A DNA stretch of 64,000 nucleotides. Origin: Candidatus Latescibacterota bacterium (lineage in GTDB: Bacteria > Latescibacterota > UBA2968 > UBA8231). The stretch spans positions 2,592,001 through 2,656,000 of the forward strand of contig OZ242005.1 in NCBI GenBank assembly GCA_965204725.1. Direction: 5' to 3'. A program made the position numbers and the translations under genes. The notes beneath the pieces are model-generated. The model had not been told where the DNA came from. It saw only the letters and a program-made list of their open reading frames with translations, and did no database searches. Positions 1 through 64,000 of the stretch are shown piece by piece. Each line of letters starts with the position of its first letter. The stretch's first letter is position 1.

Positions 1-2
1 CA

Positions 3-623
3 GAGACCGGCTACGGCTACATCCGCCGCGGCCCGGTGCTGGCCGAGGTGCGCGGGACGCCGGTGTACGCCGTGGCCGAGTTTGCGGAAAAGCCCGCTGC
101 ACCACAGGCGACCGAGTACGCAGCCAGCGGCCACTACTTGTGGAATAGCAACACGTTTGTCTGGAAGGCGGCGACCGTGCTGGAGCTTTTCGCCCGCTTT
201 GAGCCAACCCTGTACGCCGGGTTGCAGCGCATCCAAGCAGCCGTTGGCACGCCGGAAGAGGACGCGGTCATCGCCCGCGAGTATCCACAACTCAAGCCGA
301 TCTCCATCGATCACGCCTTAGTCGAGCGCGCCCCCAAGGTGGCTACGCTGGCGGCGGACATTGACTGGGGCGACATCGGTTCTTGGGCCGCGCTGACGGA
401 TGTATTGCCGACGGATGCGGCGGGCAATTTGCTGGCGGGCGAGGTGGTGGCATTGGACGCGGCCCGTTCGACGGTGTACGGGCAAGGCGACAAGATCGTG
501 CTGCTATTGGGGGTGGAGGATTTGGTCGTGGTGGATACCCAAGACGCGCTGCTGGTGTGCGCCAAGGGGGCGGCGCAGCAGGTGAAAGACGCGGTGGCCC
601 GTCTCCAAGAGAAATATCGCTGA
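3..623 (+). CDS. manC: Mannose-1-phosphate guanylyltransferase, 5' end outside the window
   Basis: Frame open from the window start: ETGYGYI, FAEKP, YLWNS, ISIDHALVE, WGDIGSW, LVVVDTQDALLVC are ManC motifs. Confidence 0.9.
   Translation, partial: ETGYGYIRRGPVLAEVRGTPVYAVAEFAEKPAAPQATEYAASGHYLWNSNTFVWKAATVLELFARFEPTLYAGLQRIQAAVGTPEEDAVIAREYPQLKPISIDHALVERAPKVATLAADIDWGDIGSWAALTDVLPTDAAGNLLAGEVVALDAARSTVYGQGDKIVLLLGVEDLVVVDTQDALLVCAKGAAQQVKDAVARLQEKYR
406..620 (+). repeat. Intact manC 3' end; left copy of a degenerate direct repeat whose partner is 5731-5890
   Basis: Collinear shared blocks TGCCGACGGA.GCGGCGGGC, GAGGTGGTGGC.TTGGAC, GACAA.ATCGTGCTGCTA, GCTGCTGGTGTGCGC, GAAAGACGCGG, AAGAGAAATA.CGC. 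Confidence 0.85.
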
Positions 624-643
624 AAACCCGCCAAGTTGATTTT

Positions 644-919
644 TTAGCCCTGATTGGGGCTTATAGGTTGCGTAAAGCCAGTTAGCAAGGAAAAAATGAT
701 GAGACCCAAGATTGCGATCAATAAGTAGCAGCCGAGCATTCGCTTAAATGATCCCTGATACTCTCTATCAAAACGTTCAGCAAATGTCCCGTCTTTCTTG
801 TCGCCTGACATCGCTCTCATTGCCGCGCCTATACCTAACAGTAGAAAAAGGATCGCCACTGGTGGCAATGGTATTGTCGCGAAGGCGAGTATAACAAGAA
901 TGACAGCAAGGCATCCCAT
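644..919 (-). CDS. Small membrane protein (91 aa)
   Basis: GGAGG upstream of ATG; N-terminal hydrophobic hairpin and a C-terminal TM segment. Confidence 0.6.
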   Translation of the reverse strand: MGCLAVILVILAFATIPLPPVAILFLLLGIGAAMRAMSGDKKDGTFAERFDREYQGSFKRMLGCYLLIAILGLIIFSLLTGFTQPISPNQG

Positions 920-1011
920 TGATTTTCCTCCGAATTTTCGGAGCTATAGCAGTCCTAAATGACTCGAAAGCATGGAATGTTGATCGGCACGGTCTTTTTT
1001 GCCTATCAGGC

Positions 1012-1038
1012 GTCATTCCCGCGAACGCGGGAATCCAG
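1012..1038. repeat. dRS3/REP-like palindrome GTCATTCCCGCGAACGCGGGAATCCAG
   Basis: ATTCCC-N8-GGGAAT core at 1015-1034. Confidence 0.75.
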
Positions 1039-1075
1039 TCTTGAAGGATGTAGGATGGCTATATTTAACAAGGTA

Positions 1076-1903
1076 TCAGAACGCTTCATTCACCATCAGC
1101 TTGTAGAAACGCGCCTCCACGGCCCTCAAACGATCTTGATAGAGCTTTTTGTCCGTTGGGCCGGTTGAATCAAAAACTCTCACGAAAAACCGGCACTTTC
1201 TCGATTTAGACCACTCGAATAAGTCAGACGTTGAAGAAAGAAAAAGTTGTTCCGATACATCTTGATCCAAGACGATGTTTTGAATGGGTAGCGTCTGCCG
1301 TTCACTCGCTCGCTGCGGCAGGTCGGTCTCCCGCACGACTAGGCCAGCGGGCGTCAGGTTCACGTCGTATATGTATTCAATGGTTCCATCGTCGAGCGTC
1401 CAGCAGGATGGAACCTCGGTCCCTTTGCCGGCTGAGTATTCCTGCACCAGTTCCAATAGCTTTTCTACATTCCTCTCGCCAGCCGGTAGAAGCTCCCGAA
1501 TGGTTGAGTACTCACGTCCCATTTCTAGCGTGTTTATTATAGCTTCCGGTTCGGACAAAAAGCCAGCTTCCTCTGCGGTGCTGTGAAGCCTTTCAAGCTG
1601 TTGCTTTGCATCGCTGAGAAGTACCAATTCCCGCTGTAATTCCTCGATATTCTTACCGCCATCTGGCAGTATCTCTTGGATGGCGGCAAACTGCGCCTCA
1701 AGTTGTGCCTCAAGTAGGGTGATTGTTTCTTGCCGTTCCTCTGCGACGCGCTCGGCTTCCTTCTGCTTCTCTTGTTGGCGCACCAACAAGGCGGCAAAAG
1801 CGAGCAGTAGAACGAAGATGATGAGAATGGCGATCTCAGCCATGGTGAGGCCGAGAATAAGACCTCGTCGGTAGGCAGAGGTCTGCTTTCCAAGGGATGC
1901 CAT
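1076..1903 (-). CDS. MotB/ZorB-like single-TM protein with coiled coil and a non-OmpA C-terminal domain
   Basis: N-terminal GLTMAEIAILIIFVLLL TM with an intramembrane acidic residue; lies directly after a MotA-like gene; C-terminal PSCW...CRFFVRVFD. Confidence 0.6.
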   Translation of the reverse strand: MASLGKQTSAYRRGLILGLTMAEIAILIIFVLLLAFAALLVRQQEKQKEAERVAEERQETITLLEAQLEAQFAAIQEILPDGGKNIEELQRELVLLSDAKQQLERLHSTAEEAGFLSEPEAIINTLEMGREYSTIRELLPAGERNVEKLLELVQEYSAGKGTEVPSCWTLDDGTIEYIYDVNLTPAGLVVRETDLPQRASERQTLPIQNIVLDQDVSEQLFLSSTSDLFEWSKSRKCRFFVRVFDSTGPTDKKLYQDRLRAVEARFYKLMVNEAF

Positions 1904-1929
1904 ATTGATTTGTGTTCAGTCTCGCCTTG

Positions 1930-3195
1930 CTACTTCTCGTCTTTGTCTTGACGGGCTCGCCATTCGTCAAACCGCGTGTAACTAGCTTGTAGTTCTTGTT
2001 CGTTCGTGTTTGTCTCTGCGGATTGCGTCTCTTGTTGATCGGTTTTTCTATCTGCGGCTCGGAGTTTGGCTTGGTCGGTGTCGCTCATAAACTGCGCCGC
2101 CAGATCGGTCGTGCGAGGCGGAATAGCTTCCTTTTCAATCTGCTGGATCGGAACTTTCAGCAGCCGTTCGAGCAGGTCTTCGGGCACGTTCAGCCTGTTG
2201 ATCTTCTCAACAAGCTCTCCTATGCTGGCAGATACCTCGTTTGCAGCCTGTTGTAAACCTCGCTCTAATTCGTCGGTCGGAATCTGCACACTGTTGAGTC
2301 GATTCGCGAGTGCTTCTCCGGCTGCGCCAATTTGTTCGGCCCCCGCTTTAATCTGCTCGATCGGAACTTTCAGCAACTGTTCGAGTAGGTCTTCGGGCAC
2401 GTTCAGCCTGTTAATCTTCTCGACAAGTTCTCCTATGCTGGCAGATACTGCGTCCGAACTGACATTTATCACACCCACACTAGCAGACACCGCGTCCGAA
2501 CTAGCTTTTACTGCACTGTCGAGGTTTGATACTCGCTCATTGAGACCGGACACCGTATTGCCGAAACTGTCGAGGTTGGCTTGAAACTGCTCGCGACTTT
2601 CTTCAACGGTTTTGGTGAAGCGAGTAACTGATGCCTTGAATTGAGAAATAGCTTCCTTTTGTCTGTCGGAGCTCTCTCTAAGAATTTGCTCTAGCTCTAT
2701 TCTAAAAGTTGAAAACTTGCTTAGTTGATAATCAAGTTCGGATACTCTCTCGCTGAGATCGGATACCACATTGCCGAATTCGGATACCACATTGCCGAAT
2801 TTGGAGGTGGCTTCTTCTTCTGGGGATTCTTCAGATTGGTTAAATAAGACCCGGAAAATGATGCCAAATATCGTCGAAGCGATAGCGATGCCAAAATTCG
2901 TGATGATTTGGGTAATTTTTTCGCCAGATTCTTCACTGAGGGAAAATTCAAAAAGCGACACCCCCAAGCTGACGAGGGTATATAAAAACCCAAGGTAATA
3001 GAGGTTATCGCCGACTTTACCGAGTAGATGTTTCTGCTTGCGACAATACCAATAATACCCTGCATATATCAACATGATCGCAACGGGAAAGGCAGTCACG
3101 AAAACCTGATTCACATGGAGCTGCTTGAGAATTATAATCCCTACAGCTCCTATCAAGAAACATGCAAAGAGAATCTGTGAATCTCGTTTATCCAT
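1930..3195 (-). CDS. MotA/TolQ/ExbB (ZorA-like) channel protein with long repetitive helical tail
   Basis: Four TMs; GDNLYYLGFLYTL and NFGIAIASTIFGI resemble the two Thr-bearing channel helices; about 300-aa heptad-rich tail. Confidence 0.7.
   Translation of the reverse strand: MDKRDSQILFACFLIGAVGIIILKQLHVNQVFVTAFPVAIMLIYAGYYWYCRKQKHLLGKVGDNLYYLGFLYTLVSLGVSLFEFSLSEESGEKITQIITNFGIAIASTIFGIIFRVLFNQSEESPEEEATSKFGNVVSEFGNVVSDLSERVSELDYQLSKFSTFRIELEQILRESSDRQKEAISQFKASVTRFTKTVEESREQFQANLDSFGNTVSGLNERVSNLDSAVKASSDAVSASVGVINVSSDAVSASIGELVEKINRLNVPEDLLEQLLKVPIEQIKAGAEQIGAAGEALANRLNSVQIPTDELERGLQQAANEVSASIGELVEKINRLNVPEDLLERLLKVPIQQIEKEAIPPRTTDLAAQFMSDTDQAKLRAADRKTDQQETQSAETNTNEQELQASYTRFDEWRARQDKDEK
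2137..2448. repeat. In-frame 99-bp direct repeat (2137-2235 and 2350-2448) in the ZorA-like tail
   Basis: Encodes SASIGELVEKINRLNVPEDLLE.LLKVPI.QI twice, offset 213 bp. Confidence 0.9.
2759..2800. repeat. Perfect 21-bp tandem repeat, two copies (one heptad each)
   Basis: TCGGATACCACATTGCCGAAT twice; encodes FGNVVS(E/D). Confidence 0.9.
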
Positions 3196-4007
3196 CAGTC
3201 GTTCATCCCGGAGGTTCTAAGTACGCGTACTACTTGGCCTCCGTGCTGCGAGAGCCAAGATTGGAAGAATTTCAACGGAGGGCCGCCGTCTCCCTGCTGT
3301 CGTTGCCGCCGCTGAATGAGCCATAGTTCTATATCGACGCCCCGCAGATCGGGGTTTAGGCCGCGAGATTCATGGGTGTGCTGGAAGCGGTCGAAATCTG
3401 GCGGCTCCCGATAAAACGAACAGGCGGCACTATTCTGTAGAAGGTCTGAGATAATGATGAGACGCCGTGGGACCGTGCGACGTTTGGTGTCTTGGAAATG
3501 CGTTAGGGAAATCGACTGCACGGATTCCATAATGGGCGACGATGGTGCTTCCTTTTCGGCGAGCAGGGTTTGCAGTTCTTCTTCTAGAGGTTGCCGGAAT
3601 TTCTTCTGCCAGTTTCGACGAACTATTGCTTGGGATTGGACTAGCGGATCGACGTTTTCAGGGTCGCCGGGATTGCAGACCTTAATGATCGGATCGAGGC
3701 CGCGTTCTTGCGTGGATTCCACTGCAAAAAGGCTAATTTCGTGATTTTCTTTGGCCGTATCTAACAGGTTCTGGATTTGAACTTTCAGGTCGTTCTTGGT
3801 CTGAGCACCAAAGGAATCGGTGCGGTCGAGCAGAAGGGCCGTAATCGAATACGGCCCCTCGGTTCTGCAAAGGGTTTCGGGATCGCGGACGATGGGATCG
3901 GGTTTCAACAGTACTAGAGCAACTATAGCTACGAGAACTAGGGCCATCATCGTCCCACCGGCGATGTAGTACCACAGCCCGTCTGGTAGCCTATCTTTTA
4001 ATGACAT
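3195..4007 (-). CDS. Membrane-anchored vWA-like (MIDAS) protein
   Basis: N-terminal TM; LLLDRTDS (DxSxS-like), SSPIMES, LIIISDLLQNS; stop overlaps the start of the MotA-like gene. Confidence 0.65.
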   Translation of the reverse strand: MSLKDRLPDGLWYYIAGGTMMALVLVAIVALVLLKPDPIVRDPETLCRTEGPYSITALLLDRTDSFGAQTKNDLKVQIQNLLDTAKENHEISLFAVESTQERGLDPIIKVCNPGDPENVDPLVQSQAIVRRNWQKKFRQPLEEELQTLLAEKEAPSSPIMESVQSISLTHFQDTKRRTVPRRLIIISDLLQNSAACSFYREPPDFDRFQHTHESRGLNPDLRGVDIELWLIQRRQRQQGDGGPPLKFFQSWLSQHGGQVVRVLRTSGMND

Positions 4008-4056
4008 GAGCGATCTTTCCGCTTGTTTTTTCGTCTCGACATAATCGGCAGCTAGG

Positions 4057-5454
4057 CTATTCGGTTGGTGGTGGTAGGCGGTGCGGGGCCAATTCCCGCC
4101 ACTCCTTACTATTACGGACGCTATCGTACTTTTCTTTCAATTCCTCCGCGCCGTCCTTAACGCCTGCTCTCGTCTCAGCAATGATCTCTGAAATTTCTTC
4201 GCGTTTCAGCAAAGCCTCTGGCAAGGCACTGTCCATTGGCGATCGTTCTTCCAATTCCCATTTATCATTGAAGCGAGTAGGTGCTTCTCCGCCTCGGCTC
4301 GCACGGTTAACCTCTCGGTAGCGTTTGAGCAAATCGTCTCCTGCCCGCTCCAAGTGGTTGAGGTAGTCCTCGTGCGACTTGATAACGTGCCTATGTCCGT
4401 CCAAGATAGACACGCGGGCCGCCTCGAATCCCGTGAGTCTTTGCTCGATGCTGTTCAGTGTTTTGACCGCCTCATCAAATATCTTTTCTAGGTCTTTTTG
4501 ATGATTGTCATAAGCAGCTTGGTAGTCTTCATATTCACCCTGATAGCGATAGAACACCTTGCTATAACCGGGGTAGGGATCGCCAGCCAATTTTATGCCA
4601 TCGATAAAGCTAATAATTGCAAATAGGAAGCCCATGCAGAACAGCATCCATGACTGGAAGTCCCTTAATCCCAATGGATTCTCGCGAAAAGCAGACATGG
4701 CTAGCTGCCCGCCTTCGTCGAGCACGGTGCCCGTTATTTCTCGATAGTGTGCAACCATTAGGTTAAAGAAGAAGGCAAAGACTACAAATGCAACTGCGGC
4801 GAGGATGCCCACGGATTTTCTACGCCAGTCAATATGGTGACAGTAGGTAATAAGCCGCCTCCCGAGTAAGAAAGCGACCCCGAGATTGGCAAACGAAATA
4901 ACAATAGCTTCAGTATAGGCACCGAATAGCCCCAATTCGTTGCCCTTTGCCAGAAAGGACGCATTGCCCAAGGTCTCAATTAGAAAGAGCAGGGCGATAA
5001 TACCTGAAGCAAAAAACTTGTATGCCCCACTATTTTGCTTAATCGCCTCGCGATACAGGTCATTGTCCTTCTGAAACTTCGTCAAGCGATCTTCTGCTAT
5101 TTTTAACGCTCTTTTCTTCGATCGCAAATTCGTTTTAGCATTCTCGACCTTCTGTTCAAGTTTTACTTTACTATTGCGAATTTCTCCATCAACAGCACCA
5201 ATAGAGTGATTGCGGAATTCTGTGTTGAGTTTGATAAGACGCTTGCGGTATGCGTCTAGCTCTTCATCGCCTCTATCCTTTGCTTTTGACTGATATGTGC
5301 TGATCCGCCCGACAATCTTATTTTCGGTGTCGTCGAGGCTTGGATTGTCTAGCGCAGGCAATCCCCGTTTCGCTGCTGCTTCAGCCTCTTCTGTTAGATG
5401 CAGTTCTTCTGCTATCTTACTTACATCGACTTTCTCAAACAGGTCAGTTGGCAT
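4057..5454 (-). CDS. Multi-pass membrane protein flanked by long coiled coils
   Basis: GAGGAGG 8 nt before ATG 5454 (ORF track starts at GTG 5487); four central hydrophobic segments; charged helical ends. Confidence 0.75.
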   Translation of the reverse strand: MPTDLFEKVDVSKIAEELHLTEEAEAAAKRGLPALDNPSLDDTENKIVGRISTYQSKAKDRGDEELDAYRKRLIKLNTEFRNHSIGAVDGEIRNSKVKLEQKVENAKTNLRSKKRALKIAEDRLTKFQKDNDLYREAIKQNSGAYKFFASGIIALLFLIETLGNASFLAKGNELGLFGAYTEAIVISFANLGVAFLLGRRLITYCHHIDWRRKSVGILAAVAFVVFAFFFNLMVAHYREITGTVLDEGGQLAMSAFRENPLGLRDFQSWMLFCMGFLFAIISFIDGIKLAGDPYPGYSKVFYRYQGEYEDYQAAYDNHQKDLEKIFDEAVKTLNSIEQRLTGFEAARVSILDGHRHVIKSHEDYLNHLERAGDDLLKRYREVNRASRGGEAPTRFNDKWELEERSPMDSALPEALLKREEISEIIAETRAGVKDGAEELKEKYDSVRNSKEWRELAPHRLPPPTE

Positions 5455-5550
5455 CGCATGGTCCTCCTCATGGGTAAAATCAGTCACCTAGGGGCGTTTG
5501 ATCCACCAACGGGTATAAGAATGCAACGACCCAGCAGGGTGCCGGGCCAT

Positions 5551-5682
5551 GTAGCCATCTCACAGGTTTTTAGGAGAAGTTCTGCCTATTTGCCGGGCTT
5601 CAGGGAGCTACCCTGTGCCGAATAAAGGCTATTTTATTCAACAGATAACCCGACGGGGCGCGGGCACCTGTGATATGGCTAC
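5551..5682 (-). other. Candidate structured 5' leader or small RNA
   Basis: 17-bp inverted repeat (5551-5567 and 5666-5682, one mismatch) enclosing CAGGG/CCCTG and GAATAAA/TTTATTC hairpins. Confidence 0.45.
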
Positions 5683-5690
5683 GGGCAAGA

Positions 5691-5718
5691 AAGATATAGC
5701 GGTAATTTTTTCGGTCAA
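5691..5718 (-). promoter_or_regulatory. Putative sigma70 promoter of the cassette 1 operon
   Basis: TTGACC-16 nt-TATCTT on the minus strand. Confidence 0.45.
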
Positions 5719-5730
5719 CAAAAAAATCGC

Positions 5731-5890
5731 CTGCCGACGGACGCGGCGGGCGAGGTGGTGGCGTTGGACTCGGCCTTACGGGCAGGCCGACAAAATCGTG
5801 CTGCTACTGGACTTGGTGCTGCTGGTGTGCGCGAAAGGAGCGGACTCGCAAGCGAAAGACGCGGCGGAGCACCTCAAAGAGAAATACCGC
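5731..5890 (+). pseudogene. Decayed, displaced manC 3' end
   Basis: Translates in pieces to LPTDAAGEVVALD / YGQADKIVLLL / LLVCAKGA...KDA...LKEKYR, with internal deletions relative to 406-620. Confidence 0.85.
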
Positions 5891-5895
5891 GAGTT

Positions 5896-6653
5896 TCACT
5901 CCACGTCGAGGATGTAGCGCGCCAGCGGCGAGAGCCGCTCGGCGGTTTCCGGCCGCAAATACGCACGCTGGTCGGTCTGCTGCGGGTGCTCGCGGGCGAT
6001 AAAGGCGCAGTGCAGGGTGCGGCGGGGACGGCTGCTGAGGTTGCGATACGAGCCGTGCCAGAGGCTGCCATTAAACACGGCCACCGAGCCAGCGCGGCCC
6101 GTCAGATGAACCTGCTCTGGATGGTCAGCCAAACGATCGGCCAAATGGTCGGCTACCCTGCCGGATTGGCGGTGGCTGCCCGGGACGCAGCGAGTCGCGC
6201 CGTTGGCTTGGGTGAAATCGTCGAGCATCCACATGGAGTTGACCACGTGATACGGCCCGCCGGGCACAGTGGGCCGCCCCAATCCGCATGCAGGGCCTGT
6301 AAGCCGTGGCCGGGCAGTGGATCGTGCCCGTTGAGCGAGTGCAGCTTAAACGGCCGCTGCAACAGGTGGAAGACCGCCGTCAGCAGCACCGGCTGTAGGT
6401 ACACCGCGTCAAAGACAGGCCCCTTGTTGACCAGATCGGCGAGGCGGCGCACACCCTCCATTTGGGCTACCTCCGCACCGGCCCGGTCGCCCTCGCGGGC
6501 AAAAATCGCGTCAAAAGCACGGCGCAACTCGGCCAGCCAGTCGGGGCCGATGACCCCTTCCAAGACGATGAAGCCGTGGGTGTCTAGCGCACTGCATTGC
6601 GCGGGAGTCAGCGGCTGAGGGACGAATCCCCGTTGCAGTAATTCGCGGTCCAT
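5896..6653 (-). pseudogene. PhyH-family Fe(II)/2-oxoglutarate dioxygenase with a frameshift (pseudogene or sequencing error)
   Basis: HGFIVLEGV and ALHADW in one frame; VNSMWMLDDFTQANGATRCVPGSH and SLWHG in another; frame switch at the G-run near 6277-6281. Confidence 0.75.
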
Positions 6654-6657
6654 TGGC

Positions 6658-7821
6658 TTAGCGACCGGCGCGGCGGGCGAATTCACACAGGGCGGTCACG
6701 CCGCGGCGGATGTGCTCTTCTGAGGCGGCGATGGAGACGCGCACGTGGTCGCGGCACGTCTGGCCAAAGGTGCTGCCCGGCGCCACAGCCACGCGCTGCT
6801 CGTTGAGGAGCCGGACAGCGAATTCGCCAGAGTCCATGCCCGCCGCGGCGATGTCGATCATGAGGTAAATCGCGCCGCCCGGGGTATAGCGGTACAAGCC
6901 ATATTCTCTCAGGACATCAAGGGCCAAGTCGCGGCGGTGCTTATAGCTGCGGCGCATCTCGGCCACGTCATCTTGCGGGCCATTGAGCGCGTCGGCGGCC
7001 GCGAGCTGGGAAAAGCCCGTGCCGCACGAGACAAAAGGCTCTTGCAGCTTGGCGGCCAGTTCGATGTACTCGGGCTGGGCGCGGGTAAAGCCCACTCGGT
7101 AGCCGGTCATGGCGTAGCTTTTGGACATGCCGGAGACCACGATGGCGCGTCCGTCAGCGTCGTAGGGCAGGGCGCTTTGATGCGGTTGGTCAAAGACGAT
7201 CTGGCCGTAGATCTCGTCGGACAGCACCCACAAATCGCGGCGCTGGGCCCAGTGCATAAGCTGGCGCATGAGCGTCTCGTCGTACACTTGGCCGGTGGGA
7301 TTGGAGGGCGTACAGAGGAGGAGGAGTTTGGTGCGGGGGCTGACGAGGCGATCCATCTCGTCGAGGTCGGGCAGAAAGTGGTTTTCCGCCCGCAGCTTGT
7401 AAAAGACGGGTTGGCCGTGGGCCATGGAGACCGCCATCTCGTAGTTGGGCCAGCCCGGATCGGGCAACAGGGCCTCGTCGCCCGGTTCGAGCAGGGCCAG
7501 AAAAGCGGTCGCCACGCTCATGACGGCCCCGGGGGTGACGAGGATGTTTTCCTCGGTGGTCGGCACGCCGGTGCTGCGCTCGAAGTAGCGAGCTGCGGCC
7601 GCGCGCAACGCATCGACGCCGGCATTGGGGATGTACTTGGTGTGGCCGGCGCGCACGTAGCGGCAGGTGGCTTCGACAATGGGCGCGGGCGTGGCAAAAT
7701 CGGGTTGGCCTACTTCGAGGTGAATGACCTCGCCCGTTTTCTCAATGTCCCAAGCCAGTTCCATGATCTCGCGGATGCCCGAGCGAGGAATCGACGCGGC
7801 GATGCGGGCGAAAGGCTTCAT
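6658..7821 (-). CDS. PLP-dependent class I/II aminotransferase (aspartate aminotransferase-like)
   Basis: GQPDF, PSNPTG, SDEIY, SKSYAMTGYRVG. Confidence 0.9.
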   Translation of the reverse strand: MKPFARIAASIPRSGIREIMELAWDIEKTGEVIHLEVGQPDFATPAPIVEATCRYVRAGHTKYIPNAGVDALRAAAARYFERSTGVPTTEENILVTPGAVMSVATAFLALLEPGDEALLPDPGWPNYEMAVSMAHGQPVFYKLRAENHFLPDLDEMDRLVSPRTKLLLLCTPSNPTGQVYDETLMRQLMHWAQRRDLWVLSDEIYGQIVFDQPHQSALPYDADGRAIVVSGMSKSYAMTGYRVGFTRAQPEYIELAAKLQEPFVSCGTGFSQLAAADALNGPQDDVAEMRRSYKHRRDLALDVLREYGLYRYTPGGAIYLMIDIAAAGMDSGEFAVRLLNEQRVAVAPGSTFGQTCRDHVRVSIAASEEHIRRGVTALCEFARRAGR

Positions 7822-8615
7822 CGGATGTGGATGCCCGGGCCGGTCGCGCCGATCATCTGCACGGTGTTGTAGATAGACGCGGGCGTCGAAGCGCCGGTGA
7901 CGCCGGTGATGCCTTCGCTGCGCGCGACCTTGAGGTCAATGCCCGGGCCTTGGGCGTGGATTTCGACGACGGCTTCGCTCCACTCAGGGCTTACCAACAG
8001 CAACGAGTGCGTGCGGTCGAAGCCAATGCCGGCGTACGCAATGGCGGCGTGGGTGTTGACGTTGCGCGGGAAGAGCGGGCAAATGCCGCGCGTCGGGCCG
8101 TCGTAGAGGACCGTTTCCTCTTTAATGTCGTCGGGGTCGAGGCCAGCGGCCGCGCAATCGACGTTGTGCGGGGGCTTTTTCATCACCACATCGACCGACT
8201 CCCACACGTCGCGGTTTTCCAACAGCGCGTCCATGCCGACCACACCGCCGTGCGGGACAAAGGCGCGGGTCCCGGCGCGTCGGGTCGTCTCCTCAAGGGT
8301 GGCTTCCACGGCTGGGTCGGCCAAGGCGGTCACCGAAATGAACATGTAGTTGGTTTTTTCGAGTATGATGCGTCCCCACTGGCGGGTGACATCCGGGTGG
8401 GCCATCTCGACGACGAGGTCGGGCTGGCGCGCGGCAAAGTCGCCCAAATCCGCCAAACAGAGGTCGGCGGGGAGGTTTTGGACGGCCGCAGCTATTTGAT
8501 CGTGAACGAAGACGACTTCCATGCCGTTGGCTGGGTCGGCGTCTATCATCTCGTGGACGGCTTGGCCGATCTGGCCGTAGCCGATTAGGCCGATGCGGGT
8601 CGGTTTTTGGTGCAT
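7818..8615 (-). CDS. L-aspartate dehydrogenase (NadX)-family oxidoreductase, divergent
   Basis: IGLIGYGQIG, DLVVEMA, GGVVGMDAL, FPRNVN; start placed at MHQKP. Confidence 0.75.
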   Translation of the reverse strand: MHQKPTRIGLIGYGQIGQAVHEMIDADPANGMEVVFVHDQIAAAVQNLPADLCLADLGDFAARQPDLVVEMAHPDVTRQWGRIILEKTNYMFISVTALADPAVEATLEETTRRAGTRAFVPHGGVVGMDALLENRDVWESVDVVMKKPPHNVDCAAAGLDPDDIKEETVLYDGPTRGICPLFPRNVNTHAAIAYAGIGFDRTHSLLLVSPEWSEAVVEIHAQGPGIDLKVARSEGITGVTGASTPASIYNTVQMIGATGPGIHIR

Positions 8616-8703
8616 GGTCTGGCTCCTCAAAACGGGTGAAATCAGCCGTAGCGAATATAGGCACTCGCCAAGGATAGGGCGAACAAAGGCCGCGCCGCCC
8701 AAT

Positions 8704-11106
8704 CTATTTGCGCTCGGCGATTTTGCAGACCCAGATGCTGATTTCGTACAGCAGGAGCAAGGGCAGGGCCATTAGGATCTGGGAGACCGGGTCCGGCGGC
8801 GTGAAGATCGCGCCGAGGACGAAGATGCCGATGATGGCATAGCGGCGGATATGGCGCATCCGCGCCGCAGTCAGCACCCCGACCTTGGCCAAAAAGAGCG
8901 ACAGCACGGGCATTTCAAAGACGATGCCAAAACCCGCTATGAGCCGCAGCACAAAGCCGATGTACTCGTCGGCTGCCCATTGCGAGGTCATGTCGGGCGG
9001 CTCGAGCGAGAGGAAAAAGCGCAGCCCGAGCGGGAGGACGATGGAGTAGGCAATCAGCGCCCCGACCGCGAAGCAGAAAACGCTCAGCGAGATAATGGGC
9101 ACCATGAGTTGTTTCTCGCGCTGCAAAAGCCCCGGCGCCACAAAGCGCCAAGTTTGGTAAAAGACGACCGGCAGCGCGAGCAACAGCCCACCGACAAAGG
9201 CGATTTGCAGGCTGATGAAAAAGTAAGTCATGGGCCGCAGGGCTTGCAGTCGGCGCGTCGGCGGCAGGTCGGCGGGGGGCGCGTCCGGTTGGGGCGCAGC
9301 ATCGGACAGGCCCAACCACTGGCGCACCAGTTGTTCGACGGCCCGCACCGCGCCCGCGGATTGCTGGCTCTCCAAGCTGAAGACGGCTTCTTCGTACGGC
9401 CGGGTCAAGATCTGCATGATCGAGTCGGAGAAGGCGAAGCAGAGTACCGCGCCCACAGTGAGCGCGCCGAGGGCCTTGAGAATGCGCCAGCGGAGTTCTT
9501 CGAGGTGGTCGAGAAAGGGCATGTTGGCTTCCCGGGGCGGGTCTGGCGGGTCTGGTTCGGGGCGAGCGTCTGCTTCTGCGGGTTCGGGGGCCTTGCGGAA
9601 GAGGGCGACGAACGCGCCCAAGGCGATTAGCAGGCAGCCGTAGGCAAAGAGGTCGCCGTGCCGCGTGTAAAAGGTCGTCGGCTGGCCGACCGGCACCGTC
9701 GCGACCGCAACCGCCGGCGCGAAGAGGTCGGTCGCCTCGTAGGTGCGGCCAAACGGGTCGATGAACAGGGAAATGCCGGTGGTGGCTGCGCGGGCGATGG
9801 CCGTGCGGTTTTCAACGGCGCGCATGGCGTTGATGAGCGCGTGTTGGTAAGGGCCGGCGCTGCGGCCGAACCACGAGTCATTGGTGATGTTGACCAGCAC
9901 CCGCGCCCCAGCCGCCACGTGCTGGCGCACTAACGCGGGAAAGATGGACTCAAAGCAGATAAGCACGGCAAAGGGGTGCCGAGGATGGGCAAAAATCGCG
10001 TGTTCCGTGCCGCGCGCGAATTCGGCCGGGCCGAGGTCGCCGGTCAGGCGGGTCCAGTCGATGTCGCGCAGCAGGGGGATGGCGTCTCGATAGGGCGTCC
10101 GCTCGCCAAAGGGCACCAAGTGCATCTTGGCGTACCAAGGCAGGGCAGTGGCCTCGGGCTCGACGAAGAAGGCCGCGTTGTACTGGGCGTGCGGCGCGCC
10201 GGTGAGCACGGGAATGTCCAGTTCCTCGACGAGTGCTTGGACGCGGCCTCGGCAATCGGCTCGGCGTACGGGGTCGCACGGCAGGGCGGTTTCGGGCCAG
10301 ACCAGCAGCTCGGGATCGCGCTTGGCCGCTTGGCGCGAGAGGGTGGCGAGGGCCGAGAAACTGCGCTCCAGCCCGTTTGGACCCCACTTGTCGGCGTAGG
10401 TGGTGTTCGGTTGGATCAGGCCGATGCGCAGGCCCTCGGCCGGGACGGCCGCTGCTAGGGCGCTCTGCGCGTGGAGCCAAGGCAAGAGATAGCCCAAGGC
10501 AACGCCCCCGAGAAAGACTCGGCGCTCAACGAGTGCCAAATAGAACAGCGCGTTGAGACCGACGACCCAGCAGGAGACGCCAAAGACCCCGGTTGCGGTG
10601 GCGTATTGGATGAAATGGGGCAGGGCCGCTTGGCTGTGCCCCAGCAAGAGCCAAGGAAACCCCAACTCCCCGAGCGAGAGCGCATACTCCTGCCCGGTCC
10701 ACAACAAGGGCAGCAGCGCGAGGGCCTTGGTGCCCCACCGCACGGCGAGCACGTTGAACAGCCCAGTGCAAAGGCCGGTAAAAAGGCCCAAATAAGCGGC
10801 CATCAGCCCGGTGCCCGCGACGACGGCCGGGCCTCCGCCTTGGGTATAGGCCACCCAGTACAGGGACAGCAGGTTCCAGACCAAACCGCTGATCCAGCCC
10901 ATGGCCAAGCCGGCTTTGAAGCCGCGATCTTTCAGGGCCAGCAGCAAAGGCACCAAGGCACCATGGGCCCAGAGCGGATGATAGAGAACGGCGAGCGGGT
11001 GATCCGGGTGGTTGGGAAAGGCCAGCGAGAGCAAGGCCCCGCTTAGTGCAGCGAGCAGCAGGCGGTGCAGCGAGGTTGGGGCTAGGACCAAGCGCGGGTT
11101 AGACAT
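8704..11106 (-). CDS. lnt-tatC: Apolipoprotein N-acyltransferase fused to Tat translocase TatC
   Basis: Single 800-aa ORF: GFPW, WPETA, KMHLVPFGE, ICFESIF, NDSWFG (Lnt), Pro-rich linker, then MPFLDHLEELR, FEMP, FTPPDPVSQ (TatC). Confidence 0.9.
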   Translation of the reverse strand: MSNPRLVLAPTSLHRLLLAALSGALLSLAFPNHPDHPLAVLYHPLWAHGALVPLLLALKDRGFKAGLAMGWISGLVWNLLSLYWVAYTQGGGPAVVAGTGLMAAYLGLFTGLCTGLFNVLAVRWGTKALALLPLLWTGQEYALSLGELGFPWLLLGHSQAALPHFIQYATATGVFGVSCWVVGLNALFYLALVERRVFLGGVALGYLLPWLHAQSALAAAVPAEGLRIGLIQPNTTYADKWGPNGLERSFSALATLSRQAAKRDPELLVWPETALPCDPVRRADCRGRVQALVEELDIPVLTGAPHAQYNAAFFVEPEATALPWYAKMHLVPFGERTPYRDAIPLLRDIDWTRLTGDLGPAEFARGTEHAIFAHPRHPFAVLICFESIFPALVRQHVAAGARVLVNITNDSWFGRSAGPYQHALINAMRAVENRTAIARAATTGISLFIDPFGRTYEATDLFAPAVAVATVPVGQPTTFYTRHGDLFAYGCLLIALGAFVALFRKAPEPAEADARPEPDPPDPPREANMPFLDHLEELRWRILKALGALTVGAVLCFAFSDSIMQILTRPYEEAVFSLESQQSAGAVRAVEQLVRQWLGLSDAAPQPDAPPADLPPTRRLQALRPMTYFFISLQIAFVGGLLLALPVVFYQTWRFVAPGLLQREKQLMVPIISLSVFCFAVGALIAYSIVLPLGLRFFLSLEPPDMTSQWAADEYIGFVLRLIAGFGIVFEMPVLSLFLAKVGVLTAARMRHIRRYAIIGIFVLGAIFTPPDPVSQILMALPLLLLYEISIWVCKIAERK

Positions 11107-11284
11107 CGGCTAGTGGGGGGGAGGTAGTGTGCATCAATTATAGAAGGGCGGGCGGGGCGGAGCAAGGCGCTGGCACGGATTCTGCTTATACGTCGGTTGC
11201 GTCTAGTGTCTCGATGTTCGTGGGGGCTAGACGCTACATTCGCGTGGTTTTTTTGTTACAGCTTTGCCCAAGGAGGAACGCGCC

Positions 11285-12004
11285 GTGCCAACGCACACTC
11301 AGCCCATTGACTACGACTTTGCCGCCCGCATTGTGGGCGAGGGGCCGCCCGCCCGCCCCGACGAACTGCCGCGGGAGCGGCTCGCACGCTTGGGGCCGCA
11401 GGCCCTCAAGGACCCAGAGCTGTTGGCCGTGGCTTTGGGGACGGGGTATCGCGGTCGGCACGTGCTGGACTTGGCCGAGAGCATCCTCGCCGATTACCCC
11501 AAGGAATCGCTGGTAGATATGGATTTGGGGCAACTGAGCCGGATCAAGGGGCTGGGCAAGGCCAAGGCCGGGGTCTTGGTCGCGGCGTTTGAACTGGCCC
11601 GCCGCGGGTTGCACAAGGGCTTGGGGGTGCGCCCGGTGATTAGTGCGCCCGGCGACGCGCTGTCCATGCTTTCCGACATCAAGGACCAGCAGCGCGAACA
11701 CTTCCTCTGCCTGTATCTCAACGCCCGCAATCAGGTGATCCACAAGGAAGTCGTGTCCATCGGCAGTCTATCTTCGGCCATCGTGCATCCGCGCGAGGTT
11801 TTTCGCACGGCTGTTGCGCAGGCTGCGGCCAGCGTCATATTGGCGCACAACCATCCCTCCGGCGATGTGTCGCCCAGTCAGGACGACATCAACCTGACGC
11901 GGCGCTTGGTGCAGGCCGGCGAAATCATGGGCATTGACGTGCTCGACCATCTCATCATTGGCAGCGACGATTTTCTCAGCTTGAAGGAGCGCGGCTTGAT
12001 ATGA
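11285..12004 (+). CDS. radC: RadC-family JAB-domain protein
   Basis: PRERL, ELLAVALGTG, VHPREVF, AHNHPSG, LDHLIIG; AGGAGG before GTG 11285. Confidence 0.92.
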   Translation: MPTHTQPIDYDFAARIVGEGPPARPDELPRERLARLGPQALKDPELLAVALGTGYRGRHVLDLAESILADYPKESLVDMDLGQLSRIKGLGKAKAGVLVAAFELARRGLHKGLGVRPVISAPGDALSMLSDIKDQQREHFLCLYLNARNQVIHKEVVSIGSLSSAIVHPREVFRTAVAQAAASVILAHNHPSGDVSPSQDDINLTRRLVQAGEIMGIDVLDHLIIGSDDFLSLKERGLI

Positions 12005-12081
12005 AGCGAGAAAATTGTATTTGCCCGGCAAAAGCCTATATTACTGACGAGCGCAGCAATCTACACGAGGATACTCCAGCA

Positions 12082-12765
12082 ATGAAAGACGAAAACGGTC
12101 ATCTGATCCCGGTGTACATTTTCGACATGTACTCCTATCCAGACGCGGAGCAGGGTTTGGGCCTGCCGCAGAAGTACTTGGTTTTGCTCAAGGGCGCGGA
12201 AAACAGCGTAGTCCCCATTACGATCGGTCACTTTGAGGGCCAAGCCCTCGCCATGGCGGTCCGCAAAATCGCCTTGCCGCGCCCCCTGCCGCACGATCTG
12301 TTGTGCAACCTGCTCAAGCGAATCAACGCCGTGGTCCACAAGCTGGTGATCCACACCCTCAAAGAAGACGTTTTCCATGCGTACCTGCTGGTCCAAGCCC
12401 AAGGCCAGTCCTTCTATCTCGACTGTCGCCCCAGCGACGGCATGGTCGTGGCCACGCTCTTGGGCGTACCGCTCTTTCTGACCCCAGAGGTAATGGAGGC
12501 GGCTGGCCAACCGCTGGAGCGCTCCGACCAGCGCGAAGCGGCCCAGAGCGAACAAGCCGCTGCCCCCGAGGTAGCCCCAGACGCGCCCGCAGAGGATGCG
12601 GGTGCCGCGCGAAAGGCCGAGGCGTTCGTGGACCCGCAGACCGGCGAGCCGATAAGCCAGTTGGAGCAACTCAAGGCGCACTTGGACTGGCTCATCGCCC
12701 AAGAGGCCTACGAGCAGGCCGCCAAGGTCCGCGACCGCATCAGCGAGCTAGAATCCGAAGGCTAA
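12082..12765 (+). CDS. Bifunctional nuclease (DUF151) with C-terminal UVR domain
   Basis: PITIGHFEG, RPLPHDL, DCRPSDG; EAYEQAAKVRDRI. Confidence 0.85.
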   Translation: MKDENGHLIPVYIFDMYSYPDAEQGLGLPQKYLVLLKGAENSVVPITIGHFEGQALAMAVRKIALPRPLPHDLLCNLLKRINAVVHKLVIHTLKEDVFHAYLLVQAQGQSFYLDCRPSDGMVVATLLGVPLFLTPEVMEAAGQPLERSDQREAAQSEQAAAPEVAPDAPAEDAGAARKAEAFVDPQTGEPISQLEQLKAHLDWLIAQEAYEQAAKVRDRISELESEG

Positions 12766-12792
12766 AGGAGACACTCGCCGCGCCGCGGTTGG

Positions 12793-12833
12793 ACGCTCTT
12801 GCACTGCTGTTGTGGGTGTAGGGGCGTTTTTTT
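12793..12833 (+). terminator. Intrinsic terminator
   Basis: ACGCTCTTGCAC / GTGTAGGGGCGT stem (with G-U pairs) followed by a T-tract. Confidence 0.6.
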
Positions 12834-12852
12834 ATGCAACTGCCTGCCGTCG

Positions 12853-14751
12853 TCAGCCCGTGCGTCGTTTTGATCGTCCTTGGGTATGGGCGTGGAGGAA
12901 GACCATTAGCGAGGAGAGGTCGGCCGGCGAGACCCCGGAAATGCGCGATGCCTGTCCTAGGGTCTGTGGGCGAATCGCCGCGAGCTTTTGGCGCGCTTCG
13001 GTCGAAATGTTCAGCCCGGGAGCGGCGAAGTCAAAATCGGTCGGCAGGCGCAGGGATTCGAGGCGCTTGAGCTTTTGCGCTTGGGTTTCTTGGCGCTTGA
13101 TGTACCCCGCGTATTTGATCTCGGCTTCGACGTGTTCGGCCGCATCCGGGGCGAGAGGCTGTGGCGGCGGGGCAAATTCGCAGAGGTGGTCGTAGTTGAG
13201 TTGGGGGCGGCGCAGCAACTCGGCGAGCGAGGTTGATTCGGTGATGGGAGCCGTGTCCTGCCGCGCCAAGACCTCTCGCACCTTCTCGGTCGGTTTGACG
13301 CGCTCGTGCCGCAGGCGTTCGCGCTCGGCTTTGACCTGTTGCTGCTTGGTCTGGAACCGACGCCACAGGTCGTCGCCGATCAACCCCAGTGCTCGGCCCT
13401 TGGCCATCAGCCGATCGTCGGCGTTGTCCTCGCGCAAGAGCAGGCGATGCTCGGCCCGCGAGGTGAAGATGCGGTACGGCTCGAGCGTACCTTTGGTCAC
13501 TAAGTCGTCAATTAGGACGCCGATGTAGGCATCGGCGCGGGTGAGGACCAGCGGGTCGTCGCCGCGCGCCTTGAGCACGGCGTTGATGCCCGCCATAATC
13601 CCTTGGGCCGCGGCTTCTTCGTAGCCAGTGGTGCCGTTGATCTGGCCGGCGAAGAACAAATTGGCCACGCGCTTGGTCTCTAGGTGCGGGTAGAGTTGGG
13701 TCGGCGGGGCGTAATCGTATTCGACCGCGTAGGCCGGGCGCATGATCTCAGCCCGTTCGAGACCGGGCAGGGAGCGCACGATCGGGGTTTGCAGGGCCTC
13801 CGGCAGGCTCATCGACAGGCCATTGAGATAAAACTCAAGGGTGCGACGCCCTTCTGGCTCGACGAAAACTTGGTGCCGCTCCTTGTCGGCAAAGCGCGCA
13901 ATTTTGTCCTCTATGGAGGGGCAGTAGCGCGGGCCGATGCCTTCGATGCGCCCGCTGTACATGGCCGAGTGCGACAGGTTGGCTCGGACGATCTCGTGGG
14001 TGTGGGCATGGGTGTAGGTGATCCAGCAGGGCATTTGCGGCTGGACAATTTTTTCCACCGCATAGGAAAAGGGGCGCGGGGGATCATCTCCGGGCTGTTC
14101 CTCAAACGCGGCAAAGTCGAGTGTGCGGCCGTTGACGCGGGGGGGGGTGCCCGTTTTGAGCCGGCCGGTCTCAAAACCGAGCGCGACCAAGCCTTCGGCG
14201 GCCTTTTCAGCGGCGGTCTCGCCAGCGCGACCTGCGCTATAAGAAAAATCGCCGACGTGGATCTTGCCGCGGAGGAAGGTGCCGGTCGTCAGAATGACGG
14301 TGCGCCCTCGGTAGGCAATGCCGCCCTTGACGCCAATGCCTTGGACGGCCCCTTCCTCAATCAGCAAGCGCTCCATCAGACCTTGGCGGATGTCGAGATG
14401 CGCTTGCTGTTCGCAGGCGTACTTCAGCTCAAATTGGTAATCCTTTTTGTCGGCTTGCGCCCGCGAGGCGCGCACGGCCGGCCCACGCGAGGTGTTGAGG
14501 CGGCGGAACTGAATGCCGGTGCGGTCGATATTGACGGCCATCTGGCCGCCGAGCGCGTCGATTTCCTTGACGATGTGCCCCTTGCCGATCCCGCCGATAG
14601 CCGGGTTGCAGGATAGCTGGCCAATCGTGTCCAAGTTCATGGTCAGGAGCAAGGTCTCGGCTCCCATGCGCGCGGCGGCGAGCGCGGCCTCCGTGCCGGC
14701 GTGGCCGCCACCGACGACGATGACTTGGTACGCTTTCTCGTAGAAAATCAC
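12853..14751 (-). CDS. mnmG: tRNA uridine-5-carboxymethylaminomethyl synthesis enzyme MnmG
   Basis: [49 protein letters not shown]; GTG start overlaps the upstream stop. Confidence 0.97.
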
Positions 14752-15029
14752 GACTGTTTGTACGCGGCGAGGATGCGGTCGCCTTCCTCTTGGGTTTCGC
14801 GCAGGAGCGTTTGTAGCACGTCTTCGGGGGTGCCGGTGCGCTCTTGCTTGGCGGACCAGTGCCACTGCTCCAAGTAGGCGTCGCTGCCGACGAGCCCTTC
14901 CTGCATGGCGATGCGGTCGATCGCCTGTTGGAAGCGGGCGGGCAGGGTATGCGAGCGCGGCCGGCGGTCGACAAAGAGCTTGATTTGCGCGGGAATGTCG
15001 CGCCAGTAGAGGACTTGGTATTGAATCAT
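14748..15029 (-). CDS. 'Virulence factor' (Virulence_fact) domain protein, usually linked to split MetH/MetF loci
   Basis: [26 protein letters not shown]. Confidence 0.8.
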
Positions 15030-16030
15030 GCGGCTAGTACTTGGCGAAAGGCGCGGATGTGGTCGGGCGTGGTGCCGCAGCAGCCGCCGATGATCTGGAC
15101 GCCGGCCGCGGCCAAGTCTGGGAGGTGCGCGGCCATTTCCGCGGGGCTTTGCGAGTAGATGGTGCGGAGGGCGCTGTTAAGCCGCGGCATGCCGGCGTTG
15201 GGATAGGTCATCAGCTTCTTGTCGAGGCCGCGCTCCTGCATGGCGGCCTTAAACTGGGCAACGCCGTGGAGGGCGTACGGCATGCCGGTGTGCTCGTTGC
15301 GCCGGGTCTCGGCACCGCAGTTGACCCCGACGAGGTGGACGTGGTCGAGCAGGTTGTCGCCCCCGGAGTATTGGCCCGAGGCGAGTATGTCCAAAAGGTC
15401 GGCGGCCGAGTGCCCCCAATCGGTGCGATAGACGATCTGCTTGCTTTTGCGGTCCCGCGTGTATTTAAGCGCGAGGTTGACGGCCATGGGCAGGCCGGTC
15501 TGGCGGACGATATTGCAGATCATGGCCGCTTCGACCGCGGAAAACTGAGTCTCAACCGAGAAGAAATCGACCCCGCCTTCGTAAAGCGCGTCGATGATGC
15601 GCTGATGCGCGGCGCGGACCTTGTCGTTGGCAATGCCGAAATCCGTACTGCCCGCGTCGGCTTCAATGGCCCCGGGGGAGGGGCCGATGGAGCCGGCGAT
15701 GAAGACATCCCGCTCGCCGAGTTCCCGGGCGCGCTGGGCGAGCTCGGCCCCGCGCTGGGCCAGCGCACCGGCTTGAGCCGGGTCTTTGCCGGCCATGGCC
15801 AAGTGCAACTCCGAGGCGACAAAGGTGTTGGTGCCAATGCAGTCGGCCCCCGCGGCAATGTAGTCGGCATGAATGGCGACGACGGCCTCGGGGTGGCTTT
15901 CGTTGGCGAGGGTGGAGTTGGTCAGCTCGACTTGGCGAGCGAAAAGCTCGGAGCCAAAGCCGCCATCGTACAAGAGAGGGCGCGGGTCGTCGAGGCACTG
16001 GAGGAAAGGGGACACAGGGCAGGTCTCCAT
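15026..16030 (-). CDS. Stand-alone homocysteine S-methyltransferase domain
   Basis: [46 protein letters not shown]. Confidence 0.9.
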
Positions 16031-16086
16031 CTAGGACAGGGTGTCGGCGCAGGAGCCGCTGAACAGCCATTCGAGCAAGCGTTGGC
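16031..16086 (-). pseudogene. Displaced original 3' end of the esterase gene (QRLLEWLFSGSCADTLS*)
   Basis: Shares 22 bp with 23461-23482; its TAG directly abuts the ATG of the homocysteine methyltransferase gene. Confidence 0.7.
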
Positions 16087-16148
16087 TAAGATATGAGAGA
16101 CATCTTTATCGCGGGATAGCGAAAGCGCATTATCTATCATTTATTGTG

Positions 16149-17207
16149 CTAACTGTAGTTGAATTGCACCAGTTTAAGGGCTTTTTTCGGTTCCAACGGA
16201 TGTAGGTGGGCAAGGTTATTGCGGGCGTCACGTAGGTATTTGACTTTGTTATGAACTTTACAATAAGTATGGGACCACACAGACCTCTCAAGTTCACTGA
16301 GCTCCACATCAAGAGGATCCTTACACTGTAACGCTCTCTGAAATTTAGACATGTTGTTGCGGACGATCTTGACACGTTGGGACTCTATCTGTGGTAAAAG
16401 CACTGCTGCTTGGGCACTCCAAAGGCGGATCTGGAGTGTACGCGGTGGCTCCTCAAGAGAGGCGAGAGCGGCATGCTCGATTCCAGACTTTGACGCGGTT
16501 CCAAGTTGCCAATCTAAGGGTGTGTGGAGCGTCCATCCTTTTTCTTTCGCAACAGATCGCAGCATTTCGCAAGGTGACAGAATAACATGGGGCCTCTCGT
16601 CGAGTAAGCGCATTGCGATGTCGAAATCCCAAGATGCTATGTAGGCTACCGTTGTGGCTAGAAGGATGCGTTGGGAATAGTTCATTCCTTTTTGCAACAG
16701 ACGGTCATTGGCCCAGAACAGGAGGTCCATTTCGTCAAGAACATCGCTCCAGTCATGTGTTTCCATCGTCACATCGTTTTTCGGTGGCTCCTCGGGCGGC
16801 TTTCCCTCAAGAGGCACAATAAATAAGGTCCGACCAAGAGATGACATGGCCCGATTCACCTGCGCGTATTTGGTGAGGAATTCTTGCCATTGCTGCCACA
16901 CCTTGGGGTGTACGCTGTCCAACCAAATAAGCTTGCCACGAAAACCCTCGTGTTCACAGAGTCCATGCAAGTCTCCTGTATTCGATAATACGCTAGGTGC
17001 GTACTTCTTACATAGCCCCTCAAACGGAGAACTCGTACACTTGAACCTTACAAAGTTCAATCCTTGCACATCTTTTATAATCGCATCTTGGAATCCTAGT
17101 GGCATCGTACCTGGGAACCTTACGATTACGCTCACACCATCGTTTAATGATCGCCCTATCGCTTTCAGAAAACGTACGGCACCGGACAATTCCCAAAGTC
17201 TCATCAT
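16149..17207 (-). CDS. Hypothetical protein with C-terminal HEPN-type RxxxxH motif and possible degenerate NTPase fold
   Basis: LRDARNNLAHLHPL near the C-terminus; KLIWLDSV Walker-B-like strand; ATGA overlap with the upstream ATPase. Confidence 0.6.
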   Translation of the reverse strand: MMRLWELSGAVRFLKAIGRSLNDGVSVIVRFPGTMPLGFQDAIIKDVQGLNFVRFKCTSSPFEGLCKKYAPSVLSNTGDLHGLCEHEGFRGKLIWLDSVHPKVWQQWQEFLTKYAQVNRAMSSLGRTLFIVPLEGKPPEEPPKNDVTMETHDWSDVLDEMDLLFWANDRLLQKGMNYSQRILLATTVAYIASWDFDIAMRLLDERPHVILSPCEMLRSVAKEKGWTLHTPLDWQLGTASKSGIEHAALASLEEPPRTLQIRLWSAQAAVLLPQIESQRVKIVRNNMSKFQRALQCKDPLDVELSELERSVWSHTYCKVHNKVKYLRDARNNLAHLHPLEPKKALKLVQFNYS

Positions 17208-20200
17208 CCACTATCTTTCGTCAGAAGTCGCTTCACTAGTGGATTAAAAGACCAACTATCACGGTATTGCAGTAATCCGAGACGTTTAGCCCAATCCAGT
17301 CGTTGACTCAAAATCCCATCAGATGAAGAGTTTTCCTTCATCTCAGACAACAACTCCTCTACCCCTTTCGCATCCTCAGAAGTGAATGCCTCGTACTCAA
17401 GCAGAGCCTGAAGCTGATTTTTAATTTCAGGAGAGTCAATACCCAAGAGCTTTAGCCACTCCTCACGTTCTTCTATGATCGTGTTATTGATCTCCTCAAT
17501 TAGCGTGTCCAAGTTAGTCGATGATAGCTGGTAGAACTTCTCCAAGATAAAAGGCCATCCACCAGAGATGTCGAGCAAATCTTTCACCTTAGATTGGTCA
17601 ATTAGCAGGTTATTATCATCGCACCATTGGCGTAAAAAAATGTGATTCCATGGACCCGCATAAATCCAATCGATACGTCTATTGTCCTCAGTAGTCTCCA
17701 GTATGTGCCACAGCTTAGCCGAGTCCGCTACAAAAACGACTCGAATATAAGGTCCTCTCTGAATAGCATCTAGGGAATTGGTTGCTTCCTCGATCCAATG
17801 TACATCCCAAGAAGTCTCCAAAGGCACCAAATACACATGAGTGCCTTGTCTCGCATCTGGACGTAATTTTCTCAGATGCTTGCTGAAGGCATCCACATCC
17901 TTAAACCGCTCTAATTCTTGGTACAATGGGCTTTCTTTTTTAGGGTGGCCCAATTCTATACGGCCCGAAAGAAACTCTCCAATATCCTCAATATTCACCG
18001 CGTTTGTGCCCGTCACTACCGTCACGCCACCATTACGTCTTAGCTGTGCCTCCTGCTCATAGCTCAGTGGTCCACGCCTAGGTGATTTGTCATCTCCTTT
18101 GTATCTCGCATGGAACGAGGCGGGCTCAAAGACTTTTGGCATTTCGTGCTGTTTGTCAAGCACTTGCTCAATTTCATCACTCGTTCCTAATAACAAGAGA
18201 ATATTGGGATTGCGAAGGGTATATCGGGCACTATCTTTCACTTGGCGCAACACACCAAGACCCTCCATCTCATGGAGAAGTACGTACAACTCGACATCAG
18301 GAATTTCAAAACCTTCCGGCCACCAAGTTCGTACCACTTCCGCTATTCGGTATCGATTCAATCCTTGTGCAATGTTTTTAGCGTTTCCCTGCAATTCGAA
18401 TGCCATTGCATAAGCAATGACCTCGTATCGCGGGTCTAACTGCAAAGTTAGCAAAAAGCGTCCGCGAATGTTTTGTCGGAGTCCATCCCTGATAAACGAG
18501 GCTTCGATGTCCTCCATGCTTATTTTATAGTGAACTTCCTGTGAGGAATCCCGCAAGTACCTGAGAAGTTCGGCACCATATAGTTGAACGAGCGACGGGT
18601 AGTAGTTGGTCTGTGCAAGTATGTGAGTGATCAGGTTATCTCCTGCGAACTGATATCCAACTGAGGATAACGGCTGACGAATTAGAGATCGAGCTTCTTG
18701 CCATTCACCATTCGAGAGAAGCGGGCCAAGACAAATAGGTTCTCCTAAGTGGGCGAGAGGGTGATTGGCCTGCTCTGTAGTCCTCAAGACGTTGTGTAAT
18801 CCAGCAAAGACGACCTTGAATTTCCTGCCGGTTTCTTCCATCAACCCCTTTAGGCGTGTAGATTCGCGAAAATCCGATTTCGCATCGAGTTTCAAGAACT
18901 CGTCCGACTCGTCCAACAGCACCAATAACCGACCTTCTTTGCGTTCTCTGATGATGTTCTCGAGAGTACTGATCCAGCGACGATGTCCAGCTTGTCCCTG
19001 TCGCGCTTGACTGTCATCGGGCACGAGTTCGACCTTGATCAATTCGTCCCACAGAACACGCCATATATCTTCTGCTGGACGAGCGTAGCCTATCTCGCAA
19101 ACCTTGAGATCGACATATATAGCGACGTTTCCCTTCTCCGGGCGGTGGAAAGTAGCCTTGACGGAGCGAAGTAGGGCAGTCTTGCCGAGTTGACGGCCTC
19201 CGTAGACAAAACAGCTTCCGTATTCATCTATAATCGCACTGTGTTCTCTCGCACGGCCATAAAACATTTCAGGTGGCACCAAGCTCGAAGTCGTAATAAA
19301 CGGTTCGGCCGACGTAAATGGTAGGGTACAGCTAAAAAATGCATGTAACCGGCCGGAGGTCACAGTGGAAAGGAACAGGACGAGAGCCTCATCGACTACA
19401 AGAAACAATTTATGATGCTGTATCGCCCAGTTGCGGAGCCACTCGCGATCAGATGTCAATAGTCCAAAGTGGAAGACCATTGTATGGTCGTGTGCATCGC
19501 TCGACTGGATTAACGATTCTCTGGCCGGTTTCTTCCAATTCAATAGGATTCTATATTGTCCGTTTGCCGCCGAGCCAAATATATGGAGCGGGCATAGATC
19601 CCGATCTCGAAGGGGTTCCGTCTCTACCTTGGCGGATGTTTTGCTATCGGACGAGACACGTTTTACTACAAACCCCAATAGTTCCAAGAACTCTCTGAGG
19701 AGATGCTCGTCAACGTCATGGTATTGGAGTTTTGACATTTTATACCAAATCTCTAGTAAACGAGCCGCCCGTTTTGCGTCCTGTTTCGCAATAGAACTAA
19801 AATCGAGGCCTGCGACAGGTCTACATGTCGCCACAGTTCTTACGATCTTGTCGTACGTTGGACGGTCTGCCGCATCCAGAGTGCTCTCGATCTCCAATCT
19901 CTTCGTCTGGAATTCATCGAACTGACCGCGTTCATCCGATTGTTCTATTATCTGTTCGCCACTACTCAACCTTCCGATTTGTTCTCGGGCAGTTACGAAG
20001 TCGCCCTCTTCAATAGCGGCTTCCACAATCGACTTTTCTTTCGAGGTTATCTGAGGGAGCTCGTTCAAATAATTGCGAGTGTCCTCGACACCCTTAGTGC
20101 GATACTGAGCGAGGTATTCTCTAATATCAGCGAACTCTTTTTCGTTGTACAAGATAGACTCCGGAGTCGAGAATTCCTGCAGAATTCGCGCCGCTAGGTC

Positions 20201-23200
20201 GTTTCGTACGTCTTCGTCGATCCAACCCGAGTAGTAAGCCCGCTCTATTTCTTCGATTAGTTTAGACTGTTTGTTGCGTAGTTTTTCACATCGCTGACTG
20301 ACAACTTCCTTGAGTTTGGTTCGACAGTGAGCCTCGTCCTGATCGGTGATGGAAGCCATGTGGTCACAAACGAGATTTGCGCCGATTAAGTCATCCCGCT
20401 TCAGACGAGCATCGAACGCTTCTATCAGTGTCGAGACGTGAGAGTCCAAATCATTGAGATGATCAACAGCCGAGTTCGAGTCCTGATCAACGACTAGTTC
20501 GTATTCTCTGTTGATATCCAGTGCGGTAACGTAAAGAAGGTCTTGGGACAAGATGACGGCAGGTTTTTCGGTGAAGACAGAAGTGTCCGTATCTTCACTG
20601 ATCTCGAATAATCTCGTCAGTGCCTTGATAGTTTTGTGACTTATTGTGAGGGCGGATGCGAGCGGTAAGGGTGGGCATTCGCTTTGGACTTGCTCAATTG
20701 CTGCAAGTGCGGAATCCCTGTGCTGGATTACGACAGTACGCAACTCCTCGATAGCCCGCTCAAAGAATTTTTTCTGATCTGGCTTTACTTCCATCAGTGA
20801 CAACCATTCTTGAGCGAGATCAAGTATGGGTTTCAGATGGTTTTTGAGTTGCTCTAGAGCACGTGCCTCAATGTTCCGGCCAGTCTGCCGACCGATCTTG
20901 TTGCGATCGGTATCACGGACGAGGTTCTGAAACTCTCGTTGCTCCTTAAGCTGCTTCTGAAGTTCTTGAATTCTCGTTCGGTTCTTTTCTTCGGCATTCG
21001 ACAGCAACTCTGCAAGATCATGCAATATCTCACCCTTGAGTTGCCACCTTCGCCAGACTTCATGCGCCGGTGCAAACATGATTCGCTGAGCTTTCGCCTC
21101 GTCTCGCCACGCCTCGACTCTCGCTGCGTGATCTTTAAACCGGCTTTCTAGAAAGGTTTTGTTGAGTGCCGTTTGAAGTCTCATGACATCGAGAGGCACA
21201 TTATAAAATTTACCTATTTTGTCTATGACACCACGAGCGAACTCGGATACCGGCGCAAGTTTATCTAACAGCTTCACTTCTTTCAGAATCCGTAGGGCAC
21301 CGGTTTGCGGCGCAAATATAGCGGGTCGTAGTGCAGCGGAGAATAACAACAGGTTGAGCGCGTCTTGAGCTTTCTCTTGGACTTTAGTGTCGTAACGGGT
21401 CAAGTCGCCGATGGCGTTAAGGTGGTTTCCAAGCTCTTTTACGATCTCCCCCTCTGGCCCGTACACTGAATTTCCCAAGGCTGTTGCGGCAATCAGATCC
21501 GCAGGCGGAAATACCGCGCTCGTGCGGTCTTCTTCGGGAGTCAGCCGTGCTATGTGATACGCGATTCCTAGTCGGTCATTTCCTATAGTTCGCCACAGGT
21601 TGAGTGCTCGTAGGTCAAGTGGGGCGTCGCTGATCTCCGATCCTTGGTAGCGAACGTCGGTATCCTCGGACTCATACCGCGTACCAGCGTTGTCAGTGTC
21701 GCCATCGGATATGCTATTATCAGTCAATTCATCAGCACCCGGCAACATGGGTATAGGCAGTTCTGGGACATTCGTCTGGTGGGTTGCCGTGGTATCCTCA
21801 TCCGCTACGTTTAGGCGTGGCTCGCTCGCGTCTTGATCAGCTTGCTCCTGATCGGGAGCTTCCTGCTCTATGTCCTCTGACTGAATATCATCTCGGCCAT
21901 CGGTTGGTTCCACAACCGCGATACTAGGTGCTTGGAGATCTGCCCATTCGCGCTCATAATCTCGTTGATCTTCGTACTCATGACCTTCTGGCAATGCCGC
22001 TTTTAGAACACGGTACATCGCTTTGGTTTCTTGAGTTGTTGAATCAGCGAGATCAGTACGAAATTCCTCTATTTCCTCGCGGAGGCTGAATTGCAAGGAA
22101 GGGTCTTTTGTTACAGTATTTTCTGCTTCTGAGATTCTCTGCTTTAGTTCAGTGATACGGTCGGTCACCATGTGCAAATTACTGACAGCACTTGCTAAAT
22201 TTTGCTTGACGCGCTCTGCATCGGCTTGAAGGGCTTCAACGTCTGCTTGGTCCTCAACTAGGTAGGTGAGCTTCCAAACCGAATGTATCTTAGACAAAGG
22301 CAACCAAGATACGTCGCCGGTATGCAATCTGATGTCTTCGATAACTCCTTCCACAAGTCGTTCGGATTGAACTGCCACGTATGCCGTCAGTACAGATTCA
22401 CGAAGTTTCCCCACCTCATCAAACAGCCTCGACAGGTCGTTGAATAACAGGTCGTCTGACGGATTATCACCGAGTTTGTGTGCAGTGTCCGCTAGTGCCT
22501 CACACACTTTGCGAAACGCCCCCTCAACATCTTCTCTTTCCCCCTTAGCAGTCTCGCTGGGAAACTGTGGAAGAAGTGCTTCCTTTTCATGTGCGTCTAC
22601 GTTGGGGGCTGGAGATGAACTGGGTAAAGCAAACTCGAAATCCTCAGCAAGCTCCTCGACTTCGTTGGCTGCCCAGATGAGCAATCGGATGTCATCCAGA
22701 ATTGTCGCAACAGAGAATGCGGCGAGTGCAACATGGGTTTGTCGGTCCAGCGGAAGTTCGTTCCACTTCATTAGGTCGCTGTAGATCGCTGGCAGAGCGG
22801 CAAGAGCTGGCCTCTGCCAATCATTGGATTTGACAGAGGGCTCGAAGAAGTCAACACAATTATTAAGTGCTTCCTCGTCCATCTCAGCTTGGAATAGACC
22901 CTCGTCGTAGTTTTTGATTGCACATGCTTCCAAGGAACGGGAGAGAGGACTTTGAGTCTTGGCACCGTTAACCAAGTCCATCCATAGTTTTCGCCGTTCC
23001 TGAGGTAGTTCATAGAAGAACTGTAGACGAAGAGCCGGAGTCTGAAGATCGGGAGACAGGAGTCTGAGATCTTTTAGAGTACTTTTGATGAACGCGTCAA
23101 TCTTCCGCCTAACCGACCGGGCTTCAGCCTCAATGCCGAGAAGTACGCGAAGTGGCTTAAGATATCTCCCAGATAGTAATCGGCTGGGTAACCCTTTAGG

Positions 23201-23224
23201 CATCTTGTGATTTGCTTTCATCAT
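17204..23224 (-). CDS. 2006-aa STAND-like P-loop ATPase
   Basis: MFYGRARE, VYGGRQLGKTALL (Walker A), LLVLLDESD (Walker B), VVFAG, wHTH-like EMEGLGVL; GGAGG upstream. Confidence 0.85.
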   Translation of the reverse strand: MMKANHKMPKGLPSRLLSGRYLKPLRVLLGIEAEARSVRRKIDAFIKSTLKDLRLLSPDLQTPALRLQFFYELPQERRKLWMDLVNGAKTQSPLSRSLEACAIKNYDEGLFQAEMDEEALNNCVDFFEPSVKSNDWQRPALAALPAIYSDLMKWNELPLDRQTHVALAAFSVATILDDIRLLIWAANEVEELAEDFEFALPSSSPAPNVDAHEKEALLPQFPSETAKGEREDVEGAFRKVCEALADTAHKLGDNPSDDLLFNDLSRLFDEVGKLRESVLTAYVAVQSERLVEGVIEDIRLHTGDVSWLPLSKIHSVWKLTYLVEDQADVEALQADAERVKQNLASAVSNLHMVTDRITELKQRISEAENTVTKDPSLQFSLREEIEEFRTDLADSTTQETKAMYRVLKAALPEGHEYEDQRDYEREWADLQAPSIAVVEPTDGRDDIQSEDIEQEAPDQEQADQDASEPRLNVADEDTTATHQTNVPELPIPMLPGADELTDNSISDGDTDNAGTRYESEDTDVRYQGSEISDAPLDLRALNLWRTIGNDRLGIAYHIARLTPEEDRTSAVFPPADLIAATALGNSVYGPEGEIVKELGNHLNAIGDLTRYDTKVQEKAQDALNLLLFSAALRPAIFAPQTGALRILKEVKLLDKLAPVSEFARGVIDKIGKFYNVPLDVMRLQTALNKTFLESRFKDHAARVEAWRDEAKAQRIMFAPAHEVWRRWQLKGEILHDLAELLSNAEEKNRTRIQELQKQLKEQREFQNLVRDTDRNKIGRQTGRNIEARALEQLKNHLKPILDLAQEWLSLMEVKPDQKKFFERAIEELRTVVIQHRDSALAAIEQVQSECPPLPLASALTISHKTIKALTRLFEISEDTDTSVFTEKPAVILSQDLLYVTALDINREYELVVDQDSNSAVDHLNDLDSHVSTLIEAFDARLKRDDLIGANLVCDHMASITDQDEAHCRTKLKEVVSQRCEKLRNKQSKLIEEIERAYYSGWIDEDVRNDLAARILQEFSTPESILYNEKEFADIREYLAQYRTKGVEDTRNYLNELPQITSKEKSIVEAAIEEGDFVTAREQIGRLSSGEQIIEQSDERGQFDEFQTKRLEIESTLDAADRPTYDKIVRTVATCRPVAGLDFSSIAKQDAKRAARLLEIWYKMSKLQYHDVDEHLLREFLELLGFVVKRVSSDSKTSAKVETEPLRDRDLCPLHIFGSAANGQYRILLNWKKPARESLIQSSDAHDHTMVFHFGLLTSDREWLRNWAIQHHKLFLVVDEALVLFLSTVTSGRLHAFFSCTLPFTSAEPFITTSSLVPPEMFYGRAREHSAIIDEYGSCFVYGGRQLGKTALLRSVKATFHRPEKGNVAIYVDLKVCEIGYARPAEDIWRVLWDELIKVELVPDDSQARQGQAGHRRWISTLENIIRERKEGRLLVLLDESDEFLKLDAKSDFRESTRLKGLMEETGRKFKVVFAGLHNVLRTTEQANHPLAHLGEPICLGPLLSNGEWQEARSLIRQPLSSVGYQFAGDNLITHILAQTNYYPSLVQLYGAELLRYLRDSSQEVHYKISMEDIEASFIRDGLRQNIRGRFLLTLQLDPRYEVIAYAMAFELQGNAKNIAQGLNRYRIAEVVRTWWPEGFEIPDVELYVLLHEMEGLGVLRQVKDSARYTLRNPNILLLLGTSDEIEQVLDKQHEMPKVFEPASFHARYKGDDKSPRRGPLSYEQEAQLRRNGGVTVVTGTNAVNIEDIGEFLSGRIELGHPKKESPLYQELERFKDVDAFSKHLRKLRPDARQGTHVYLVPLETSWDVHWIEEATNSLDAIQRGPYIRVVFVADSAKLWHILETTEDNRRIDWIYAGPWNHIFLRQWCDDNNLLIDQSKVKDLLDISGGWPFILEKFYQLSSTNLDTLIEEINNTIIEEREEWLKLLGIDSPEIKNQLQALLEYEAFTSEDAKGVEELLSEMKENSSSDGILSQRLDWAKRLGLLQYRDSWSFNPLVKRLLTKDSG

Positions 23225-23447
23225 GCCTCCAAAGAGAGGGTATTAACTAAATCTTTCCGTGCAAGCTGTCAACCCTTGATTCGTCTCACTTAATACTTCA
23301 TTGCGCCCACAGGGCCTGAGGCCACCCGCTCGCAGATGCTTCTTCGCTATATCCGGTAGCAGTGGGCATAGCTCGGCTATCTTGGCAGTAGAAATTTTGA
23401 CGGGAGGGGGTATCTTCTGCGAGGGGATTGTTCGCTACGAGCTACTT

Positions 23448-24338
23448 TTACGCTCCTAGTAGCCATTCGAGCAAGCGTTGGCCAAAGTCCGGGGCCAAGT
23501 GCGGTACGTGCGCCCCTTGCACCATGGTCCACAACTCGATGGTGGCGTCGTTGCGGCAGCCCGTGCGGTAGCGGGTGCGGGTCGTCTCGGGGCCGTCGAG
23601 GTCTTGGTCGAGGTCGAGCGGGGGAAGGGTTTCTGGCTCGGTGAGGTTGCAGCGGGCGAGCGCGGCCCAGCGCAACGCGACTTCTTCCGCGCCGGCGTAC
23701 TCCTGCTCGCCGGTGCTCCCGTCGTAGGCTATTACTTGGTCGGCCGTGCCGTGGATTTGCAGCACCGAGACCGGGGACGCAAAGGCACAGCGCGAGGGGT
23801 CGCTAAAGGAAGTGCCGGCGAGGCTGGCAATGGCGACTAGCCGGGGGATGCCTTCGCAGGCGAGCCGGTAGGACATAAAGCCGCCGTTGGAGTGCCCGAG
23901 GACGAAGATGCGCTCTACGGCGATATGCGTGGCGGCCTCTTCGAGCAACCCTGAAAGGTACTGCACGTCATCGACTTGGGTGTTGTGGAGGTCGCAGCAG
24001 AAGTCCGTGGCGTTCCAGAAGCGATGGCCGTCGGGATCACGTGTGCCATTGGCCATAACGAGGGCGAAGCGATGGGCATTCACCCGCTTTGAGAGGCCAA
24101 AATAGCGGTCGTGCTCGGCCAAATGGCTAGTGAAACCGTGCAGGCTGAGCACGAGCGGAATCGGCGTTTCGGGGTCGTGGTCGGCTGGGAGAACTAGGAG
24201 GGCCGGGCGTTCGCCGCCTAACGTGTGGACGAGGTGATTTTCGCTTAGGTTGGAGATCAACTCGGTCGGGGACATTTCGCCACAGGCGAAGGATATCAGA
24301 GATGACAGAATAGCAAAAATGCTTCTTCTTTTTCTCAT
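23448..24338 (-). CDS. PHB depolymerase/LpqP-family alpha/beta esterase, probable lipoprotein
   Basis: ISFAC lipobox-like, LSLHG, WNATDFCC, GHSNGG, IHGTAD. Confidence 0.85.
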   Translation of the reverse strand: MRKRRSIFAILSSLISFACGEMSPTELISNLSENHLVHTLGGERPALLVLPADHDPETPIPLVLSLHGFTSHLAEHDRYFGLSKRVNAHRFALVMANGTRDPDGHRFWNATDFCCDLHNTQVDDVQYLSGLLEEAATHIAVERIFVLGHSNGGFMSYRLACEGIPRLVAIASLAGTSFSDPSRCAFASPVSVLQIHGTADQVIAYDGSTGEQEYAGAEEVALRWAALARCNLTEPETLPPLDLDQDLDGPETTRTRYRTGCRNDATIELWTMVQGAHVPHLAPDFGQRLLEWLLGA

Positions 24339-24463
24339 AATATTAGCCCTCCTTTCCGTTTTCGATCTACAAATTGACGAAGAATGACGCCCACACTCAG
24401 TAGGCGGTGAACCGCCCAAAGCTCAATTTTAATCTACGGAATAAGACCAACAATACCAACGCG

Positions 24464-25492
24464 CTAGGCGGCGAGTTCGCCCTTGCGATAGGCGCGGAGG
24501 AAGGCGACGCAGTACTCGTCGCGGCCCAGCAGCATATCCTCGGCCAGTTGGTAGGGACGGGCTTGGCGGTCAATGGCAAAGAGGGCGGCTAGCGAGGTGG
24601 TCGTCGGATCCATAATCGCGCTGTCGGCACCCGCTTCGACGGCCAGCAAAAGGAAGACATCGTTGATCAAATGGCGGCAGGGCAGGCCGAAGGAGACGTT
24701 GGAGAAGCCGCCGGTGATGTGGACTTCGGCCCCCAACTCGTCGCGCAGTTGGCGAATGGCGTCAAAGGCGTGGTGGCCGAATTGCGCGTCAACCGAGATG
24801 GGGAAGATCAAGGGGTCGATGTAGAGGTCAGAAAGCGGCAGGTCCAATTCCTGTGCCTTATCGACCATGCGCCGAGCGTGATCAATTCGTTCCTCAGCAC
24901 TTTGCGGCATACCGGACTCGCCAGCCGCCGTGATGACGACTTGGGCGTTGTATTGTTTGGCCAGCACTAGGGCTTCGGGCCGCTCTAAAGACGCGGAGTT
25001 GAGCAGCAGGCGCTGGGGGTGGTCGGCACCGGCTTCGAGGCCGACGGCGAGGGTATCTATTTGGGAGGAGTCAATGGCCAGAGCCGTCTGCGACATGGCC
25101 GATACCGCCTGCACCAGCCAGCGCATGGCCTCTTGTTGCTCTGCCGGCTTGAGCGATATTTCATCGACATTGAGGTCGAGAAAATCGGTGCCGGCCGCTT
25201 CTTGGCGCTGTACTTGACGGCGGAGGTAGTCGAGGGCATCCGCGTTGCCGAGCATGGCCTGTTGCACGGCGATCTTGAGGTGTTTGACGCGGCCTTCCTC
25301 GTAGTCTTGGGTTGTTTTGACGGCGTCGGGAATCGAGAGGAAGCGGCGCGTGTTGTTGGCGTCGCGGAAGCGCACGGATTCAACGCCTTGGGGGTCTGGG
25401 CCGATGAGCTTGCCTTTGCGCAAGACGACGCGGGTGGTGTGGATGTTTTCGCCGATGACGACGAAGGGACGGTCCGTACCGGGGATGTTCAT
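24464..25492 (-). CDS. Pterin-binding methyltetrahydrofolate:corrinoid methyltransferase domain (MetH-pterin/AcsE-like)
   Basis: VIGENI, FLDLNVD, AIDSS, LLNS, YIDPL, GGFSNVSFGLP. Confidence 0.88.
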   Translation of the reverse strand: MNIPGTDRPFVVIGENIHTTRVVLRKGKLIGPDPQGVESVRFRDANNTRRFLSIPDAVKTTQDYEEGRVKHLKIAVQQAMLGNADALDYLRRQVQRQEAAGTDFLDLNVDEISLKPAEQQEAMRWLVQAVSAMSQTALAIDSSQIDTLAVGLEAGADHPQRLLLNSASLERPEALVLAKQYNAQVVITAAGESGMPQSAEERIDHARRMVDKAQELDLPLSDLYIDPLIFPISVDAQFGHHAFDAIRQLRDELGAEVHITGGFSNVSFGLPCRHLINDVFLLLAVEAGADSAIMDPTTTSLAALFAIDRQARPYQLAEDMLLGRDEYCVAFLRAYRKGELAA

Positions 25493-25571
25493 TGGAGTTC
25501 CGTATTGGGGTGAATGGGCGTTGTTGCACGAAGTTGAATAAGATAGGCTCTAGGGATGCGATTCGCTGATT

Positions 25572-25600
25572 AGAATATCGCCTCCTCCATTTTGGGTCAA
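25572..25600 (-). promoter_or_regulatory. Putative sigma70 promoter for the pterin-binding gene
   Basis: TTGACC-17 nt-TATTCT. Confidence 0.55.
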
Positions 25601-25603
25601 CCC

Positions 25604-26323
25604 TTAGAAGTGGGCGTCTCCAAGGTGTCCTTTCATCTCAAGTTGTAGCAAGCGACAGAGCCTGTCCGCGAACATCTCAACGCCGGGCAGTTCTGTGTAG
25701 TTGTGGGAATACACCGCCACGTTGAGTTCGTGGTGCCGGGCGTATTCGAGTAGATAAACATTGGTTTCTCCCGTCAGGTACATATCGATGTCATGGGCCA
25801 TGGCATCCCGAATGTAGCTGGTGTAGATACCGGCTCCCGTGACGCAACCTATCCGTTGAACTGTTCGATTCGCGTCGTACATGCTGCGTGGTTGCTCTTG
25901 CAGGAGCGAATTCAGTGTCGCGCAAACCGACTGGAAGCTCGTCGGGGCAGGCAGTTTGCCGATGCGAGCCTCGCCTGCTGAAGGTTTATAAACATGGCGA
26001 CACCCGATTTTGGCGAGCAGGGTGGACGATGTGCCAAAGTCTGCTAGATCCAACGGCAGATGCGCCCAGATATGCGTTAAGCCTTCGTCTTGGAGCAGAT
26101 CATGCACCGCATCTCTTTGCTCAAACATGAATTTCCACGCGTCGTGATGGGTCACAATGACATCTACGCGGCGGTCCACGGCCTCGTAGATCGTCCTAGG
26201 CGTAATCGTAGTCGAATAGCCCAACGAGGTCGGCTGGTCGCAGTGCTCTACGATTCCCCATTCATCCGGGTGATCATCGAGAAACCTTTTAGAAAAAAGA
26301 TCATCCAACGCAGCGCGAATCAT
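25604..26323 (-). CDS. Nif3-like dinuclear metal centre protein
   Basis: IVTHH, AHLPLD, VTGAG, YLTGE, HNYTE; AT-richer than flanks. Confidence 0.85.
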   Translation of the reverse strand: MIRAALDDLFSKRFLDDHPDEWGIVEHCDQPTSLGYSTTITPRTIYEAVDRRVDVIVTHHDAWKFMFEQRDAVHDLLQDEGLTHIWAHLPLDLADFGTSSTLLAKIGCRHVYKPSAGEARIGKLPAPTSFQSVCATLNSLLQEQPRSMYDANRTVQRIGCVTGAGIYTSYIRDAMAHDIDMYLTGETNVYLLEYARHHELNVAVYSHNYTELPGVEMFADRLCRLLQLEMKGHLGDAHF

Positions 26324-26441
26324 GCTAGGGTTTCCCACTCTGATTTATTCTGGAGTGTACTCTTGGTGTTTGGATATATGCCTATTTTCTATCAGAATAT
26401 ACGGTCAATCTCAATTTGAAGCCGCGATGAGAGCGAGACGG

Positions 26442-29414
26442 ATGCGTGAATGGATCGCCGGCGTTGGGCTTGTAAGCCTAGTGCTGGGGTTAGGATGCGA
26501 GCCGGAAGTAGAGACCAAAACGGCGTCGGTCGAGGTGCAATTCGTCGATGTGACCGAGGCCGTTGGCCTCGATTTTCGCCAAGTCTCCGGTAGCGCAGAG
26601 CAGCACTATATTCTCGAGTCCATGTCGTCGGGTGCCGCCTTTTTCGACTACAATGGCGATGGGTATCTCGATGTATTCTTGGTCAACAGTACGCGAGTAG
26701 AGGCCGATTCTTCGCATCATTCCAATCGGCTCTACCGCAACACCAAAGGGGCCAATGGGCGCGTCTTTGAGGACCAAACCGACGAGGCTGGCCTGCGGCG
26801 GACGGGGTGGGGTATGGGGTGCGCGGTGGGAGATTACGACAACGACGGCGATTTGGACTTGTACGTCACCTATTGGGGGCCTAATGTATTCTATCGCAAC
26901 GACGGGGATAGGTTTGCCGAGGTCGAGCTGGGCGTAGAGGACGATGGCTGGGGAACCAGCGCGGCGTTTGGCGACGTGGATGCAGACGGTTTTTTAGACC
27001 TATACGCGGCCAACTATTTGGTTTTCGACCTGCAAAACCCGCCCGGCGGCGGTCAGCTCTGTAGCGGCTTCAAGGGGTTGGACGTCTATTGCGGGCCACA
27101 CGGCATGGTGCCCCAAGCCAACGTGCTCTACCGCAACGAGGGCGGGGGCGGCTTTGCGGATATGAGCCGGACGACGGGGATTGACGCAGACCAGCAAGCA
27201 TCTTTGGGAGTAGTCTTTCTCGACAGCGACAACGACGGGGACCAAGATCTCTACGTGGCCAACGACGGCTACCCCAACCTGCTCTATCGCAACGACGGCC
27301 CTTGGCAACTGGAGGAAGTAGCGGCCTTTGCCGGGGCGGCCTATAGCGAGGACGGGCGGGCGCAAGCCGGCATGGGCGCGGCGGCCGGCGACTACGACAA
27401 CGATGGCGATCTGGACCTGTACATGACCCACTTTTCGGACGACGTCAATACGCTGTACCAGAACGAGGGGAACGGCCATTTCGTCGATTTCACGGCGGCG
27501 GCCGGGCTAGGCGGTCCGGTGCGGCCCTACTTGGGCTGGAGCACGGGATTTTTTGACTACGACAACGATGGTTGGCTGGACCTCTTCGCGGTCAACGGTC
27601 ACATCTACCCCCAAGTCGCCCAGCATCCTTCGGGACTGCGCTATGCCCAGCGCAACCTGCTCTACCAGAATGCGGGTGGGACGTTTATCGAGGTTGGAGC
27701 TAGGGTTGGGCGGGGCTTTGCCCAAGAAAAGGTCAGTCGCGGCGGGGCGCTGGGAGACTACGACAATGATGGCGATCTGGACTTGCTGATAGTGAATCTG
27801 AATGACGCGCCGACGCTTTTGCACAATCGCGGCGGGAGCCGCAGCAATTGGCTGGGGATCGAACTGGTGGGCCGTGAGAGCAACCGCGACGCACAGGGGG
27901 CGCGGGTTGTGCTCTCGGCGGATAACGGACAACAGGTGCGGGAAGTACAGCGCGGAGTCGGGTACTTATCGCAAAGCGACGGCCGGGTGCTCTTCGGGTT
28001 GGGCGCGGCCGAGGAAGTAGAGAGCGTAGATATCCGTTGGCCTAGCGGGAGGGTACAAGTTTTGGAGCGACCGGAGACTCGGCACTACTGGGTAGTACGG
28101 GAAGGAGAAGAGGGCCTCGTTTCGAGCTATGTCGGGGCGGATACAGAGGACTTGGTCGCAGGCGAGCAGCCAGTCCAAATGGACAGCGCGCTGACGGTCT
28201 CCCCCTACGTGGCCGGGGACGACCAGACGGCCGCAGACCATTATAAAGCGGGCATTGAACGGTATCGACAAGGGTGCTATCAAGAGGCGATTGACGCCTT
28301 GAGCATGTCCATCCGCATGCAGCCGGACGATCTCAAAACCTACTACTCCTTGGGTATCGCGCTCTATTCGGGGCTGGGCCGGGCCGAGGAGGCCGCGGCG
28401 GTTTTGGAGGAGGTCGTAGGACGCGATTCGTCGTGGGCGCAGGTCTATCCGCTTTTGGGAGCGGTCTATATGGATCTCAACCGCAAAGACAGAGCCATTC
28501 AGCGACTCGAGCGCGCGGTGGCATTGGATCCTACGTGGGAAAACCACAACCGACTGGGGCTGGCCCAGCTCCGCAACGAAAATCCGACCGCGGCGATCGC
28601 AGCCTTTGAACGCGCCGTTCGCCAAGCACCGTGGCAGCCGCACCCGCACCTGAACCTAGCCCGGCTCTACGAGCAACAGGGCAGGGAGCAGGCGGCCGCA
28701 CGCCAGCGGCAAATTTTTGTGCAGTTGCAGCCTATAGAAGACAGAGTGCAGCGCCATTTGGATAACCTGTCCTCCTTTCCGGGCGATATCGAATCTCGCC
28801 ATCTGCTGGGCGAAGCCTACGTGGCACAGGGGCGCGTTGAGGAGGGGCTCGCCGCTTTTCGTCAGGTCATCGCCGCCGACTCCAGCTACGCACCGGCCCA
28901 TTACGGCTTGGGGGCTGCGTTGCACTACAAGAACGAATTGGACGCTGCGATTGCGGCCTATGAACGAGCCTGCAAGCTACAGCCGGGGCTGGTGGGAGCC
29001 TTTGCGGATCTAGGCCAAGCCTACCACCAACTCCGCGACTATGAACGGGCGATTGCCGCCTATCGTCAGGCTTTGGTGCTGCAACCGGATTTGCAGGTCG
29101 TGCGAACCAAACTAGGTATGGCCTACGCCCAGCAGGGTGACCTAGCGCAGGCCGTGGCGGCCTTCAAGACGGCCCTGAGTGCCGATTCCACCTTGGTCGC
29201 CGCCCGCGACGCTCTGGCACAGGTATATGCCGCACAGGGACAGTACGCAGCGGCCATTCGCGAGTGGGAGGCCGTGCTGCGGTTGGATCCTCGCTATCCC
29301 CGAGCGGTGAGTCAGTTGCGCTTAGCCCGCGACAAGCTCGCAAAAAAGAAAGCCCCCGTTCCGCAAACAGAAGCGAAACAGGGGCTTGGCAATGAGCAAG
29401 AAGCCAGCAGGTAG
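26442..29414 (+). CDS. CRTAC1/FG-GAP (VCBS) + ASPIC-UnbV + TPR lipoprotein
   Basis: LGLGC lipobox; repeated GDYDNDGDLDL; FGLG...IRWPSG; C-terminal TPRs. Confidence 0.9.
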   Translation: MREWIAGVGLVSLVLGLGCEPEVETKTASVEVQFVDVTEAVGLDFRQVSGSAEQHYILESMSSGAAFFDYNGDGYLDVFLVNSTRVEADSSHHSNRLYRNTKGANGRVFEDQTDEAGLRRTGWGMGCAVGDYDNDGDLDLYVTYWGPNVFYRNDGDRFAEVELGVEDDGWGTSAAFGDVDADGFLDLYAANYLVFDLQNPPGGGQLCSGFKGLDVYCGPHGMVPQANVLYRNEGGGGFADMSRTTGIDADQQASLGVVFLDSDNDGDQDLYVANDGYPNLLYRNDGPWQLEEVAAFAGAAYSEDGRAQAGMGAAAGDYDNDGDLDLYMTHFSDDVNTLYQNEGNGHFVDFTAAAGLGGPVRPYLGWSTGFFDYDNDGWLDLFAVNGHIYPQVAQHPSGLRYAQRNLLYQNAGGTFIEVGARVGRGFAQEKVSRGGALGDYDNDGDLDLLIVNLNDAPTLLHNRGGSRSNWLGIELVGRESNRDAQGARVVLSADNGQQVREVQRGVGYLSQSDGRVLFGLGAAEEVESVDIRWPSGRVQVLERPETRHYWVVREGEEGLVSSYVGADTEDLVAGEQPVQMDSALTVSPYVAGDDQTAADHYKAGIERYRQGCYQEAIDALSMSIRMQPDDLKTYYSLGIALYSGLGRAEEAAAVLEEVVGRDSSWAQVYPLLGAVYMDLNRKDRAIQRLERAVALDPTWENHNRLGLAQLRNENPTAAIAAFERAVRQAPWQPHPHLNLARLYEQQGREQAAARQRQIFVQLQPIEDRVQRHLDNLSSFPGDIESRHLLGEAYVAQGRVEEGLAAFRQVIAADSSYAPAHYGLGAALHYKNELDAAIAAYERACKLQPGLVGAFADLGQAYHQLRDYERAIAAYRQALVLQPDLQVVRTKLGMAYAQQGDLAQAVAAFKTALSADSTLVAARDALAQVYAAQGQYAAAIREWEAVLRLDPRYPRAVSQLRLARDKLAKKKAPVPQTEAKQGLGNEQEASR
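29342..29387 (-). terminator. Intrinsic terminator for the 29421-30308 gene, overlapping the end of the convergent CDS
   Basis: AAGCCCC...GGGGCTT stem preceded by an A-tract on the plus strand. Confidence 0.55.
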
Positions 29415-29420
29415 GGTTAT

Positions 29421-30308
29421 CTATCGGCCCAAGCTACTCTTGAGCTGGCCCCAACTGGTTGCTTCGACGCTCGTCGACGAAAAGTCAATCCCCTCTTCGA
29501 GCGGCGCGAGGACAAAGTCGTTGAGCGCGATATTGCTGCTCTCTGGAGTGGTGCCCCAAAAGCCTTGGTAGGCGTGGTCGGACTGGGGCGCGTCAATATC
29601 GCCGTTGTTGATCGAGATATGGATGATATCCTCCTCTTCGAGGTCGTAAATCTCGATGTTGTCGGGCGTGGCATTCTCCCGAGGAATCAAGGCAATAGGC
29701 GTAATACCTAGTTCGTAGTAATAGGTACTTTCGCCGAACATGTCGCCATCGAAGGACCAGCCAAACGAAGTAAAGTCGCCCCCGTCCGAAAGCCACGCTA
29801 GGTTGCCGATGGGCTCGAGCGACTGATAGACGCCTTCGAGGGGCGGCACGACCCATTTATAGGCGATCCGGTTCACGGGCTCGGCGGCGAGGTTCTGCTC
29901 GTCGGCGGCGAGGTGGGTCGGGTTGACTTCCACCTCCCAGTTGTCATCGTCCCAATGGCGAGCTGGGTCCTCGCGGTCGGTATTGTGGATGTTGTCAAAG
30001 ACTTGGTTGGCGAAATAGAGCTTGTTGAGATTTTCGTTCCAACCGAGGATGTGAAGCGGGTTGAAGTCGCTGAGATCGAGCTCGCCGCGACCCGCTTCGT
30101 GGAACTGCGCTGGGTCGTAGAGCTTGTCGCTGCGGATCACATAGGGCTTGTCCGGGACGATATTCCAGTCCGAAAGGTCGCCGTCTATCGTCGGCACAGC
30201 ACCATCGGGAAACTGGAAGAGAAAGAAGAACTCACCCGGCGGGTTGTGGGCGTTAGCCAGCCCAGCCGATACGAGCAGGACCATCAGTCCTTTTGCGATT
30301 TTTTGCAT
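29421..30308 (-). CDS. Secreted protein with CBM9/DOMON-like start and C-terminal SVEATSWGQLK tail
   Basis: Signal peptide ending ANA-H; PTIDGDLSDW; GAGGAGG RBS. Confidence 0.75.
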   Translation of the reverse strand: MQKIAKGLMVLLVSAGLANAHNPPGEFFFLFQFPDGAVPTIDGDLSDWNIVPDKPYVIRSDKLYDPAQFHEAGRGELDLSDFNPLHILGWNENLNKLYFANQVFDNIHNTDREDPARHWDDDNWEVEVNPTHLAADEQNLAAEPVNRIAYKWVVPPLEGVYQSLEPIGNLAWLSDGGDFTSFGWSFDGDMFGESTYYYELGITPIALIPRENATPDNIEIYDLEEEDIIHISINNGDIDAPQSDHAYQGFWGTTPESSNIALNDFVLAPLEEGIDFSSTSVEATSWGQLKSSLGR

Positions 30309-30502
30309 GTTGAGAAACCTCCTCAGAATATCGGTATAGCGGTCATGGGACCAAGTTGGGTAGGAGATACGTTGCACGGGAATCGCCTGTCGAAAAAACC
30401 TCCTTTCGACGACCGGCTTGTGGAAAGTTTGGCTTCGCGCAGCATTTGGCTATACCCTACGACAATCGCAAAAAAATGTCAAACAAATCGCACGGACAGA
30501 AT

Positions 30503-32626
30503 TCAATACGCCACCGCGAGGAATCCCATCGTTCTTTCCGTTTGTTCGACATTGAGGGATAGGTCGTATAGGTAGATCCCGGGAGGGACTCGCTGGCCGT
30601 TCGCGTCGGTGCCGTCCCACTCTTGGCGAAACTGTCCGCTGCGGGACCGCGTTGGGGGCAATGCAGCCACCTCTTGCCCGGCTAGATTATAGATATGCAC
30701 CGAGACCGTGCGATCCGTTGCCACCTCGCGCAAACTATACGCGATGGTTAGCGTCTCGTTGATGCCGTCGCCATTGGGCGTAAAGGGGTTGGGGCCGACT
30801 TCCACATTGACCAGCAAATTGCCGCCCACCGGGGTTTTCACGGCGAGCACATCGCCGGAAAAACGGAAGGTGGCGTTGCCCGGCCGGACCTGCTGGCGAA
30901 TCTGATCGGGGTCCTCGCTGCTGAAAACCCAGCTACTGAATTCGGTCCCGTAGCGCAGCACGGGCGCGTTGAAGACCACCTCCAACTGCTTGAAGCTATC
31001 CTCTTCGCCCTTCACCGCTGGAAATTCCACTACGATCCGGTCGTCGAAGATCTCGTTTGGAAAGAGGCTGGGATCCACTCGGGTCCCGTCGAGCACGACC
31101 GCCTCGATAGTATCGACCCGGGCATGGGTGAGAATTTCTAGGTGGTCAAAGCCGATATTGTCCGCCCCAAAGGAGGGCAACACTACATAGGTGAAGGTAG
31201 CAGGCTCAAAGGAATCGACTTCAATGGGCCAAATCTCGCCGACGACTTCTTGGGCCGAAGGCACCTCACCCAACTGTAGTGAGAGTTGATCCAGCCGGGG
31301 GGCGGCAAAGGGGGCTGAAAAAAACCTGATGGCGATCTGGATATAGCGGCTAGGTCCTGGCGAGAGCAGGGGCGTGCCATCCTGCCAAGCCTCGGCGGGC
31401 AACGCCTCGTCGCGCAAGCCGGCCGCGAAATCGTAGGGCGGCGACCAGAAACTCCAATTTTCAGTATCGTACTGGGTGGGCAGGCGGGACAACGCGTCAA
31501 TTTTTAGGTATTCCTTCAGGGTGATCGGGTCCAGATCGCCATTGTTGTTGAGGACGAAGTAGAGCTTGGGGTCGGGGGTGTGCCCGGTGCGGGTGCGGAT
31601 CTCCGCCCGGGTGCCCTCGGGCAACTCGCCGCTCCAGCGGATCTGACCATAGCTGACCGGGCGGCCAAAGTCCAAGATCTGGGTAATGTAAATCATCTCT
31701 TCGACGAAGCCCTCGCCGTAGATTTCAAGCTCGGCGATTTCCCAGTTGCGCAAGGGGAAGGCTTGGAAGGCGAGGAAGCGAATGGACCTCGCCGTGAAGC
31801 TCAGGTCCGTCACCACGTCTAGGTTTTCGCGGGTGGAGTACAGCTCGGTCAGCAAGGGGTCGTTCCGCGTGATCCAGCGCCGGCCGGGCGTGCGACCGCA
31901 CGCGCCGTCTTGGAAGGGCAGCGAAGCATCGCCCACGCGGATATCAAACCAGCCTACGAAATTATCGGCGAAGCTGTCTGCACCAAAGGACTCAAGGGCC
32001 GGCTTGGGCTCGGCAAAACTTTCGATCAGTAGGCGGTCTTCCTCTTGACTGAGGCGCGGATAGAAGCGAATGCGGTTGATCGGCACATTGGCACCGAAGT
32101 CGAATATGATCGCATCGTAAAAAGGACGCCCTTTGCCGATGCCCGGTGCCTTGTTGGGATCCTGCGTAAAGGGGCGGAACTGAGCGGATACGGGATTGGC
32201 GTCGAGCATGAGCTTGTTGAGGGGGGCGTTGTTGCCGGCAAAGAGACAATTGTAAGCCGAAGTCCCATTGCCGTAGGATACGCTGACCTCCCCGCCGGTG
32301 AAATTCAGGGGGACTTCGTTTGATTCGGCGCTTAAATCGGTCAGGGCTAAATTTTCGTGCGGATCGATGAAGCGAGGGCGGATGGAGAAGTCGGAGAAAT
32401 CGACGAGGGTGTCGCCGCCGGTCTCTTGCGGGGCCGTGCCCACAGCGACGCTCCTGAGCAAACTGCCGTTGGCGTCATAGACCCGATACGCACCCACTTC
32501 GGCTTGGCTGCGGGCGTCCTGCCAAGACGGGCCTTCTACCCCTCCCAGATGGTACTCGGTTCGGGCGTTCACCCAAGCAGCGGTGAGCAGGACCGTGCAG
32601 ACGCAGAAAGACAAAGACCTAAGCAT
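30503..32626 (-). CDS. Secreted protein with C-terminal FlgD-Ig/CHU_C-like domain (paralogue 1)
   Basis: Signal peptide; INRIRFYPR, EIRTRTG, WSFWSPPY, PNPFTPNGDGINE, WDG...VPPGIY, ends VAY. Confidence 0.85.
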   Translation of the reverse strand: MLRSLSFCVCTVLLTAAWVNARTEYHLGGVEGPSWQDARSQAEVGAYRVYDANGSLLRSVAVGTAPQETGGDTLVDFSDFSIRPRFIDPHENLALTDLSAESNEVPLNFTGGEVSVSYGNGTSAYNCLFAGNNAPLNKLMLDANPVSAQFRPFTQDPNKAPGIGKGRPFYDAIIFDFGANVPINRIRFYPRLSQEEDRLLIESFAEPKPALESFGADSFADNFVGWFDIRVGDASLPFQDGACGRTPGRRWITRNDPLLTELYSTRENLDVVTDLSFTARSIRFLAFQAFPLRNWEIAELEIYGEGFVEEMIYITQILDFGRPVSYGQIRWSGELPEGTRAEIRTRTGHTPDPKLYFVLNNNGDLDPITLKEYLKIDALSRLPTQYDTENWSFWSPPYDFAAGLRDEALPAEAWQDGTPLLSPGPSRYIQIAIRFFSAPFAAPRLDQLSLQLGEVPSAQEVVGEIWPIEVDSFEPATFTYVVLPSFGADNIGFDHLEILTHARVDTIEAVVLDGTRVDPSLFPNEIFDDRIVVEFPAVKGEEDSFKQLEVVFNAPVLRYGTEFSSWVFSSEDPDQIRQQVRPGNATFRFSGDVLAVKTPVGGNLLVNVEVGPNPFTPNGDGINETLTIAYSLREVATDRTVSVHIYNLAGQEVAALPPTRSRSGQFRQEWDGTDANGQRVPPGIYLYDLSLNVEQTERTMGFLAVAY

Positions 32627-32768
32627 GGCTCATCCTTCCTTGAACTGGGGGACGAGATTTTCTATATAGTAGGCAAAATAAGGCCATATCGACTCGTTGC
32701 CAAAAGTCATTTCACAAGCACTGGCTGCCAACAGGCGCCGCTGCCTCGGTTATATTGGGAGTGCTTCG

Positions 32769-34886
32769 ATGCGTGTATTGGGCTATTTTCCGCGCATTTT
32801 TGCGCTAGCATCAGGGTTGCTAGCGGTCGCTTGGGGCCCCGTTTTCGCCCTCGAAACCGTTACCTTGGGGGAGGATGGCGGCTTGGATTGGCGGGGCGAG
32901 GGCCGTTCCGCCGTGGCGGTCATTGACGCAGAGCATCGATCGCCCCTCAACCCCAACCGCCTGCTCGTGGGCAACGCGCCGGGGAATCTAGTCGAGTTCG
33001 CGCATCCCGATTTTCCCCGCGCTATCTTTCCCCTCCGCATAGAAGACGGCGAAAACATCGCCAACAACACGGTGGCGCGAGGCGGCAACATAGACGCGCC
33101 CAACATTTTCGACTTTGGCCGTGACGTCGGCGTCGCCAGCGGCAGCATATTTGATCGCAACGACCTCCGACTGGCTTTGGAGGAGTTGCTCACGAGCGAG
33201 GATGGCGGTGAAAAGCAGGCGTTTGAGCGCAAGAATTTCAACGCCCTCGGCACACTGGTAATCCTCAACTTGGGAGGGCGTTTTGGCGTCAATCGCATCC
33301 GCTTCTATCCGCGCAATACCGTCCATAAATCCCCAGCCACGCCCTTTCACAACGACTTCTTGCGGGCCTTTGAGCTTTTCACCAACGACGGGATCAGCTT
33401 AACCAACGATGGCAGTTTGATCTGGGACCCCCTGCTGTTGCAGGCCGACAACGAAAATCCCGTCATCGACATAACGATAGACCCGCCCAGTTACGTTCAG
33501 TTCGTGCGCCTGCGAGCCACCTCTACGGTCAACTTCGAGATCGACGAATTCGAGGTGTACGGCACGGGCTTCCTTTCCGAAGTCCGGTACATTTCGGATA
33601 TATTCGACGCGGGCCAGCCCGCCCTCTGGGGCGATATGCGGTGGGTAGAAGAAGTCGTCGGCCCCGAGGTCTTTTCCCGCTTGCAGATTCGCACCCGCAC
33701 GGCAAACGACGCCACGCCCTTTGTCTTTACGCGGCTGTTGGCGGGTCAGCGCGACGCCGAGGAGATTCCGCTCTCGTTGGCGGACCCGACCCAAGAAATG
33801 GAACTAGCCGAGTACGAGACGCTGCCCAAGGACGACGCCCTAGGCCGTCAGTGGAACCCCGGCCTAGTCAGGGACGATCTAATCAACTGGAGTCCGTTCA
33901 GCACCCCCTATCCCGCGAGTGCGGCCAACGGCCCTGGGATTCCAATCGCCTCTCCCAGCCCGAACCGTTACTTCCAGTTTCAAGTCTTTTTTCAAAGCGA
34001 CGACCTAGCGGCAGCCCGGGGGCTAAAATCCCTGAGTTTTGATGTGCTGACGCCGCCCTTTGCCGACGAAGTGATCGGCGAGGTTTTTCCGCGCGAGGTT
34101 CGCATAGCCGAAAACACCGGCTTCACGTACGCCATCCGTCCGGTCTTGGCGACGGCCGGCCTGCGCGGTTTTGACACCATAGAGATACTCACCCCGACCC
34201 GAGTAGAGAGCATAGATCGCCTATCGTTGGTGGATGGAACCGGACAACTCGTCGCCGAGCGCGTCTTTGCTGGGCTCGAGGACACGACCCGCGTTGATGG
34301 ATTCCAAATTCTCGCGGTGGACGACGACAAATTCTCGGTGCGGATTCCCTTCCTGCAAGCAGGCGATGCGCTAGTAAAAATTCACTTTCAGACCGAGGTG
34401 CTGACCTATAGCACCAACTTCACGGCGGCGGTCCGGCTTTCCAACGAAGCGGGGAGTATATCCCAAGCCGTCGTTTCGGGCGATGCCGCAATGCTGGCCG
34501 ACGACGACGATGCCGATCTATCCGGCACCACGGTATTGAGCCCCGCCATGCTGCGCCAAGGCCGTTTGCTAGACAAGATGGAGATTGCGCCGGCGGTCTT
34601 TACCCCCAACGGGGATCGGATCAACGATGTGGCGAGGGTGTACTACAACTTGCTCTCTTTGGATGTTGCCCGCCCGGTAGAGATCGCCGTTTACGACCTA
34701 AGCGGTCGCTTAATCCGCCGCATCCACGACGCCCCCGAGCGCAATGGTCGCTACGAAGACAAGACGTGGGACGGACTCAGTGCCCAAGGGCAGCTAGTCC
34801 CGCCGGGGCTCTATATCGTGCGGTTGGCCGTAGAAGGGGACGCCCAACACGACGAGCAGTCCCGGCTTGTGGGCGTGGCGTATTGA
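32769..34886 (+). CDS. Secreted protein with C-terminal FlgD-Ig/CHU_C-like domain (paralogue 2)
   Basis: VNRIRFYPR, QIRTRT, WSPFSTPY, FTPNGDRIND, WDG...VPPGLY, ends VAY. Confidence 0.85.
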   Translation: MRVLGYFPRIFALASGLLAVAWGPVFALETVTLGEDGGLDWRGEGRSAVAVIDAEHRSPLNPNRLLVGNAPGNLVEFAHPDFPRAIFPLRIEDGENIANNTVARGGNIDAPNIFDFGRDVGVASGSIFDRNDLRLALEELLTSEDGGEKQAFERKNFNALGTLVILNLGGRFGVNRIRFYPRNTVHKSPATPFHNDFLRAFELFTNDGISLTNDGSLIWDPLLLQADNENPVIDITIDPPSYVQFVRLRATSTVNFEIDEFEVYGTGFLSEVRYISDIFDAGQPALWGDMRWVEEVVGPEVFSRLQIRTRTANDATPFVFTRLLAGQRDAEEIPLSLADPTQEMELAEYETLPKDDALGRQWNPGLVRDDLINWSPFSTPYPASAANGPGIPIASPSPNRYFQFQVFFQSDDLAAARGLKSLSFDVLTPPFADEVIGEVFPREVRIAENTGFTYAIRPVLATAGLRGFDTIEILTPTRVESIDRLSLVDGTGQLVAERVFAGLEDTTRVDGFQILAVDDDKFSVRIPFLQAGDALVKIHFQTEVLTYSTNFTAAVRLSNEAGSISQAVVSGDAAMLADDDDADLSGTTVLSPAMLRQGRLLDKMEIAPAVFTPNGDRINDVARVYYNLLSLDVARPVEIAVYDLSGRLIRRIHDAPERNGRYEDKTWDGLSAQGQLVPPGLYIVRLAVEGDAQHDEQSRLVGVAY

Positions 34887-34895
34887 ACGCGAGTT

Positions 34896-37166
34896 CTATC
34901 GCTGTCCGACTATTTTCTGCACCAGTTCTAAATTCTTTTCTACTTCGGCCCTCGCTTTGTCCTGCAAACGCCGTTTTCGCTTGAGTTGGTCGTAGTACGC
35001 GAAGTGCTCCCGCGCTTCCGCTTCGCGGCCGAGGCGCTCGTACACATTGCCCAGACAGGCGTGTACTTGGGCATCCTGCGGCGCGAGTTCGGTAATTTGC
35101 TCGAAGAATACCAGCGCTTCGGGATAGCGCTGCTGCCGAGCCAAGAGTAGCCCCATGCTCCAATAGCCTTCAACGCGGTTTGGCTCGAGGTCGATAGCGC
35201 GGCGCAAAAGGACCTCGGCCCGCTGGGTCTGGCGCGTCTGCTCCAAGAGCGCGGTCGTTTGTCCCGTGGCTGCTTCCGCGACGAGCAGGTCGGCTAAGCG
35301 GATGCGGTACTCGGGTTCGGCAGGGGCTTGCTCCAGCAACGTGCGGTACTCAGCGGCAGCGGCCGGCAACCGGCCTTCTGTTTCGTAAAGCCGGGCTAAC
35401 TGGTAACGCACCAAGGTAGAATCGGGACGCAGGGCTAGGGTGCGGCGATAGGCAGCGGCGGCTTGGCCGAGTTGGCCGGCCATTGCGTGGGCATAGCCGA
35501 TTCGGCCGTGGATGGCCGCCCAGTGGGGGCGCTTTTGGACTACCTGCTCGTAGGTAGCGATCGCGTCCTCGTAGTCGCTCATCTGCAATAGGGCATTGCC
35601 GAGAAAGTAGCGAACTCGGGCCGCCTCGGGGTAGAACTCCAGATATTTTTTGTAGAGCGCGACGGCCTGGTGGTATTCCTTTTCTTCGACGTAGAGGCCT
35701 GCTAGGCGCAAGAGCGCGTCGTCGTGGGCGGGAAGTTGGTTGAGGACCCACTTGTATTCGCGCATGGCATTGGCCGGCATACCTTTGCGCTCGTAAGCAT
35801 AGCCCAGCCAGAAGTGCTGCTGCGGTTCGCCCTCCTCGTCCATAGCCCCGGCGCCGATATTGGCCATGAGCAATAGAAGGGGCAAAGCCACTAGGGCCTT
35901 CCGGCGATAGGGGCTTTCTTTTCCCAGTGAATACAGCCCGAAACCGGCGTAGAGTAAAAGTACGGGCACGACGGGCAGCCGGTAGCGCGCGGTGACGAAG
36001 AAGCCTACCACCGAGACCATGTACGTCAGCGTGAATAGCAAGAAGAGACGCCCCTGCTCAGTCTTACCCGCCGCAGTGCGCGTAAAGAGCACTAGCCCTA
36101 TGAGGGCGAACGGGGCTGCGAATCCGAAGGGGAAGGCCACGCCCTGTTTCCACAAGAGGGCGGACAAAAGCACTGAGTCGCGGCGGGCGAAATATGGATC
36201 GATGTTGCGCTTTATTTCGTCGCCGTGCCAAAATAGATAGAGCTTGTAAAGCTGGAGCCACGCATAGTCGAGCGGATTCGCTGCGGCGAAGTCCCAAGAA
36301 CGGGCGAAAAAGAAACGGGATTTAGCGGATGGGCGTTCAATGCCGGCTTCGCGTTTGGGCATTTCCACGAGCTGGAGCCACGCCCGACCAGGGCGAATAT
36401 CGACCGTGCGCTGATAGTCGGGGTTGTTGCCAATATAGAAGTTGATGCCGGCGTTGTGCGAGATGAGTACCCAGTCGTTGCCGACTAGATAATTGCGCAA
36501 CGCAACCGGGGCAATGACCAGCGCGATGCCGAGGAAAAACAAGGCTCCTCGCTGGACAAAGTTCCCGCGGGAAAACCAAAGCCAAAGAAGCAATACCGGC
36601 GCGAAAAGGAGAATATTGGCCACCGCTAGGGCGGCCAGCCCTAGTACGAGACCGGCGATCAGCCATGGCCAGCCCCGTTTTAGGGGAGCGGTGAGCAGCA
36701 AGAGCAGCAGAGCCACGTTGAGGAGGAGGGCCGGGATGGTGGGTAGTAATTCGCCGCCAAAGTAAATCAGCGGGCCATAGAAAGCGGCGGCCAGACCCGC
36801 CCCGAGTGCCACGGCGGGGGGAAAGAGACGGAGCCCAAGCAGATAGGTCCCCCCACAGACGAGCGCACCGAATAGGGCTTGGAGCAGGCGGGGCAGGTAG
36901 TAATTTTCGCCGCTTACGGCGAAGAGAAAACCGAGCAGATAGGAATAGAGCGGCGGTTGCCAAAAGGGCGTCGGACGCCCAGCCCAAGAGACCTCGCTGA
37001 GGTAGCGGGCGTCATCGACATAGGTCCGAGCATCGACGACCGGAACGGAGAAAAGCGGGCTTGGAGAGAGTTCGTTCAGGTAGCACAGGCGCAGCCCCAA
37101 GGCCAGCAGGACAACGAGGGCGCAAGTCCAAAGTTCGCGGCGGCCGATCGAAAAGCTCGGGGCCAT
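34896..37166 (-). CDS. GT-C (PMT/ArnT-like) membrane glycosyltransferase with C-terminal TPRs
   Basis: DARTY, FWQPPLYSY, many TMs, NFYIGNNP, RYRLP, TPR tail. Confidence 0.8.
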   Translation of the reverse strand: MAPSFSIGRRELWTCALVVLLALGLRLCYLNELSPSPLFSVPVVDARTYVDDARYLSEVSWAGRPTPFWQPPLYSYLLGFLFAVSGENYYLPRLLQALFGALVCGGTYLLGLRLFPPAVALGAGLAAAFYGPLIYFGGELLPTIPALLLNVALLLLLLTAPLKRGWPWLIAGLVLGLAALAVANILLFAPVLLLWLWFSRGNFVQRGALFFLGIALVIAPVALRNYLVGNDWVLISHNAGINFYIGNNPDYQRTVDIRPGRAWLQLVEMPKREAGIERPSAKSRFFFARSWDFAAANPLDYAWLQLYKLYLFWHGDEIKRNIDPYFARRDSVLLSALLWKQGVAFPFGFAAPFALIGLVLFTRTAAGKTEQGRLFLLFTLTYMVSVVGFFVTARYRLPVVPVLLLYAGFGLYSLGKESPYRRKALVALPLLLLMANIGAGAMDEEGEPQQHFWLGYAYERKGMPANAMREYKWVLNQLPAHDDALLRLAGLYVEEKEYHQAVALYKKYLEFYPEAARVRYFLGNALLQMSDYEDAIATYEQVVQKRPHWAAIHGRIGYAHAMAGQLGQAAAAYRRTLALRPDSTLVRYQLARLYETEGRLPAAAAEYRTLLEQAPAEPEYRIRLADLLVAEAATGQTTALLEQTRQTQRAEVLLRRAIDLEPNRVEGYWSMGLLLARQQRYPEALVFFEQITELAPQDAQVHACLGNVYERLGREAEAREHFAYYDQLKRKRRLQDKARAEVEKNLELVQKIVGQR

Positions 37167-37176
37167 GAGGCCGAAG

Positions 37177-39852
37177 TTATTGCAGGCCAGCGTACACGGC
37201 GATGAAACTTTCGGTGATGGTTTCCGATTCGTCGCCCTTGGGGTTGCGCCGGTCTATCCGCATGCCCATCTGCGTGGTGAGCTTATATCCCAGATAGTCG
37301 GATACATTCGTGAACTGAGCGGCTCCGACGATGCTGTTAAAGTCGTTGAGGTCGCGCTCGAAATCGTTGACAAAGGTCAACTCCAAGCCGAACTGCAAGG
37401 TGGTGTGCTGGAGCATGGGAAAACCCAGCAGGAAACCGCCGATTTCGGCTAGTTCGGTCCGTTTTTCTTGCGAAAGCAGGTCGATGGTCTGTTGGCGGTA
37501 CTGGCTCTTCCAGCGCGGCTCAACCCAGAGTCGGCCTAGGTTGATGCGGTAGCTCACTTTGTTGATGACGCCAAAGAAAAAGTCGCGCTGGCGCAGGCCC
37601 AAGGGGGCGCGTTGGTCCTCGTCGAGGCGCTGATAATACAGGTCGTATTTGAGGAAGTTCTTGGCGACGAAGCCGCCGTGCTGGTAGTCGTGGCCCAGCC
37701 ACAGGGCGTTGACATAGGTGTCGCGAGCGATGAGGGGGTCCTCGATCTTGGTCGATTCGCCGGTGCGGATATTGGCGTTGGGCAACCACTGCTGCAGGTC
37801 GTCGGGAATGTCGTCCTCAACGGACTTGAGCATCTCAAAGAGGCGAAAGCGGCCCCAATTAGGCGTGGACGTGTCGAGGGTGAACAGCACGTAGTTGACG
37901 CGGTTTGCTTGATTCGAGGTGATGAGGTCCTCGCGCAAAACTCCGGCCATCAGCCGGACCTCTGGCGTCAGGTGCGTACCGCCATACACGTTGAACCCAC
38001 GATGGTCCTTCTTGTAGGGGTAGTCGGGTGCCTCGTCGTTTTCAAAGCGATCAATCCAAACGTTGTTGTTGAGGTCGATGCCGAAGAGGAACTCGGGGTG
38101 ATCGACATGGTGGCGCAGGAAAGGCTCTTCGTAGTCGGGCACGGAGTTGGAGAGGAAGCGATTGTCGTTCTGGTTGAAGTCGGAGATGAAGTCGTTGTTT
38201 TCGTCCCAGCCGGGATAGACTTCTTGGTCGCCGGCCCGCCAATCCTTGCGCACGGTGTCGGGATAGCGGTCTTGGTCGTCGTTGTCCTCAACGAGCTCCA
38301 CTACGTGGACGCGCTCGTCCTCGTAGTCAATGAAGCCGGAACTCAGCGTGGTGAAGGTCCTCGTGTTGTAGCGCGGATCCATGCTGTAGGCCTCGCCGAA
38401 GGCGAACCAAGGATACGTGTTGCGCGAGAGGTTGATCATCCACGCTGGGGCCGCCCGGTCGCCGCGGAGGCCCGCGGAGGTCGAGTGGCTCTTGCGCAAC
38501 ACGTTGGGGTACTGGGTATAAGAGTAGCTCAAGTCGTATTCGCCGTAGAAGTTGAAGCCAAAAACTTCCGCTAATTCGAGGGTGGCCCCCCAGATTTGGG
38601 TCGCCGTGGGCAAACCGTACTCAAAGCTGACGACCTGCAAGTTGGTGTTGTCTTGGACATTGCCCTCGGCTTGGGCGACCAGCAAGAGCACCGATACATC
38701 CGAGACATTGAGCTGGTTGTTTGAAGAGATCCAGATTTGGTAATCGTTGCCCAGTACTAGGCGGAACTCGACTTTTTTGATGGCCTCCTTAGCCCCGGAT
38801 GAACGATTGACAAACGCCGGGCTGTCAAAATCGTAGCGCAAGCGGATCTCCTCGGTGCCATCGGCCGAGAGAAAGCCTTGGCGGATAAAGCCGCCTTCGA
38901 TGATCGGCTCAAAGCGAATATCCTTGCCCCGGTCCACCGTGCCGTCGTCGTAGGTGATGATGATGTCAGAGCCTGTGGGGAAGAAAGCCGCGCCGCCGAT
39001 TTGGTCTTCGGGCGAATCGTCGCGCAACACGATCTCGATGAAGGAGATCGTCTGGTTTTGGTCGATAGTCAGTTTGCCGGTGACCGGGTTGCCCCTGAAG
39101 CCGCTGATGAGGGTGTTGGACTGGTGGGAATTGACGGCCGTCAAGCCTAGGATAGCGAAGTCGCCCACTTGCACGGTGCCGCGCCCGCCAATCAGGGAGG
39201 TGGCGTTGGTCGCGAGGTTTTCTACGTCGGGGTTGCCACCCGGCTGGCTGAGGCGCGAGTAGATGAGCGTGCCTTGGTACTTGTCGGCTGCGTAATCGAA
39301 CTGGACGCCATCCCAGCGGGGCTTGGAAAAGGTCATCGGAGTAAGCGTGGTGCGGATGTTGTCGCCGATGGTCACCGAATAGTAGTGCTGGCCCTTGGCA
39401 TCGGCCGAGACCAGCAGCCCGCTGAACCAGCGTTGGAAATTGCTGCCTTTGAGGACCGAGGAGCCAAACTGCTGGGGCTGGGCTTGGGAGTTGTTAAAAA
39501 GGAGCCAACCTCGGGTGACGAAGTTGCCGTAGAGGTCGTAGTAGGAGTCGCCCTCGTTGATGATGCTGACGTAGCGCTCGTAGTGTTGGCGCGCATAGTT
39601 GGAGTACTCCCATTGGCGCCACTGGTACTCGTTGTAGAGCTCTTGGGGCACGTACCACCGGCGCTTGGCTGGATCGAGGGCCCCGAAGAGTACCCCAGGC
39701 CCTTGCGGCTCAAAAGAAACTTGGCCGCCTCGTTGGATGGTACCCAGACGAGCACCGTATTCTTGGGCTGAGCCAAGCGGGGGGAGCAGCAGGAGACAAC
39801 ATGGGGCCAGAACAGCCAGCACAAAAGAGCGGGTGCTTTTCGTTCTTTTCAC
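37177..39852 (-). CDS. Secreted 891-aa protein, probable outer-membrane beta-barrel with Asp-rich loops
   Basis: Signal peptide; DNDDQD, DENND, DLNNN motifs; alternating beta-strand pattern ending FIAVYAGLQ. Confidence 0.65.
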   Translation of the reverse strand: MKRTKSTRSFVLAVLAPCCLLLLPPLGSAQEYGARLGTIQRGGQVSFEPQGPGVLFGALDPAKRRWYVPQELYNEYQWRQWEYSNYARQHYERYVSIINEGDSYYDLYGNFVTRGWLLFNNSQAQPQQFGSSVLKGSNFQRWFSGLLVSADAKGQHYYSVTIGDNIRTTLTPMTFSKPRWDGVQFDYAADKYQGTLIYSRLSQPGGNPDVENLATNATSLIGGRGTVQVGDFAILGLTAVNSHQSNTLISGFRGNPVTGKLTIDQNQTISFIEIVLRDDSPEDQIGGAAFFPTGSDIIITYDDGTVDRGKDIRFEPIIEGGFIRQGFLSADGTEEIRLRYDFDSPAFVNRSSGAKEAIKKVEFRLVLGNDYQIWISSNNQLNVSDVSVLLLVAQAEGNVQDNTNLQVVSFEYGLPTATQIWGATLELAEVFGFNFYGEYDLSYSYTQYPNVLRKSHSTSAGLRGDRAAPAWMINLSRNTYPWFAFGEAYSMDPRYNTRTFTTLSSGFIDYEDERVHVVELVEDNDDQDRYPDTVRKDWRAGDQEVYPGWDENNDFISDFNQNDNRFLSNSVPDYEEPFLRHHVDHPEFLFGIDLNNNVWIDRFENDEAPDYPYKKDHRGFNVYGGTHLTPEVRLMAGVLREDLITSNQANRVNYVLFTLDTSTPNWGRFRLFEMLKSVEDDIPDDLQQWLPNANIRTGESTKIEDPLIARDTYVNALWLGHDYQHGGFVAKNFLKYDLYYQRLDEDQRAPLGLRQRDFFFGVINKVSYRINLGRLWVEPRWKSQYRQQTIDLLSQEKRTELAEIGGFLLGFPMLQHTTLQFGLELTFVNDFERDLNDFNSIVGAAQFTNVSDYLGYKLTTQMGMRIDRRNPKGDESETITESFIAVYAGLQ

Positions 39853-39944
39853 GACGACCTCCTCAAGACAGTAGTACTATCACAACTACCAATACCCCAC
39901 GGCCTCAACTAAGTATGGCAAAACCGCTTGTCTGTCAAACGCTC

Positions 39945-42900
39945 CTAATAGGCGATCGAGAGCAGGCGCGCCCGCGTCGCCGAGCGGCTTCCCCGATCTA
40001 CGTCGAGGTTCACTTGGCAAAGGTAGAGTCCGGGCGGCACTTTGCGGCCGTTCAGGTTTGTTCCGTCCCAGCGCGTGCTGAAGCGACCGCTTTGCAACCG
40101 CTGGACATGCTCCCAAACTGGGCGACCCGCCAGTGTGTACACTCGCACCCGAGCCCGTCGTGGAGCGGTGAGCTTGAAGACGGAGAAGTGGATTTCGGTC
40201 GCGTCGTTTATGCCATCGCCGTTGGGGGTAAACGGATTGGGGGCGATGCGGAATTCGTCAACGGCCTTGGCGTTGAGCGGTAGGTTGATCGAAAGGGTAT
40301 TGCTGCCTATCCGCGCTGTCGCGTCGCCCGCTTCGACGCTTTGCCAAGGCGCGGCCATGTTGGCACCGCCGCCGGTGTTGCGCACGGCCAGCCCCAAGGT
40401 CGTGCCGTTGACAAAGACGGGAGCGGCAAAGCGCAGTCGCATTAGGGGGCCTGCGGCGACCACGGTTCCTCGGGCGGAGGTAGGCATGCGGTTATAAGCC
40501 GTCCTATCGAGCGAGTCGCCCACTGCATCAAAGGGGAACTGGGCCCCATCGCCGCGCAGGATACGGAAGTAGCGAATCGGCCCCTGCTGGTCGGCCTCCA
40601 ACGCTTGGTAGGCGACTTTGGAGACTTCGGACAGGATGTGCGCGCCTTGGGCGTCCACGGTGCGGCGGAAATAGCGGATATCGCCCTGTTCCTCCACCTC
40701 GAGCAGGCCATAGGCTGCATCCGTCAGCGGCAAGCCATCTGCGGTCACCGGCACTTGGTCGCCCTCAGCGGTGCGGCGGTGGTACGTGCGGGGGGCATCT
40801 ACAGGCGCGTTGAGGGATTCGGGGAGGCGCACCCAGAGCGAATCGGCACTAGGACTCAGCAGTTCGAGTTGGCTGCGGCCCCCATCGGCAAAAGCGGTAG
40901 GGTCTCCCGCGGGCGAGAAGATCCGCTCCGCTCCAACCGCGCTGTCTTGGATGCCCACTTCGAGAAGTTGCAGCGCTTGGGAGGGGGGCATGACGAGGAG
41001 GATTTCGTCAAAGCCGACGCTGCGCGAGGAGGCGGGCGACTCGATAAACTGAGACTGGACAAAGACCTCGAAGGTATCGATCCGTCCTGGCACCTTTACT
41101 TCAAGGGGCCATAGCTCGGCCACTATATTGGAGACTACCGGGTTGACGAGTTCGATGTTTATGGAGTGGATCGCCGCGGCTATATTGCGGTCTGTAGTCT
41201 CCATCTTGACTTGAATCTGCAGGAACTGGCGCAGCCCCGGCGAAGTGACGCGGTCGCCCGACTGCTGATAGGCTCGACTATAGGGACTCCAGCCGCTAGT
41301 CGGCACAAAGGAGGTATCAATCGGCCCCTTGTAACTGCGGAGCAAGCTGTCCCAAGCATCAAAAGTGAGTTCGGTGCCGGATTTGTCGAAGTATCGGATG
41401 GTTTTGCCCAGCAGATCGCCGGATCGGGTGCGAATTTCGAGGTTGGTGCCGGGTGGGACCTCGCTCTCGTAGGTGATGCGACCGAAGCTGCGAGCGGCTG
41501 GCAATTCAATCAGGTCCGAAGTCAGTACTACCTCGGCGGGGTAGCCTTGGGAAAAGATCTGGTATTCGCCAATATCAGCACCCGTATTGTAGCCACCGCG
41601 GCGGCGAGGATCCACGGAGACGATGGTCATTTCGAGAAAGCGGAGTTCGATTCCATCGTAGGTGTCGAGGAGGTGCTCGTAGAGGTCAACGCTGTTATCT
41701 TCGCGCGCTCGTGGGCTGATGCGGTGCCACTTCAAGCGGCCGGAGGAATCCCGCGAGCCATCCGAGCCGCGCATGATATAGCCGTCGATGACGCGCCGCC
41801 GCCCGGAAGCCGAAACCGCTATGGCGTCGAGGAAGAAGGAAGCACCCATATCGACGGTCAGTACGCCACGCTCGATGAGCGGCGACCAGACCAAGTGCAA
41901 GAAGTTGGTATTGTAGTCGCCGTCAAAGCCCGGGCCGGGCGCGAAATTTTCCCCTGAGAGGAAGAGACTGCCGCCGCCCTCGACGATCCCGGGGCTGATG
42001 TTGTCGCCAAAGCCCCAAACCTCAATATCGGCTAGGCGGGGCCGCTCGCGGACGAAGAATTTTTTAGCTCCTCGCCTTGCGGGTGGCAGGTTGTCGTAGA
42101 ACGTCTCCACCGGCTCTTGGAGGCGGCTCTGGTCTAAGCGTTCCTCAAAACCCTGCCGGTCTTTGACAAAATAGAGGATGTCGCCTCGGTCAGACGGGTC
42201 GAGCGCGAGCCACTGCTCTTCATTGACTTCGGCACCGCGGCCGGCGCGGGTATCCGTGACGACGATGCGGATCGTCTGTACCAGCCGCCCGCGCCAACTA
42301 GCAGAGCTCTTAGGCTGCTCCAGCGCAAAGCTGAAGTCGCGCTGGTCTCGGTTAGGTGCTTGGGTGCCGCCAATGCGGCTCAGTTCCACTTCGTCGGCGT
42401 CTTCAAGGATGGCTTCTTGGTCGGGCGCGGTTAGGACCCTGAAGCGCAGGAACGGGTCGCCAAGCGCTGCGCCTACGAAGTGCAACAAAATCTCATCGAC
42501 CGCCACGACCCGGCCCAAGTCCACTTCGATCCACCAGTCTTTGAGGGGATCGTTGCGGTCCGGTTCCCAGTAGGTGCTTGGGTCGCCATCGAGGATGTTT
42601 TTTGCTGCTTGCGGATTGGAGCCTACCCGGCTGATACCCGGCCGGGCGAAATAGGTATAGAGAGGGTTGTCTTTTCGGTCGGTAATGACGTTGCCCTTCA
42701 CGTCCACTGTGACGGTGCTGTCGATATTGAGGGTGGCGTGCTGGTTTTTCCTGCGCCTAAACTCGGTCAGCGGGCGGGTAAAGGTATCTTGGTCGTCGAG
42801 GATATTGTAGCGCTGGCGCGAGCGGTGGGGTCGAACCCCTCCTTCGGGTATCACGTCAACGGCATGGACGGGTAGCTGCCAGTTGCGCCAGTGTTCGGCG

Positions 42901-43049
42901 GTCTCGACGACGATGCGGCTATTGGTAACCCGATGTCCTTTGCTGCGCTGAGCGAGTGCTTCGCGTCCGCCAGCGAGCAGGCCTAGGCAAAAAATTAAGG
43001 CGCAGAACAGAGGCGACGACTGGACGAGCCGTTTGCTGGAATGTCCCAT
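39945..43049 (-). CDS. Large secreted protein with discoidin-like and C-terminal FlgD-Ig/CHU_C-like domains (paralogue 3)
   Basis: NILDGDPSTYW, WIEVDLG, EIRTRSG, WSPYS, PNPFTPNGDGIND, ends IAY. Confidence 0.85.
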   Translation of the reverse strand: MGHSSKRLVQSSPLFCALIFCLGLLAGGREALAQRSKGHRVTNSRIVVETAEHWRNWQLPVHAVDVIPEGGVRPHRSRQRYNILDDQDTFTRPLTEFRRRKNQHATLNIDSTVTVDVKGNVITDRKDNPLYTYFARPGISRVGSNPQAAKNILDGDPSTYWEPDRNDPLKDWWIEVDLGRVVAVDEILLHFVGAALGDPFLRFRVLTAPDQEAILEDADEVELSRIGGTQAPNRDQRDFSFALEQPKSSASWRGRLVQTIRIVVTDTRAGRGAEVNEEQWLALDPSDRGDILYFVKDRQGFEERLDQSRLQEPVETFYDNLPPARRGAKKFFVRERPRLADIEVWGFGDNISPGIVEGGGSLFLSGENFAPGPGFDGDYNTNFLHLVWSPLIERGVLTVDMGASFFLDAIAVSASGRRRVIDGYIMRGSDGSRDSSGRLKWHRISPRAREDNSVDLYEHLLDTYDGIELRFLEMTIVSVDPRRRGGYNTGADIGEYQIFSQGYPAEVVLTSDLIELPAARSFGRITYESEVPPGTNLEIRTRSGDLLGKTIRYFDKSGTELTFDAWDSLLRSYKGPIDTSFVPTSGWSPYSRAYQQSGDRVTSPGLRQFLQIQVKMETTDRNIAAAIHSINIELVNPVVSNIVAELWPLEVKVPGRIDTFEVFVQSQFIESPASSRSVGFDEILLVMPPSQALQLLEVGIQDSAVGAERIFSPAGDPTAFADGGRSQLELLSPSADSLWVRLPESLNAPVDAPRTYHRRTAEGDQVPVTADGLPLTDAAYGLLEVEEQGDIRYFRRTVDAQGAHILSEVSKVAYQALEADQQGPIRYFRILRGDGAQFPFDAVGDSLDRTAYNRMPTSARGTVVAAGPLMRLRFAAPVFVNGTTLGLAVRNTGGGANMAAPWQSVEAGDATARIGSNTLSINLPLNAKAVDEFRIAPNPFTPNGDGINDATEIHFSVFKLTAPRRARVRVYTLAGRPVWEHVQRLQSGRFSTRWDGTNLNGRKVPPGLYLCQVNLDVDRGSRSATRARLLSIAY

Positions 43050-43189
43050 AGCGACCTCCTGATTGGGCAGGCGGCGGGTCTCCACTCGACGGGCCGAGTG
43101 GCCTTGGCCCATTGAGCTTGTGTGTAGAATACCAATTTGGCAAGGCTGCGTAAATAGATCGCGTCAACATCGAGATTGAGCAGCCACCC

Positions 43190-44863
43190 TTAGCGTCGCA
43201 GGAGACTGTCGGGCACGGCTTCGCGCAGGCGCACTGAGTCGATCTGGATCTGGGCCGCGTACTGTTCTCGCAATTTCTCCAACAGGGCTTGCAGGTGCCA
43301 GTGCTCCCGCTCTCGGCGCAACAGGGCCGCGGCCCGCTTCCGAACCTGTTCGTAAGGTTCGATGGAGGCCTCCTCACGGTCGAGTACGCGAAAGAGGGAA
43401 AAGCCTCCCTCAACGGCCACGGGGCCGACGAGCTCGCCCTCGGATGCGTCCTCAATCGCCGCCATCAGTTTGGGATAGATGGCATACTCTAGCGGATGGA
43501 AGTGGAATCGATTGGCTTTCTCAACAGCGTCCGACCGCAGGCTTTCACCCGCTAGGTCGGCGAAGGGCGTGCCACTTTCTAGCTGCGCTCTCTTTTTTTC
43601 GGCCTCGTCGGCACTGGGCAGGAGTAATTCCTCAACCCACACGGCCGGCTCGTGGCTAAAAACCTCGGGATGGCTTTCGTAGTAGCGGCGCACATCCGCC
43701 TCGGCTATAGCCAGCTTCCGGGCTATGGCCTCTTTGAGACCGTCGAGCAAGACTTCCTCTTCTTTGGTCTCTTTTAGCTGATAGATCGCGGGTTTTTCGT
43801 AGTAGCCGGCTCGCCGGGCGGCCTCTTGGATGAGGAAGGGATTCAGCACGATGCGTTTGAGCGTGGCGGCGGCCTGAACGCCATCGGCGAAGCCGAAGCC
43901 GATATGCTGCTCTTGCAAAACCTTCACGGCTGCGGCCACGGTGATCTCGCCCTCGTCAAAAGTATATAGGGGAAGCGATTCTGTGGTCAGCGAAGAGAGA
44001 TCCTGTAGGCGATAGGCGGTTACCAGCGGCTGCAGGGCCTCTTCAGTTAGCCGCACTTCAAAGGCGTTCTGGAGCAACTCGAGGTGTTCCTTTGTGGCTT
44101 GGGTAGAGCGCTCCGCAAAGAGCCGCCTTTGGATGGAGTCGCGATACTTGTCGTAGGCGGCAGGACGTTCTGCGGTGAAGCGCACGATGTTCCAGAACTT
44201 GCCCGTGTACACAGGTTGCGAGATCGCGCCGAGGGGGAGGGTGCGGAAAACCTCTGGTGGGATGTGAATCCGCGGTGCCATGTCGCGCCCGATGAACCCC
44301 AACTCGCCGCCTTGGCGGGCCGAGCGCACATCGCTAGAGTGGGCCGCGGCTACTTCTGCAAAGGGTCGCCCGGCGCGCAGTTGGGCCAAAACCGAATCGG
44401 CCTCCGTCTGGCTCTCTACCAGTATGCCGCTGACTTTGCGCTCTATACCATACCCTTCGGCGTCGAAATAAGCGCGAATCTCGTCTGCGGAAATTGCGAT
44501 TGCATCCGTGATCTCGCGGGCTCGATAGAGGGCCCGAACTCGGTTGTCGATTGCGTCCTGAACCGTTGCGCGCACGGCCTGCGTGGTATCGATCCCGCGG
44601 GAACGGGCTTCCATCAGCAACAGCCGGGCGTCGATCATGGTCTGAAGATAGTATCGCCGGGCTTGGTCGGCGGTCTGTGAAGGGGGTCTGCTCCCCGACC
44701 ATTCGGCGACAAAACTCTTCAGCGCAGCGGCCGTGATGCGGTACGGCCCTACTTCCGCTACGGGCGGTTCCCGCAAGAGACCGCAGCCACTTGCCGCGCC
44801 CACGCAGGCGACCCACAGGTAGCGCAGCAGCATCGGCCCGTTTTTGGCGGGATGTCGGGGCAT
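43190..44863 (-). CDS. Parvulin-type peptidyl-prolyl isomerase (two rotamase domains), probable lipoprotein
   Basis: FAEVAAAHSSD...GGELGF; second FADLAGES...GPV domain; ASGC lipobox-like. Confidence 0.8.
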   Translation of the reverse strand: MPRHPAKNGPMLLRYLWVACVGAASGCGLLREPPVAEVGPYRITAAALKSFVAEWSGSRPPSQTADQARRYYLQTMIDARLLLMEARSRGIDTTQAVRATVQDAIDNRVRALYRAREITDAIAISADEIRAYFDAEGYGIERKVSGILVESQTEADSVLAQLRAGRPFAEVAAAHSSDVRSARQGGELGFIGRDMAPRIHIPPEVFRTLPLGAISQPVYTGKFWNIVRFTAERPAAYDKYRDSIQRRLFAERSTQATKEHLELLQNAFEVRLTEEALQPLVTAYRLQDLSSLTTESLPLYTFDEGEITVAAAVKVLQEQHIGFGFADGVQAAATLKRIVLNPFLIQEAARRAGYYEKPAIYQLKETKEEEVLLDGLKEAIARKLAIAEADVRRYYESHPEVFSHEPAVWVEELLLPSADEAEKKRAQLESGTPFADLAGESLRSDAVEKANRFHFHPLEYAIYPKLMAAIEDASEGELVGPVAVEGGFSLFRVLDREEASIEPYEQVRKRAAALLRREREHWHLQALLEKLREQYAAQIQIDSVRLREAVPDSLLRR

Positions 44864-44927
44864 AGTATCGGCACTTGGGCGAGATAGTATTTTAAGGCGG
44901 CGCAGCACAACGACGACGCATTCGGCT

Positions 44928-46487
44928 TTACTCCGCGTCCTTCCCCTTGCCGCGGTGATCTCTTTGCAAAAAGGCGTTGGCCCAAGCACTCGTGCCCTGT
45001 AAGGCCGCGTCCTTGATGACAGCCGAGTCGCCGAGCATTTGTTCCTCTTCGCCATAGGCTTTGAGGCGGTCGTACGCACGCACCCAGATACAGTCTTTGT
45101 CGCCGACTTCGCACTGGCCTTGGCGCGTACCGCCGCAGGGGCCGTTGCGCTGGTTTTTGACGCACTGGGACTCGGGGCACAAATAGGCTATGTCCGGCAG
45201 CGAGCAGTCGCCGCAGTCGCGGCAGTCAAAAGCGGCGATTTTGAGCGCGTGCTCCACGGCGTGCAGGGGCTTTTGCAGTTTCCCGCCCTCAACTTGGCGC
45301 GACAGGGCCGCTCCGAGGCGAAACAGGGCCTGGCCTCGCTCAAAGACGCGGTCGTGGATCTGGCGATTGATCCGGTACGGTAGGGAGGCTTTTTGCCGGC
45401 TGCTGGGCGTCTTTGAGTCGAGATAGGCTGGGTTGACTTGGGTGGAGGCTAGGCCGGTGTCGGGGTCTTGGGCAAAATAGAAGAATTCCCCGGGGCGCGA
45501 GTAGCAAATCTGGCGGGCAAAATCGCGCCAGTCGTCGGCCGCGTACTGGGCGGCTAGTTCCAAAATGCGGCCGTATTCCTCGGCGTTGATGTGCCCCCCC
45601 AAGTACACGCCGCGGTAGCCCAGCCCCCGGGCAATGGCGCACTGCCGGGCCGCGAATTCGAGGAAGAAGGCTTTGCCCTTGTCCGGGGATGCGGCCTGCT
45701 TCTGCGCGAGGGCGAGCAATTCGTCGGTGACTTCGACGCCGGGGATGCGGCCGGCGTGAAAAAATCGGGCCACGCCCCCAGACAAGACAAAGACATTGGC
45801 GATGACCGGAACTTGGAGGTCGTGCAGGGTTAGGTACTTGAGCAGCTCGTCCTGCTTGCGGGCGTCGTAGCCGATTTGGCTGATGATGAAGCGAGCGCCG
45901 GTGCGGATCTTTTTGGCCAGCTTGAAATACTGTGGCATGACCTCGGATTCGAGCCGCTTGTGGTTGTTGACTACGGCGCCGAGATAAAAGCGGGTGGGGT
46001 TTAAGGGGCGCGGCTTGCGGCCCGGCGCGGCCTCGGCAAAACGCCCCTCGTTCATGTCGGAGAGCAATTGCAACAAGCCGACTGAATCCACATCGAATAC
46101 GCCGCTGGCTTGGCCTTGATACCCGGCGATGGGGTAATCGCCCGACAGGGTGAGGATATTGTCGAAGCCCCCATTGGCCAGCTTCCAGGCTTGGCCCAGC
46201 AGCCCGTTGCGGTTGAAATCCTTGCAGGAGAGGTGGATGATGACCTCTTGGCCCCCCTCCTTGAGCGGCGTGCCCAGCGCGTCCGCGGCGAGCATGGGAT
46301 TGCCGCCGGGATTGTCGGTAATCGAGAGCGCGTCAATGCGCGAATCGGCCGCTAGGCAGCGGGCCATCTCCAGCACGCGCTTACCGCCGCGGTCGGCTAA
46401 GGTGCCCCGCGACGTAACCAGCTCGACGCAGGTGATAAAGCGGTCGGTCTCTTCGAGCAGGTGGCGCAGGGTGGCGGCGTTCTGCAT
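44928..46487 (-). CDS. metF: Methylenetetrahydrofolate reductase with C-terminal MetV-like Cys domain
   Basis: ITDNPGG, HLSCKDFN, LSGDY, FIISQ; CRDCGDC, CPESQC, NGPCGG, CEV, CIW. Confidence 0.85.
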   Translation of the reverse strand: MQNAATLRHLLEETDRFITCVELVTSRGTLADRGGKRVLEMARCLAADSRIDALSITDNPGGNPMLAADALGTPLKEGGQEVIIHLSCKDFNRNGLLGQAWKLANGGFDNILTLSGDYPIAGYQGQASGVFDVDSVGLLQLLSDMNEGRFAEAAPGRKPRPLNPTRFYLGAVVNNHKRLESEVMPQYFKLAKKIRTGARFIISQIGYDARKQDELLKYLTLHDLQVPVIANVFVLSGGVARFFHAGRIPGVEVTDELLALAQKQAASPDKGKAFFLEFAARQCAIARGLGYRGVYLGGHINAEEYGRILELAAQYAADDWRDFARQICYSRPGEFFYFAQDPDTGLASTQVNPAYLDSKTPSSRQKASLPYRINRQIHDRVFERGQALFRLGAALSRQVEGGKLQKPLHAVEHALKIAAFDCRDCGDCSLPDIAYLCPESQCVKNQRNGPCGGTRQGQCEVGDKDCIWVRAYDRLKAYGEEEQMLGDSAVIKDAALQGTSAWANAFLQRDHRGKGKDAE

Positions 46488-46494
46488 GGCTTGG

Positions 46495-48387
46495 TTAGAC
46501 CGAGGCCGCGGTCAGGTTACAGGGCATGGGTTTGAATTGGCAACCCTCGACGAAGAGTTCAAAAAAGTCGGGGGTCGTCTCCAACTCGACATGCTCAATG
46601 CGCTTGGCCAGCGCTTCGATGCGGGCGCGTTTGCCAGCCGAGAGCAGCACTTCGCGCGCCCCTTGGACAGCGGCATTGCCCACCTTGGCGATTTGCGCTG
46701 GGGGTACGGGGGCCAAAAAGCCGATGTCAATGGCGGCTTGGACATCGACAAAGTTGGCAAAGCCGCCGGCGAGATAGAGCTGTTGCACGTCGCCCGGCGC
46801 GAGGCCCAAGGTCCGCAAGACGATGTACTGACCGCAGAAGTTGGCGGCTTTGGCTTGGGCTAGGTTTGAAGCGTCGAGGCGCGAGAAGGTGATGCCGCGC
46901 TCGGGGACGAGCTCAAACTGGCGCTTTTTGTCGGCAAAGACGCCCTTGGGGGTCATTAAGTCGTGGCGGCGCAACTCGGCGAGGAGGTCAATTAGCCCGG
47001 AGCCGCACAGCCCGGCCGGCGCGGTGTTGCCAATGGTTTTCCACTGCCAGCGCGCACCGTCCCAGCGGATGGATTCAATGGCTCCGTCGCACCCGGGCAT
47101 CCCATAGGTGATGCCGCCGCCCTCAAAGGCCGGGCCGGCCGGGCAAGAGGCCGCGACGAGACGGCCTTGGTGCGCGACGACGACTTCGGTGTTGGTCCCC
47201 ACATCGACCAGCATCGCGCTCTCACTGGAAAGGTCCATATCAACGGCGACTAGGTCGGCGGCCACGTCCGCGCCGACGTGGCTGGCGATTAGCGGTAGCG
47301 AGTACGCCCGCGCTTTGGGATTGGCCTTCAGACCGAGGCGGCGGGTCTTTTCGACTAGGCTGGTCGCGGTGCGCTCGCCGCTTAGATATGCGTGCTCAAT
47401 GCGCGACTTGTAGGGCTTTTGGCCAATGCTCTGCACGTCGAGGCGGAAGAGGATGTCGCGCATCGTCGAGTTGCCGGCGACCGCGATCTCGTAAATCTCC
47501 TGCCGCACAAAGCCGCCGCGCCGGCAGAGGCCCTCGATCTCGTGGTTAAGGGCCTTGACCAAGGCTTGGCGCAATTCGCCGGGGTGTTGCCCGTCGTAGG
47601 AAATGCGGTGCATGATGTCGCTGCCGCCAAAGCGCTGTGGGTTTTCAAACGCGCTCAAATGCACGCTCTCACCCGTCTCTAAATCGACTAGGTCGAGGAC
47701 AATGGTGGTGGTGCCCAAGTCAATGGCGAGGCCGTAGAGATGGCCGCGGTATTGGTCGATTTCCTCGTCGCCGTAGTAGATGGCTTGCCCGCGCCGCTGG
47801 ACTATCGGGTCGATCTCGGCGGGCCGCTCAACGGTTTGGGTTAGAATCCGGGGCGTGCGAAAAAGCGGTGCAAACTCGATATCCACATCGGCGTCTGCGA
47901 CTTGGGCTTGGCAGGCGAGCCGGAACTCGCCGCGGAGGAAGTCCTCGGCCGGCGTGGGCGCGTTGAGGGCCTGTGCCCCGCTTGTGACCTCGACGATGCA
48001 CTCGTGGCAGTGGCCCGTGCGCCCGCAGGAGGTCGGCACTCGCGCACCGAGTTGATCGGCGTAGTCGAAGAGGGTGCCGCCGGTCGATAGTGGGTACGAG
48101 GTGCCGTCGCAGCGGATGTGCCCGCGGCCGGTTGCGGCCGGGCGTTGAGCCGACTCCCAAGCCGAGCGATAGTCGAGCTGGTCGTCGCCGCCGCACTGGA
48201 ACAGCCCGCCCGGGTTTTGCGGCTTGCGCTGATTGCGGCAGCCAAAGTGGGCGGTGCATTGGTCAAAGCGGTTCTTGTACGGGCAGCGGAAGGTCGCCTG
48301 TTCGTCGGCATGGGTGGCGATGCCGGCGAGGATGCCCGACAGGCGGTCGAGACGCTTTTGGTATTCTTGGGGGTCGATTTGGGTCAT
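46495..48387 (-). CDS. ASKHA-family reductive activator of corrinoid proteins (RACo/RamA-like) with 2Fe-2S domain
   Basis: CGRTGHCHEC...RLACQ, AIDLGTTT, DVGTNTE, AGPAFEG, GLCGSG, LAGGF. Confidence 0.9.
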   Translation of the reverse strand: MTQIDPQEYQKRLDRLSGILAGIATHADEQATFRCPYKNRFDQCTAHFGCRNQRKPQNPGGLFQCGGDDQLDYRSAWESAQRPAATGRGHIRCDGTSYPLSTGGTLFDYADQLGARVPTSCGRTGHCHECIVEVTSGAQALNAPTPAEDFLRGEFRLACQAQVADADVDIEFAPLFRTPRILTQTVERPAEIDPIVQRRGQAIYYGDEEIDQYRGHLYGLAIDLGTTTIVLDLVDLETGESVHLSAFENPQRFGGSDIMHRISYDGQHPGELRQALVKALNHEIEGLCRRGGFVRQEIYEIAVAGNSTMRDILFRLDVQSIGQKPYKSRIEHAYLSGERTATSLVEKTRRLGLKANPKARAYSLPLIASHVGADVAADLVAVDMDLSSESAMLVDVGTNTEVVVAHQGRLVAASCPAGPAFEGGGITYGMPGCDGAIESIRWDGARWQWKTIGNTAPAGLCGSGLIDLLAELRRHDLMTPKGVFADKKRQFELVPERGITFSRLDASNLAQAKAANFCGQYIVLRTLGLAPGDVQQLYLAGGFANFVDVQAAIDIGFLAPVPPAQIAKVGNAAVQGAREVLLSAGKRARIEALAKRIEHVELETTPDFFELFVEGCQFKPMPCNLTAASV

Positions 48388-48399
48388 GGACAGGCGTCG

Positions 48400-48726
48400 T
48401 TATCGCTCAGCAGTGCATTGTGGCAATGGCTCGATCTGAGCCAGTTCGTCTCGATATTGCTGCTCCAACTCCCAAATATCTCTGGCGTGTTGGGCCTTCA
48501 GCCAAAACTCAGGAGAGTTCCCGAACAAACGGGATAGTTTCAAGGCCATGATGGACGAAATAGCGCACTGCTCTTGCAAAAGTTCGCGGACGGTCTGTCG
48601 AGATTCACCCAACTCAGCGGCCAAAGAGTCTGCCGTTAGTGTGTAGTCGGGAAGAAAATCTTCTCTTAGCATCGCCCCAGGATGCGTGGGCGGGATGGTG
48701 CGTTTTTGAGCATTCGCAATAGCCAT
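48400..48726 (-). CDS. higA: HigA-family antitoxin (XRE HTH), orphan
   Basis: PTHPGAMLREDFL, MALKLSRLFGNSPEFWL.AQ. Confidence 0.88.
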   Translation of the reverse strand: MAIANAQKRTIPPTHPGAMLREDFLPDYTLTADSLAAELGESRQTVRELLQEQCAISSIMALKLSRLFGNSPEFWLKAQHARDIWELEQQYRDELAQIEPLPQCTAER

Positions 48727-48759
48727 TCGTCTGTATAGATCCGTTGGAGTTCCTTTGAC

Positions 48760-49125
48760 TCAGGCCATTTGATTTTTTTTGGGCGCGACCGATCGCGGCG
48801 ATAAAACCAAGGATATTCGATGTAAAAGCTCATGTAGCTCTTCGGCGATCTCTGGATGTGGATTTTGATTGAGGGCTTGGGTTGCGATCTCCTTAGCCTT
48901 TTGCGGCTGGTTACAGTCCAATGCAAGCGTCGCAGCACTGCGGTGTAGCACCGAGTTCGTCGGCTCGATTCGTCCCTCTACTTCTAATTGAGCGATCGCC
49001 GCAAGTTCGTATTCCAATGCTTGCACAAAAAATTCATGTGCCTGTGCTCGCTGGCCTTGGATACGCGCTACAAAAGCGCGTTCGGCAAACTCCATAGCCT
49101 TATTGTGGAAATCGCGAACATTCAT
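48760..49125 (-). CDS. Small all-helical (TPR-like) hypothetical protein
   Basis: HNKAMEFAE, ALEYELAA, VLHRSAATLALDC; ATGA overlap with the upstream gene. Confidence 0.75.
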   Translation of the reverse strand: MNVRDFHNKAMEFAERAFVARIQGQRAQAHEFFVQALEYELAAIAQLEVEGRIEPTNSVLHRSAATLALDCNQPQKAKEIATQALNQNPHPEIAEELHELLHRISLVLSPRSVAPKKNQMA

Positions 49126-49637
49126 TTTTTCTGCACCTCAGCAAGGGGTCGTCCAAACTCAACTACGATTACGTACGCTGGTAATAGCCCGTCAGATCGG
49201 TCTGTTTGTCTTAGCTTCTGCCTCATTCTCGCTTGCACATCGCGGTCACTACCCTTGCGAATCCCCGATATTTCCAGCCGAGCTTCGTGCTGAAAAGGGG
49301 CATCTGTCCCTTCGCCCATCCAGTAGTCAAAGCCAGTACCTTTCCACGAACGCTCGAGCACTGTATAACCGATCTCCTTCTTCACCAGTAAAACCGCAAT
49401 ACCCACCGCACCGTGTTCAGTGGCAATCTCATGGTCATTCCAACACCTGCGGGTTTGTTCCGTAATTATAGGCCATGTCAAGGAATAGCTTTTATAGCTA
49501 TATCCTCGGACGCTAAGTTGGACACCTTGCGCGTGGCCTTGTGACTCCAAACATACGCCTCCGGCCTCTGCCAGTGCCATGCCAAAGCTCGGCGTGATAG
49601 CCGGAAGGCCATTACCAAGATCGTTCAAATCTAGCAT
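49122..49637 (-). CDS. Putative PD-(D/E)XK nuclease-fold protein
   Basis: ATEHGA...KGTGFDYW...ARLEISG...K..Q...YVIVVEF. Confidence 0.6.
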   Translation of the reverse strand: MLDLNDLGNGLPAITPSFGMALAEAGGVCLESQGHAQGVQLSVRGYSYKSYSLTWPIITEQTRRCWNDHEIATEHGAVGIAVLLVKKEIGYTVLERSWKGTGFDYWMGEGTDAPFQHEARLEISGIRKGSDRDVQARMRQKLRQTDRSDGLLPAYVIVVEFGRPLAEVQKK

Positions 49638-49710
49638 AACTGAGATTGTGGTTCTCTACTTTAGCAGTTCCTTTTGAGTCATAGGAGGCTGGGCGCATTA
49701 GCGGGGTGCG

Positions 49711-50466
49711 CTACTCGTCCGCAACTTCGCTCAGCAATTCCTTGGCCAAGGACACGCAGGCGAGGGCGTCCTTGCCGTAGCCGTCGGCGCCCATGTCGTC
49801 GGCAAATTCTTGGGTCACAGGCGCGCCGCCGACCATGATTTTGACGTCGTCGCGCAAGTCGGCGTCGATGAAAGCCTCAATGGTCTTGCCCATGTTGGGC
49901 ATGGTGGTGGTCAACAGGGCCGACATGCCCAAGAGCGGCGCTTCGTGCTCTTCGACCGAGTCGATGAACTCGTCTTCGGAGGTATCGACGCCGAGGTCGT
50001 GGACGACAAAGCCGGCCCCGCGCAGCATCATAATGCACAAGTTTTTGCCGATGTCGTGCAGATCGCCCTTGACCGTGCCCATGATCACAATGCCGATGGG
50101 CTCGACGCCCGAGGCCGAGAGAATCGGCTCGATGTGAGCCATGCCGGCCTTCATGGCGCGGGCGCAGGCGAGCACTTCGGGAACGAAGATGAAGTTTTCG
50201 CGGAATTTGATGCCGACGATGGCCATGCCAGCAATCAGCCCGTCGTCCATGACTTCGAGGGCCTCCACGCCCGCGGCAATGGCTTGGCCGGTCAGCTCGT
50301 CAACCGTTTGGTGGTTGCCGTCGATGAGCGCGGCGGCGATATCCTGCATCGGTTCGCTCGCTTGGGCGAATAGATTGGTTATGCGCTCGCGCTCTTCGTC
50401 GCGCTCGATGAACTCCTCGATCTCGGCGCGGATAAATTCGTTGGCGATGTCGGTAAGGTCTGCCAT
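49711..50466 (-). CDS. Cobalamin-binding corrinoid protein
   Basis: FVPEVL, GTVKGDLHDIGKN, SALLTTTM, MVGGAP. Confidence 0.93.
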   Translation of the reverse strand: MADLTDIANEFIRAEIEEFIERDEERERITNLFAQASEPMQDIAAALIDGNHQTVDELTGQAIAAGVEALEVMDDGLIAGMAIVGIKFRENFIFVPEVLACARAMKAGMAHIEPILSASGVEPIGIVIMGTVKGDLHDIGKNLCIMMLRGAGFVVHDLGVDTSEDEFIDSVEEHEAPLLGMSALLTTTMPNMGKTIEAFIDADLRDDVKIMVGGAPVTQEFADDMGADGYGKDALACVSLAKELLSEVADE

Positions 50467-50476
50467 GATCTCTTCT

Positions 50477-51511
50477 TTAGTTACGCGCTCGACCCCGGTG
50501 CCACTCTAGCACCGTGCGGGGGATGGCTTTGAGGTTTTCGATGGAGGTCTGCAAGGGGATGGCGCACTCCGGGCCGATGAGCTGGACGCCGGCTTCGAGG
50601 TTGCGCACGACTTCGGCACCAACGGTTTCCGGCCCTTTGGCAAAGAGGGTCTCGGGGTTGTTGATGTTGCCGACTAACGAGATGCGGTCGCGCACGATTT
50701 GGGTGGATTCCTCGGGCGTGTTCTTGGAGTCGTAGTGGAAGGCCGCCATGCCGGTTTGGGCGATGTACTCCATGCGGTCCACCGTGCGGCCGCAGATGTG
50801 GAGGATGATGGGCACGGACAGCCGCTCGGCAAACTCAATGTGCAGGTCGCGCAGGTAGCGCTTGTAGTAGTCGCCGCTGACGAGGTCGCCGGTGGCGTGG
50901 TCGGGCAGGGTCAGCGCGTCGGCCCCGGCCTCAATTTGCGCTAGGCCAAACTCAATGGTGATCTCCTTCATGCGGTCGAGGCAGAGCTTGGTCTTGCCGG
51001 GGTCGTCGAGCGACAGCAGCAGAAAAGGCTCGACCCCGAAGCAGTGATAGCCCAGCGACCAAGGGCCCATGGTCTTGCCGACAATCGCGACTTCGTCGCC
51101 GTATTCGCGGCGCAAAATTTTGATCGCCTCGGTGACGCAGGCCGTGTCTGGGTGCGTACAGAGGTCGGCGGGGACGACGATGTCGTCGGGCTCGTGCCAG
51201 ATCGGCTCGCTCATGCGGACGGTGGGCCAATTGTCCTTCTGCTCCCACTGAATTTTGCATCCGAGGGCCGAGGACTCTTGGATGATGGTGAAAACCGGCA
51301 TGATGGTGTCAAAGCCCAGCTCGGTGTAGCTGGTCGCGGCCAGCCGCGCCATGAGTTCAGGCTCGCGGTTGGCCGCGGGAAAGGGGGCATCGACGAGGTC
51401 CATCAATTCAACGGTGGCCACCGAGGTCGGATTGCAGAGCGGGGTGCGGTCCACAGGCTCGCGGGCGAGGGCGGCGAGGACGCGCTCGCGGCTGGTCATC
51501 GAAGAGGGCAT
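50477..51511 (-). CDS. MtaA/CmuA-family (URO-D fold) methyltransferase
   Basis: MTSRERV, GPWSL, ILHICG, LVGNI, GPECAIP. Confidence 0.88.
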   Translation of the reverse strand: MPSSMTSRERVLAALAREPVDRTPLCNPTSVATVELMDLVDAPFPAANREPELMARLAATSYTELGFDTIMPVFTIIQESSALGCKIQWEQKDNWPTVRMSEPIWHEPDDIVVPADLCTHPDTACVTEAIKILRREYGDEVAIVGKTMGPWSLGYHCFGVEPFLLLSLDDPGKTKLCLDRMKEITIEFGLAQIEAGADALTLPDHATGDLVSGDYYKRYLRDLHIEFAERLSVPIILHICGRTVDRMEYIAQTGMAAFHYDSKNTPEESTQIVRDRISLVGNINNPETLFAKGPETVGAEVVRNLEAGVQLIGPECAIPLQTSIENLKAIPRTVLEWHRGRARN

Positions 51512-51521
51512 ATAGACTCCT

Positions 51522-52250
51522 TTACTCTTGGGCACTGGGGGCTGAGAGGACGCCGCGGCTGGCCATGGCTTCGGCCTCGCGCACGGCGGCGCGCACGTTG
51601 GGGGCGCGGACGAGCAAGAGGCCTATCAAGGCATCGTGCGCTGTGCCGCAGCCGAACCGGGCTTGGTTGGGTTGGTCGGCGACTTCGTCCATTTCGCCGA
51701 GGCGGATTAGGCCGCGGACGATGGTAGCGAGGCGACGTTCTATGCCTCGGGCCGGTTCGGTGGCGCGGGCTTCGTACAGGCCCTGCCCGAGGCTGGCGAC
51801 GGCGATGGTGGCGTTGGCCTTTTTGTCGAAGATGTGCAGGGGGCGCGGCTGTAGGGGCTGCGCTGGCGGCAGCTTGCAAGCCTCTAGGAAGAGCCGCTTG
51901 ACCGCGAGCCGATGGGCGTGGCCGCAGGAAAAGCCGAGCGGGTCGGCGGTTGCTGGTTCCACGCCCTCGCGCATCTGCATGGCACGGGCGACCCTAGAAG
52001 TGATCTCGCAGCAGGGGGCGGAAAAGCCGGGTGGGTCGGCGGTTGTTGGTTCCATGCCTCCGAGCACCTGCATGGCGCGGGCGACCCCGGCGACGCGCTC
52101 GGCCGCCCCGGGACGCCGGCTGTAGGTGTGAACTTGGTAGCAGGGCCGTCCGGGGCCTTCTGGGGCATAGAGCGCGATGGAAATGTCGTCGAAGTGGGGA
52201 TCCATAGAGACCAATTCGACGCGCTCGCCAAGGTCTAAAGTTTGTGCCAT
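51522..52250 (-). CDS. Hypothetical protein, first gene of the methyltransferase operon
   Basis: GAGGA RBS; ELVSMDPHF; contains an internal 31-aa duplication. Confidence 0.65.
   Translation of the reverse strand: MAQTLDLGERVELVSMDPHFDDISIALYAPEGPGRPCYQVHTYSRRPGAAERVAGVARAMQVLGGMEPTTADPPGFSAPCCEITSRVARAMQMREGVEPATADPLGFSCGHAHRLAVKRLFLEACKLPPAQPLQPRPLHIFDKKANATIAVASLGQGLYEARATEPARGIERRLATIVRGLIRLGEMDEVADQPNQARFGCGTAHDALIGLLLVRAPNVRAAVREAEAMASRGVLSAPSAQE
51928..52087. repeat. Imperfect in-frame direct repeat with 93-bp offset
   Basis: 51928-51994 versus 52021-52087; VARAMQ...EP.TADP.GFS twice. Confidence 0.85.
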
Positions 52251-52305
52251 CTGCATTCCTCTTGACAGCAAAGTGCTAGGTTGAGTACTGTTAGCAAAAT
52301 AGCTA

Positions 52306-52318
52306 ATGGTCTGACCAT
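52306..52318. promoter_or_regulatory. FadR/GntR-type operator palindrome ATGGTCTGACCAT
   Basis: TGGT-N3-ACCA core between divergent genes; TTGACA at 52262 and TACTGT at 52286 nearby. Confidence 0.7.
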
Positions 52319-52373
52319 CGGCAAATGTTTTTTCCGCCATCCGCGATTGAATGCCTTGACCGACTCTGCCAAC

Positions 52374-53075
52374 ATGCGCCCGGTGCAGCGCACGTCCGTA
52401 AGCGACGCGATTATCGCGCAGATAACCGACTTAATCGAGCGCAACGTCCTCAAGCCCGGCGACCGGCTGCCGCCAGAGCGCGAGCTGTGCAAGCGCTTTC
52501 AGGTTGGGCGGTCCTCCCTGCGCGAAGCCCTGCGCTCGTTGTCCATGATGGGCCTGCTCGAAGGCCGCGTGGGCGAGGGCACCTTTGTCTGCGACAAGGG
52601 CCAATACGTGGAGCGGGCGTTGCAATGGGGGTTTTTGCTCGACCGCAAGAAGCTGCAAGACCTGAGCGAGACGCGGATGATGCTCGAGTCGCAAAACGCC
52701 TATTTGGCGGCCGAGCGGGCCACGCCCGCGGACTTGGCAGCTATGGCCGACGCGCTGGCCGGCATGGCCGAGGGGCTGGCCGACGCGGGACGCTTTCTCG
52801 CCAGCGATTTGCAGTTCCACCTGCTTATCGCCCGGGCCACGCACAATTCCATTCTCTACAGCTTGCTCGAAACCACGCGCAACTATCTACAAGAATGGAT
52901 CAAGGAGAGCCTAGCGGAGCCGTCGCTGGCTGGCCCCCGAGCCGAACTGTCGCTGGCGCAGCACCGCCAGATCTTGGCGGCATTGCAGCGGCGGGATGCC
53001 GAGGCCGCACGGCAGGCGATGGCGGCGCACATTCGATCTAGCAGCGGGGATTTGGCCGAGAAGGTGCGGGGGTGA
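52374..53075 (+). CDS. FadR/GntR-family transcriptional regulator
   Basis: LKPGDRLPPEREL, VGRSSLREAL, GEGTFV; FCD motif DLQFH...AHI. Confidence 0.93.
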   Translation: MRPVQRTSVSDAIIAQITDLIERNVLKPGDRLPPERELCKRFQVGRSSLREALRSLSMMGLLEGRVGEGTFVCDKGQYVERALQWGFLLDRKKLQDLSETRMMLESQNAYLAAERATPADLAAMADALAGMAEGLADAGRFLASDLQFHLLIARATHNSILYSLLETTRNYLQEWIKESLAEPSLAGPRAELSLAQHRQILAALQRRDAEAARQAMAAHIRSSSGDLAEKVRG

Positions 53076-53087
53076 GGGGGAAGGGGT

Positions 53088-53114
53088 TGGGGCAGACGCG
53101 GCGATCTGCCCCAA
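53088..53114. terminator. Hairpin between convergent genes
   Basis: TTGGGGCAGA / TCTGCCCCAA perfect 10-bp stem. Confidence 0.55.
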
Positions 53115-53132
53115 TGGTTTGGGTGGCGGCAG

Positions 53133-53813
53133 TTAGGCTTCGCCCTCGCTTTCGCTGGCAGGTTCCCCCAGACTGCTACCAACTCTGACAATGCCTATCC
53201 TAGGTCCCGAGATAACGGTAGCGGCTTGCAAGAACAGTAAGTTCGCTTCCTCGTCCCGGTATGGCGTCAGTTGGACGCAGGTTATCAGATTGTCGCTAGC
53301 GGCTTTTTCGTTGAGCCACAAGACAGCGGAGCGCACTGGCGGCGCGAACCTGTGACTGACCAGAATGATGCGCTGGTCGTGATTCAGCGCATTGAGGTCT
53401 TCGTCATTGATATGTTCCAGCAGGGCGCTCTCGGCTTCCTCAGCCGATATACCTTTATAGCGGGCCAATATATCGACGATTTGTTCCACCTTGGCACGGG
53501 CGAAATAGCTGGCGTAGCGGACAGCTTGCCAATGAACGTCCTCCCCTGAGTCGTCGCGCTTTAGCTCGATGACGACCAGTTTTCCCTCTCTATCTACGGC
53601 CAGCAGGTCCGGTCGCTCGTTGGTTTGGTCAAAGCCGCTGAACTCTTTGCCAATTATCAACAGGTCTCTGCCCAAGACTCTGGGATGGTCGGCGATCCAC
53701 TCCTGAATGTCTGGTCGCTCCCTCAAGTCCAAATCGGCGAAATCTACTTCTTCTAGTGGTTGGGTGTCCTTGTTCCTAGGATTGATGCGAAACATCTGCG
53801 GTCCGTTGCTCAT
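53133..53813 (-). CDS. NucS/DUF91-like PD-(D/E)XK endonuclease domain protein
   Basis: ERPDIQEWI, IIGKE, RPDLLAVD...VVIELKRD, QAVRY. Confidence 0.8.
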   Translation of the reverse strand: MSNGPQMFRINPRNKDTQPLEEVDFADLDLRERPDIQEWIADHPRVLGRDLLIIGKEFSGFDQTNERPDLLAVDREGKLVVIELKRDDSGEDVHWQAVRYASYFARAKVEQIVDILARYKGISAEEAESALLEHINDEDLNALNHDQRIILVSHRFAPPVRSAVLWLNEKAASDNLITCVQLTPYRDEEANLLFLQAATVISGPRIGIVRVGSSLGEPASESEGEA

Positions 53814-53898
53814 CTTTCGTCCTCTCGTTTTGGGTTAGAAACGCGGCACTTCACCGCGCCTACAGGGGGGCCGTGCGTACCATCAGGTCTTTAAGTTA

Positions 53899-54903
53899 TT
53901 ACCCGTCAATCAGGGTCCGGTTGACGAACTCGGTGACGTCCTCAATGCGCCCCAACCCGGTTAAAATCAGGCTCTGGGCAATGCGCCGCGACAGTCCGAT
54001 GATGCGCTCGTCGCCCAGCCCGACCGGCTGGCGACCGTCGGTCGCGCTCAGCAGCAGGCAGCCGAGGTCGTGGACGGCTCGGTGCTTGACTTCCTCGACC
54101 TGCTCGTAGCTCGCGCCCTCAAAATAGCTGTTCCAGAATACATTGACCGCTTCTAAATAGGCGGCTTTTTGGGCGGTGTTCTGCATGGCCTTGATGCACA
54201 TATCGGCCGTGTAGAAGGCGAGGTCAAAGGTGGGATAACCGTAGTGAGCGGTGGCGAAATCAACCCAATAGGGATGGCCGTGGACGACCCAGACGTTGCG
54301 GGGCCGCAAGTCGCCCAAGACGAGGCAAAACCCCTCGTTGAGCAGGCGGTTGGTGTGGATGGCAATGACCTTTTTGAGATCGGGATAGGCGTTGGCGATG
54401 TAGTTGTAGAGCGGGTCGATGCGGAGTTGATCAAATGCCTTGGTGGCGGCAAACGCGGCCGCAACCTCAGCCGAGCCAGCCGTCTCGTTGTGAACGGTGG
54501 CCAACAGCTCGCCGCACTGGACGGCGATTTGCAGGTTGATGCGGCCGTTGAGCAGGTCGCCTTCCCACGACAGGGCGTTGTGCGGCGGCGGGGTCGTCAC
54601 GAGGATGAAGTCCGTGCGGTCTTCGAGCAAGACTTGGGGGAGGACCTCGGGCGGGAGAAACTGCGTCAAAAGCTCAATGCAGCTTTTCTCGGCGAAGATG
54701 CGCCGCCGATCAATCCACCAGCGCTCCTTGATTTGGACGCGCGAGTGCGCCTGCTTGACGATCCAAGTCTGGTTGGCAGACTCCACGTAATACACCCGGT
54801 TTTTCAGCCCGTCGCTCAAGTCTTGGATGCGGACCGGGGCCACCTCGGCGATCAGTTTCTTGCGTTTCAGATACTCGGGTATAGCCTGTTTCTCTAGGTT
54901 CAT
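53899..54903 (-). CDS. APH/methylthioribose-kinase-like phosphotransferase
   Basis: GLKNRVY, IVKQA, LGDLRPRN, VDFATAHYG.P.FDL. Confidence 0.75.
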   Translation of the reverse strand: MNLEKQAIPEYLKRKKLIAEVAPVRIQDLSDGLKNRVYYVESANQTWIVKQAHSRVQIKERWWIDRRRIFAEKSCIELLTQFLPPEVLPQVLLEDRTDFILVTTPPPHNALSWEGDLLNGRINLQIAVQCGELLATVHNETAGSAEVAAAFAATKAFDQLRIDPLYNYIANAYPDLKKVIAIHTNRLLNEGFCLVLGDLRPRNVWVVHGHPYWVDFATAHYGYPTFDLAFYTADMCIKAMQNTAQKAAYLEAVNVFWNSYFEGASYEQVEEVKHRAVHDLGCLLLSATDGRQPVGLGDERIIGLSRRIAQSLILTGLGRIEDVTEFVNRTLIDG

Positions 54904-54912
54904 TGGCTTCTC

Positions 54913-55800
54913 TCAGGAGGTAGTGGCGATGGGGGCCCGCACCTGCTCGACTTGGCTAGCGGCGTGGTACGAGCTACGCACCAGCGGGCCGGACTCGACG
55001 TGGCGAAAGCCCAAGCCGAGGGCGAAGTGCTTCCACTCCGCAAACTCATCCGGGTGGACGAAGCGCGCTACGGGCACGTGGTGGGAGGACGGGCTTAGGT
55101 ATTGGCCCAACGTCAGAATGGCGCAGCCGACCTCCGCTAAGTCTTGGATGCTCTCGGTTATTTCTCTTTTGGTCTCGCCCGCCCCCAGCATCATGCCCGA
55201 CTTGGTGGGGGCCGGACTCATCTGGCGGGCGAGGTCGAGGAGCTCCAGCGAGCGGCCGTACTGGGCTTGGGGGCGCATGGTGGGGTAGAGGCGCGGCGGC
55301 GTTTCAATGTTGTGATTGAGGATGTCCGGGCCGGCCGCGAGGACGGTGGCGAGAGCCTGCCAGTCCCCCTTGAAGTCCGGGATCAAGACTTCGACGCTCG
55401 TCTGGGGGCAAAGGCGATGGACGGCCGCAATCGTCCGGGCGAAAATGTGCGCCCCGCCGTCTGGCAGTTCGTCGCGATTGACCGAGGTAATCACTGCGTG
55501 GTCTAGCCCGAGGCGAGCAATGGCCTCAGCCACGCGCTCAGGCTCCCCCTCGTCGAGCCTTGGGGGGCGGCCCGTTTTGATGGCGCAGAACCCGCAACTG
55601 CGGGTGCAGACATCGCCCAAAATCATAAAGGTCGCCGTGCGCTGGCTCCAGCACTCGCCGATGTTGGGGCACTGGGCACTCTCGCACACCGTGTTGAGTT
55701 GCAAATCGGCGAGCAGGTTTTTTAGGGCGATGTAATTGGGGTGGCCCGGGGCTTTGGCCTTGAGCCAGGGTGGGAGTCGGCGCTTGGGATCAGATGCCAT
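54913..55800 (-). CDS. lipA: Lipoyl synthase
   Basis: TVCESAQCPNIGECW, CTRSCGFC, VRSSYHA. Confidence 0.97.
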   Translation of the reverse strand: MASDPKRRLPPWLKAKAPGHPNYIALKNLLADLQLNTVCESAQCPNIGECWSQRTATFMILGDVCTRSCGFCAIKTGRPPRLDEGEPERVAEAIARLGLDHAVITSVNRDELPDGGAHIFARTIAAVHRLCPQTSVEVLIPDFKGDWQALATVLAAGPDILNHNIETPPRLYPTMRPQAQYGRSLELLDLARQMSPAPTKSGMMLGAGETKREITESIQDLAEVGCAILTLGQYLSPSSHHVPVARFVHPDEFAEWKHFALGLGFRHVESGPLVRSSYHAASQVEQVRAPIATTS

Positions 55801-55856
55801 AAGAAAGACTGGGAAAGACTAAAGGAAGCATATAATACGGCTCCGGTACGCTAATA

Positions 55857-57059
55857 TCAAGACTTGGCCCAGCACGTGCGGCACAGCCCGTACCACAAGC
55901 AGCCGAGGGGAATGAGCTTGGTACTGCGATAGGCCATGGAAACGACGGGTCCCCACGTGCGCTCTGGGTCAATCGGGCCATAGACCCCAGGCTCAATGTC
56001 GAAAAAAACAAAGGGCGTCGGCAGCGCGATAAAAGCGAATATCCACAAGAGCTTAGCCGAGCCTGAGTGCGCGTACAAGCCCACGAGTACCGGCTGGAGA
56101 AAGACGTAGTGATGCTCCCAAACGTCTTTATATACGAGAAAAAAGGTACACATCCACAGCGCGAGCAGCGGCAGGGTATCGCGGCCCCGCCAAGTGGCGA
56201 CCAAGGTCGCACCGAGGATGGCGGCCTGCGAAAAGTAGAGGACCGCCCAGCCGGCGAAGGGGAGGTCAGCGAGGGTCGTCAACTCGGCGAGGGGCCGCCC
56301 GGCTAGTTGGGCCGCGACGCTGACCAGCCCGCCTTGCAGCCCTAAATTGCCCGCGTGGGTGAGGGCCCCTGGGCGGGGCGCACCGTACAGATTGGCCGCG
56401 AAAAAGGTCGCCCAGCTATCTCGATATAGGAGGAAATAGGGCAGCGAGGTGAAAACGCCGGCCAGCAGCCCTACGACGAGGACGCGCCAAGCGCGGCCCC
56501 TCAAAAGCGCGGGAGCGAGGATGAAGGCGTTGGGTTTGACCAAGAGGGCACCCGCCCAACAAAAGCCGGCCGGCCATGGCCGACCCCTGTGGAGGCCGAC
56601 GATGAGCCAAAACAGCAGCGAGGCCGCCCAGAAGCTGACCTGCCCCATGTAGAGTTCGAGGAAATAAGGAGTGAACGCCAGCCACATAAACAGGGCCAAG
56701 CCGCGGCGCGGCCGTGCGACCCATCGCCAAGTCAGATAGAGATTGGCCGCGAGAAACAGCTCCGTGCAGCACAGGTGCAGCAGATAGGCCGTAAGGGGCG
56801 GAAGGTGGGCGAAAAGGCGAGCGACCCAAGCAAAGGCCGGCAGATAGCGGAAGCCGAAAGCACCCGACACCGCGTAGATGTCGCGGCCTTCGGCTAGGGC
56901 TTGTCCCGCCAAGTAGAAAACCCCGAAATCAAAGCCGCGGCGGGTGTGGGATGCGTCGTTGAAGAGGGGCCGGAGGAGGTCGGTGCCGAGCGCGGCGAGG
57001 AAAAAGGCGTGGATTAAAAGGCCGGCTACGAGGTAGGGAACAGGCCCGCGAAAATACAA
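55857..57059 (-). CDS. GT87 (DUF2029) membrane glycosyltransferase
   Basis: DFGVFY, FRYLP, LYMGQ, LVKP, VWEHHY. Confidence 0.75.
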   Translation of the reverse strand: MYFRGPVPYLVAGLLIHAFFLAALGTDLLRPLFNDASHTRRGFDFGVFYLAGQALAEGRDIYAVSGAFGFRYLPAFAWVARLFAHLPPLTAYLLHLCCTELFLAANLYLTWRWVARPRRGLALFMWLAFTPYFLELYMGQVSFWAASLLFWLIVGLHRGRPWPAGFCWAGALLVKPNAFILAPALLRGRAWRVLVVGLLAGVFTSLPYFLLYRDSWATFFAANLYGAPRPGALTHAGNLGLQGGLVSVAAQLAGRPLAELTTLADLPFAGWAVLYFSQAAILGATLVATWRGRDTLPLLALWMCTFFLVYKDVWEHHYVFLQPVLVGLYAHSGSAKLLWIFAFIALPTPFVFFDIEPGVYGPIDPERTWGPVVSMAYRSTKLIPLGCLWYGLCRTCWAKS

Positions 57060-57063
57060 ACTC

Positions 57064-58935
57064 CTACTGGAGATCGCCGTTGCTGCCTTCTTGGGCGATG
57101 GAGTCCTCTTCTCGCACGCCTATTTCCCGCTTGTCGAACCACATCTGGTACTCGTCCGGGTCGGCGATGATGCGGCGCGCCTCTAGCACTTGCGGGTCCA
57201 CGGTGACGCTGTACGCTTCGGCCGCTTGCTCTCCGAATGCTTTTTCGAGGATGTCGAAGGTGAGCCGCCAAGCGACGCGCTCTTCGTTCTCCTGCCAGTG
57301 CTTTTCCTCGATTTTGTCGATTTCGTCGATCAGGTGGCTGAGCGGCTGGGCGAGTTGGTCTTCCTCCTCGTCTTCAGCCACCTTATCCAATTCCTCGACT
57401 TGGGCTTCGAGCTCGCTTATGTAGTTGAACCCGCGGTTTTCGGCAAAGGCGCGGAAGGCCGCCAAGTCCGCTGGCCCGACGACGAAGTCTGGAGTTAGGT
57501 TTGGGTAGTTGAGCCGATGCTCGCGGGCGTAGTAGAAAAACTGGTTGTTGAGGTTGTAGAAGCCCCAGAGCTGCCCGTAGAGGCGGCTGCCGCTGCGCCC
57601 AGCCACCTCAATGTCTGGAGCGATGCCGCCACTGCCGCGCACGATGCGCTCGAGCCGGAGGGTTTTGAACTCCTTGTCGTAGCCGCGGACGAGGGTGGAG
57701 TCCTTGCGCATGCGCTTGTCAATGGAACGGCCCGAAGGCGTGTGCCAAGCGGCCATGGTCAGCTTGAGCTCGGCGCGGTCGTCGATGGGTACGACCTGCT
57801 GAACCGAGCCCTTGCCCACGGTCGTAGTCCCCAGCACCAGCCCGCGGTCCCAGTCTTGGATGGTGCCGGAGACGATCTCGGACGCCGAAGCGGACAGGCG
57901 ATTGACCAAGACGATCAGCGGCGTGTCGTCGCCGAGCAGGGCTTCCTCGCGCGTGAAGTACTTGGAGGTATCTTTGAAGGCGCGGCCGGCGGTAAAGACC
58001 ACGAGGTGGTCGCGGGGTAGGAACAGGTCGGCGATCTGCACGGCTTCTTCGAGATACCCGCCGCCGTTGTTGCGCAGGTCGAAGATCAGCCGCTCCATCC
58101 CTTGCTCCTCTAGCTCGACGAGGGCGTTGAACATCTCTCGGCTCGACCCCTTTTGGAAGCTGTCGAGCTTGATGTAGCCGGTGTAGCCGGGGAAGAGGGT
58201 GGCTAGGGAGACGCTGTTGACCTGCACTTCTTGGCGTTCGATCGTCAGGTCAAAGGGGGTGGGGCGATCGGCGCGCTTTAGGGTCAGGGTCACGGCGGTG
58301 CCCGGCTCGCCGCGCATGCTGTCGGCGGCCACGCTGGCCGACATGCCCTTGGTGGAAGTGTTGTTGATCGCGGTGATGAGGTCGCCCGACTTAACGCCGG
58401 CTAGGGCCGCCGGCGTCTGGTCGTGCAGGAGGGCCCACACGGCAATCGCGCTGTCGGGATAGACGACTTGGATGCGGAAGCCCAAGCCCCCGTATTTGCC
58501 TTGGGTCTGGATGTTGAAATTGTCGAGGTTGCGCTTTTCCAAAAACACCGAATAGGGGTCGAGGATTTCCATCATCCCGGCGATGCCAAAGCGAATGAGG
58601 GTGTCGGCGGCAACCGGATACAAGGCATTCTCGTCAATGGCTTGGGCCATCTGCATGAGGGTGTAGAGGCGGTGGTTTAGCTGCTTGGCGGAGCCCTCGC
58701 CGTCGAACTGGGCCTTGAACGTGTATTCCGAGGCTGGGTCTAAGGCGTTGAATATCCCGCGCGCGGCCGCCTGCACGAGGGAATCGGGATGAACTTCTTC
58801 CACGTAGTGCTGATGAACAATCCGGGCCGTCTTCAACAATAGGGCTTTGTATTCGTCTTCAACCGAGCGCGCGGCCCGCAAATCGGAGGCGGACGCGACG
58901 AGGGCGAACAGGAGCAAAACGCGCAAAATGGACAA
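57064..58935 (-). CDS. ctpA: S41 carboxy-terminal protease
   Basis: GLG PDZ, DLRNNGGG, SASASEI, GKGSVQ, TPSGRSI. Confidence 0.92.
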   Translation of the reverse strand: MSILRVLLLFALVASASDLRAARSVEDEYKALLLKTARIVHQHYVEEVHPDSLVQAAARGIFNALDPASEYTFKAQFDGEGSAKQLNHRLYTLMQMAQAIDENALYPVAADTLIRFGIAGMMEILDPYSVFLEKRNLDNFNIQTQGKYGGLGFRIQVVYPDSAIAVWALLHDQTPAALAGVKSGDLITAINNTSTKGMSASVAADSMRGEPGTAVTLTLKRADRPTPFDLTIERQEVQVNSVSLATLFPGYTGYIKLDSFQKGSSREMFNALVELEEQGMERLIFDLRNNGGGYLEEAVQIADLFLPRDHLVVFTAGRAFKDTSKYFTREEALLGDDTPLIVLVNRLSASASEIVSGTIQDWDRGLVLGTTTVGKGSVQQVVPIDDRAELKLTMAAWHTPSGRSIDKRMRKDSTLVRGYDKEFKTLRLERIVRGSGGIAPDIEVAGRSGSRLYGQLWGFYNLNNQFFYYAREHRLNYPNLTPDFVVGPADLAAFRAFAENRGFNYISELEAQVEELDKVAEDEEEDQLAQPLSHLIDEIDKIEEKHWQENEERVAWRLTFDILEKAFGEQAAEAYSVTVDPQVLEARRIIADPDEYQMWFDKREIGVREEDSIAQEGSNGDLQ

Positions 58936-59001
58936 GCGACCCTCCTTGGTCAGTGGGACTGAGTTGCTGTGTAAGGATACTATGGACGAGCCGGTATCTC
59001 G

Positions 59002-59745
59002 TCAAGCAGTGCGCCGCCTGTACGCGAGGGCCAAGCCGCGGAGTACGAGGTCTGGATCGCACGTGTGGACCGCGGCGATATGCGGCTGGAGCAGGGGGCC
59101 GTCACCCCCGGTGAGAAAGACCGCGACGCGGTCGTCTAAGGCCGCTGTCATGCGCGCACAGAGGCCCTCGACGAGGGCCGCCGACCCGTGCAACGCACCC
59201 GAGCGCAGGCCGTCCGCAGCGTTCTTGCCCAGCAGGGGCGGCGCGCCCGCGAACTCGACTGGCGGCAAAAGGCTGGTGCCCGCGCTGAGGGCGTTTAATC
59301 CGAGGCGCAAGCCCGGGGCAATCGCGCCGCCGCGAAAGGTCCCCTCGGCGTCAATGGCATCAACCGTGAGCGCGGTGCCAGCATCAACTACCACGGCCGC
59401 AGCCGGGGCGGCGCGATGGGCGGCCGCGGCCGCGGCGAGGCGGTCGACGCCAAGCTGCGCGGGATCGTCGTAGTCGATGCGCAGACCCCAATCCCACGCG
59501 CTGCTCGCTTGGAGAACGGGGCCGGTCGCGAGGCCGCGACACGCCTCGGCGTACGCAGCCCCCAATTCCGCGACGACCGACCCAACGACCACGCCCAGCC
59601 GGGGCGCGGCAAGCGGTGCGAGCAGGCGTTGGAGGCCGATCTCGGCTGGGGGAGCCGTGGAGCATTTGTAGCGAAAGACGAGGTCGTCGCCAGCCAAAAG
59701 CCCGATGTCGATGCAGGTATTGCCGATGTCGATGGCCAAGAGCAT
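59002..59745 (-). CDS. coaX: Type III pantothenate kinase
   Basis: LAIDIGNT, LGVDR, VDAGTA, GGAIAPG, TGGD. Confidence 0.93.
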   Translation of the reverse strand: MLLAIDIGNTCIDIGLLAGDDLVFRYKCSTAPPAEIGLQRLLAPLAAPRLGVVVGSVVAELGAAYAEACRGLATGPVLQASSAWDWGLRIDYDDPAQLGVDRLAAAAAAHRAAPAAAVVVDAGTALTVDAIDAEGTFRGGAIAPGLRLGLNALSAGTSLLPPVEFAGAPPLLGKNAADGLRSGALHGSAALVEGLCARMTAALDDRVAVFLTGGDGPLLQPHIAAVHTCDPDLVLRGLALAYRRRTA

Positions 59746-59881
59746 GGAGGAATTTGGCGATTGACTTTCTGTTGCGGCGTCCATAGCTTTGGTAAACTCA
59801 AGTCAAACAATATCCAATATATACAGTATCTACCGGACGCCTCAACCAGTTGCTAGCAGACTAGAAGACAGGGCAAGAATT

Positions 59882-60898
59882 GTGAATATCCTAGGCAAAC
59901 GCCAAACCTTTATCGTCATTTCCTCCCAAGACGGTCGGATGCGCGAGTGCGGTTTTTTCCCGCGCCTCCTGTGGCTGCTGCTGCTGGGGGGATTGGGTTT
60001 GGTCGGGATGCTTGGTTACTACATCTACGCCGAGGGTTTTTATCGGCTGGGCAATCAGAAGGCCCTGCTGTCCTTGCAGGCCGAAAACAAAACCCTTCTT
60101 CACACCTTAGACCAGACCCGCGAGGAAGTGCAGCAGCTCGGGGAGGCCATGGCTCAGCTCAAGGCCACCGAAGATCGATTGCGCGCACACCACGAGATGG
60201 AGCCGCTCGCCGCAACTCAAGAGCCGGGCGGCGTCGGGGGCGTCGAAGACTTGTCCGAGGAGTTCATGTCCTTGCCGCCGCAAAAGCAGATGATGCGCGA
60301 GTTGAGCGTGCGCATCGACTATCTCAAGCGGATGACCAATCTCCAAGAAAAGAGCTTTGAGGAAATCGAGCGCAAATTTGAAGAGACCAACGTCCAATAC
60401 TTACCCACGATCTCACCGGTTCACGAGGGGCGCACGTGGCGGTCGTCGGCCTTTGGGTGGCGCATTGACCCCTTTAGCGGGCGTCGGGCCTTTCACAGCG
60501 GCGTCGATTTCGCCGGCCGCAAGGGGATGCCCATCTACGCGACGGCCGATGGCTTTGTCAGCTACGCCGGAACGGATAAATACCTCGGCAATACGGTTAT
60601 TATCGACCATCGGAAAAAGGAACTCGACGAAGCGGGCCAGCCCTATGCCCACCAAGGCGGCTACCAAACCGAATACGGCCACTTGGACAAAGCCTTGGTC
60701 GAGCAGGGCCAGCAGGTCAGGCGCGGGCAGCAGATCGGAACGATGGGCAGCACGGGCCGCTCGACCGGCCCCCACTTGCACTACGCGGTGCGCTTGCGGG
60801 ACCGCGAGTTGAGCAAGCACCGGGGCTACAAAAATCCAGAAGATTTCATCTTCGACTTCGACAAGAACGAGGACGCCATGTGGGCCGCTGGCGAGTGA
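59882..60898 (+). CDS. M23-family metallopeptidase with TM anchor and coiled coil
   Basis: HSGVDFA, YGHL, GRSTGPHLHY. Confidence 0.9.
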   Translation: MNILGKRQTFIVISSQDGRMRECGFFPRLLWLLLLGGLGLVGMLGYYIYAEGFYRLGNQKALLSLQAENKTLLHTLDQTREEVQQLGEAMAQLKATEDRLRAHHEMEPLAATQEPGGVGGVEDLSEEFMSLPPQKQMMRELSVRIDYLKRMTNLQEKSFEEIERKFEETNVQYLPTISPVHEGRTWRSSAFGWRIDPFSGRRAFHSGVDFAGRKGMPIYATADGFVSYAGTDKYLGNTVIIDHRKKELDEAGQPYAHQGGYQTEYGHLDKALVEQGQQVRRGQQIGTMGSTGRSTGPHLHYAVRLRDRELSKHRGYKNPEDFIFDFDKNEDAMWAAGE

Positions 60899-60921
60899 GT
60901 TAAATTGCACTGAGGCATATC

Positions 60922-60959
60922 GAGACCGGTCCGGCAAGCGCGGGCCGGTCTCTTTTTTT
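60922..60959 (+). terminator. Intrinsic terminator
   Basis: GAGACCGG...CCGGTCTC followed by T7. Confidence 0.75.
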
Positions 60960-60979
60960 AGGAGTAGGAGCACAGCCGC

Positions 60980-61429
60980 ATGAGTACCCCTATTGAAGGC
61001 AAGGTAGCCGCCATTATCGACGACACAACCCTCGTGCTCAACGTCGGGAGCGAGCAGGGCGTCCAAGAGGGCATGGCCTTTGCCATCTTTGCCCCGCACG
61101 GCGAGATCGAGGACCCAGACAGCGGGCAGCCGCTGGGCCGGTGGGAAGTGGTTAAGGCGCGGGTCATAGCTACCCACGTGCAGGAGCGTCTGTGTACGGT
61201 GCGCGCGCCCGTGGTAGGCGAGGCCCCGGTGGTAGGCGATACGCGGCCGCTGAGCGCGATGATGGTCGAGCACTCGGTGGCCCGCGCCTCCGGCCAAGAG
61301 CAGTGGCAGCGGCTGGAGGTGCGGGGGACCGACATCCGGGGACGGCCCCAGAATCAGCCCATTGCCGTGGGCGACGGAGCGCGGTCGCTGGCGGCGGCCG
61401 AGGACGATGCGAGCGAGCCTGCCGATTAG
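60980..61429 (+). CDS. Hypothetical protein, FlgT C-terminal-like beta-barrel
   Basis: GKVAAI...LNVGSEQGVQEGM.F...DPDSGQPLG; AGGAG RBS. Confidence 0.65.
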   Translation: MSTPIEGKVAAIIDDTTLVLNVGSEQGVQEGMAFAIFAPHGEIEDPDSGQPLGRWEVVKARVIATHVQERLCTVRAPVVGEAPVVGDTRPLSAMMVEHSVARASGQEQWQRLEVRGTDIRGRPQNQPIAVGDGARSLAAAEDDASEPAD

Positions 61430-61907
61430 AGCCGCGCTCGTGGCCCTCTGCATCGGCGGATGCGCTTACTACTCAACTTCCGGCGGCTTGCTGGGCGGCA
61501 TCCGCAGCATTGGCATCCCCGTGGCCGACAACCAGACCTCGGAGTTTGCCGTGGCCGAGCGCCTGACTGAACGCGCCATAGATGTCTATGCCGAAGATGG
61601 CCAGTTGCGGGTCGTTGACGAAGAACGCGCCGATGCCCTCTTGCAGCTCAACGTGATCTCAATAGAGGACCGCCCCTTTACCTATACGATGGCCGAGCAG
61701 ACCGAGCAGTACCGGTTTGCGGTTTTGGTGGCGGCCGAGCTGGTGCGGGTGGAGGACGGGGAGGTGTTGTTGGCGTTGGCCGAGCTCGAAGGATGGGGAA
61801 CGTACGATGCCGCATTGGCAGAAGAAGAGGGGCGGGACCCAGCGGTGGAACGGGCGCTGAACATGGTGCTAGAGGAATTGGTGGATCGGACGACGGCCGG
61901 GTGGTAG
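61407..61907 (+). CDS. lptE: LptE-family lipoprotein
   Basis: IGGC lipobox, SIGIPVADNQT, ADALL, C-terminal W. Confidence 0.7.
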   Translation: MRASLPIRAALVALCIGGCAYYSTSGGLLGGIRSIGIPVADNQTSEFAVAERLTERAIDVYAEDGQLRVVDEERADALLQLNVISIEDRPFTYTMAEQTEQYRFAVLVAAELVRVEDGEVLLALAELEGWGTYDAALAEEEGRDPAVERALNMVLEELVDRTTAGW

Positions 61908-61926
61908 CTAGTCCCCTGCGGCACAA

Positions 61927-63621
61927 TCAATCGACATCCGTTTTTCTTCCCACGACAAAAATCACCCCGACAATCAGGCACACCCCCACGGCCAAGCCCG
62001 TGGTCGGCGACCACAGCAGGGTGCTGCCCAAGTAGCCGCACAGCCCGGCGATGGTCATCGTCGTCAGGGCGTAGGGTATCTGGGTACGCACGTGGGCTAA
62101 ATGGTCGCAGGCCGCGGCAATGCTGGAGAGGACGGTGGTGTCGCTGATGGGGGAGCAATGGTCGCCGAAGATCGCGCCGTCCAATACCGCGCCGGCGACG
62201 AGGACCGTCAGCGGCAGGCCGCCTAAGTCGTAGGCTACGGGGATCATGGTCGGCAGGAGCACGGCCATCGTCGTCCACGAGGTGCCGATGGAGAAGGCGA
62301 CCATTGCGGCCAGCAGGAAGACGAGGAGGGGGAACAAGTGCGGGTTGAGGAAGCCGGAAAGCGCCCCGACGATATAGGCCGAAGTCTCGACAGCCTCGCA
62401 GGTTTCCTTGAGCGCCCAAGCCAAGATCAAGATCACCAAAGCATAGTAAAAGCCCCTAATGCCGCTCATATAGGTCTTGCCCACTTCCACTAGGCCGAGT
62501 GGGCGTCTGCGGCTCGTTTTTTCGCGGCGGGTGAGGGCTAAGACCACGGCGAGGGCCGAACCGGCTAAAGAGGACAGGAACATCACTTTGGCGCTGTCGG
62601 CGTGGGAGAACACTTGGATCCAGTAGAGCCGGGCGAAAAAGCCGTGGTCGGCGCGGGCGGCCACCACGGCCGGTGCTTGGCTGGCGTCTAGGTGCATTCC
62701 GCCGAGGACGCCCGCGATGACGAGGACGACGGGGCCTACGGCCACGGCCCAATGAGTGCGGAGGCCGGGGTGCTCGGGGAGTTGGGATGCGTCCCCGATC
62801 ATCGGGCGGTCTCCCGGCGCGAGGACTTGGCCCGTGTGCCGGGCGCGGCGCTCGGCTTTGAGCATGGGGCCGAAATCGCGGCCGGCGAGGGTTGAGCACA
62901 GCACAAAGACCAAGGTTAGCAGGCAGTAGAAGCGGACCGGTAGGACGCGGAAGAACAGTTCGTACCCGGAGATCCCCGCGCCGACTTGCTCCATCGCGCT
63001 GTCGAACAGGCCCACCTCAAAGCCGATCCAAGTGCTGATCAGGGCGATACCGGCCACCGGAGCGGCGGTGGAATCGACGAGAAAGGCCAGCTTTTCACGC
63101 GAGATGCGGAAGCCATCGGCAATGGGGCGCATGGTGGTGCCGACGACGAGCGTGTTGGCGTAGTCGTCGAAGAAGACAGCCAGCCCTAAGAGCGCGGTCG
63201 CCAACCGGGCCGAGCGCACCCCAGCGGCTCGGGCGACCAACAGCTCGGCAATGCCGCGGGTGCCGCCGGCCAGCGAGATGACGCGGATCATGCCGATTAG
63301 CGTGGCGGTAAAGCCGAGGATGAACAGTTGAAAGGAGTCGCGCAACGGCGTCCAGACAAAACTTAGGAGAGCCTTCTCTAAGCTGCGGAACGGGATCGCA
63401 TAGAGCGGAACATCGGCCGGCAGGGAGACGAGTGCCCCGCCGACGATGGCCAGCCCTAGTCCCAAAATTAGGCGGCCCGTGGCGATGGCGACGAGGATGG
63501 CCGCGGCGGGCGGAAAAAGGCTCAGTCCGCTCGTCGCGCCTTGATCGGGCAAGAGCAGTGTGCCGAGTGCGGCCGTGCCGAGTGCCAGCGCGAGGCGGAG
63601 AAAGGGAAAGGCGGAGCGCAC
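61927..63621 (-). CDS. NhaC-family Na+/H+ antiporter-like transporter
   Basis: FFDDYAN, DSTAAP, GTSW, FGDHCSPISDTT, HVRTQIPYA. Confidence 0.9.
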   Translation of the reverse strand: MRSAFPFLRLALALGTAALGTLLLPDQGATSGLSLFPPAAAILVAIATGRLILGLGLAIVGGALVSLPADVPLYAIPFRSLEKALLSFVWTPLRDSFQLFILGFTATLIGMIRVISLAGGTRGIAELLVARAAGVRSARLATALLGLAVFFDDYANTLVVGTTMRPIADGFRISREKLAFLVDSTAAPVAGIALISTWIGFEVGLFDSAMEQVGAGISGYELFFRVLPVRFYCLLTLVFVLCSTLAGRDFGPMLKAERRARHTGQVLAPGDRPMIGDASQLPEHPGLRTHWAVAVGPVVLVIAGVLGGMHLDASQAPAVVAARADHGFFARLYWIQVFSHADSAKVMFLSSLAGSALAVVLALTRREKTSRRRPLGLVEVGKTYMSGIRGFYYALVILILAWALKETCEAVETSAYIVGALSGFLNPHLFPLLVFLLAAMVAFSIGTSWTTMAVLLPTMIPVAYDLGGLPLTVLVAGAVLDGAIFGDHCSPISDTTVLSSIAAACDHLAHVRTQIPYALTTMTIAGLCGYLGSTLLWSPTTGLAVGVCLIVGVIFVVGRKTDVD

Positions 63622-63622
63622 T

Positions 63623-64000
63623 TTATTCGGCGGTCATCTCGTCCAACAAGCGCGTGAACTCGGCCAGTTCTGCCACCTGTACAGCGGCGCGCAGCAGGGC
63701 TTGCAGTTGGTCCACCTGCTCAATCGCCGCCAAGCGAGCGACCACTGCCCGCGCCGCATCCTCCGCAAACCGAATCGCCAAGGTTTCTTGGATACTTTGC
63801 CGAATCCCTTGCTCGATCCCTTGCTCGATCCCTTGCTCGATCCCTTGCTCGATCCCTTGCTCGATCCCTTGCTCGATCCCTTGCTCGATCCCTTGCTCGA
63901 TCCCTTGCCTCAGCCCCTGCTCCAACGTGCGCTTGCGTAAAGACTCCAGTAACGGAAACTCAGTCATAATATCCTCCGAGATGAAAGAAAAAATGGTTGA
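63623..64000 (-). CDS. Rpn/YhgA-like protein C-terminus, 5' end probably outside the window
   Basis: Frame open to the window edge; EQG(I/L) repeats, then L..RF...I...QL..L tail. Confidence 0.65.
   Translation of the reverse strand, partial: STIFSFISEDIMTEFPLLESLRKRTLEQGLRQGIEQGIEQGIEQGIEQGIEQGIEQGIEQGIEQGIRQSIQETLAIRFAEDAARAVVARLAAIEQVDQLQALLRAAVQVAELAEFTRLLDEMTAE
63804..63908. repeat. 12-bp coding tandem repeat ATCCCTTGCTCG, 8 copies plus a partial
   Basis: Perfect units from 63804 to 63899, encoding IEQG. Confidence 0.95.

Follow-up and report, generated by a model that had tools for sequence, protein, structure and literature searches.

Three low-GC islands and their flanking genes

The window analysed here, a stretch of DNA of 64 kb in all, contains three low-GC islands whose reality is confirmed by composition (GC 0.44-0.53 versus 0.58-0.68 in the flanks). 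A first-pass annotation had read these islands as three cassettes with one architecture, in which the 3' end of a host gene is replaced and the original tail is displaced to the far side of the insert. The inserts measure 5.1 kb (cassette 1), 7.4 kb (cassette 2) and 1.3 kb (cassette 3), all less than 20 kb and all without mobility-related genes in or beside them. In a self-comparison of the whole 64 kb, only two pairs of direct repeats 0.4-15 kb apart are found, and these flank cassettes 1 and 2.

Cassette 1 lies at the end of manC (3..623, plus strand; 5' end cut by the window start), which encodes a mannose-1-phosphate guanylyltransferase with the Pfam domains NTP_transferase and ManC_GMP_beta-helix. 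Alignment identifies two copies of the manC tail, an intact copy A at 406-620 (215 bases, plus strand) followed by a TGA stop at 621-623, and a decayed copy B at 5732..5890 (plus strand) that adjoins a convergent PhyH gene. The copies are identical at 137 of 158 aligned bases; copy B is frameshifted, has four deletions and has lost its stop, in agreement with the intact and decayed 3' ends described earlier. Between them, cassette 1 (624..5731, minus strand; GC 0.46-0.53) holds five minus-strand ORFs of 476 aa (4057-5487), 270 aa (3195-4007), 421 aa (1930-3195), 275 aa (1076-1903) and 91 aa (644-919), none of which matches a Pfam family above cut-off. Zorya-like matches are all sub-threshold (ZorA_1 at 17.7 bits versus a cut-off of 190; PADLOC ZorA and ZorB at E = 6e-5 to 1e-4 on partial profiles), and ZorA/ZorB was rejected as an identification of the cargo because the curated family scores are not reached. 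A Microvirga plasmid carries homologues of the 476-, 270- and 421-aa genes in matching order (E = 2e-55, 2e-32 and 9e-25); the 275-aa gene has a match of 22 residues only (E = 5e-4). A gene annotated as a "recombinase family protein" is located about 1 kb from this module on the plasmid.

Cassette 2 (16087..23460, minus strand; GC 0.44-0.52) is inserted near the end of an esterase gene (alpha/beta hydrolase, PHB-depolymerase-like; 23448..24338, minus strand), whose product, 296 aa when counted from MRKRR, ends ...EWLLGA. The perfect 22-bp repeat AGCCATTCGAGCAAGCGTTGGC occurs exactly twice in the window, at 16065-16086 and, within the esterase frame (QRLLEWL), at 23461..23482 on the minus strand, even when up to three mismatches are allowed. 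It has no match in any of 100 shuffles, and the boundary alignment scores 45 versus a maximum of 25 in 2000 shuffles. The new esterase end (LGA and stop, 23448-23460, minus strand) is supplied by the cassette. On the other side, the displaced original tail (16031..16086, minus strand) consists of the first repeat copy and 34 bases encoding ...FSGSCADTLS and a stop. Its frame reads ...EWLFSGSCADTLS before the stop at 16031-16033, which abuts the ATG (16028-16030) of the original downstream neighbour of the esterase, a homocysteine S-methyltransferase-family gene (15026..16030, minus strand; Pfam S-methyl_trans). The perfect repeat and the tail abutting the next ATG are thus as the first-pass annotation had them, the former well beyond shuffled expectation. 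That the esterase stays intact does not hold: its last 13 residues are exchanged for 3, giving 296 aa instead of 303. The displaced tail matches those of relatives, which end ...EWLFS(D/G)SRADTLS. Of the 21 homologue clusters nearest to the esterase, 18 keep the long native tail and the other 3 end in the short LLG(A/S) form.

The two ORFs of cassette 2, both on the minus strand, encode proteins of 2006 aa (17204-23224) and 352 aa (16149-17207). In the larger, P-loop matches at residues 1321-1478 are weak (AAA_16 at 20.1 bits versus a cut-off of 32.6); in a protein atlas it falls among clusters of about 1900-2000 aa in which AAA_22 is present in 24-35% of members. The predicted fold of the smaller (pLDDT 95) is similar to AAA+ clamp-loader subunits, though the TM-scores are low (0.26-0.36). 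Homologues of this gene pair are adjacent on a Salinibacter plasmid. The cargo of the cassettes may serve in defence, as the first reading of the sequence assumed.

Cassette 3 (48388..49710, minus strand; GC about 0.50) extends from the start of the RACo gene (corrinoid activation; 46495..48387, minus strand; Pfam RACo_C_ter and Raco_middle) to the stop of a corrinoid protein gene (49711..50466, minus strand; Pfam B12-binding; tail ...LLSEVADE). Its minus-strand ORFs encode two proteins that belong to no family (171 aa, 49122-49637; 121 aa, 48760-49125) and a 108-aa HigA-family antitoxin (48400-48726; 83.8 bits on TIGR02607 versus a cut-off of 47.7), for which no HigB-like partner was found. 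Here too the tail of the upstream gene had been taken as replaced, with the original displaced onto the RACo start. The letters are present: TCGCTCAGCA (10 bp) occurs in the same frame at 48403-48412 and 49727-49736, and the downstream frame stops in an ATGA that it shares with the start of RACo. The tail-displacement reading, however, is not supported. An equally good match between the boundary windows arises in 3.4% of shuffles (p about 0.03, marginal), the 10-mer is present twice in 2 of 100 window shuffles, and it falls within the final codons of the HigA-like ORF, in a different frame. Tails of the xExxDE type seen in the window are found in 42 of 120 corrinoid homologues and the predicted original, SDNDACP, in 0 of 120; the present tail is the common native type. 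With a repeat within chance and the predicted tail absent from these homologues, tail replacement was rejected. Cassette 3 is an inserted HigA-type three-gene module lying between the corrinoid protein gene and RACo, with no supported repeat and no tail replacement; it illustrates how a short repeat and an ATGA overlap can mislead a reader.

Empty and occupied sites in relatives

We compared the window with 26 related loci, which cover the cassette 2 site broadly, the manC site in 2 of 26 cases and the corrinoid-RACo junction in 0 of 26. By these loci the source genome is judged to be Latescibacterota-like. Empty sites with the predicted tail, proposed earlier as a check, were found for cassettes 1 and 2. 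At the cassette 2 site, 22 of the 26 relatives are uninterrupted, the predicted esterase tail running straight up to the methyltransferase gene. In L013 the site is occupied, at the identical nucleotide, and three loci have no esterase. In the 22 reference loci both repeats align to single-copy sequence, and their alignments overlap there by 20-26 bp. Of the two loci that reach manC, L007 lacks the cassette; L011 carries it, together with the same remnant and the first 15-bp deletion. Both manC repeats match one single-copy stretch in L007, overlapping by 188 bp. Cassettes 1 and 2 were genuinely inserted at the 3' ends of genes and are bracketed by duplicated target. The claim of one architecture applies to these two, which have repeats and empty sites, and not to cassette 3, with its marginal repeat and no predicted original tail in the homologues. 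The earlier observations that the repeats of the cassettes have no sequence in common and that decay differs, cassette 1 being further decayed than cassette 2, both stand.

That the low-GC segments were mis-joined at short common words, by chance or in assembly, we regard as scarcely credible. The 10-bp repeat at cassette 3 is indeed within chance, but the junctions of cassettes 1 and 2 recur in independent assemblies of other species (L011 and L013), shuffled controls come nowhere near the 22-mer and the 215-bp duplicate, and the short esterase end is present in protein records from other sources.

The manC tails bear on a second alternative, strict homology-facilitated illegitimate recombination, in which a linear donor from a relative would find a homologous anchor inside manC or the esterase gene, and its far end would be joined upstream of the recipient's own tail, which stays behind. 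In its favour, there are several positions at which copy B has the same base as L007 and L011 and copy A does not. Yet copy A looks no more foreign than the remainder of manC: against L007, the one comparator that covers the gene, identity is 89% for copy A, 84% for upstream manC and 87% for copy B. The single L007 tail is about equally similar to A and B, and the earlier description of 406-620 as a "new" tail is unsupported. The flanks of cassette 2 match the sister lineage up to the repeat with no donor anchor visible, and two perfect 42-bp copies in a further relative (below) are left unexplained. Recombination of this kind is usually described with loss of recipient DNA rather than duplication, which also counts against it. 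There is a precedent in T6SS, Rhs and CDI loci, where orphaned 3' regions have been ascribed to this process and where, as here, a new module lies beside a conserved upstream part and the old 3' end is orphaned downstream, with no known integrase (PMC5361080). The placement of a functional tail by the gene body and an orphan by the old neighbour matches T6SS/Rhs loci as that study outlines them, but there what is exchanged is the variable, functional end of members of one gene family, whereas in the window the cargo is unrelated and the orphan duplicates an ordinary housekeeping gene tail. Overall, we consider this explanation improbable.

Occupied and empty alleles are interspersed at the esterase. 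In a tree built on 3.1 kb, with unsettled bootstrap, the window's sister L005 is empty (support 100/100) and L013 belongs to a different clade. The cassette 2 junction is found in L013 and three further esterase alleles; the occupied alleles end in WLLG(A/S) in 4 of 4 cases, indicating one junction type. Each has an empty allele among its nearest relatives: the nearest allele is empty for the window (96.5%) and P0128 (97.2%), and for P0125 (96.8%) and P0123 (94.0%) an empty allele and an occupied one tie as nearest. In L013, the repeat copy carries host-lineage differences at 4 of 22 positions, and the flanks are host-type up to the repeat.

Related insertions and their age

The same insertion architecture recurs in relatives with other cargo, as the idea of a recurrent process had implied. 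In the first example, a type II restriction-modification (R-M) pair lies between MnmG and a nuclease gene in four relatives (L002, L010, L015 and L018); a methylase and NotI-like pair was identified by domain scan in L002 and L010 and by alignment in L015 and L018. The target overlap has a median of 18 bp in L002, and L010 has a diverged repeat of about 30 bp, as judged by eye. In a second example, hicAB in L022 is flanked by perfect 42-bp repeats. Many other insertions without mobility genes in the same clade are also without flanking duplication, so duplication is not the sole route. The relatives do hold true IS elements with DDE transposases.

Divergence was compared with that of the hosts. 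Between the window and L011, cassette 1 is 75% identical versus 83% for the host, and the R-M cassettes of the four relatives are 86-89% identical versus 91-94% in the flanks. Cassette 2 is 91% identical between the window and L013 versus 89-91% in the flanks; at third codon positions it is somewhat less diverged (86% versus 78%), which leaves room for later horizontal spread. Cassettes that have diverged about as much as their hosts or more fit better with old presence/absence alleles than with an active element. Repeated arrival is not what the data indicate: one junction type per cassette and host-level divergence point to single old events.

Search for mobility functions

No recombinase, transposase, integrase or resolvase domain was detected in the ten cassette ORFs or in the alternative frames scanned (95 of the 113 considered, each of at least 50 aa), in line with the earlier statement that no recombinase is encoded. 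The cassettes have no terminal inverted repeats, no tRNA at their sites and no Rfam families, and those of the window have no R-M domains; the longest non-coding gap is 244 bp. Lacking terminal inverted repeats and a transposase, they were rejected as transposons or IS elements.

Integrase-mediated islands typically have direct repeats at a gene 3' end, supply a new end to that gene, occupy the same site across genomes and carry defence-type cargo. The cassettes resemble them in the repeats at a gene 3' end, the new end from the element and the use of the same site in different genomes, and differ in having no integrase in or beside them, unrelated repeats of 22 to 215 bp and no tRNA target. 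They could be such islands whose integrase was lost or never present, depending, as satellites or cis-mobilisable elements do, on a tyrosine or serine recombinase whose gene is elsewhere, with the repeats as attachment sites and the new gene end coming from the element. Cassette 2 would suit this explanation, given its sharp boundary, its element-supplied end and a perfect repeat at the gene 3' end whose 22 bp are a typical attachment-site core length. The same junction occurs in two or more species and in four esterase allele lineages, each closest to empty alleles; the third codon positions of the cassette are slightly less diverged than those of the flanks; and for cassette 1 there is the recombinase-family gene near the Microvirga module. 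However, a short identical core together with the same site in several genomes is a feature of cassette 2 only. The scan of ORFs and frames detected no integrase, transposase or resolvase domain, and non-coding gaps of at most 244 bp are too small for a gene remnant. Repeats that differ in length (22, 42 and about 215 bp) and sequence would require several different recombinases. The 215-bp duplicate is far above the usual core length, with neither copy detectably foreign, and both 42-bp copies in L022 have a base missing from the four empty sites examined, as in-place duplication predicts. On balance, we think it unlikely that the cassettes are integrase-type islands.

Insertion with target duplication

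The closest known class is "insertion with long target duplication", credited to Nobusato et al. (2000, Gene 259:99), described for R-M systems and systematically surveyed by Furuta et al. (2010, PMC2853133). The architecture of cassettes 1 and 2 matches this class as the survey outlines it, and the route is in that respect not new; insertion into a duplicated target without a mobility gene is a known but poorly understood way to gain accessory genes. In that survey a start or stop codon often falls within the repeats, with the target gene left whole, a 30-bp repeat limit was applied to exclude site-specific recombination, and the class was hypothesised to be tied to DNA breakage by R-M enzymes (PMC2853133). 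The likenesses are a cargo below 20 kb, a pair of direct repeats corresponding to one copy in a relative whose site is empty, the lack of mobility genes, a repeat length that varies by case, repeats spanning a stop or start that let the target gene survive, operon-like gene rows as targets and, in the window's relatives, R-M cargo inserted likewise. Cassette 1, with a target duplication of about 215 bp, is above the limit of the survey, and the 22-bp repeat of cassette 2 is below it. The cases also differ from the class in their cargo, which in the window is not R-M but a putative giant P-loop NTPase pair and a five-gene membrane or coiled-coil module, and in one relative is a hicAB pair. Finally, the survey compared strains, whereas here the occupied form is common to species at host-level divergence, in a host phylum that is uncultured.

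Based on these data, we propose that cassettes 1 and 2 each probably go back to a single old event in which foreign DNA was inserted and a stretch of the target was duplicated. For cassette 1 this stretch would be about 215 bp and include the manC stop; for cassette 2 it would be 22 bp, 33 bases ahead of the esterase stop. Where the stop is within the duplicated stretch, the upstream copy would keep the gene whole and the downstream copy would be free to decay, as in manC; where it is outside, the gene would read into the cassette and gain a short new end, as in the esterase. Occupied and empty forms would since have co-existed across species of the clade. The flanking repeats should permit exact loss of the cassette by homologous recombination of the host, and may permit re-entry of a looped-out circle or allele exchange, with no recombinase of the cassette's own required. 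We infer both the origin of the initial duplication and this loss and gain from sequence comparison. The 22-bp repeat below the 30-bp limit and the non-R-M cargo count against target duplication, and an identical junction in unrelated lineages would be equally expected from a site-specific recombinase acting in trans.

A more speculative extension, which we consider less likely than not, is that a cassette and one copy of the duplicated host segment form a minimal mobile unit without a recombinase of its own. Host recombination would release the cassette as a circle and leave behind an exact empty site; a single crossover could then bring the circle into any relative in which that gene end is conserved. 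If true, this would explain the identical junctions in separate lineages together with host-type flanks up to the repeat, as well as the long-noted defence islands without a mobility gene. Many islands in defence-island surveys are without identifiable means of movement; for instance, an E. coli hotspot survey includes a hotspot in which 68% of cases have no detectable mobile element (PMC10121019). The process would then be independent of cargo, be it NTPase, membrane-module, R-M or toxin-antitoxin genes, and not driven by restriction enzymes as once proposed.

The repeats of 22, 42 and 215 bp offer concrete constructs for tests of recombinase-free loss and gain. In an uncultured phylum, a target-duplication signature known from R-M systems here brackets accessory cargo of other kinds, and sites both with and without the insert are found across species; the presence of this signature around non-R-M cargo suggests that the insertion mechanism is independent of restriction enzymes.

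Native gene ends and target duplications in related loci

The three low-GC islands at the manC end, the esterase end and the corrinoid-RACo junction (cassettes 1, 2 and 3) have a GC content of 0.44-0.53, against 0.58-0.68 for the background of the window. Scanning genome contigs with the methyltransferase-family protein (15026-16030), we obtained 26 related loci from Latescibacterota-type MAGs, with 75-94% protein identity and an unchanged gene order from the pterin-binding gene to manC. This set spans the sites of cassettes 1 and 2, the first of which is covered by only 2 of the 26 loci; the cassette 3 site lies outside it. The window and all 26 loci were compared pairwise and insertions were listed where both flanks overlap on the reference, that is, where the target is duplicated. 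A flanking-gene tree was built from 3.1 kb, and its bootstrap is still unsettled.

The clearest repeat is that of cassette 2 (16087-23460), which is bounded by a perfect 22-mer at 16065-16086 and 23461-23482. This 22-mer has no third match in the window at up to 3 mismatches, none of 100 shuffles had any such repeat, and the boundary alignment score is 45 (shuffle maximum 25). The first-pass annotation had proposed that the insertion replaced the 3' end of the esterase gene and left the original tail downstream, and empty sites bear this out: 22 of the 26 loci have an uninterrupted esterase gene that ends in ...EWLFS(D/G)SRADTLS* and is directly followed by the methyltransferase gene, a native end that agrees with the displaced piece at 16031-16086. 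The accompanying claim that the host gene stays intact has to be corrected, as the esterase loses 13 native residues and gains LGA, giving 296 aa instead of 303. In the 21 nearest esterase clusters the native end predominates (18 clusters), and a short LLG(A/S) end is found in the other 3. The esterase gene is missing from L007, L023 and L025, two outgroup loci among these three; given this absence, the esterase may itself have been acquired by this gene row in an older event.

Occupied and empty alleles of the esterase are interleaved. The allele nearest to that of the window is empty (96.5%), as is the one nearest to P0128, another short-ended esterase (97.2%); for the other two short-ended alleles, P0125 and P0123, the top match is a tie between an empty and an occupied allele. 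In the 3.1-kb tree the sister of the window, L005, is empty (100/100, in a tree whose bootstrap is unsettled). The same cassette 2 junction, with a homologue of the 352-aa cassette protein that is 89% identical, is found on the 5.7-kb contig of L013, which is placed in another clade amid empty loci. Between the window and L013, cassette 2 is 91% identical (86% at third positions) and its flanks are 89-91% identical (78% at third positions). The copy of the 22-bp repeat in L013 has 4/22 differences, which are typical of its own host lineage.

In a second example, cassette 1 (624-5731) lies between two manC tails, at 406-620 and 5732-5890, which are identical at 137 of 158 aligned bases. Four deletions mark the downstream copy, which reads out of frame and no longer has its stop. 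L007 provides an empty site with one intact manC tail, convergent on the PhyH gene, and in L011 a related cassette precedes a manC remnant that has decayed less; this remnant and the window copy have the first 15-bp deletion in common. Since identity to the L007 tail is 89% for 406-620 and 87% for 5732-5890, with upstream manC at 84%, neither tail copy appears foreign; a foreign origin of the upstream copy, which we considered separately, has no signal in this comparison. One-sided homology anchoring, as put forward for orphaned toxin ends in PMC5361080, would call for a donor block, and the manC tail comparison contains none. Where cassette 1 can be compared in L011, identity to the window is 75%, against 83% for the flank. 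The 476-aa cassette 1 protein has close homologues in the genomes assigned to L011 (68%) and L015 (64%), and there are none among the matches listed for the genomes assigned to L005, L008, L022, L001, L003 and L006.

Two local features of this region were also recorded. The PhyH-family dioxygenase gene adjoining the manC remnant (5896-6686, minus strand) is split across two reading frames in the window, by either a frameshift or a sequencing error; its halves share one frame in L007 and L011. The non-coding leader of cassette 1 holds a 17-base inverted repeat (5551-5567 and 5666-5682; 94% complementary, 98 bases apart), and a related word is also present at 1049-1064.

The corrinoid-RACo junction

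Cassette 3 (48388-49710) had been given the same architecture, and here the model fails. Its 10-mer occurs twice, an equally good match between boundary windows is obtained in 3.4% of shuffles, and the copy at 48403-48412 falls within the last codons of a HigA-like ORF, in another frame. The predicted original tail of the corrinoid protein, ...LLSDNDACP, is present in 0 of the 120 best homologues, the very outcome that the first-pass annotation had named as speaking against it. An xExxDE ending, as in the present corrinoid tail of the window, occurs in 42 of the 120, with SEIADE alone in 15. Residues after (D/E)LL differ widely among relatives (SEIADE, EEQ, DEE, SEP, NEDI and others; window 49711-49736), so the tail differences require no insertion. 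SEVADE and EEQ endings are both found in proteins with, for the most part, 96-100% identity to that of the window. Another candidate repeat, ATGACYCAAA, which spans the RACo start, does not reach significance (p = 0.12). The best reading of cassette 3 is that a HigA-type module was simply inserted into the operon.

Mobility functions and cargo

Comparison with Pfam, NCBIfam and PADLOC gave no recombinase or transposase match for any of the ten cassette ORFs, and no hidden recombinase fragments were found in 95 of the 113 cassette-overlapping stop-to-stop frames of at least 50 aa, the 18 left out being mainly in flanking host genes. The earlier statement that no recombinase is encoded thus holds across these ORFs and frames. 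The cassette ends have no terminal inverted repeats, no tRNA or tmRNA targets were found, and the window has no Rfam families. For the 22-bp repeat of cassette 2, a recombinase acting in trans is a possible explanation.

A defence-like role is a plausible candidate function for the cargo of all three cassettes. A Microvirga plasmid carries, in unchanged order, homologues of the cassette 1 genes for proteins of 476, 270 and 421 aa (E 2e-55, 2e-32 and 9e-25), and its match to the 275-aa gene is limited to 22 residues (E 5e-4); similarity of cassette 1 to ZorA/ZorB is far under the family cut-offs. The 476-aa protein is predicted to be all-helical, with membrane and coiled-coil segments (model pLDDT 92.5), and a fold search gave only generic coiled-coil matches (TM ~0.1-0.2), with no solved look-alike. 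Cassette 2 encodes a 2006-aa protein with weak P-loop matches, the sequence of which returned nothing meaningful from solved structures, and the 352-aa protein, a member of a large unnamed family (802 representatives at E <=0.001); the modelled fold of the 352-aa protein resembles an AAA+ clamp-loader subunit with low TM-scores. This gene pair is likewise adjacent on a Salinibacter plasmid. Cassette 3 encodes a HigA-family antitoxin above cut-off and two proteins without known family.

Elsewhere in the window, a 226-aa NucS-like protein (53133-53813, minus strand) matches PDC-S11, a candidate defence family in PADLOC (E 8e-66); its gene coincides with a slight drop in GC, and no repeat was detected on its flanks. 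One 800-aa ORF (8704-11106, minus strand) fuses apolipoprotein N-acyltransferase (Lnt) domains to TatC, and 21 of the 26 related loci conserve it at its full length. Near the window end, at 63767-63934, a 12-base unit (GATCCCTTGCTC) is repeated in tandem about ten times.

Insertions of like architecture in relatives

Beyond cassettes 1 and 2, two more target-duplicating insertions stand out among the window and the 26 loci. The first is a 2.2-kb type II restriction-modification (R-M) pair with a GC content of 0.40-0.43, located between convergent MnmG and nuclease genes in L002 (13166-15359), L010 (13139-15486), L015 (13139-15383) and L018 (13145-15287); its domains (N6/N4 methylase, NotI-like nuclease) were scanned only in L002 and L010. 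Target overlap has a median of 18 bp in L002, appears by eye as a diverged ~30-bp repeat in L010, and is not detectable in L015 or L018. In L002 and L010 the pair is flanked by remnants of a duplicated terminator. Empty sisters are present in the 3.1-kb tree for three of the four carriers (L002/L012, L015/L011 and L010/L026), the position of L018 being unsettled. The R-M cassettes are 86-89% identical to one another, with flanks at 91-94%. The second is a hicA/hicB toxin-antitoxin pair in L022 (18385-19286), enclosed by two perfect 42-bp copies of native intergenic sequence, one on each side; a similar event of recent date seems to have produced it.

Many insertions without mobility genes in these loci show no duplication, and ordinary IS elements are also present. 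Small inserts with toxin-like cargo and no flanking duplication were seen in L006 (2506-3915) and L019 (1410-1926), where a weak Tse2-like ADP-ribosyltransferase domain is present in one insert and a HicB antitoxin in another. The window MnmG gene ends in a 45-base segment (12834-12878; protein tail ...GRSKRRTG*) that is missing in most relatives and matches the sequence ahead of the R-M island of L015 and L018 and ahead of another insert in L021. The segment resembles the left edge of an island with its cargo lost; a decayed copy of the MnmG terminator is unsupported (p = 0.63).

Relation to insertions with long target duplication

We liken cassettes 1 and 2 to the insertions with long target duplication described for R-M systems in PMC2853133. 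According to that paper, a start or stop codon frequently falls within the repeats, with the result that the target gene is spared, and insertions into operon-like rows occur; its authors propose a connection with the DNA breaks that R-M enzymes make, and a cycle in which invasion is followed by amplification and release. To this class the cassettes of the window add cargo other than R-M systems. The flanks are of host type as far as the repeat and occupied alleles are nested among empty ones, which would fit exact loss via the repeats, allele exchange, or renewed entry through recombination inside the repeat. Each cassette has a single junction type and has diverged as much as the host or more, which argues for the cassettes being single old events that would have been maintained as presence/absence alleles.

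Follow-up and report, generated by a model that had tools for sequence, protein, structure and literature searches.

A Mobile Gene Pair of Latescibacterota with a Giant STAND/ORC-Type ATPase and a Putative Inactive-STAND-HEPN Partner

Introduction

One stretch in the genome of a Candidatus Latescibacterota bacterium (assembly GCA_965204725.1), the 64,000 nucleotides of contig OZ242005.1 from position 2,592,001 to 2,656,000, poses a specific question: What might be the function of two overlapping genes that have a repeat-flanked segment of DNA to themselves? We call this whole stretch the window and use its own numbering throughout. An initial annotation, made from the letters of the window, had proposed a defence system in which a STAND-like ATPase senses infection and activates a separately encoded RNase of HEPN type through contacts between inactive NTPase modules, and had left the pair without a named system. 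Below we follow the question from the island that carries the genes to the predicted architecture of their products.

A Two-Gene Island and Its Empty Site

The large gene of the pair (P0001; 17204..23224, minus strand) encodes a giant protein of 2006 residues predicted to be a STAND/ORC-type ATPase, and the small gene (P0002; 16149..17207, minus strand) a protein of 352 residues; they overlap by four nucleotides in an ATGA that is read directly in the sequence (GGA TGA / ATG ATG). In the list of open reading frames they are the sole genes of an inserted island of 7371 bp (16090..23460), which lies between the two copies of a direct repeat of 25 nt with one mismatch, 22 nt being exact. Together with 16024-16064, the left copy (16065..16089) makes up the orphaned native 3' end of a hydrolase gene; the right copy (23461..23485) falls within the last codons of that alpha/beta-hydrolase gene (23448-24419, minus strand). 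The repeat is more than a chance occurrence, because all 11 same-genus loci examined (L149-L159) present an empty site devoid of island DNA, in which the left flank (up to 16089) runs straight into the right one (from 23461) across a single shared copy of the 25 nt. The GC content is 0.44-0.52 inside the island versus 0.58-0.65 outside. No recombinase is carried by the island, which has only the two genes, and a scan of promoters and terminators gave counts equal to those of shuffled sequences. The arrangement described by the initial annotation, two genes joined by an ATGA overlap and alone between direct repeats, is therefore confirmed by the reading frames, the sequence, and the 11 empty sites.

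The association of the two genes is found well outside this island, as the initial annotation had suggested should be checked. In most of 24 intact genome loci the intergenic gap is between -4 and +21 nt; the partner lies directly downstream of the large gene in 72 of the 76 evaluable metagenome loci and at 19 of the 20 places found in a scan of the phylum; both genes occur together in 33 of 36 genome loci. The same genome harbors a second pair, 32% identical and with the same layout. No third gene family is shared besides the pair among the 36 loci, and the idea that the two genes are fragments of a larger known system was rejected for this reason. Some distant homologues (at loci L065, L081, and L164) have no recognisable partner.

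Distribution, Neighbors, and Variants

A homologue is present in 16 of 168 genomes of the phylum and in 8 of the 30 genomes of the genus. An exhaustive search returned 3406 representative clusters (50% identity) at E <= 0.001, and 2064 at E <= 1e-30. Homologues occur in 28 plasmid records, and a plasmid-borne copy resides on pSR118 of the cultured Salinibacter ruber SP73; phage records contain none. At 12 of 36 loci the nearest neighbors include genes for a transposase, PIN, AbiEii, HipA, type I R, methylase, or HNH protein, and at the other 24 the neighbors among the reading frames scanned are solely metabolic or unidentified. Variation affects both members of the pair. Some relatives of the large protein bear sigma-70 or pPIWI_RE RNaseH modules at the N-terminus, one of them being fused to a complete sigma-70 module; one variant of the partner has gained an AAA_33 domain, and in a sub-branch the partner is swapped for a PLD-SNF2 helicase. 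Such varied N-termini and partners constitute a modularity that is typical of conflict systems.

Could the pair instead have an ordinary cellular function that was acquired by transfer, such as the regulated turnover of RNA or, under stress, a quality control coupled to transcription? The relative with the complete sigma-70 fusion, the ordinary metabolic neighbors at two thirds of the loci, and the retention of two paralogous pairs in one genome would all agree with this idea, but the presence in just 8 of 30 genomes of the genus, the insertion into an empty site, the low GC, and the variability of partners and N-termini would be unusual for housekeeping genes, and we consider a role of this kind very improbable.

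The ATPase Core of the Large Protein

Residues 1306-1693 of the large protein (18146..19309, minus strand) are predicted from VIA-align, Foldseek, and Pfam comparisons to form an AAA+ nucleotide-binding domain that continues into a helical lid and then a winged helix. The Walker A motif GGRQLGKT (residues 1342-1349; 19178..19201, minus strand) and the Walker B motif LLDESD (residues 1436-1441; 18902..18919, minus strand), both seen in the sequence and the alignment, are intact as originally reported, and 254 of 255 family sequences retain GxxxxGK[ST] along with an hhhDExD-like motif. The AlphaFold2 (AF2) model of the large protein covers residues 1150-2006 and is confident (pLDDT 88.8). With VIA-align, residues 157-544 of this model superpose on 2qen_A with a Z score of 19.2 over 324 residues and on 2fna_B with 17.9 over 320, followed by plant NLRs in the range of 15-16 (9qlv_A, 15.7; 9h2l_A, 15.4), ORC/Cdc6 proteins at 13-14, Avs3 (8dgc) at 11.0, and Avs5 (9jap) at 10.3, so that the earlier assignment to STAND-like ATPases stands. 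The best structural match is thus with PAB2304/SSO1545, archaeal Walker-type ATPases (2qen, 2fna; Pfam ATPase_2), which however have about 350 residues against the 2006 found here and a sequence identity of 16%.

When the ATPase segments of 25 members were compared with Pfam, AAA_22 and AAA_16 matched all of them and ATPase_2 matched 24, the best AAA_22 E-value among the relatives being 1.7e-9. P0001 itself remains below the Pfam cut-offs, with 20.1 bits for AAA_16 (cut-off 32.6), 18.1 for AAA_22 (27), and 15.5 for ATPase_2 (33.2); it has no match in NCBIfam, and a PDB sequence-profile search of its ATPase gave nothing usable (best E 0.032). The structural matches of the model support the assignment of the core of the large protein to STAND/ORC-type AAA+ modules with nucleotide-binding domain, lid, and winged helix.

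Other Regions of the Large Protein

The protein begins with a conserved domain (residues 1-215; 22580..23224, minus strand; alignment A6) that belongs to no known family. It is followed by a poorly conserved region (residues 216-534; 21623..22579, minus strand; pairwise identity 0.22) that appears coiled-coil-like and includes the acidic linker already recognized by the initial annotation; a PDB profile search with the whole protein returned only weak matches of coiled-coil type for residues of about 160-450. Residues 535-1149 (19778..21622, minus strand) are again conserved (alignment A5, identity 0.31), without known family, and form a candidate sensor. PDB profile searches of residues 1-215 and 535-1150 found nothing usable, and Pfam gave no consistent family for the members of alignments A4, A5, and A6. 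The less conserved part of the protein outside the ATPase is N-terminal.

Just ahead of the ATPase lies an alpha/beta domain (residues 1150-1305; 19310..19777, minus strand), delineated from AF2 secondary structure and alignment A4. The order of its modeled strands and helices recalls the restriction-endonuclease fold, a reading of topology that does not derive from a search; no (D/E)xK motif is seen in alignment A4, and for residues 1150-1310 the PDB profile search had no usable match and no nuclease family was matched. After the winged helix comes a second alpha/beta domain (residues 1705-1869; 17618..18112, minus strand) which, from its AF2 model and sequence, is degenerate P-loop-like and has no GK[ST], and the protein ends with a helical plus small beta domain (residues 1877-2006; 17207..17596, minus strand; AF2). 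In Foldseek the model aligns with tandem AAA+ proteins over 650-780 columns. Three elements that the initial annotation had discerned in the sequence, namely an alpha/beta segment, a winged helix, and a further alpha/beta domain (VTVVTG...VVFVAD), reappear in the model of residues 1150-2006.

The Small Protein: An Inactive Module with a HEPN-Like Tail

Residues 1-255 of the small protein (16443..17207, minus strand) are modeled as an inactive AAA+/STAND-like module with an alpha/beta core and a lid but without Walker A, as judged from AF2 (pLDDT 89.5), Foldseek, and VIA-align. Fold searches, which took in residues 1-261, returned the clamp-loader delta subunit, ORC, and RFC in Foldseek (E 3e-5 to 1e-3), and in VIA-align Z scores of 10.2 to 5uj7_C and of 10.1 to both 2qen_A and 9jap_A (Avs5). 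None of 129 relatives of the small protein has the Walker A pattern [AG]xxxxGK[ST]. Two thirds of this protein is thus, according to its model, a dead AAA+/STAND module, and what had been called a HEPN-motif protein is therefore a predicted inactive-STAND-HEPN fusion. The initial annotation had placed the inactive NTPase toward the C-terminus of the large protein; a degenerate domain is indeed found there, but the main inactive module is that of residues 1-255 of the small protein. Could the latter be a copy of the C-terminal half of its larger partner? An hhalign comparison finds no homology (probability 1.4%), and therefore the small protein is no recognisable copy of the large C-terminus. 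A search for longer proteins found no longer fused forms of its N-terminal domain, which constitutes weak evidence.

The remaining residues, 256-352 (16152..16442, minus strand), are predicted from helix order and profile matches to form a helical HEPN-like domain. It contains the Rx4H motif RNNLAH (residues 329-334; 16206..16223, minus strand) at the very place first described, and the conservation that was asked of this motif is borne out: R329, N330, L332, A333, and H334 are nearly invariant among the 26 sequences of alignment A1, and 67 of 71 metagenome partners have R-x-x-[LVIM]-[ASG]-H, while the remaining four are cut or frameshifted. The arginine is mostly followed by N, and in a few partners by D, H, R, or T. 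In the AF2 model the helices of the tail span residues 256-284, 286-293/303-309, 313-333, and 340-351, so the motif runs from the end of helix 313-333 into the loop that precedes the last helix, and it is at such a place that Anantharaman et al. 2013 (PMC3710099) locate the HEPN motif. The tail also resembles the Swt1-like HEPN domains (PF18731) of that paper in having R-N-x-x-A-H, a polar residue after the arginine, and the motif at the end of helix 3. The Pfam model HEPN_Swt1 (PF18731) matches 6 of the 26 relatives at levels resembling sub-threshold hits (best E 8.7e-4); P0002 itself matches no Pfam family at E <= 5, and no curated HEPN family matches the small-protein family above its cut-off. 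Aligned by hhalign with a bona fide Swt1-like HEPN domain, the motif falls upon the motif (E 0.001, probability 21%). We regard the tail as a probable RNA-cutting domain of HEPN type.

A HEPN protein encoded in tight translational coupling with a partner, within a pair that is mobile, plasmid-borne, and often beside toxin-antitoxin genes, recalls an addiction module, the more so as HEPN proteins are described as common toxins of such pairs (PMC3710099). The large ATPase would then restrain a HEPN toxin, and the pair would stabilize its island or plasmids without defending the cell from phages. Yet known antitoxins are far smaller than a partner of 2006 residues that is driven by ATP and includes a long, faster-evolving stretch, and the toxin-like gene comes second and depends on coupling, which together with the NLR-like fold matches suggests a regulated sensor. 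A plain toxin-antitoxin pair was set aside, and a selfish module is kept as a rival that we find rather improbable.

Comparison with Known Systems

Neither protein corresponds to any known or candidate defence-system model in PADLOC-DB 2.0 (0 families for both at E <= 0.1), and therefore the pair has no link to a validated system. NCBIfam has no match for the pair either, nor has Pfam above its cut-offs. The closest design is to be found in a prediction: the nSTAND2 two-gene system of Kaur et al. 2021 (PMC8195603) pairs an active STAND protein with an inactive one whose fusion partner is HEPN or GT4, and the two are proposed to form a hetero-multimer; a conserved arginine finger in both proteins is a further mark of that system. 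The pair described here resembles it in being a mobile two-gene operon both products of which contain a STAND-type module, one with eroded NTP motifs. In nSTAND2 the inactive module carries an effector, often a HEPN RNase; here it carries a HEPN-like tail. Invariant arginines in our alignments include R1481 in the large protein and R126 in the small one.

Several features nevertheless separate the two. The nSTAND2 model (PF20702) matches neither P0001 nor P0002 at E <= 0.1, none of 25 ATPase segments at E <= 1, and nothing at E <= 0.01 in the whole genome, nor anything in three other pair-bearing genomes; elsewhere it matches 5 of 401 other genomes, always with short or weak hits on small contigs. 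The structural neighbors here are 2qen/2fna, plant NLRs, and ORC/Cdc6, whereas mitoribosomal S29 is absent from the top-50 list, which is weak evidence of difference. No GT4 variant of the partner exists among the longer proteins searched or the loci examined, and a live subunit of about 2000 residues, with an N-terminal extension of 1150 residues and a second degenerate domain, goes unmentioned in the text of PMC8195603. The statement that the pair has no named system thus needs to be qualified: the same design had been printed as the nSTAND2 two-gene prediction, but the Pfam model of nSTAND2 is unmatched. The pair is close to an arrangement of two genes that exists as yet as a prediction in print, and would be a variant of it outside that Pfam model.

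Avs/AVAST and bNACHT systems share with the pair a STAND-type core of nucleotide-binding domain, lid, and winged helix, a large presumed sensor, a nuclease-type effector, and a patchy mobile spread. In those systems one polypeptide combines an effector at its N-terminus with a repeat sensor at its C-terminus, whereas our large protein has its long region at the N-terminus, and the presumed effector belongs to a separate protein that includes a dead STAND module. In the STAND-HEPN fusions listed in PMC3710099, HEPN precedes an active STAND with TPR/S1, in contrast to the C-terminal HEPN-like tail on a dead STAND in our case. Finally, the Hma and type-1 BREX-related DUF499 systems (PMC12839542) similarly associate an ORC/STAND-type ATPase with a HEPN RNase as presumed suicide effector. 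They depend on a methyltransferase as well as a helicase-nuclease, and their HEPN is N-terminal on the ATPase; an Hma/DUF499/BREX-related identity was rejected, since the pair has no methylase or helicase, no conserved third gene, and variable neighbors.

Proposed Function

What, then, does the pair do? The reading we favor, at a probability of about 60%, is that of a mobile two-gene, NTP-dependent conflict system, probably anti-phage and acting by abortive infection. We infer that the large protein would be both sensor and switch, its faster-evolving N-terminal half of about 1150 residues recognizing a cue of the invader and its ORC/STAND-type AAA+ module binding and hydrolyzing ATP and thereby altering the state of assembly. 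The effector subunit would be the small protein, whose dead module would dock into the assembly of the live ATPase. Inactive subunits dock likewise in ORC and clamp loaders. Docking would gather HEPN domains into an active RNase, which would cut RNA and so stop the growth of the infected cell. In favor of this reading count the predicted live and dead AAA+ folds, the nearly invariant RNxLAH at the HEPN position, the tight coupling of the genes, their mobility and patchy spread, and the similar logic proposed for nSTAND2 pairs; against it count the lack of a PADLOC match, the weak HEPN profile matches, the 24 of 36 loci with metabolic or unknown neighbors, the absence of homologues from phage records, and the distant homologues that have no recognisable partner.

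The same architecture could also be read with the roles reversed, the dead STAND of the small protein serving as a nucleic-acid receptor and the output residing in the large protein, for instance in the restriction-endonuclease-like alpha/beta domain or the N-terminal half, with HEPN as a secondary or back-up activity. Inactive STAND domains in general have been proposed as nucleic-acid receptors by Kaur et al. 2021 (PMC8195603), an extra alpha/beta domain does precede the ATPase of the large protein, and the N-terminal modules vary among relatives (sigma-70, RNaseH), which is common for modules of effectors or adaptors. But this alpha/beta domain has neither a motif of the (D/E)xK type (A4) nor a match to a nuclease family, the HEPN motif is strongly constrained, and the replacement of the partner by a PLD-SNF2 helicase-nuclease in a sub-branch fits an effector slot; the reversal seems to us unlikely.

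Returning to the large protein as sensor and the small one as effector, the variants would allow a bolder formulation, which we offer tentatively as possible more than probable. The pair might form a hetero-assembly similar to ORC and clamp loaders, with one live and two dead modules, the latter being the degenerate C-terminal alpha/beta domain of the large protein and the dead STAND of its partner. The N-terminal half would be a new type of sensor, with a swappable module, for the state of transcription or nucleic acids, and the partner position an effector socket for HEPN, HEPN plus kinase, or PLD-SNF2, the whole constituting a distinct and very widespread branch of bacterial NLR-like immunity absent from the defence catalogues. 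Since the N-terminal half is swappable for sigma-70 or PIWI-type RNaseH, the family would therefore watch transcription or nucleic acids and not a phage protein.

If the favored reading is true, the pair would reveal a large uncatalogued branch of STAND/NLR-like immunity, with two features that are rare among validated systems: an effector on a separate subunit with a dead ATPase-fold docking module, and a long, faster-evolving region in N-terminal position. Experiments with the family could also address the way in which inactive AAA+/STAND subunits relay activation, a question common to ORC, clamp loaders, and paired plant NLRs, and would put to the test the in silico paradigm of two STAND proteins of Kaur et al. 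2021 (PMC8195603). The copy on pSR118 of S. ruber SP73, being in a cultured host, makes such tests practical.

Insertion Site and Mobility of the Gene Pair

The two genes lie on the minus strand, the large one at 17204–23224, coding for the 2006-aa protein P0001, and the small one at 16149–17207, coding for its 352-aa partner P0002, with the tetranucleotide ATGA common to the stop of the former and the start of the latter. Their GC content is 0.44–0.52 vs 0.58–0.65 in the flanks, which carry housekeeping genes (MnmG, homocysteine S-methyltransferase, alpha/beta hydrolase, pterin-binding protein, and NIF3). A direct repeat of 25 nt with one mismatch (22 nt exact) brackets the pair at 16065–16089 and 23461–23485, its right copy falling within the final codons of the hydrolase gene. 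When 31 genomes of the genus were searched with the left flank and the loci of 11 relatives compared, the left flank (to 16089) ran directly into the right flank (from 23461) in all 11, the two sharing one 25-nt copy of the repeat, without island DNA at that place; the segment 16090–23460 is thus a discrete insertion of 7371 bp. It contains no recombinase gene, P0001 and P0002 being its sole genes, and the feature reported in the initial annotation (both ORFs, their overlap, the repeat, and nothing else inside the insertion) is real.

Another member of the genus, G127, the single relative with which the island is shared, has a 92%-identical copy of the island at the same site. At its right junction (contig C54, L165:507–572), 66 bp equal to window 16024–16089 preserve the native 3' end of the hydrolase, so that the original duplication was probably longer than the repeat of the window, where the last stretch of the hydrolase differs (23448–23460) and just 25 nt are still alike. 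The comparison indicates that the junction has been remodelled since insertion. Around the site, two components of a methionine-synthase-like enzyme are encoded by separate genes, one with a homocysteine S-methyltransferase domain (15026–16030) and one with a pterin-binding domain (24464–25492); the hydrolase gene and the island lie between them. Further along, 26322–29414 encodes a 1030-aa FG-GAP/ASPIC/TPR protein; several Acidobacteriota loci (L012, L014, L035, and L036) have similar genes next to the pair, probably as a coincidence of common genes.

The Large Protein

P0001 has sub-threshold Pfam matches to AAA_16, AAA_22, and ATPase_2, all at residues 1321–1478, and nothing meaningful in NCBIfam, while the PADLOC search proposed in the initial annotation matched it to no known system. 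Exhaustive HMMER searching with its C-terminal 999 residues retrieved 3406 representative clusters at E ≤ 0.001, 2064 of them at E ≤ 1e-30, the homologues being mostly of ~1700–2100 aa; a word-indexed search found 1335 related proteins, for which the few names given by the sources are "hypothetical protein." An AlphaFold2 model of residues 1150–2006, built with 60 relatives (pLDDT 88.8, pTM 0.82), comprises an alpha/beta domain (1150–1305), an AAA+ domain with lid and winged helix (1306–1693), a second alpha/beta domain without GK[ST] (1705–1869), and a helical end (1877–2006). In the first of these, which has no match by sequence, the predicted order of strands and helices recalls, on our reading of the topology, the restriction-endonuclease fold; no (D/E)xK motif is seen in its alignment.

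Compared with ~48,000 PDB representatives, the segment 1306–1693 is closest to PAB2304 (2qen_A, Z 19.2 over 324 aligned residues) and SSO1545 (2fna_B, Z 17.9 over 320), followed by plant NLRs (Z 15.7 and 15.4), ORC/Cdc6 (Z 13–14), and MuB, TnsC, BrxC, MalT, Avs3, and Avs5 (Z 10–14). The Walker motifs described earlier as intact, Walker A (GGRQLGKT) and Walker B, occur in 254 of the 255 family sequences compared. The suggestion of a second, degenerate P-loop agrees with Foldseek, in which the tandem AAA+ proteins Rix7, DRG1, p97, ClpC, and dynein align with the model over 650–780 columns. Over its first 1149 residues, P0001 has no counterpart in Pfam or among PDB sequences; this part is less conserved, with pairwise identities of 0.22–0.34 vs 0.57 in the ATPase.

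The Small Partner

A word-indexed search found 55 relatives of P0002, all of them unnamed and lacking Pfam domains. Its AlphaFold2 model (26 sequences, pLDDT 89.5) has an alpha/beta core plus helical lid in residues 1–255, for which Foldseek returns the clamp-loader delta subunit, ORC subunits, and RFC (E 3e-5 to 1e-3) and VIA-align returns ORC (5uj7_C, Z 10.2), 2qen (10.1), and Avs5 (9jap_A, 10.1), besides Cdc6, plant NLRs, and Apaf-1/CED-4, at Z values slightly above the stated background of the tool, 7–8. Because the matches are consistent and cover ~200 residues, an AAA+/STAND-type fold is the reasonable reading of the model. None of 129 sequences of the small-protein family has a Walker A motif, so this module is catalytically dead. 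The initial annotation, a STAND sensor acting on a separately encoded RNase, was right in outline but missed that the partner itself appears to be a dead STAND.

Residues 256–352 are helical in the model, with RNNLAH (329–334) at the end of helix 313–333 and in the loop preceding the last helix. Anantharaman et al. (2013; PMC3710099) place the HEPN Rx4-6H motif at that same position and note that its R is mostly followed by N, D, or H. Throughout the alignment of the small-protein family RNNLAH is nearly invariant, and 67 of the 71 metagenome partners matching the family HMM have the motif, the remaining four being frameshifted or cut by contig ends. As to the HEPN fold, the motif position fits but the profile support is weak: the HEPN_Swt1 profile matches 6 of 26 family members (best E 8.7e-4) and not P0002 itself, and an hhalign comparison with one bona fide Swt1-like HEPN brings the two motifs into register, at only E 0.001 and a probability of 21%.

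Coupling and Distribution of the Pair

The two genes form a unit. Of 36 genome loci recovered by searching with P0002, 33 have a large-protein homologue directly upstream. Twenty-four of these homologues are intact ORFs of >1500 aa ending a few bases from the partner start (gaps −4 to +21 for most), and nine are truncated at a contig end, split, or present as a remnant; the other three loci are fragments or have no upstream DNA. Scanning the phylum with the large protein revealed it in 16 of 168 genomes (8/30 of the genus), with an R-x4-H partner directly downstream at 19 of 20 places, the last being degraded; five of these 19 partners, too divergent for tblastn, were identified by reading ORFs. 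Among the best 80 of 534 confirmed metagenome loci, 76 were evaluable, and in 72 of these the partner immediately follows the large gene. The 36 genome loci share no third gene family. The same genome has a second pair on contig C1, outside the window (L039:6438–12874; 32% identity in the C-half), formed by a 1714-aa ATPase and a 431-aa partner ending in RNDLAH, also with a 4-nt overlap, between genes for a periplasmic binding protein and an ABC ATPase.

The scan of gene context covered 127 of the 136 ORFs closest to the pair at the 36 loci; those dropped were eight that overlap the N-terminal part of the large gene and one that overlaps the start of a small-gene fragment (L036). In 12 loci the pair adjoins transposase, PIN, AbiEii, HipA, type I restriction, DNA methylase, HNH, AAA_14/DUF4143, HEPN, or UvrD-like genes; metabolic or unknown genes lie beside it in the remainder. 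Homologues occur in 28 plasmid records and in none from phages, and plasmid pSR118 of Salinibacter ruber SP73 has an annotated canonical pair (1927 aa and 377 aa, with RNRIAH). Directly 3' of one divergent pair (L059:1088–3294) are a 217-aa ORF and a 518-aa ORF with an NPPW motif, then a ParA-like gene; the 518-aa product looks like a DNA methyltransferase and the two ORFs are possibly a restriction-modification pair, judging from their translations.

Some distant large-protein homologues have no recognisable partner. A PLD-SNF2 helicase of ~1100 aa occupies the partner position in metagenome loci L069 and L073 and on plasmid pBOCT2 of Brasilonema octagenarum (L160:2792–13051), where it follows a 2289-aa homologue with a complete sigma-70 module (regions 1.2, 2, 3, and 4) at its N-terminus. 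On an Azospirillum ramasamyi plasmid (L161:1–11280), a 2403-aa homologue, preceded by another gene annotated as RNaseH-domain protein, starts with a partial pPIWI_RE RNaseH domain, which hints at a link of the large-ATPase family to PIWI-RE systems. Its 557-aa partner is clearly related to the small family (hhalign probability 98.8%, E 4e-17, motif RRGMAH) and further contains a kinase-like AAA_33 domain.

Working Model and Relation to Known Systems

Taken as a whole, the pair would most likely work as follows. The N-terminal half of P0001 would sense a cue, and ATP binding and hydrolysis would change its assembly state; the dead STAND module of P0002 could then dock onto it, gathering the HEPN tails into an active RNase whose action would arrest the growth of the infected cell. 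Dimer-dependent activation of HEPN domains is established for RNase L, Ire1, and Cas13.

How does this relate to systems already described? The closest description in print is the nSTAND2 prediction of Kaur, Iyer, Burroughs and Aravind (2021; PMC8195603): a mobile two-gene operon with a novel STAND module in both products, one of these modules being eroded and joined to either GT4 or HEPN, for which a toroidal hetero-multimer was proposed. Our pair would work like that system as there outlined, but is not a member by Pfam PF20702, the sole test applied: this model matches nothing in the genome itself, in three other pair-bearing genomes, or in 25 ATPase segments, while it does match 5 of 401 other genomes. 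No GT4 form of the pair was seen among the loci examined. In the literature searched, no paper describes the P0001/P0002 family or tests such a pair; members could be listed in the supplements of PMC8195603. The pair is a variant of a two-STAND design so far just predicted, and it is widespread.
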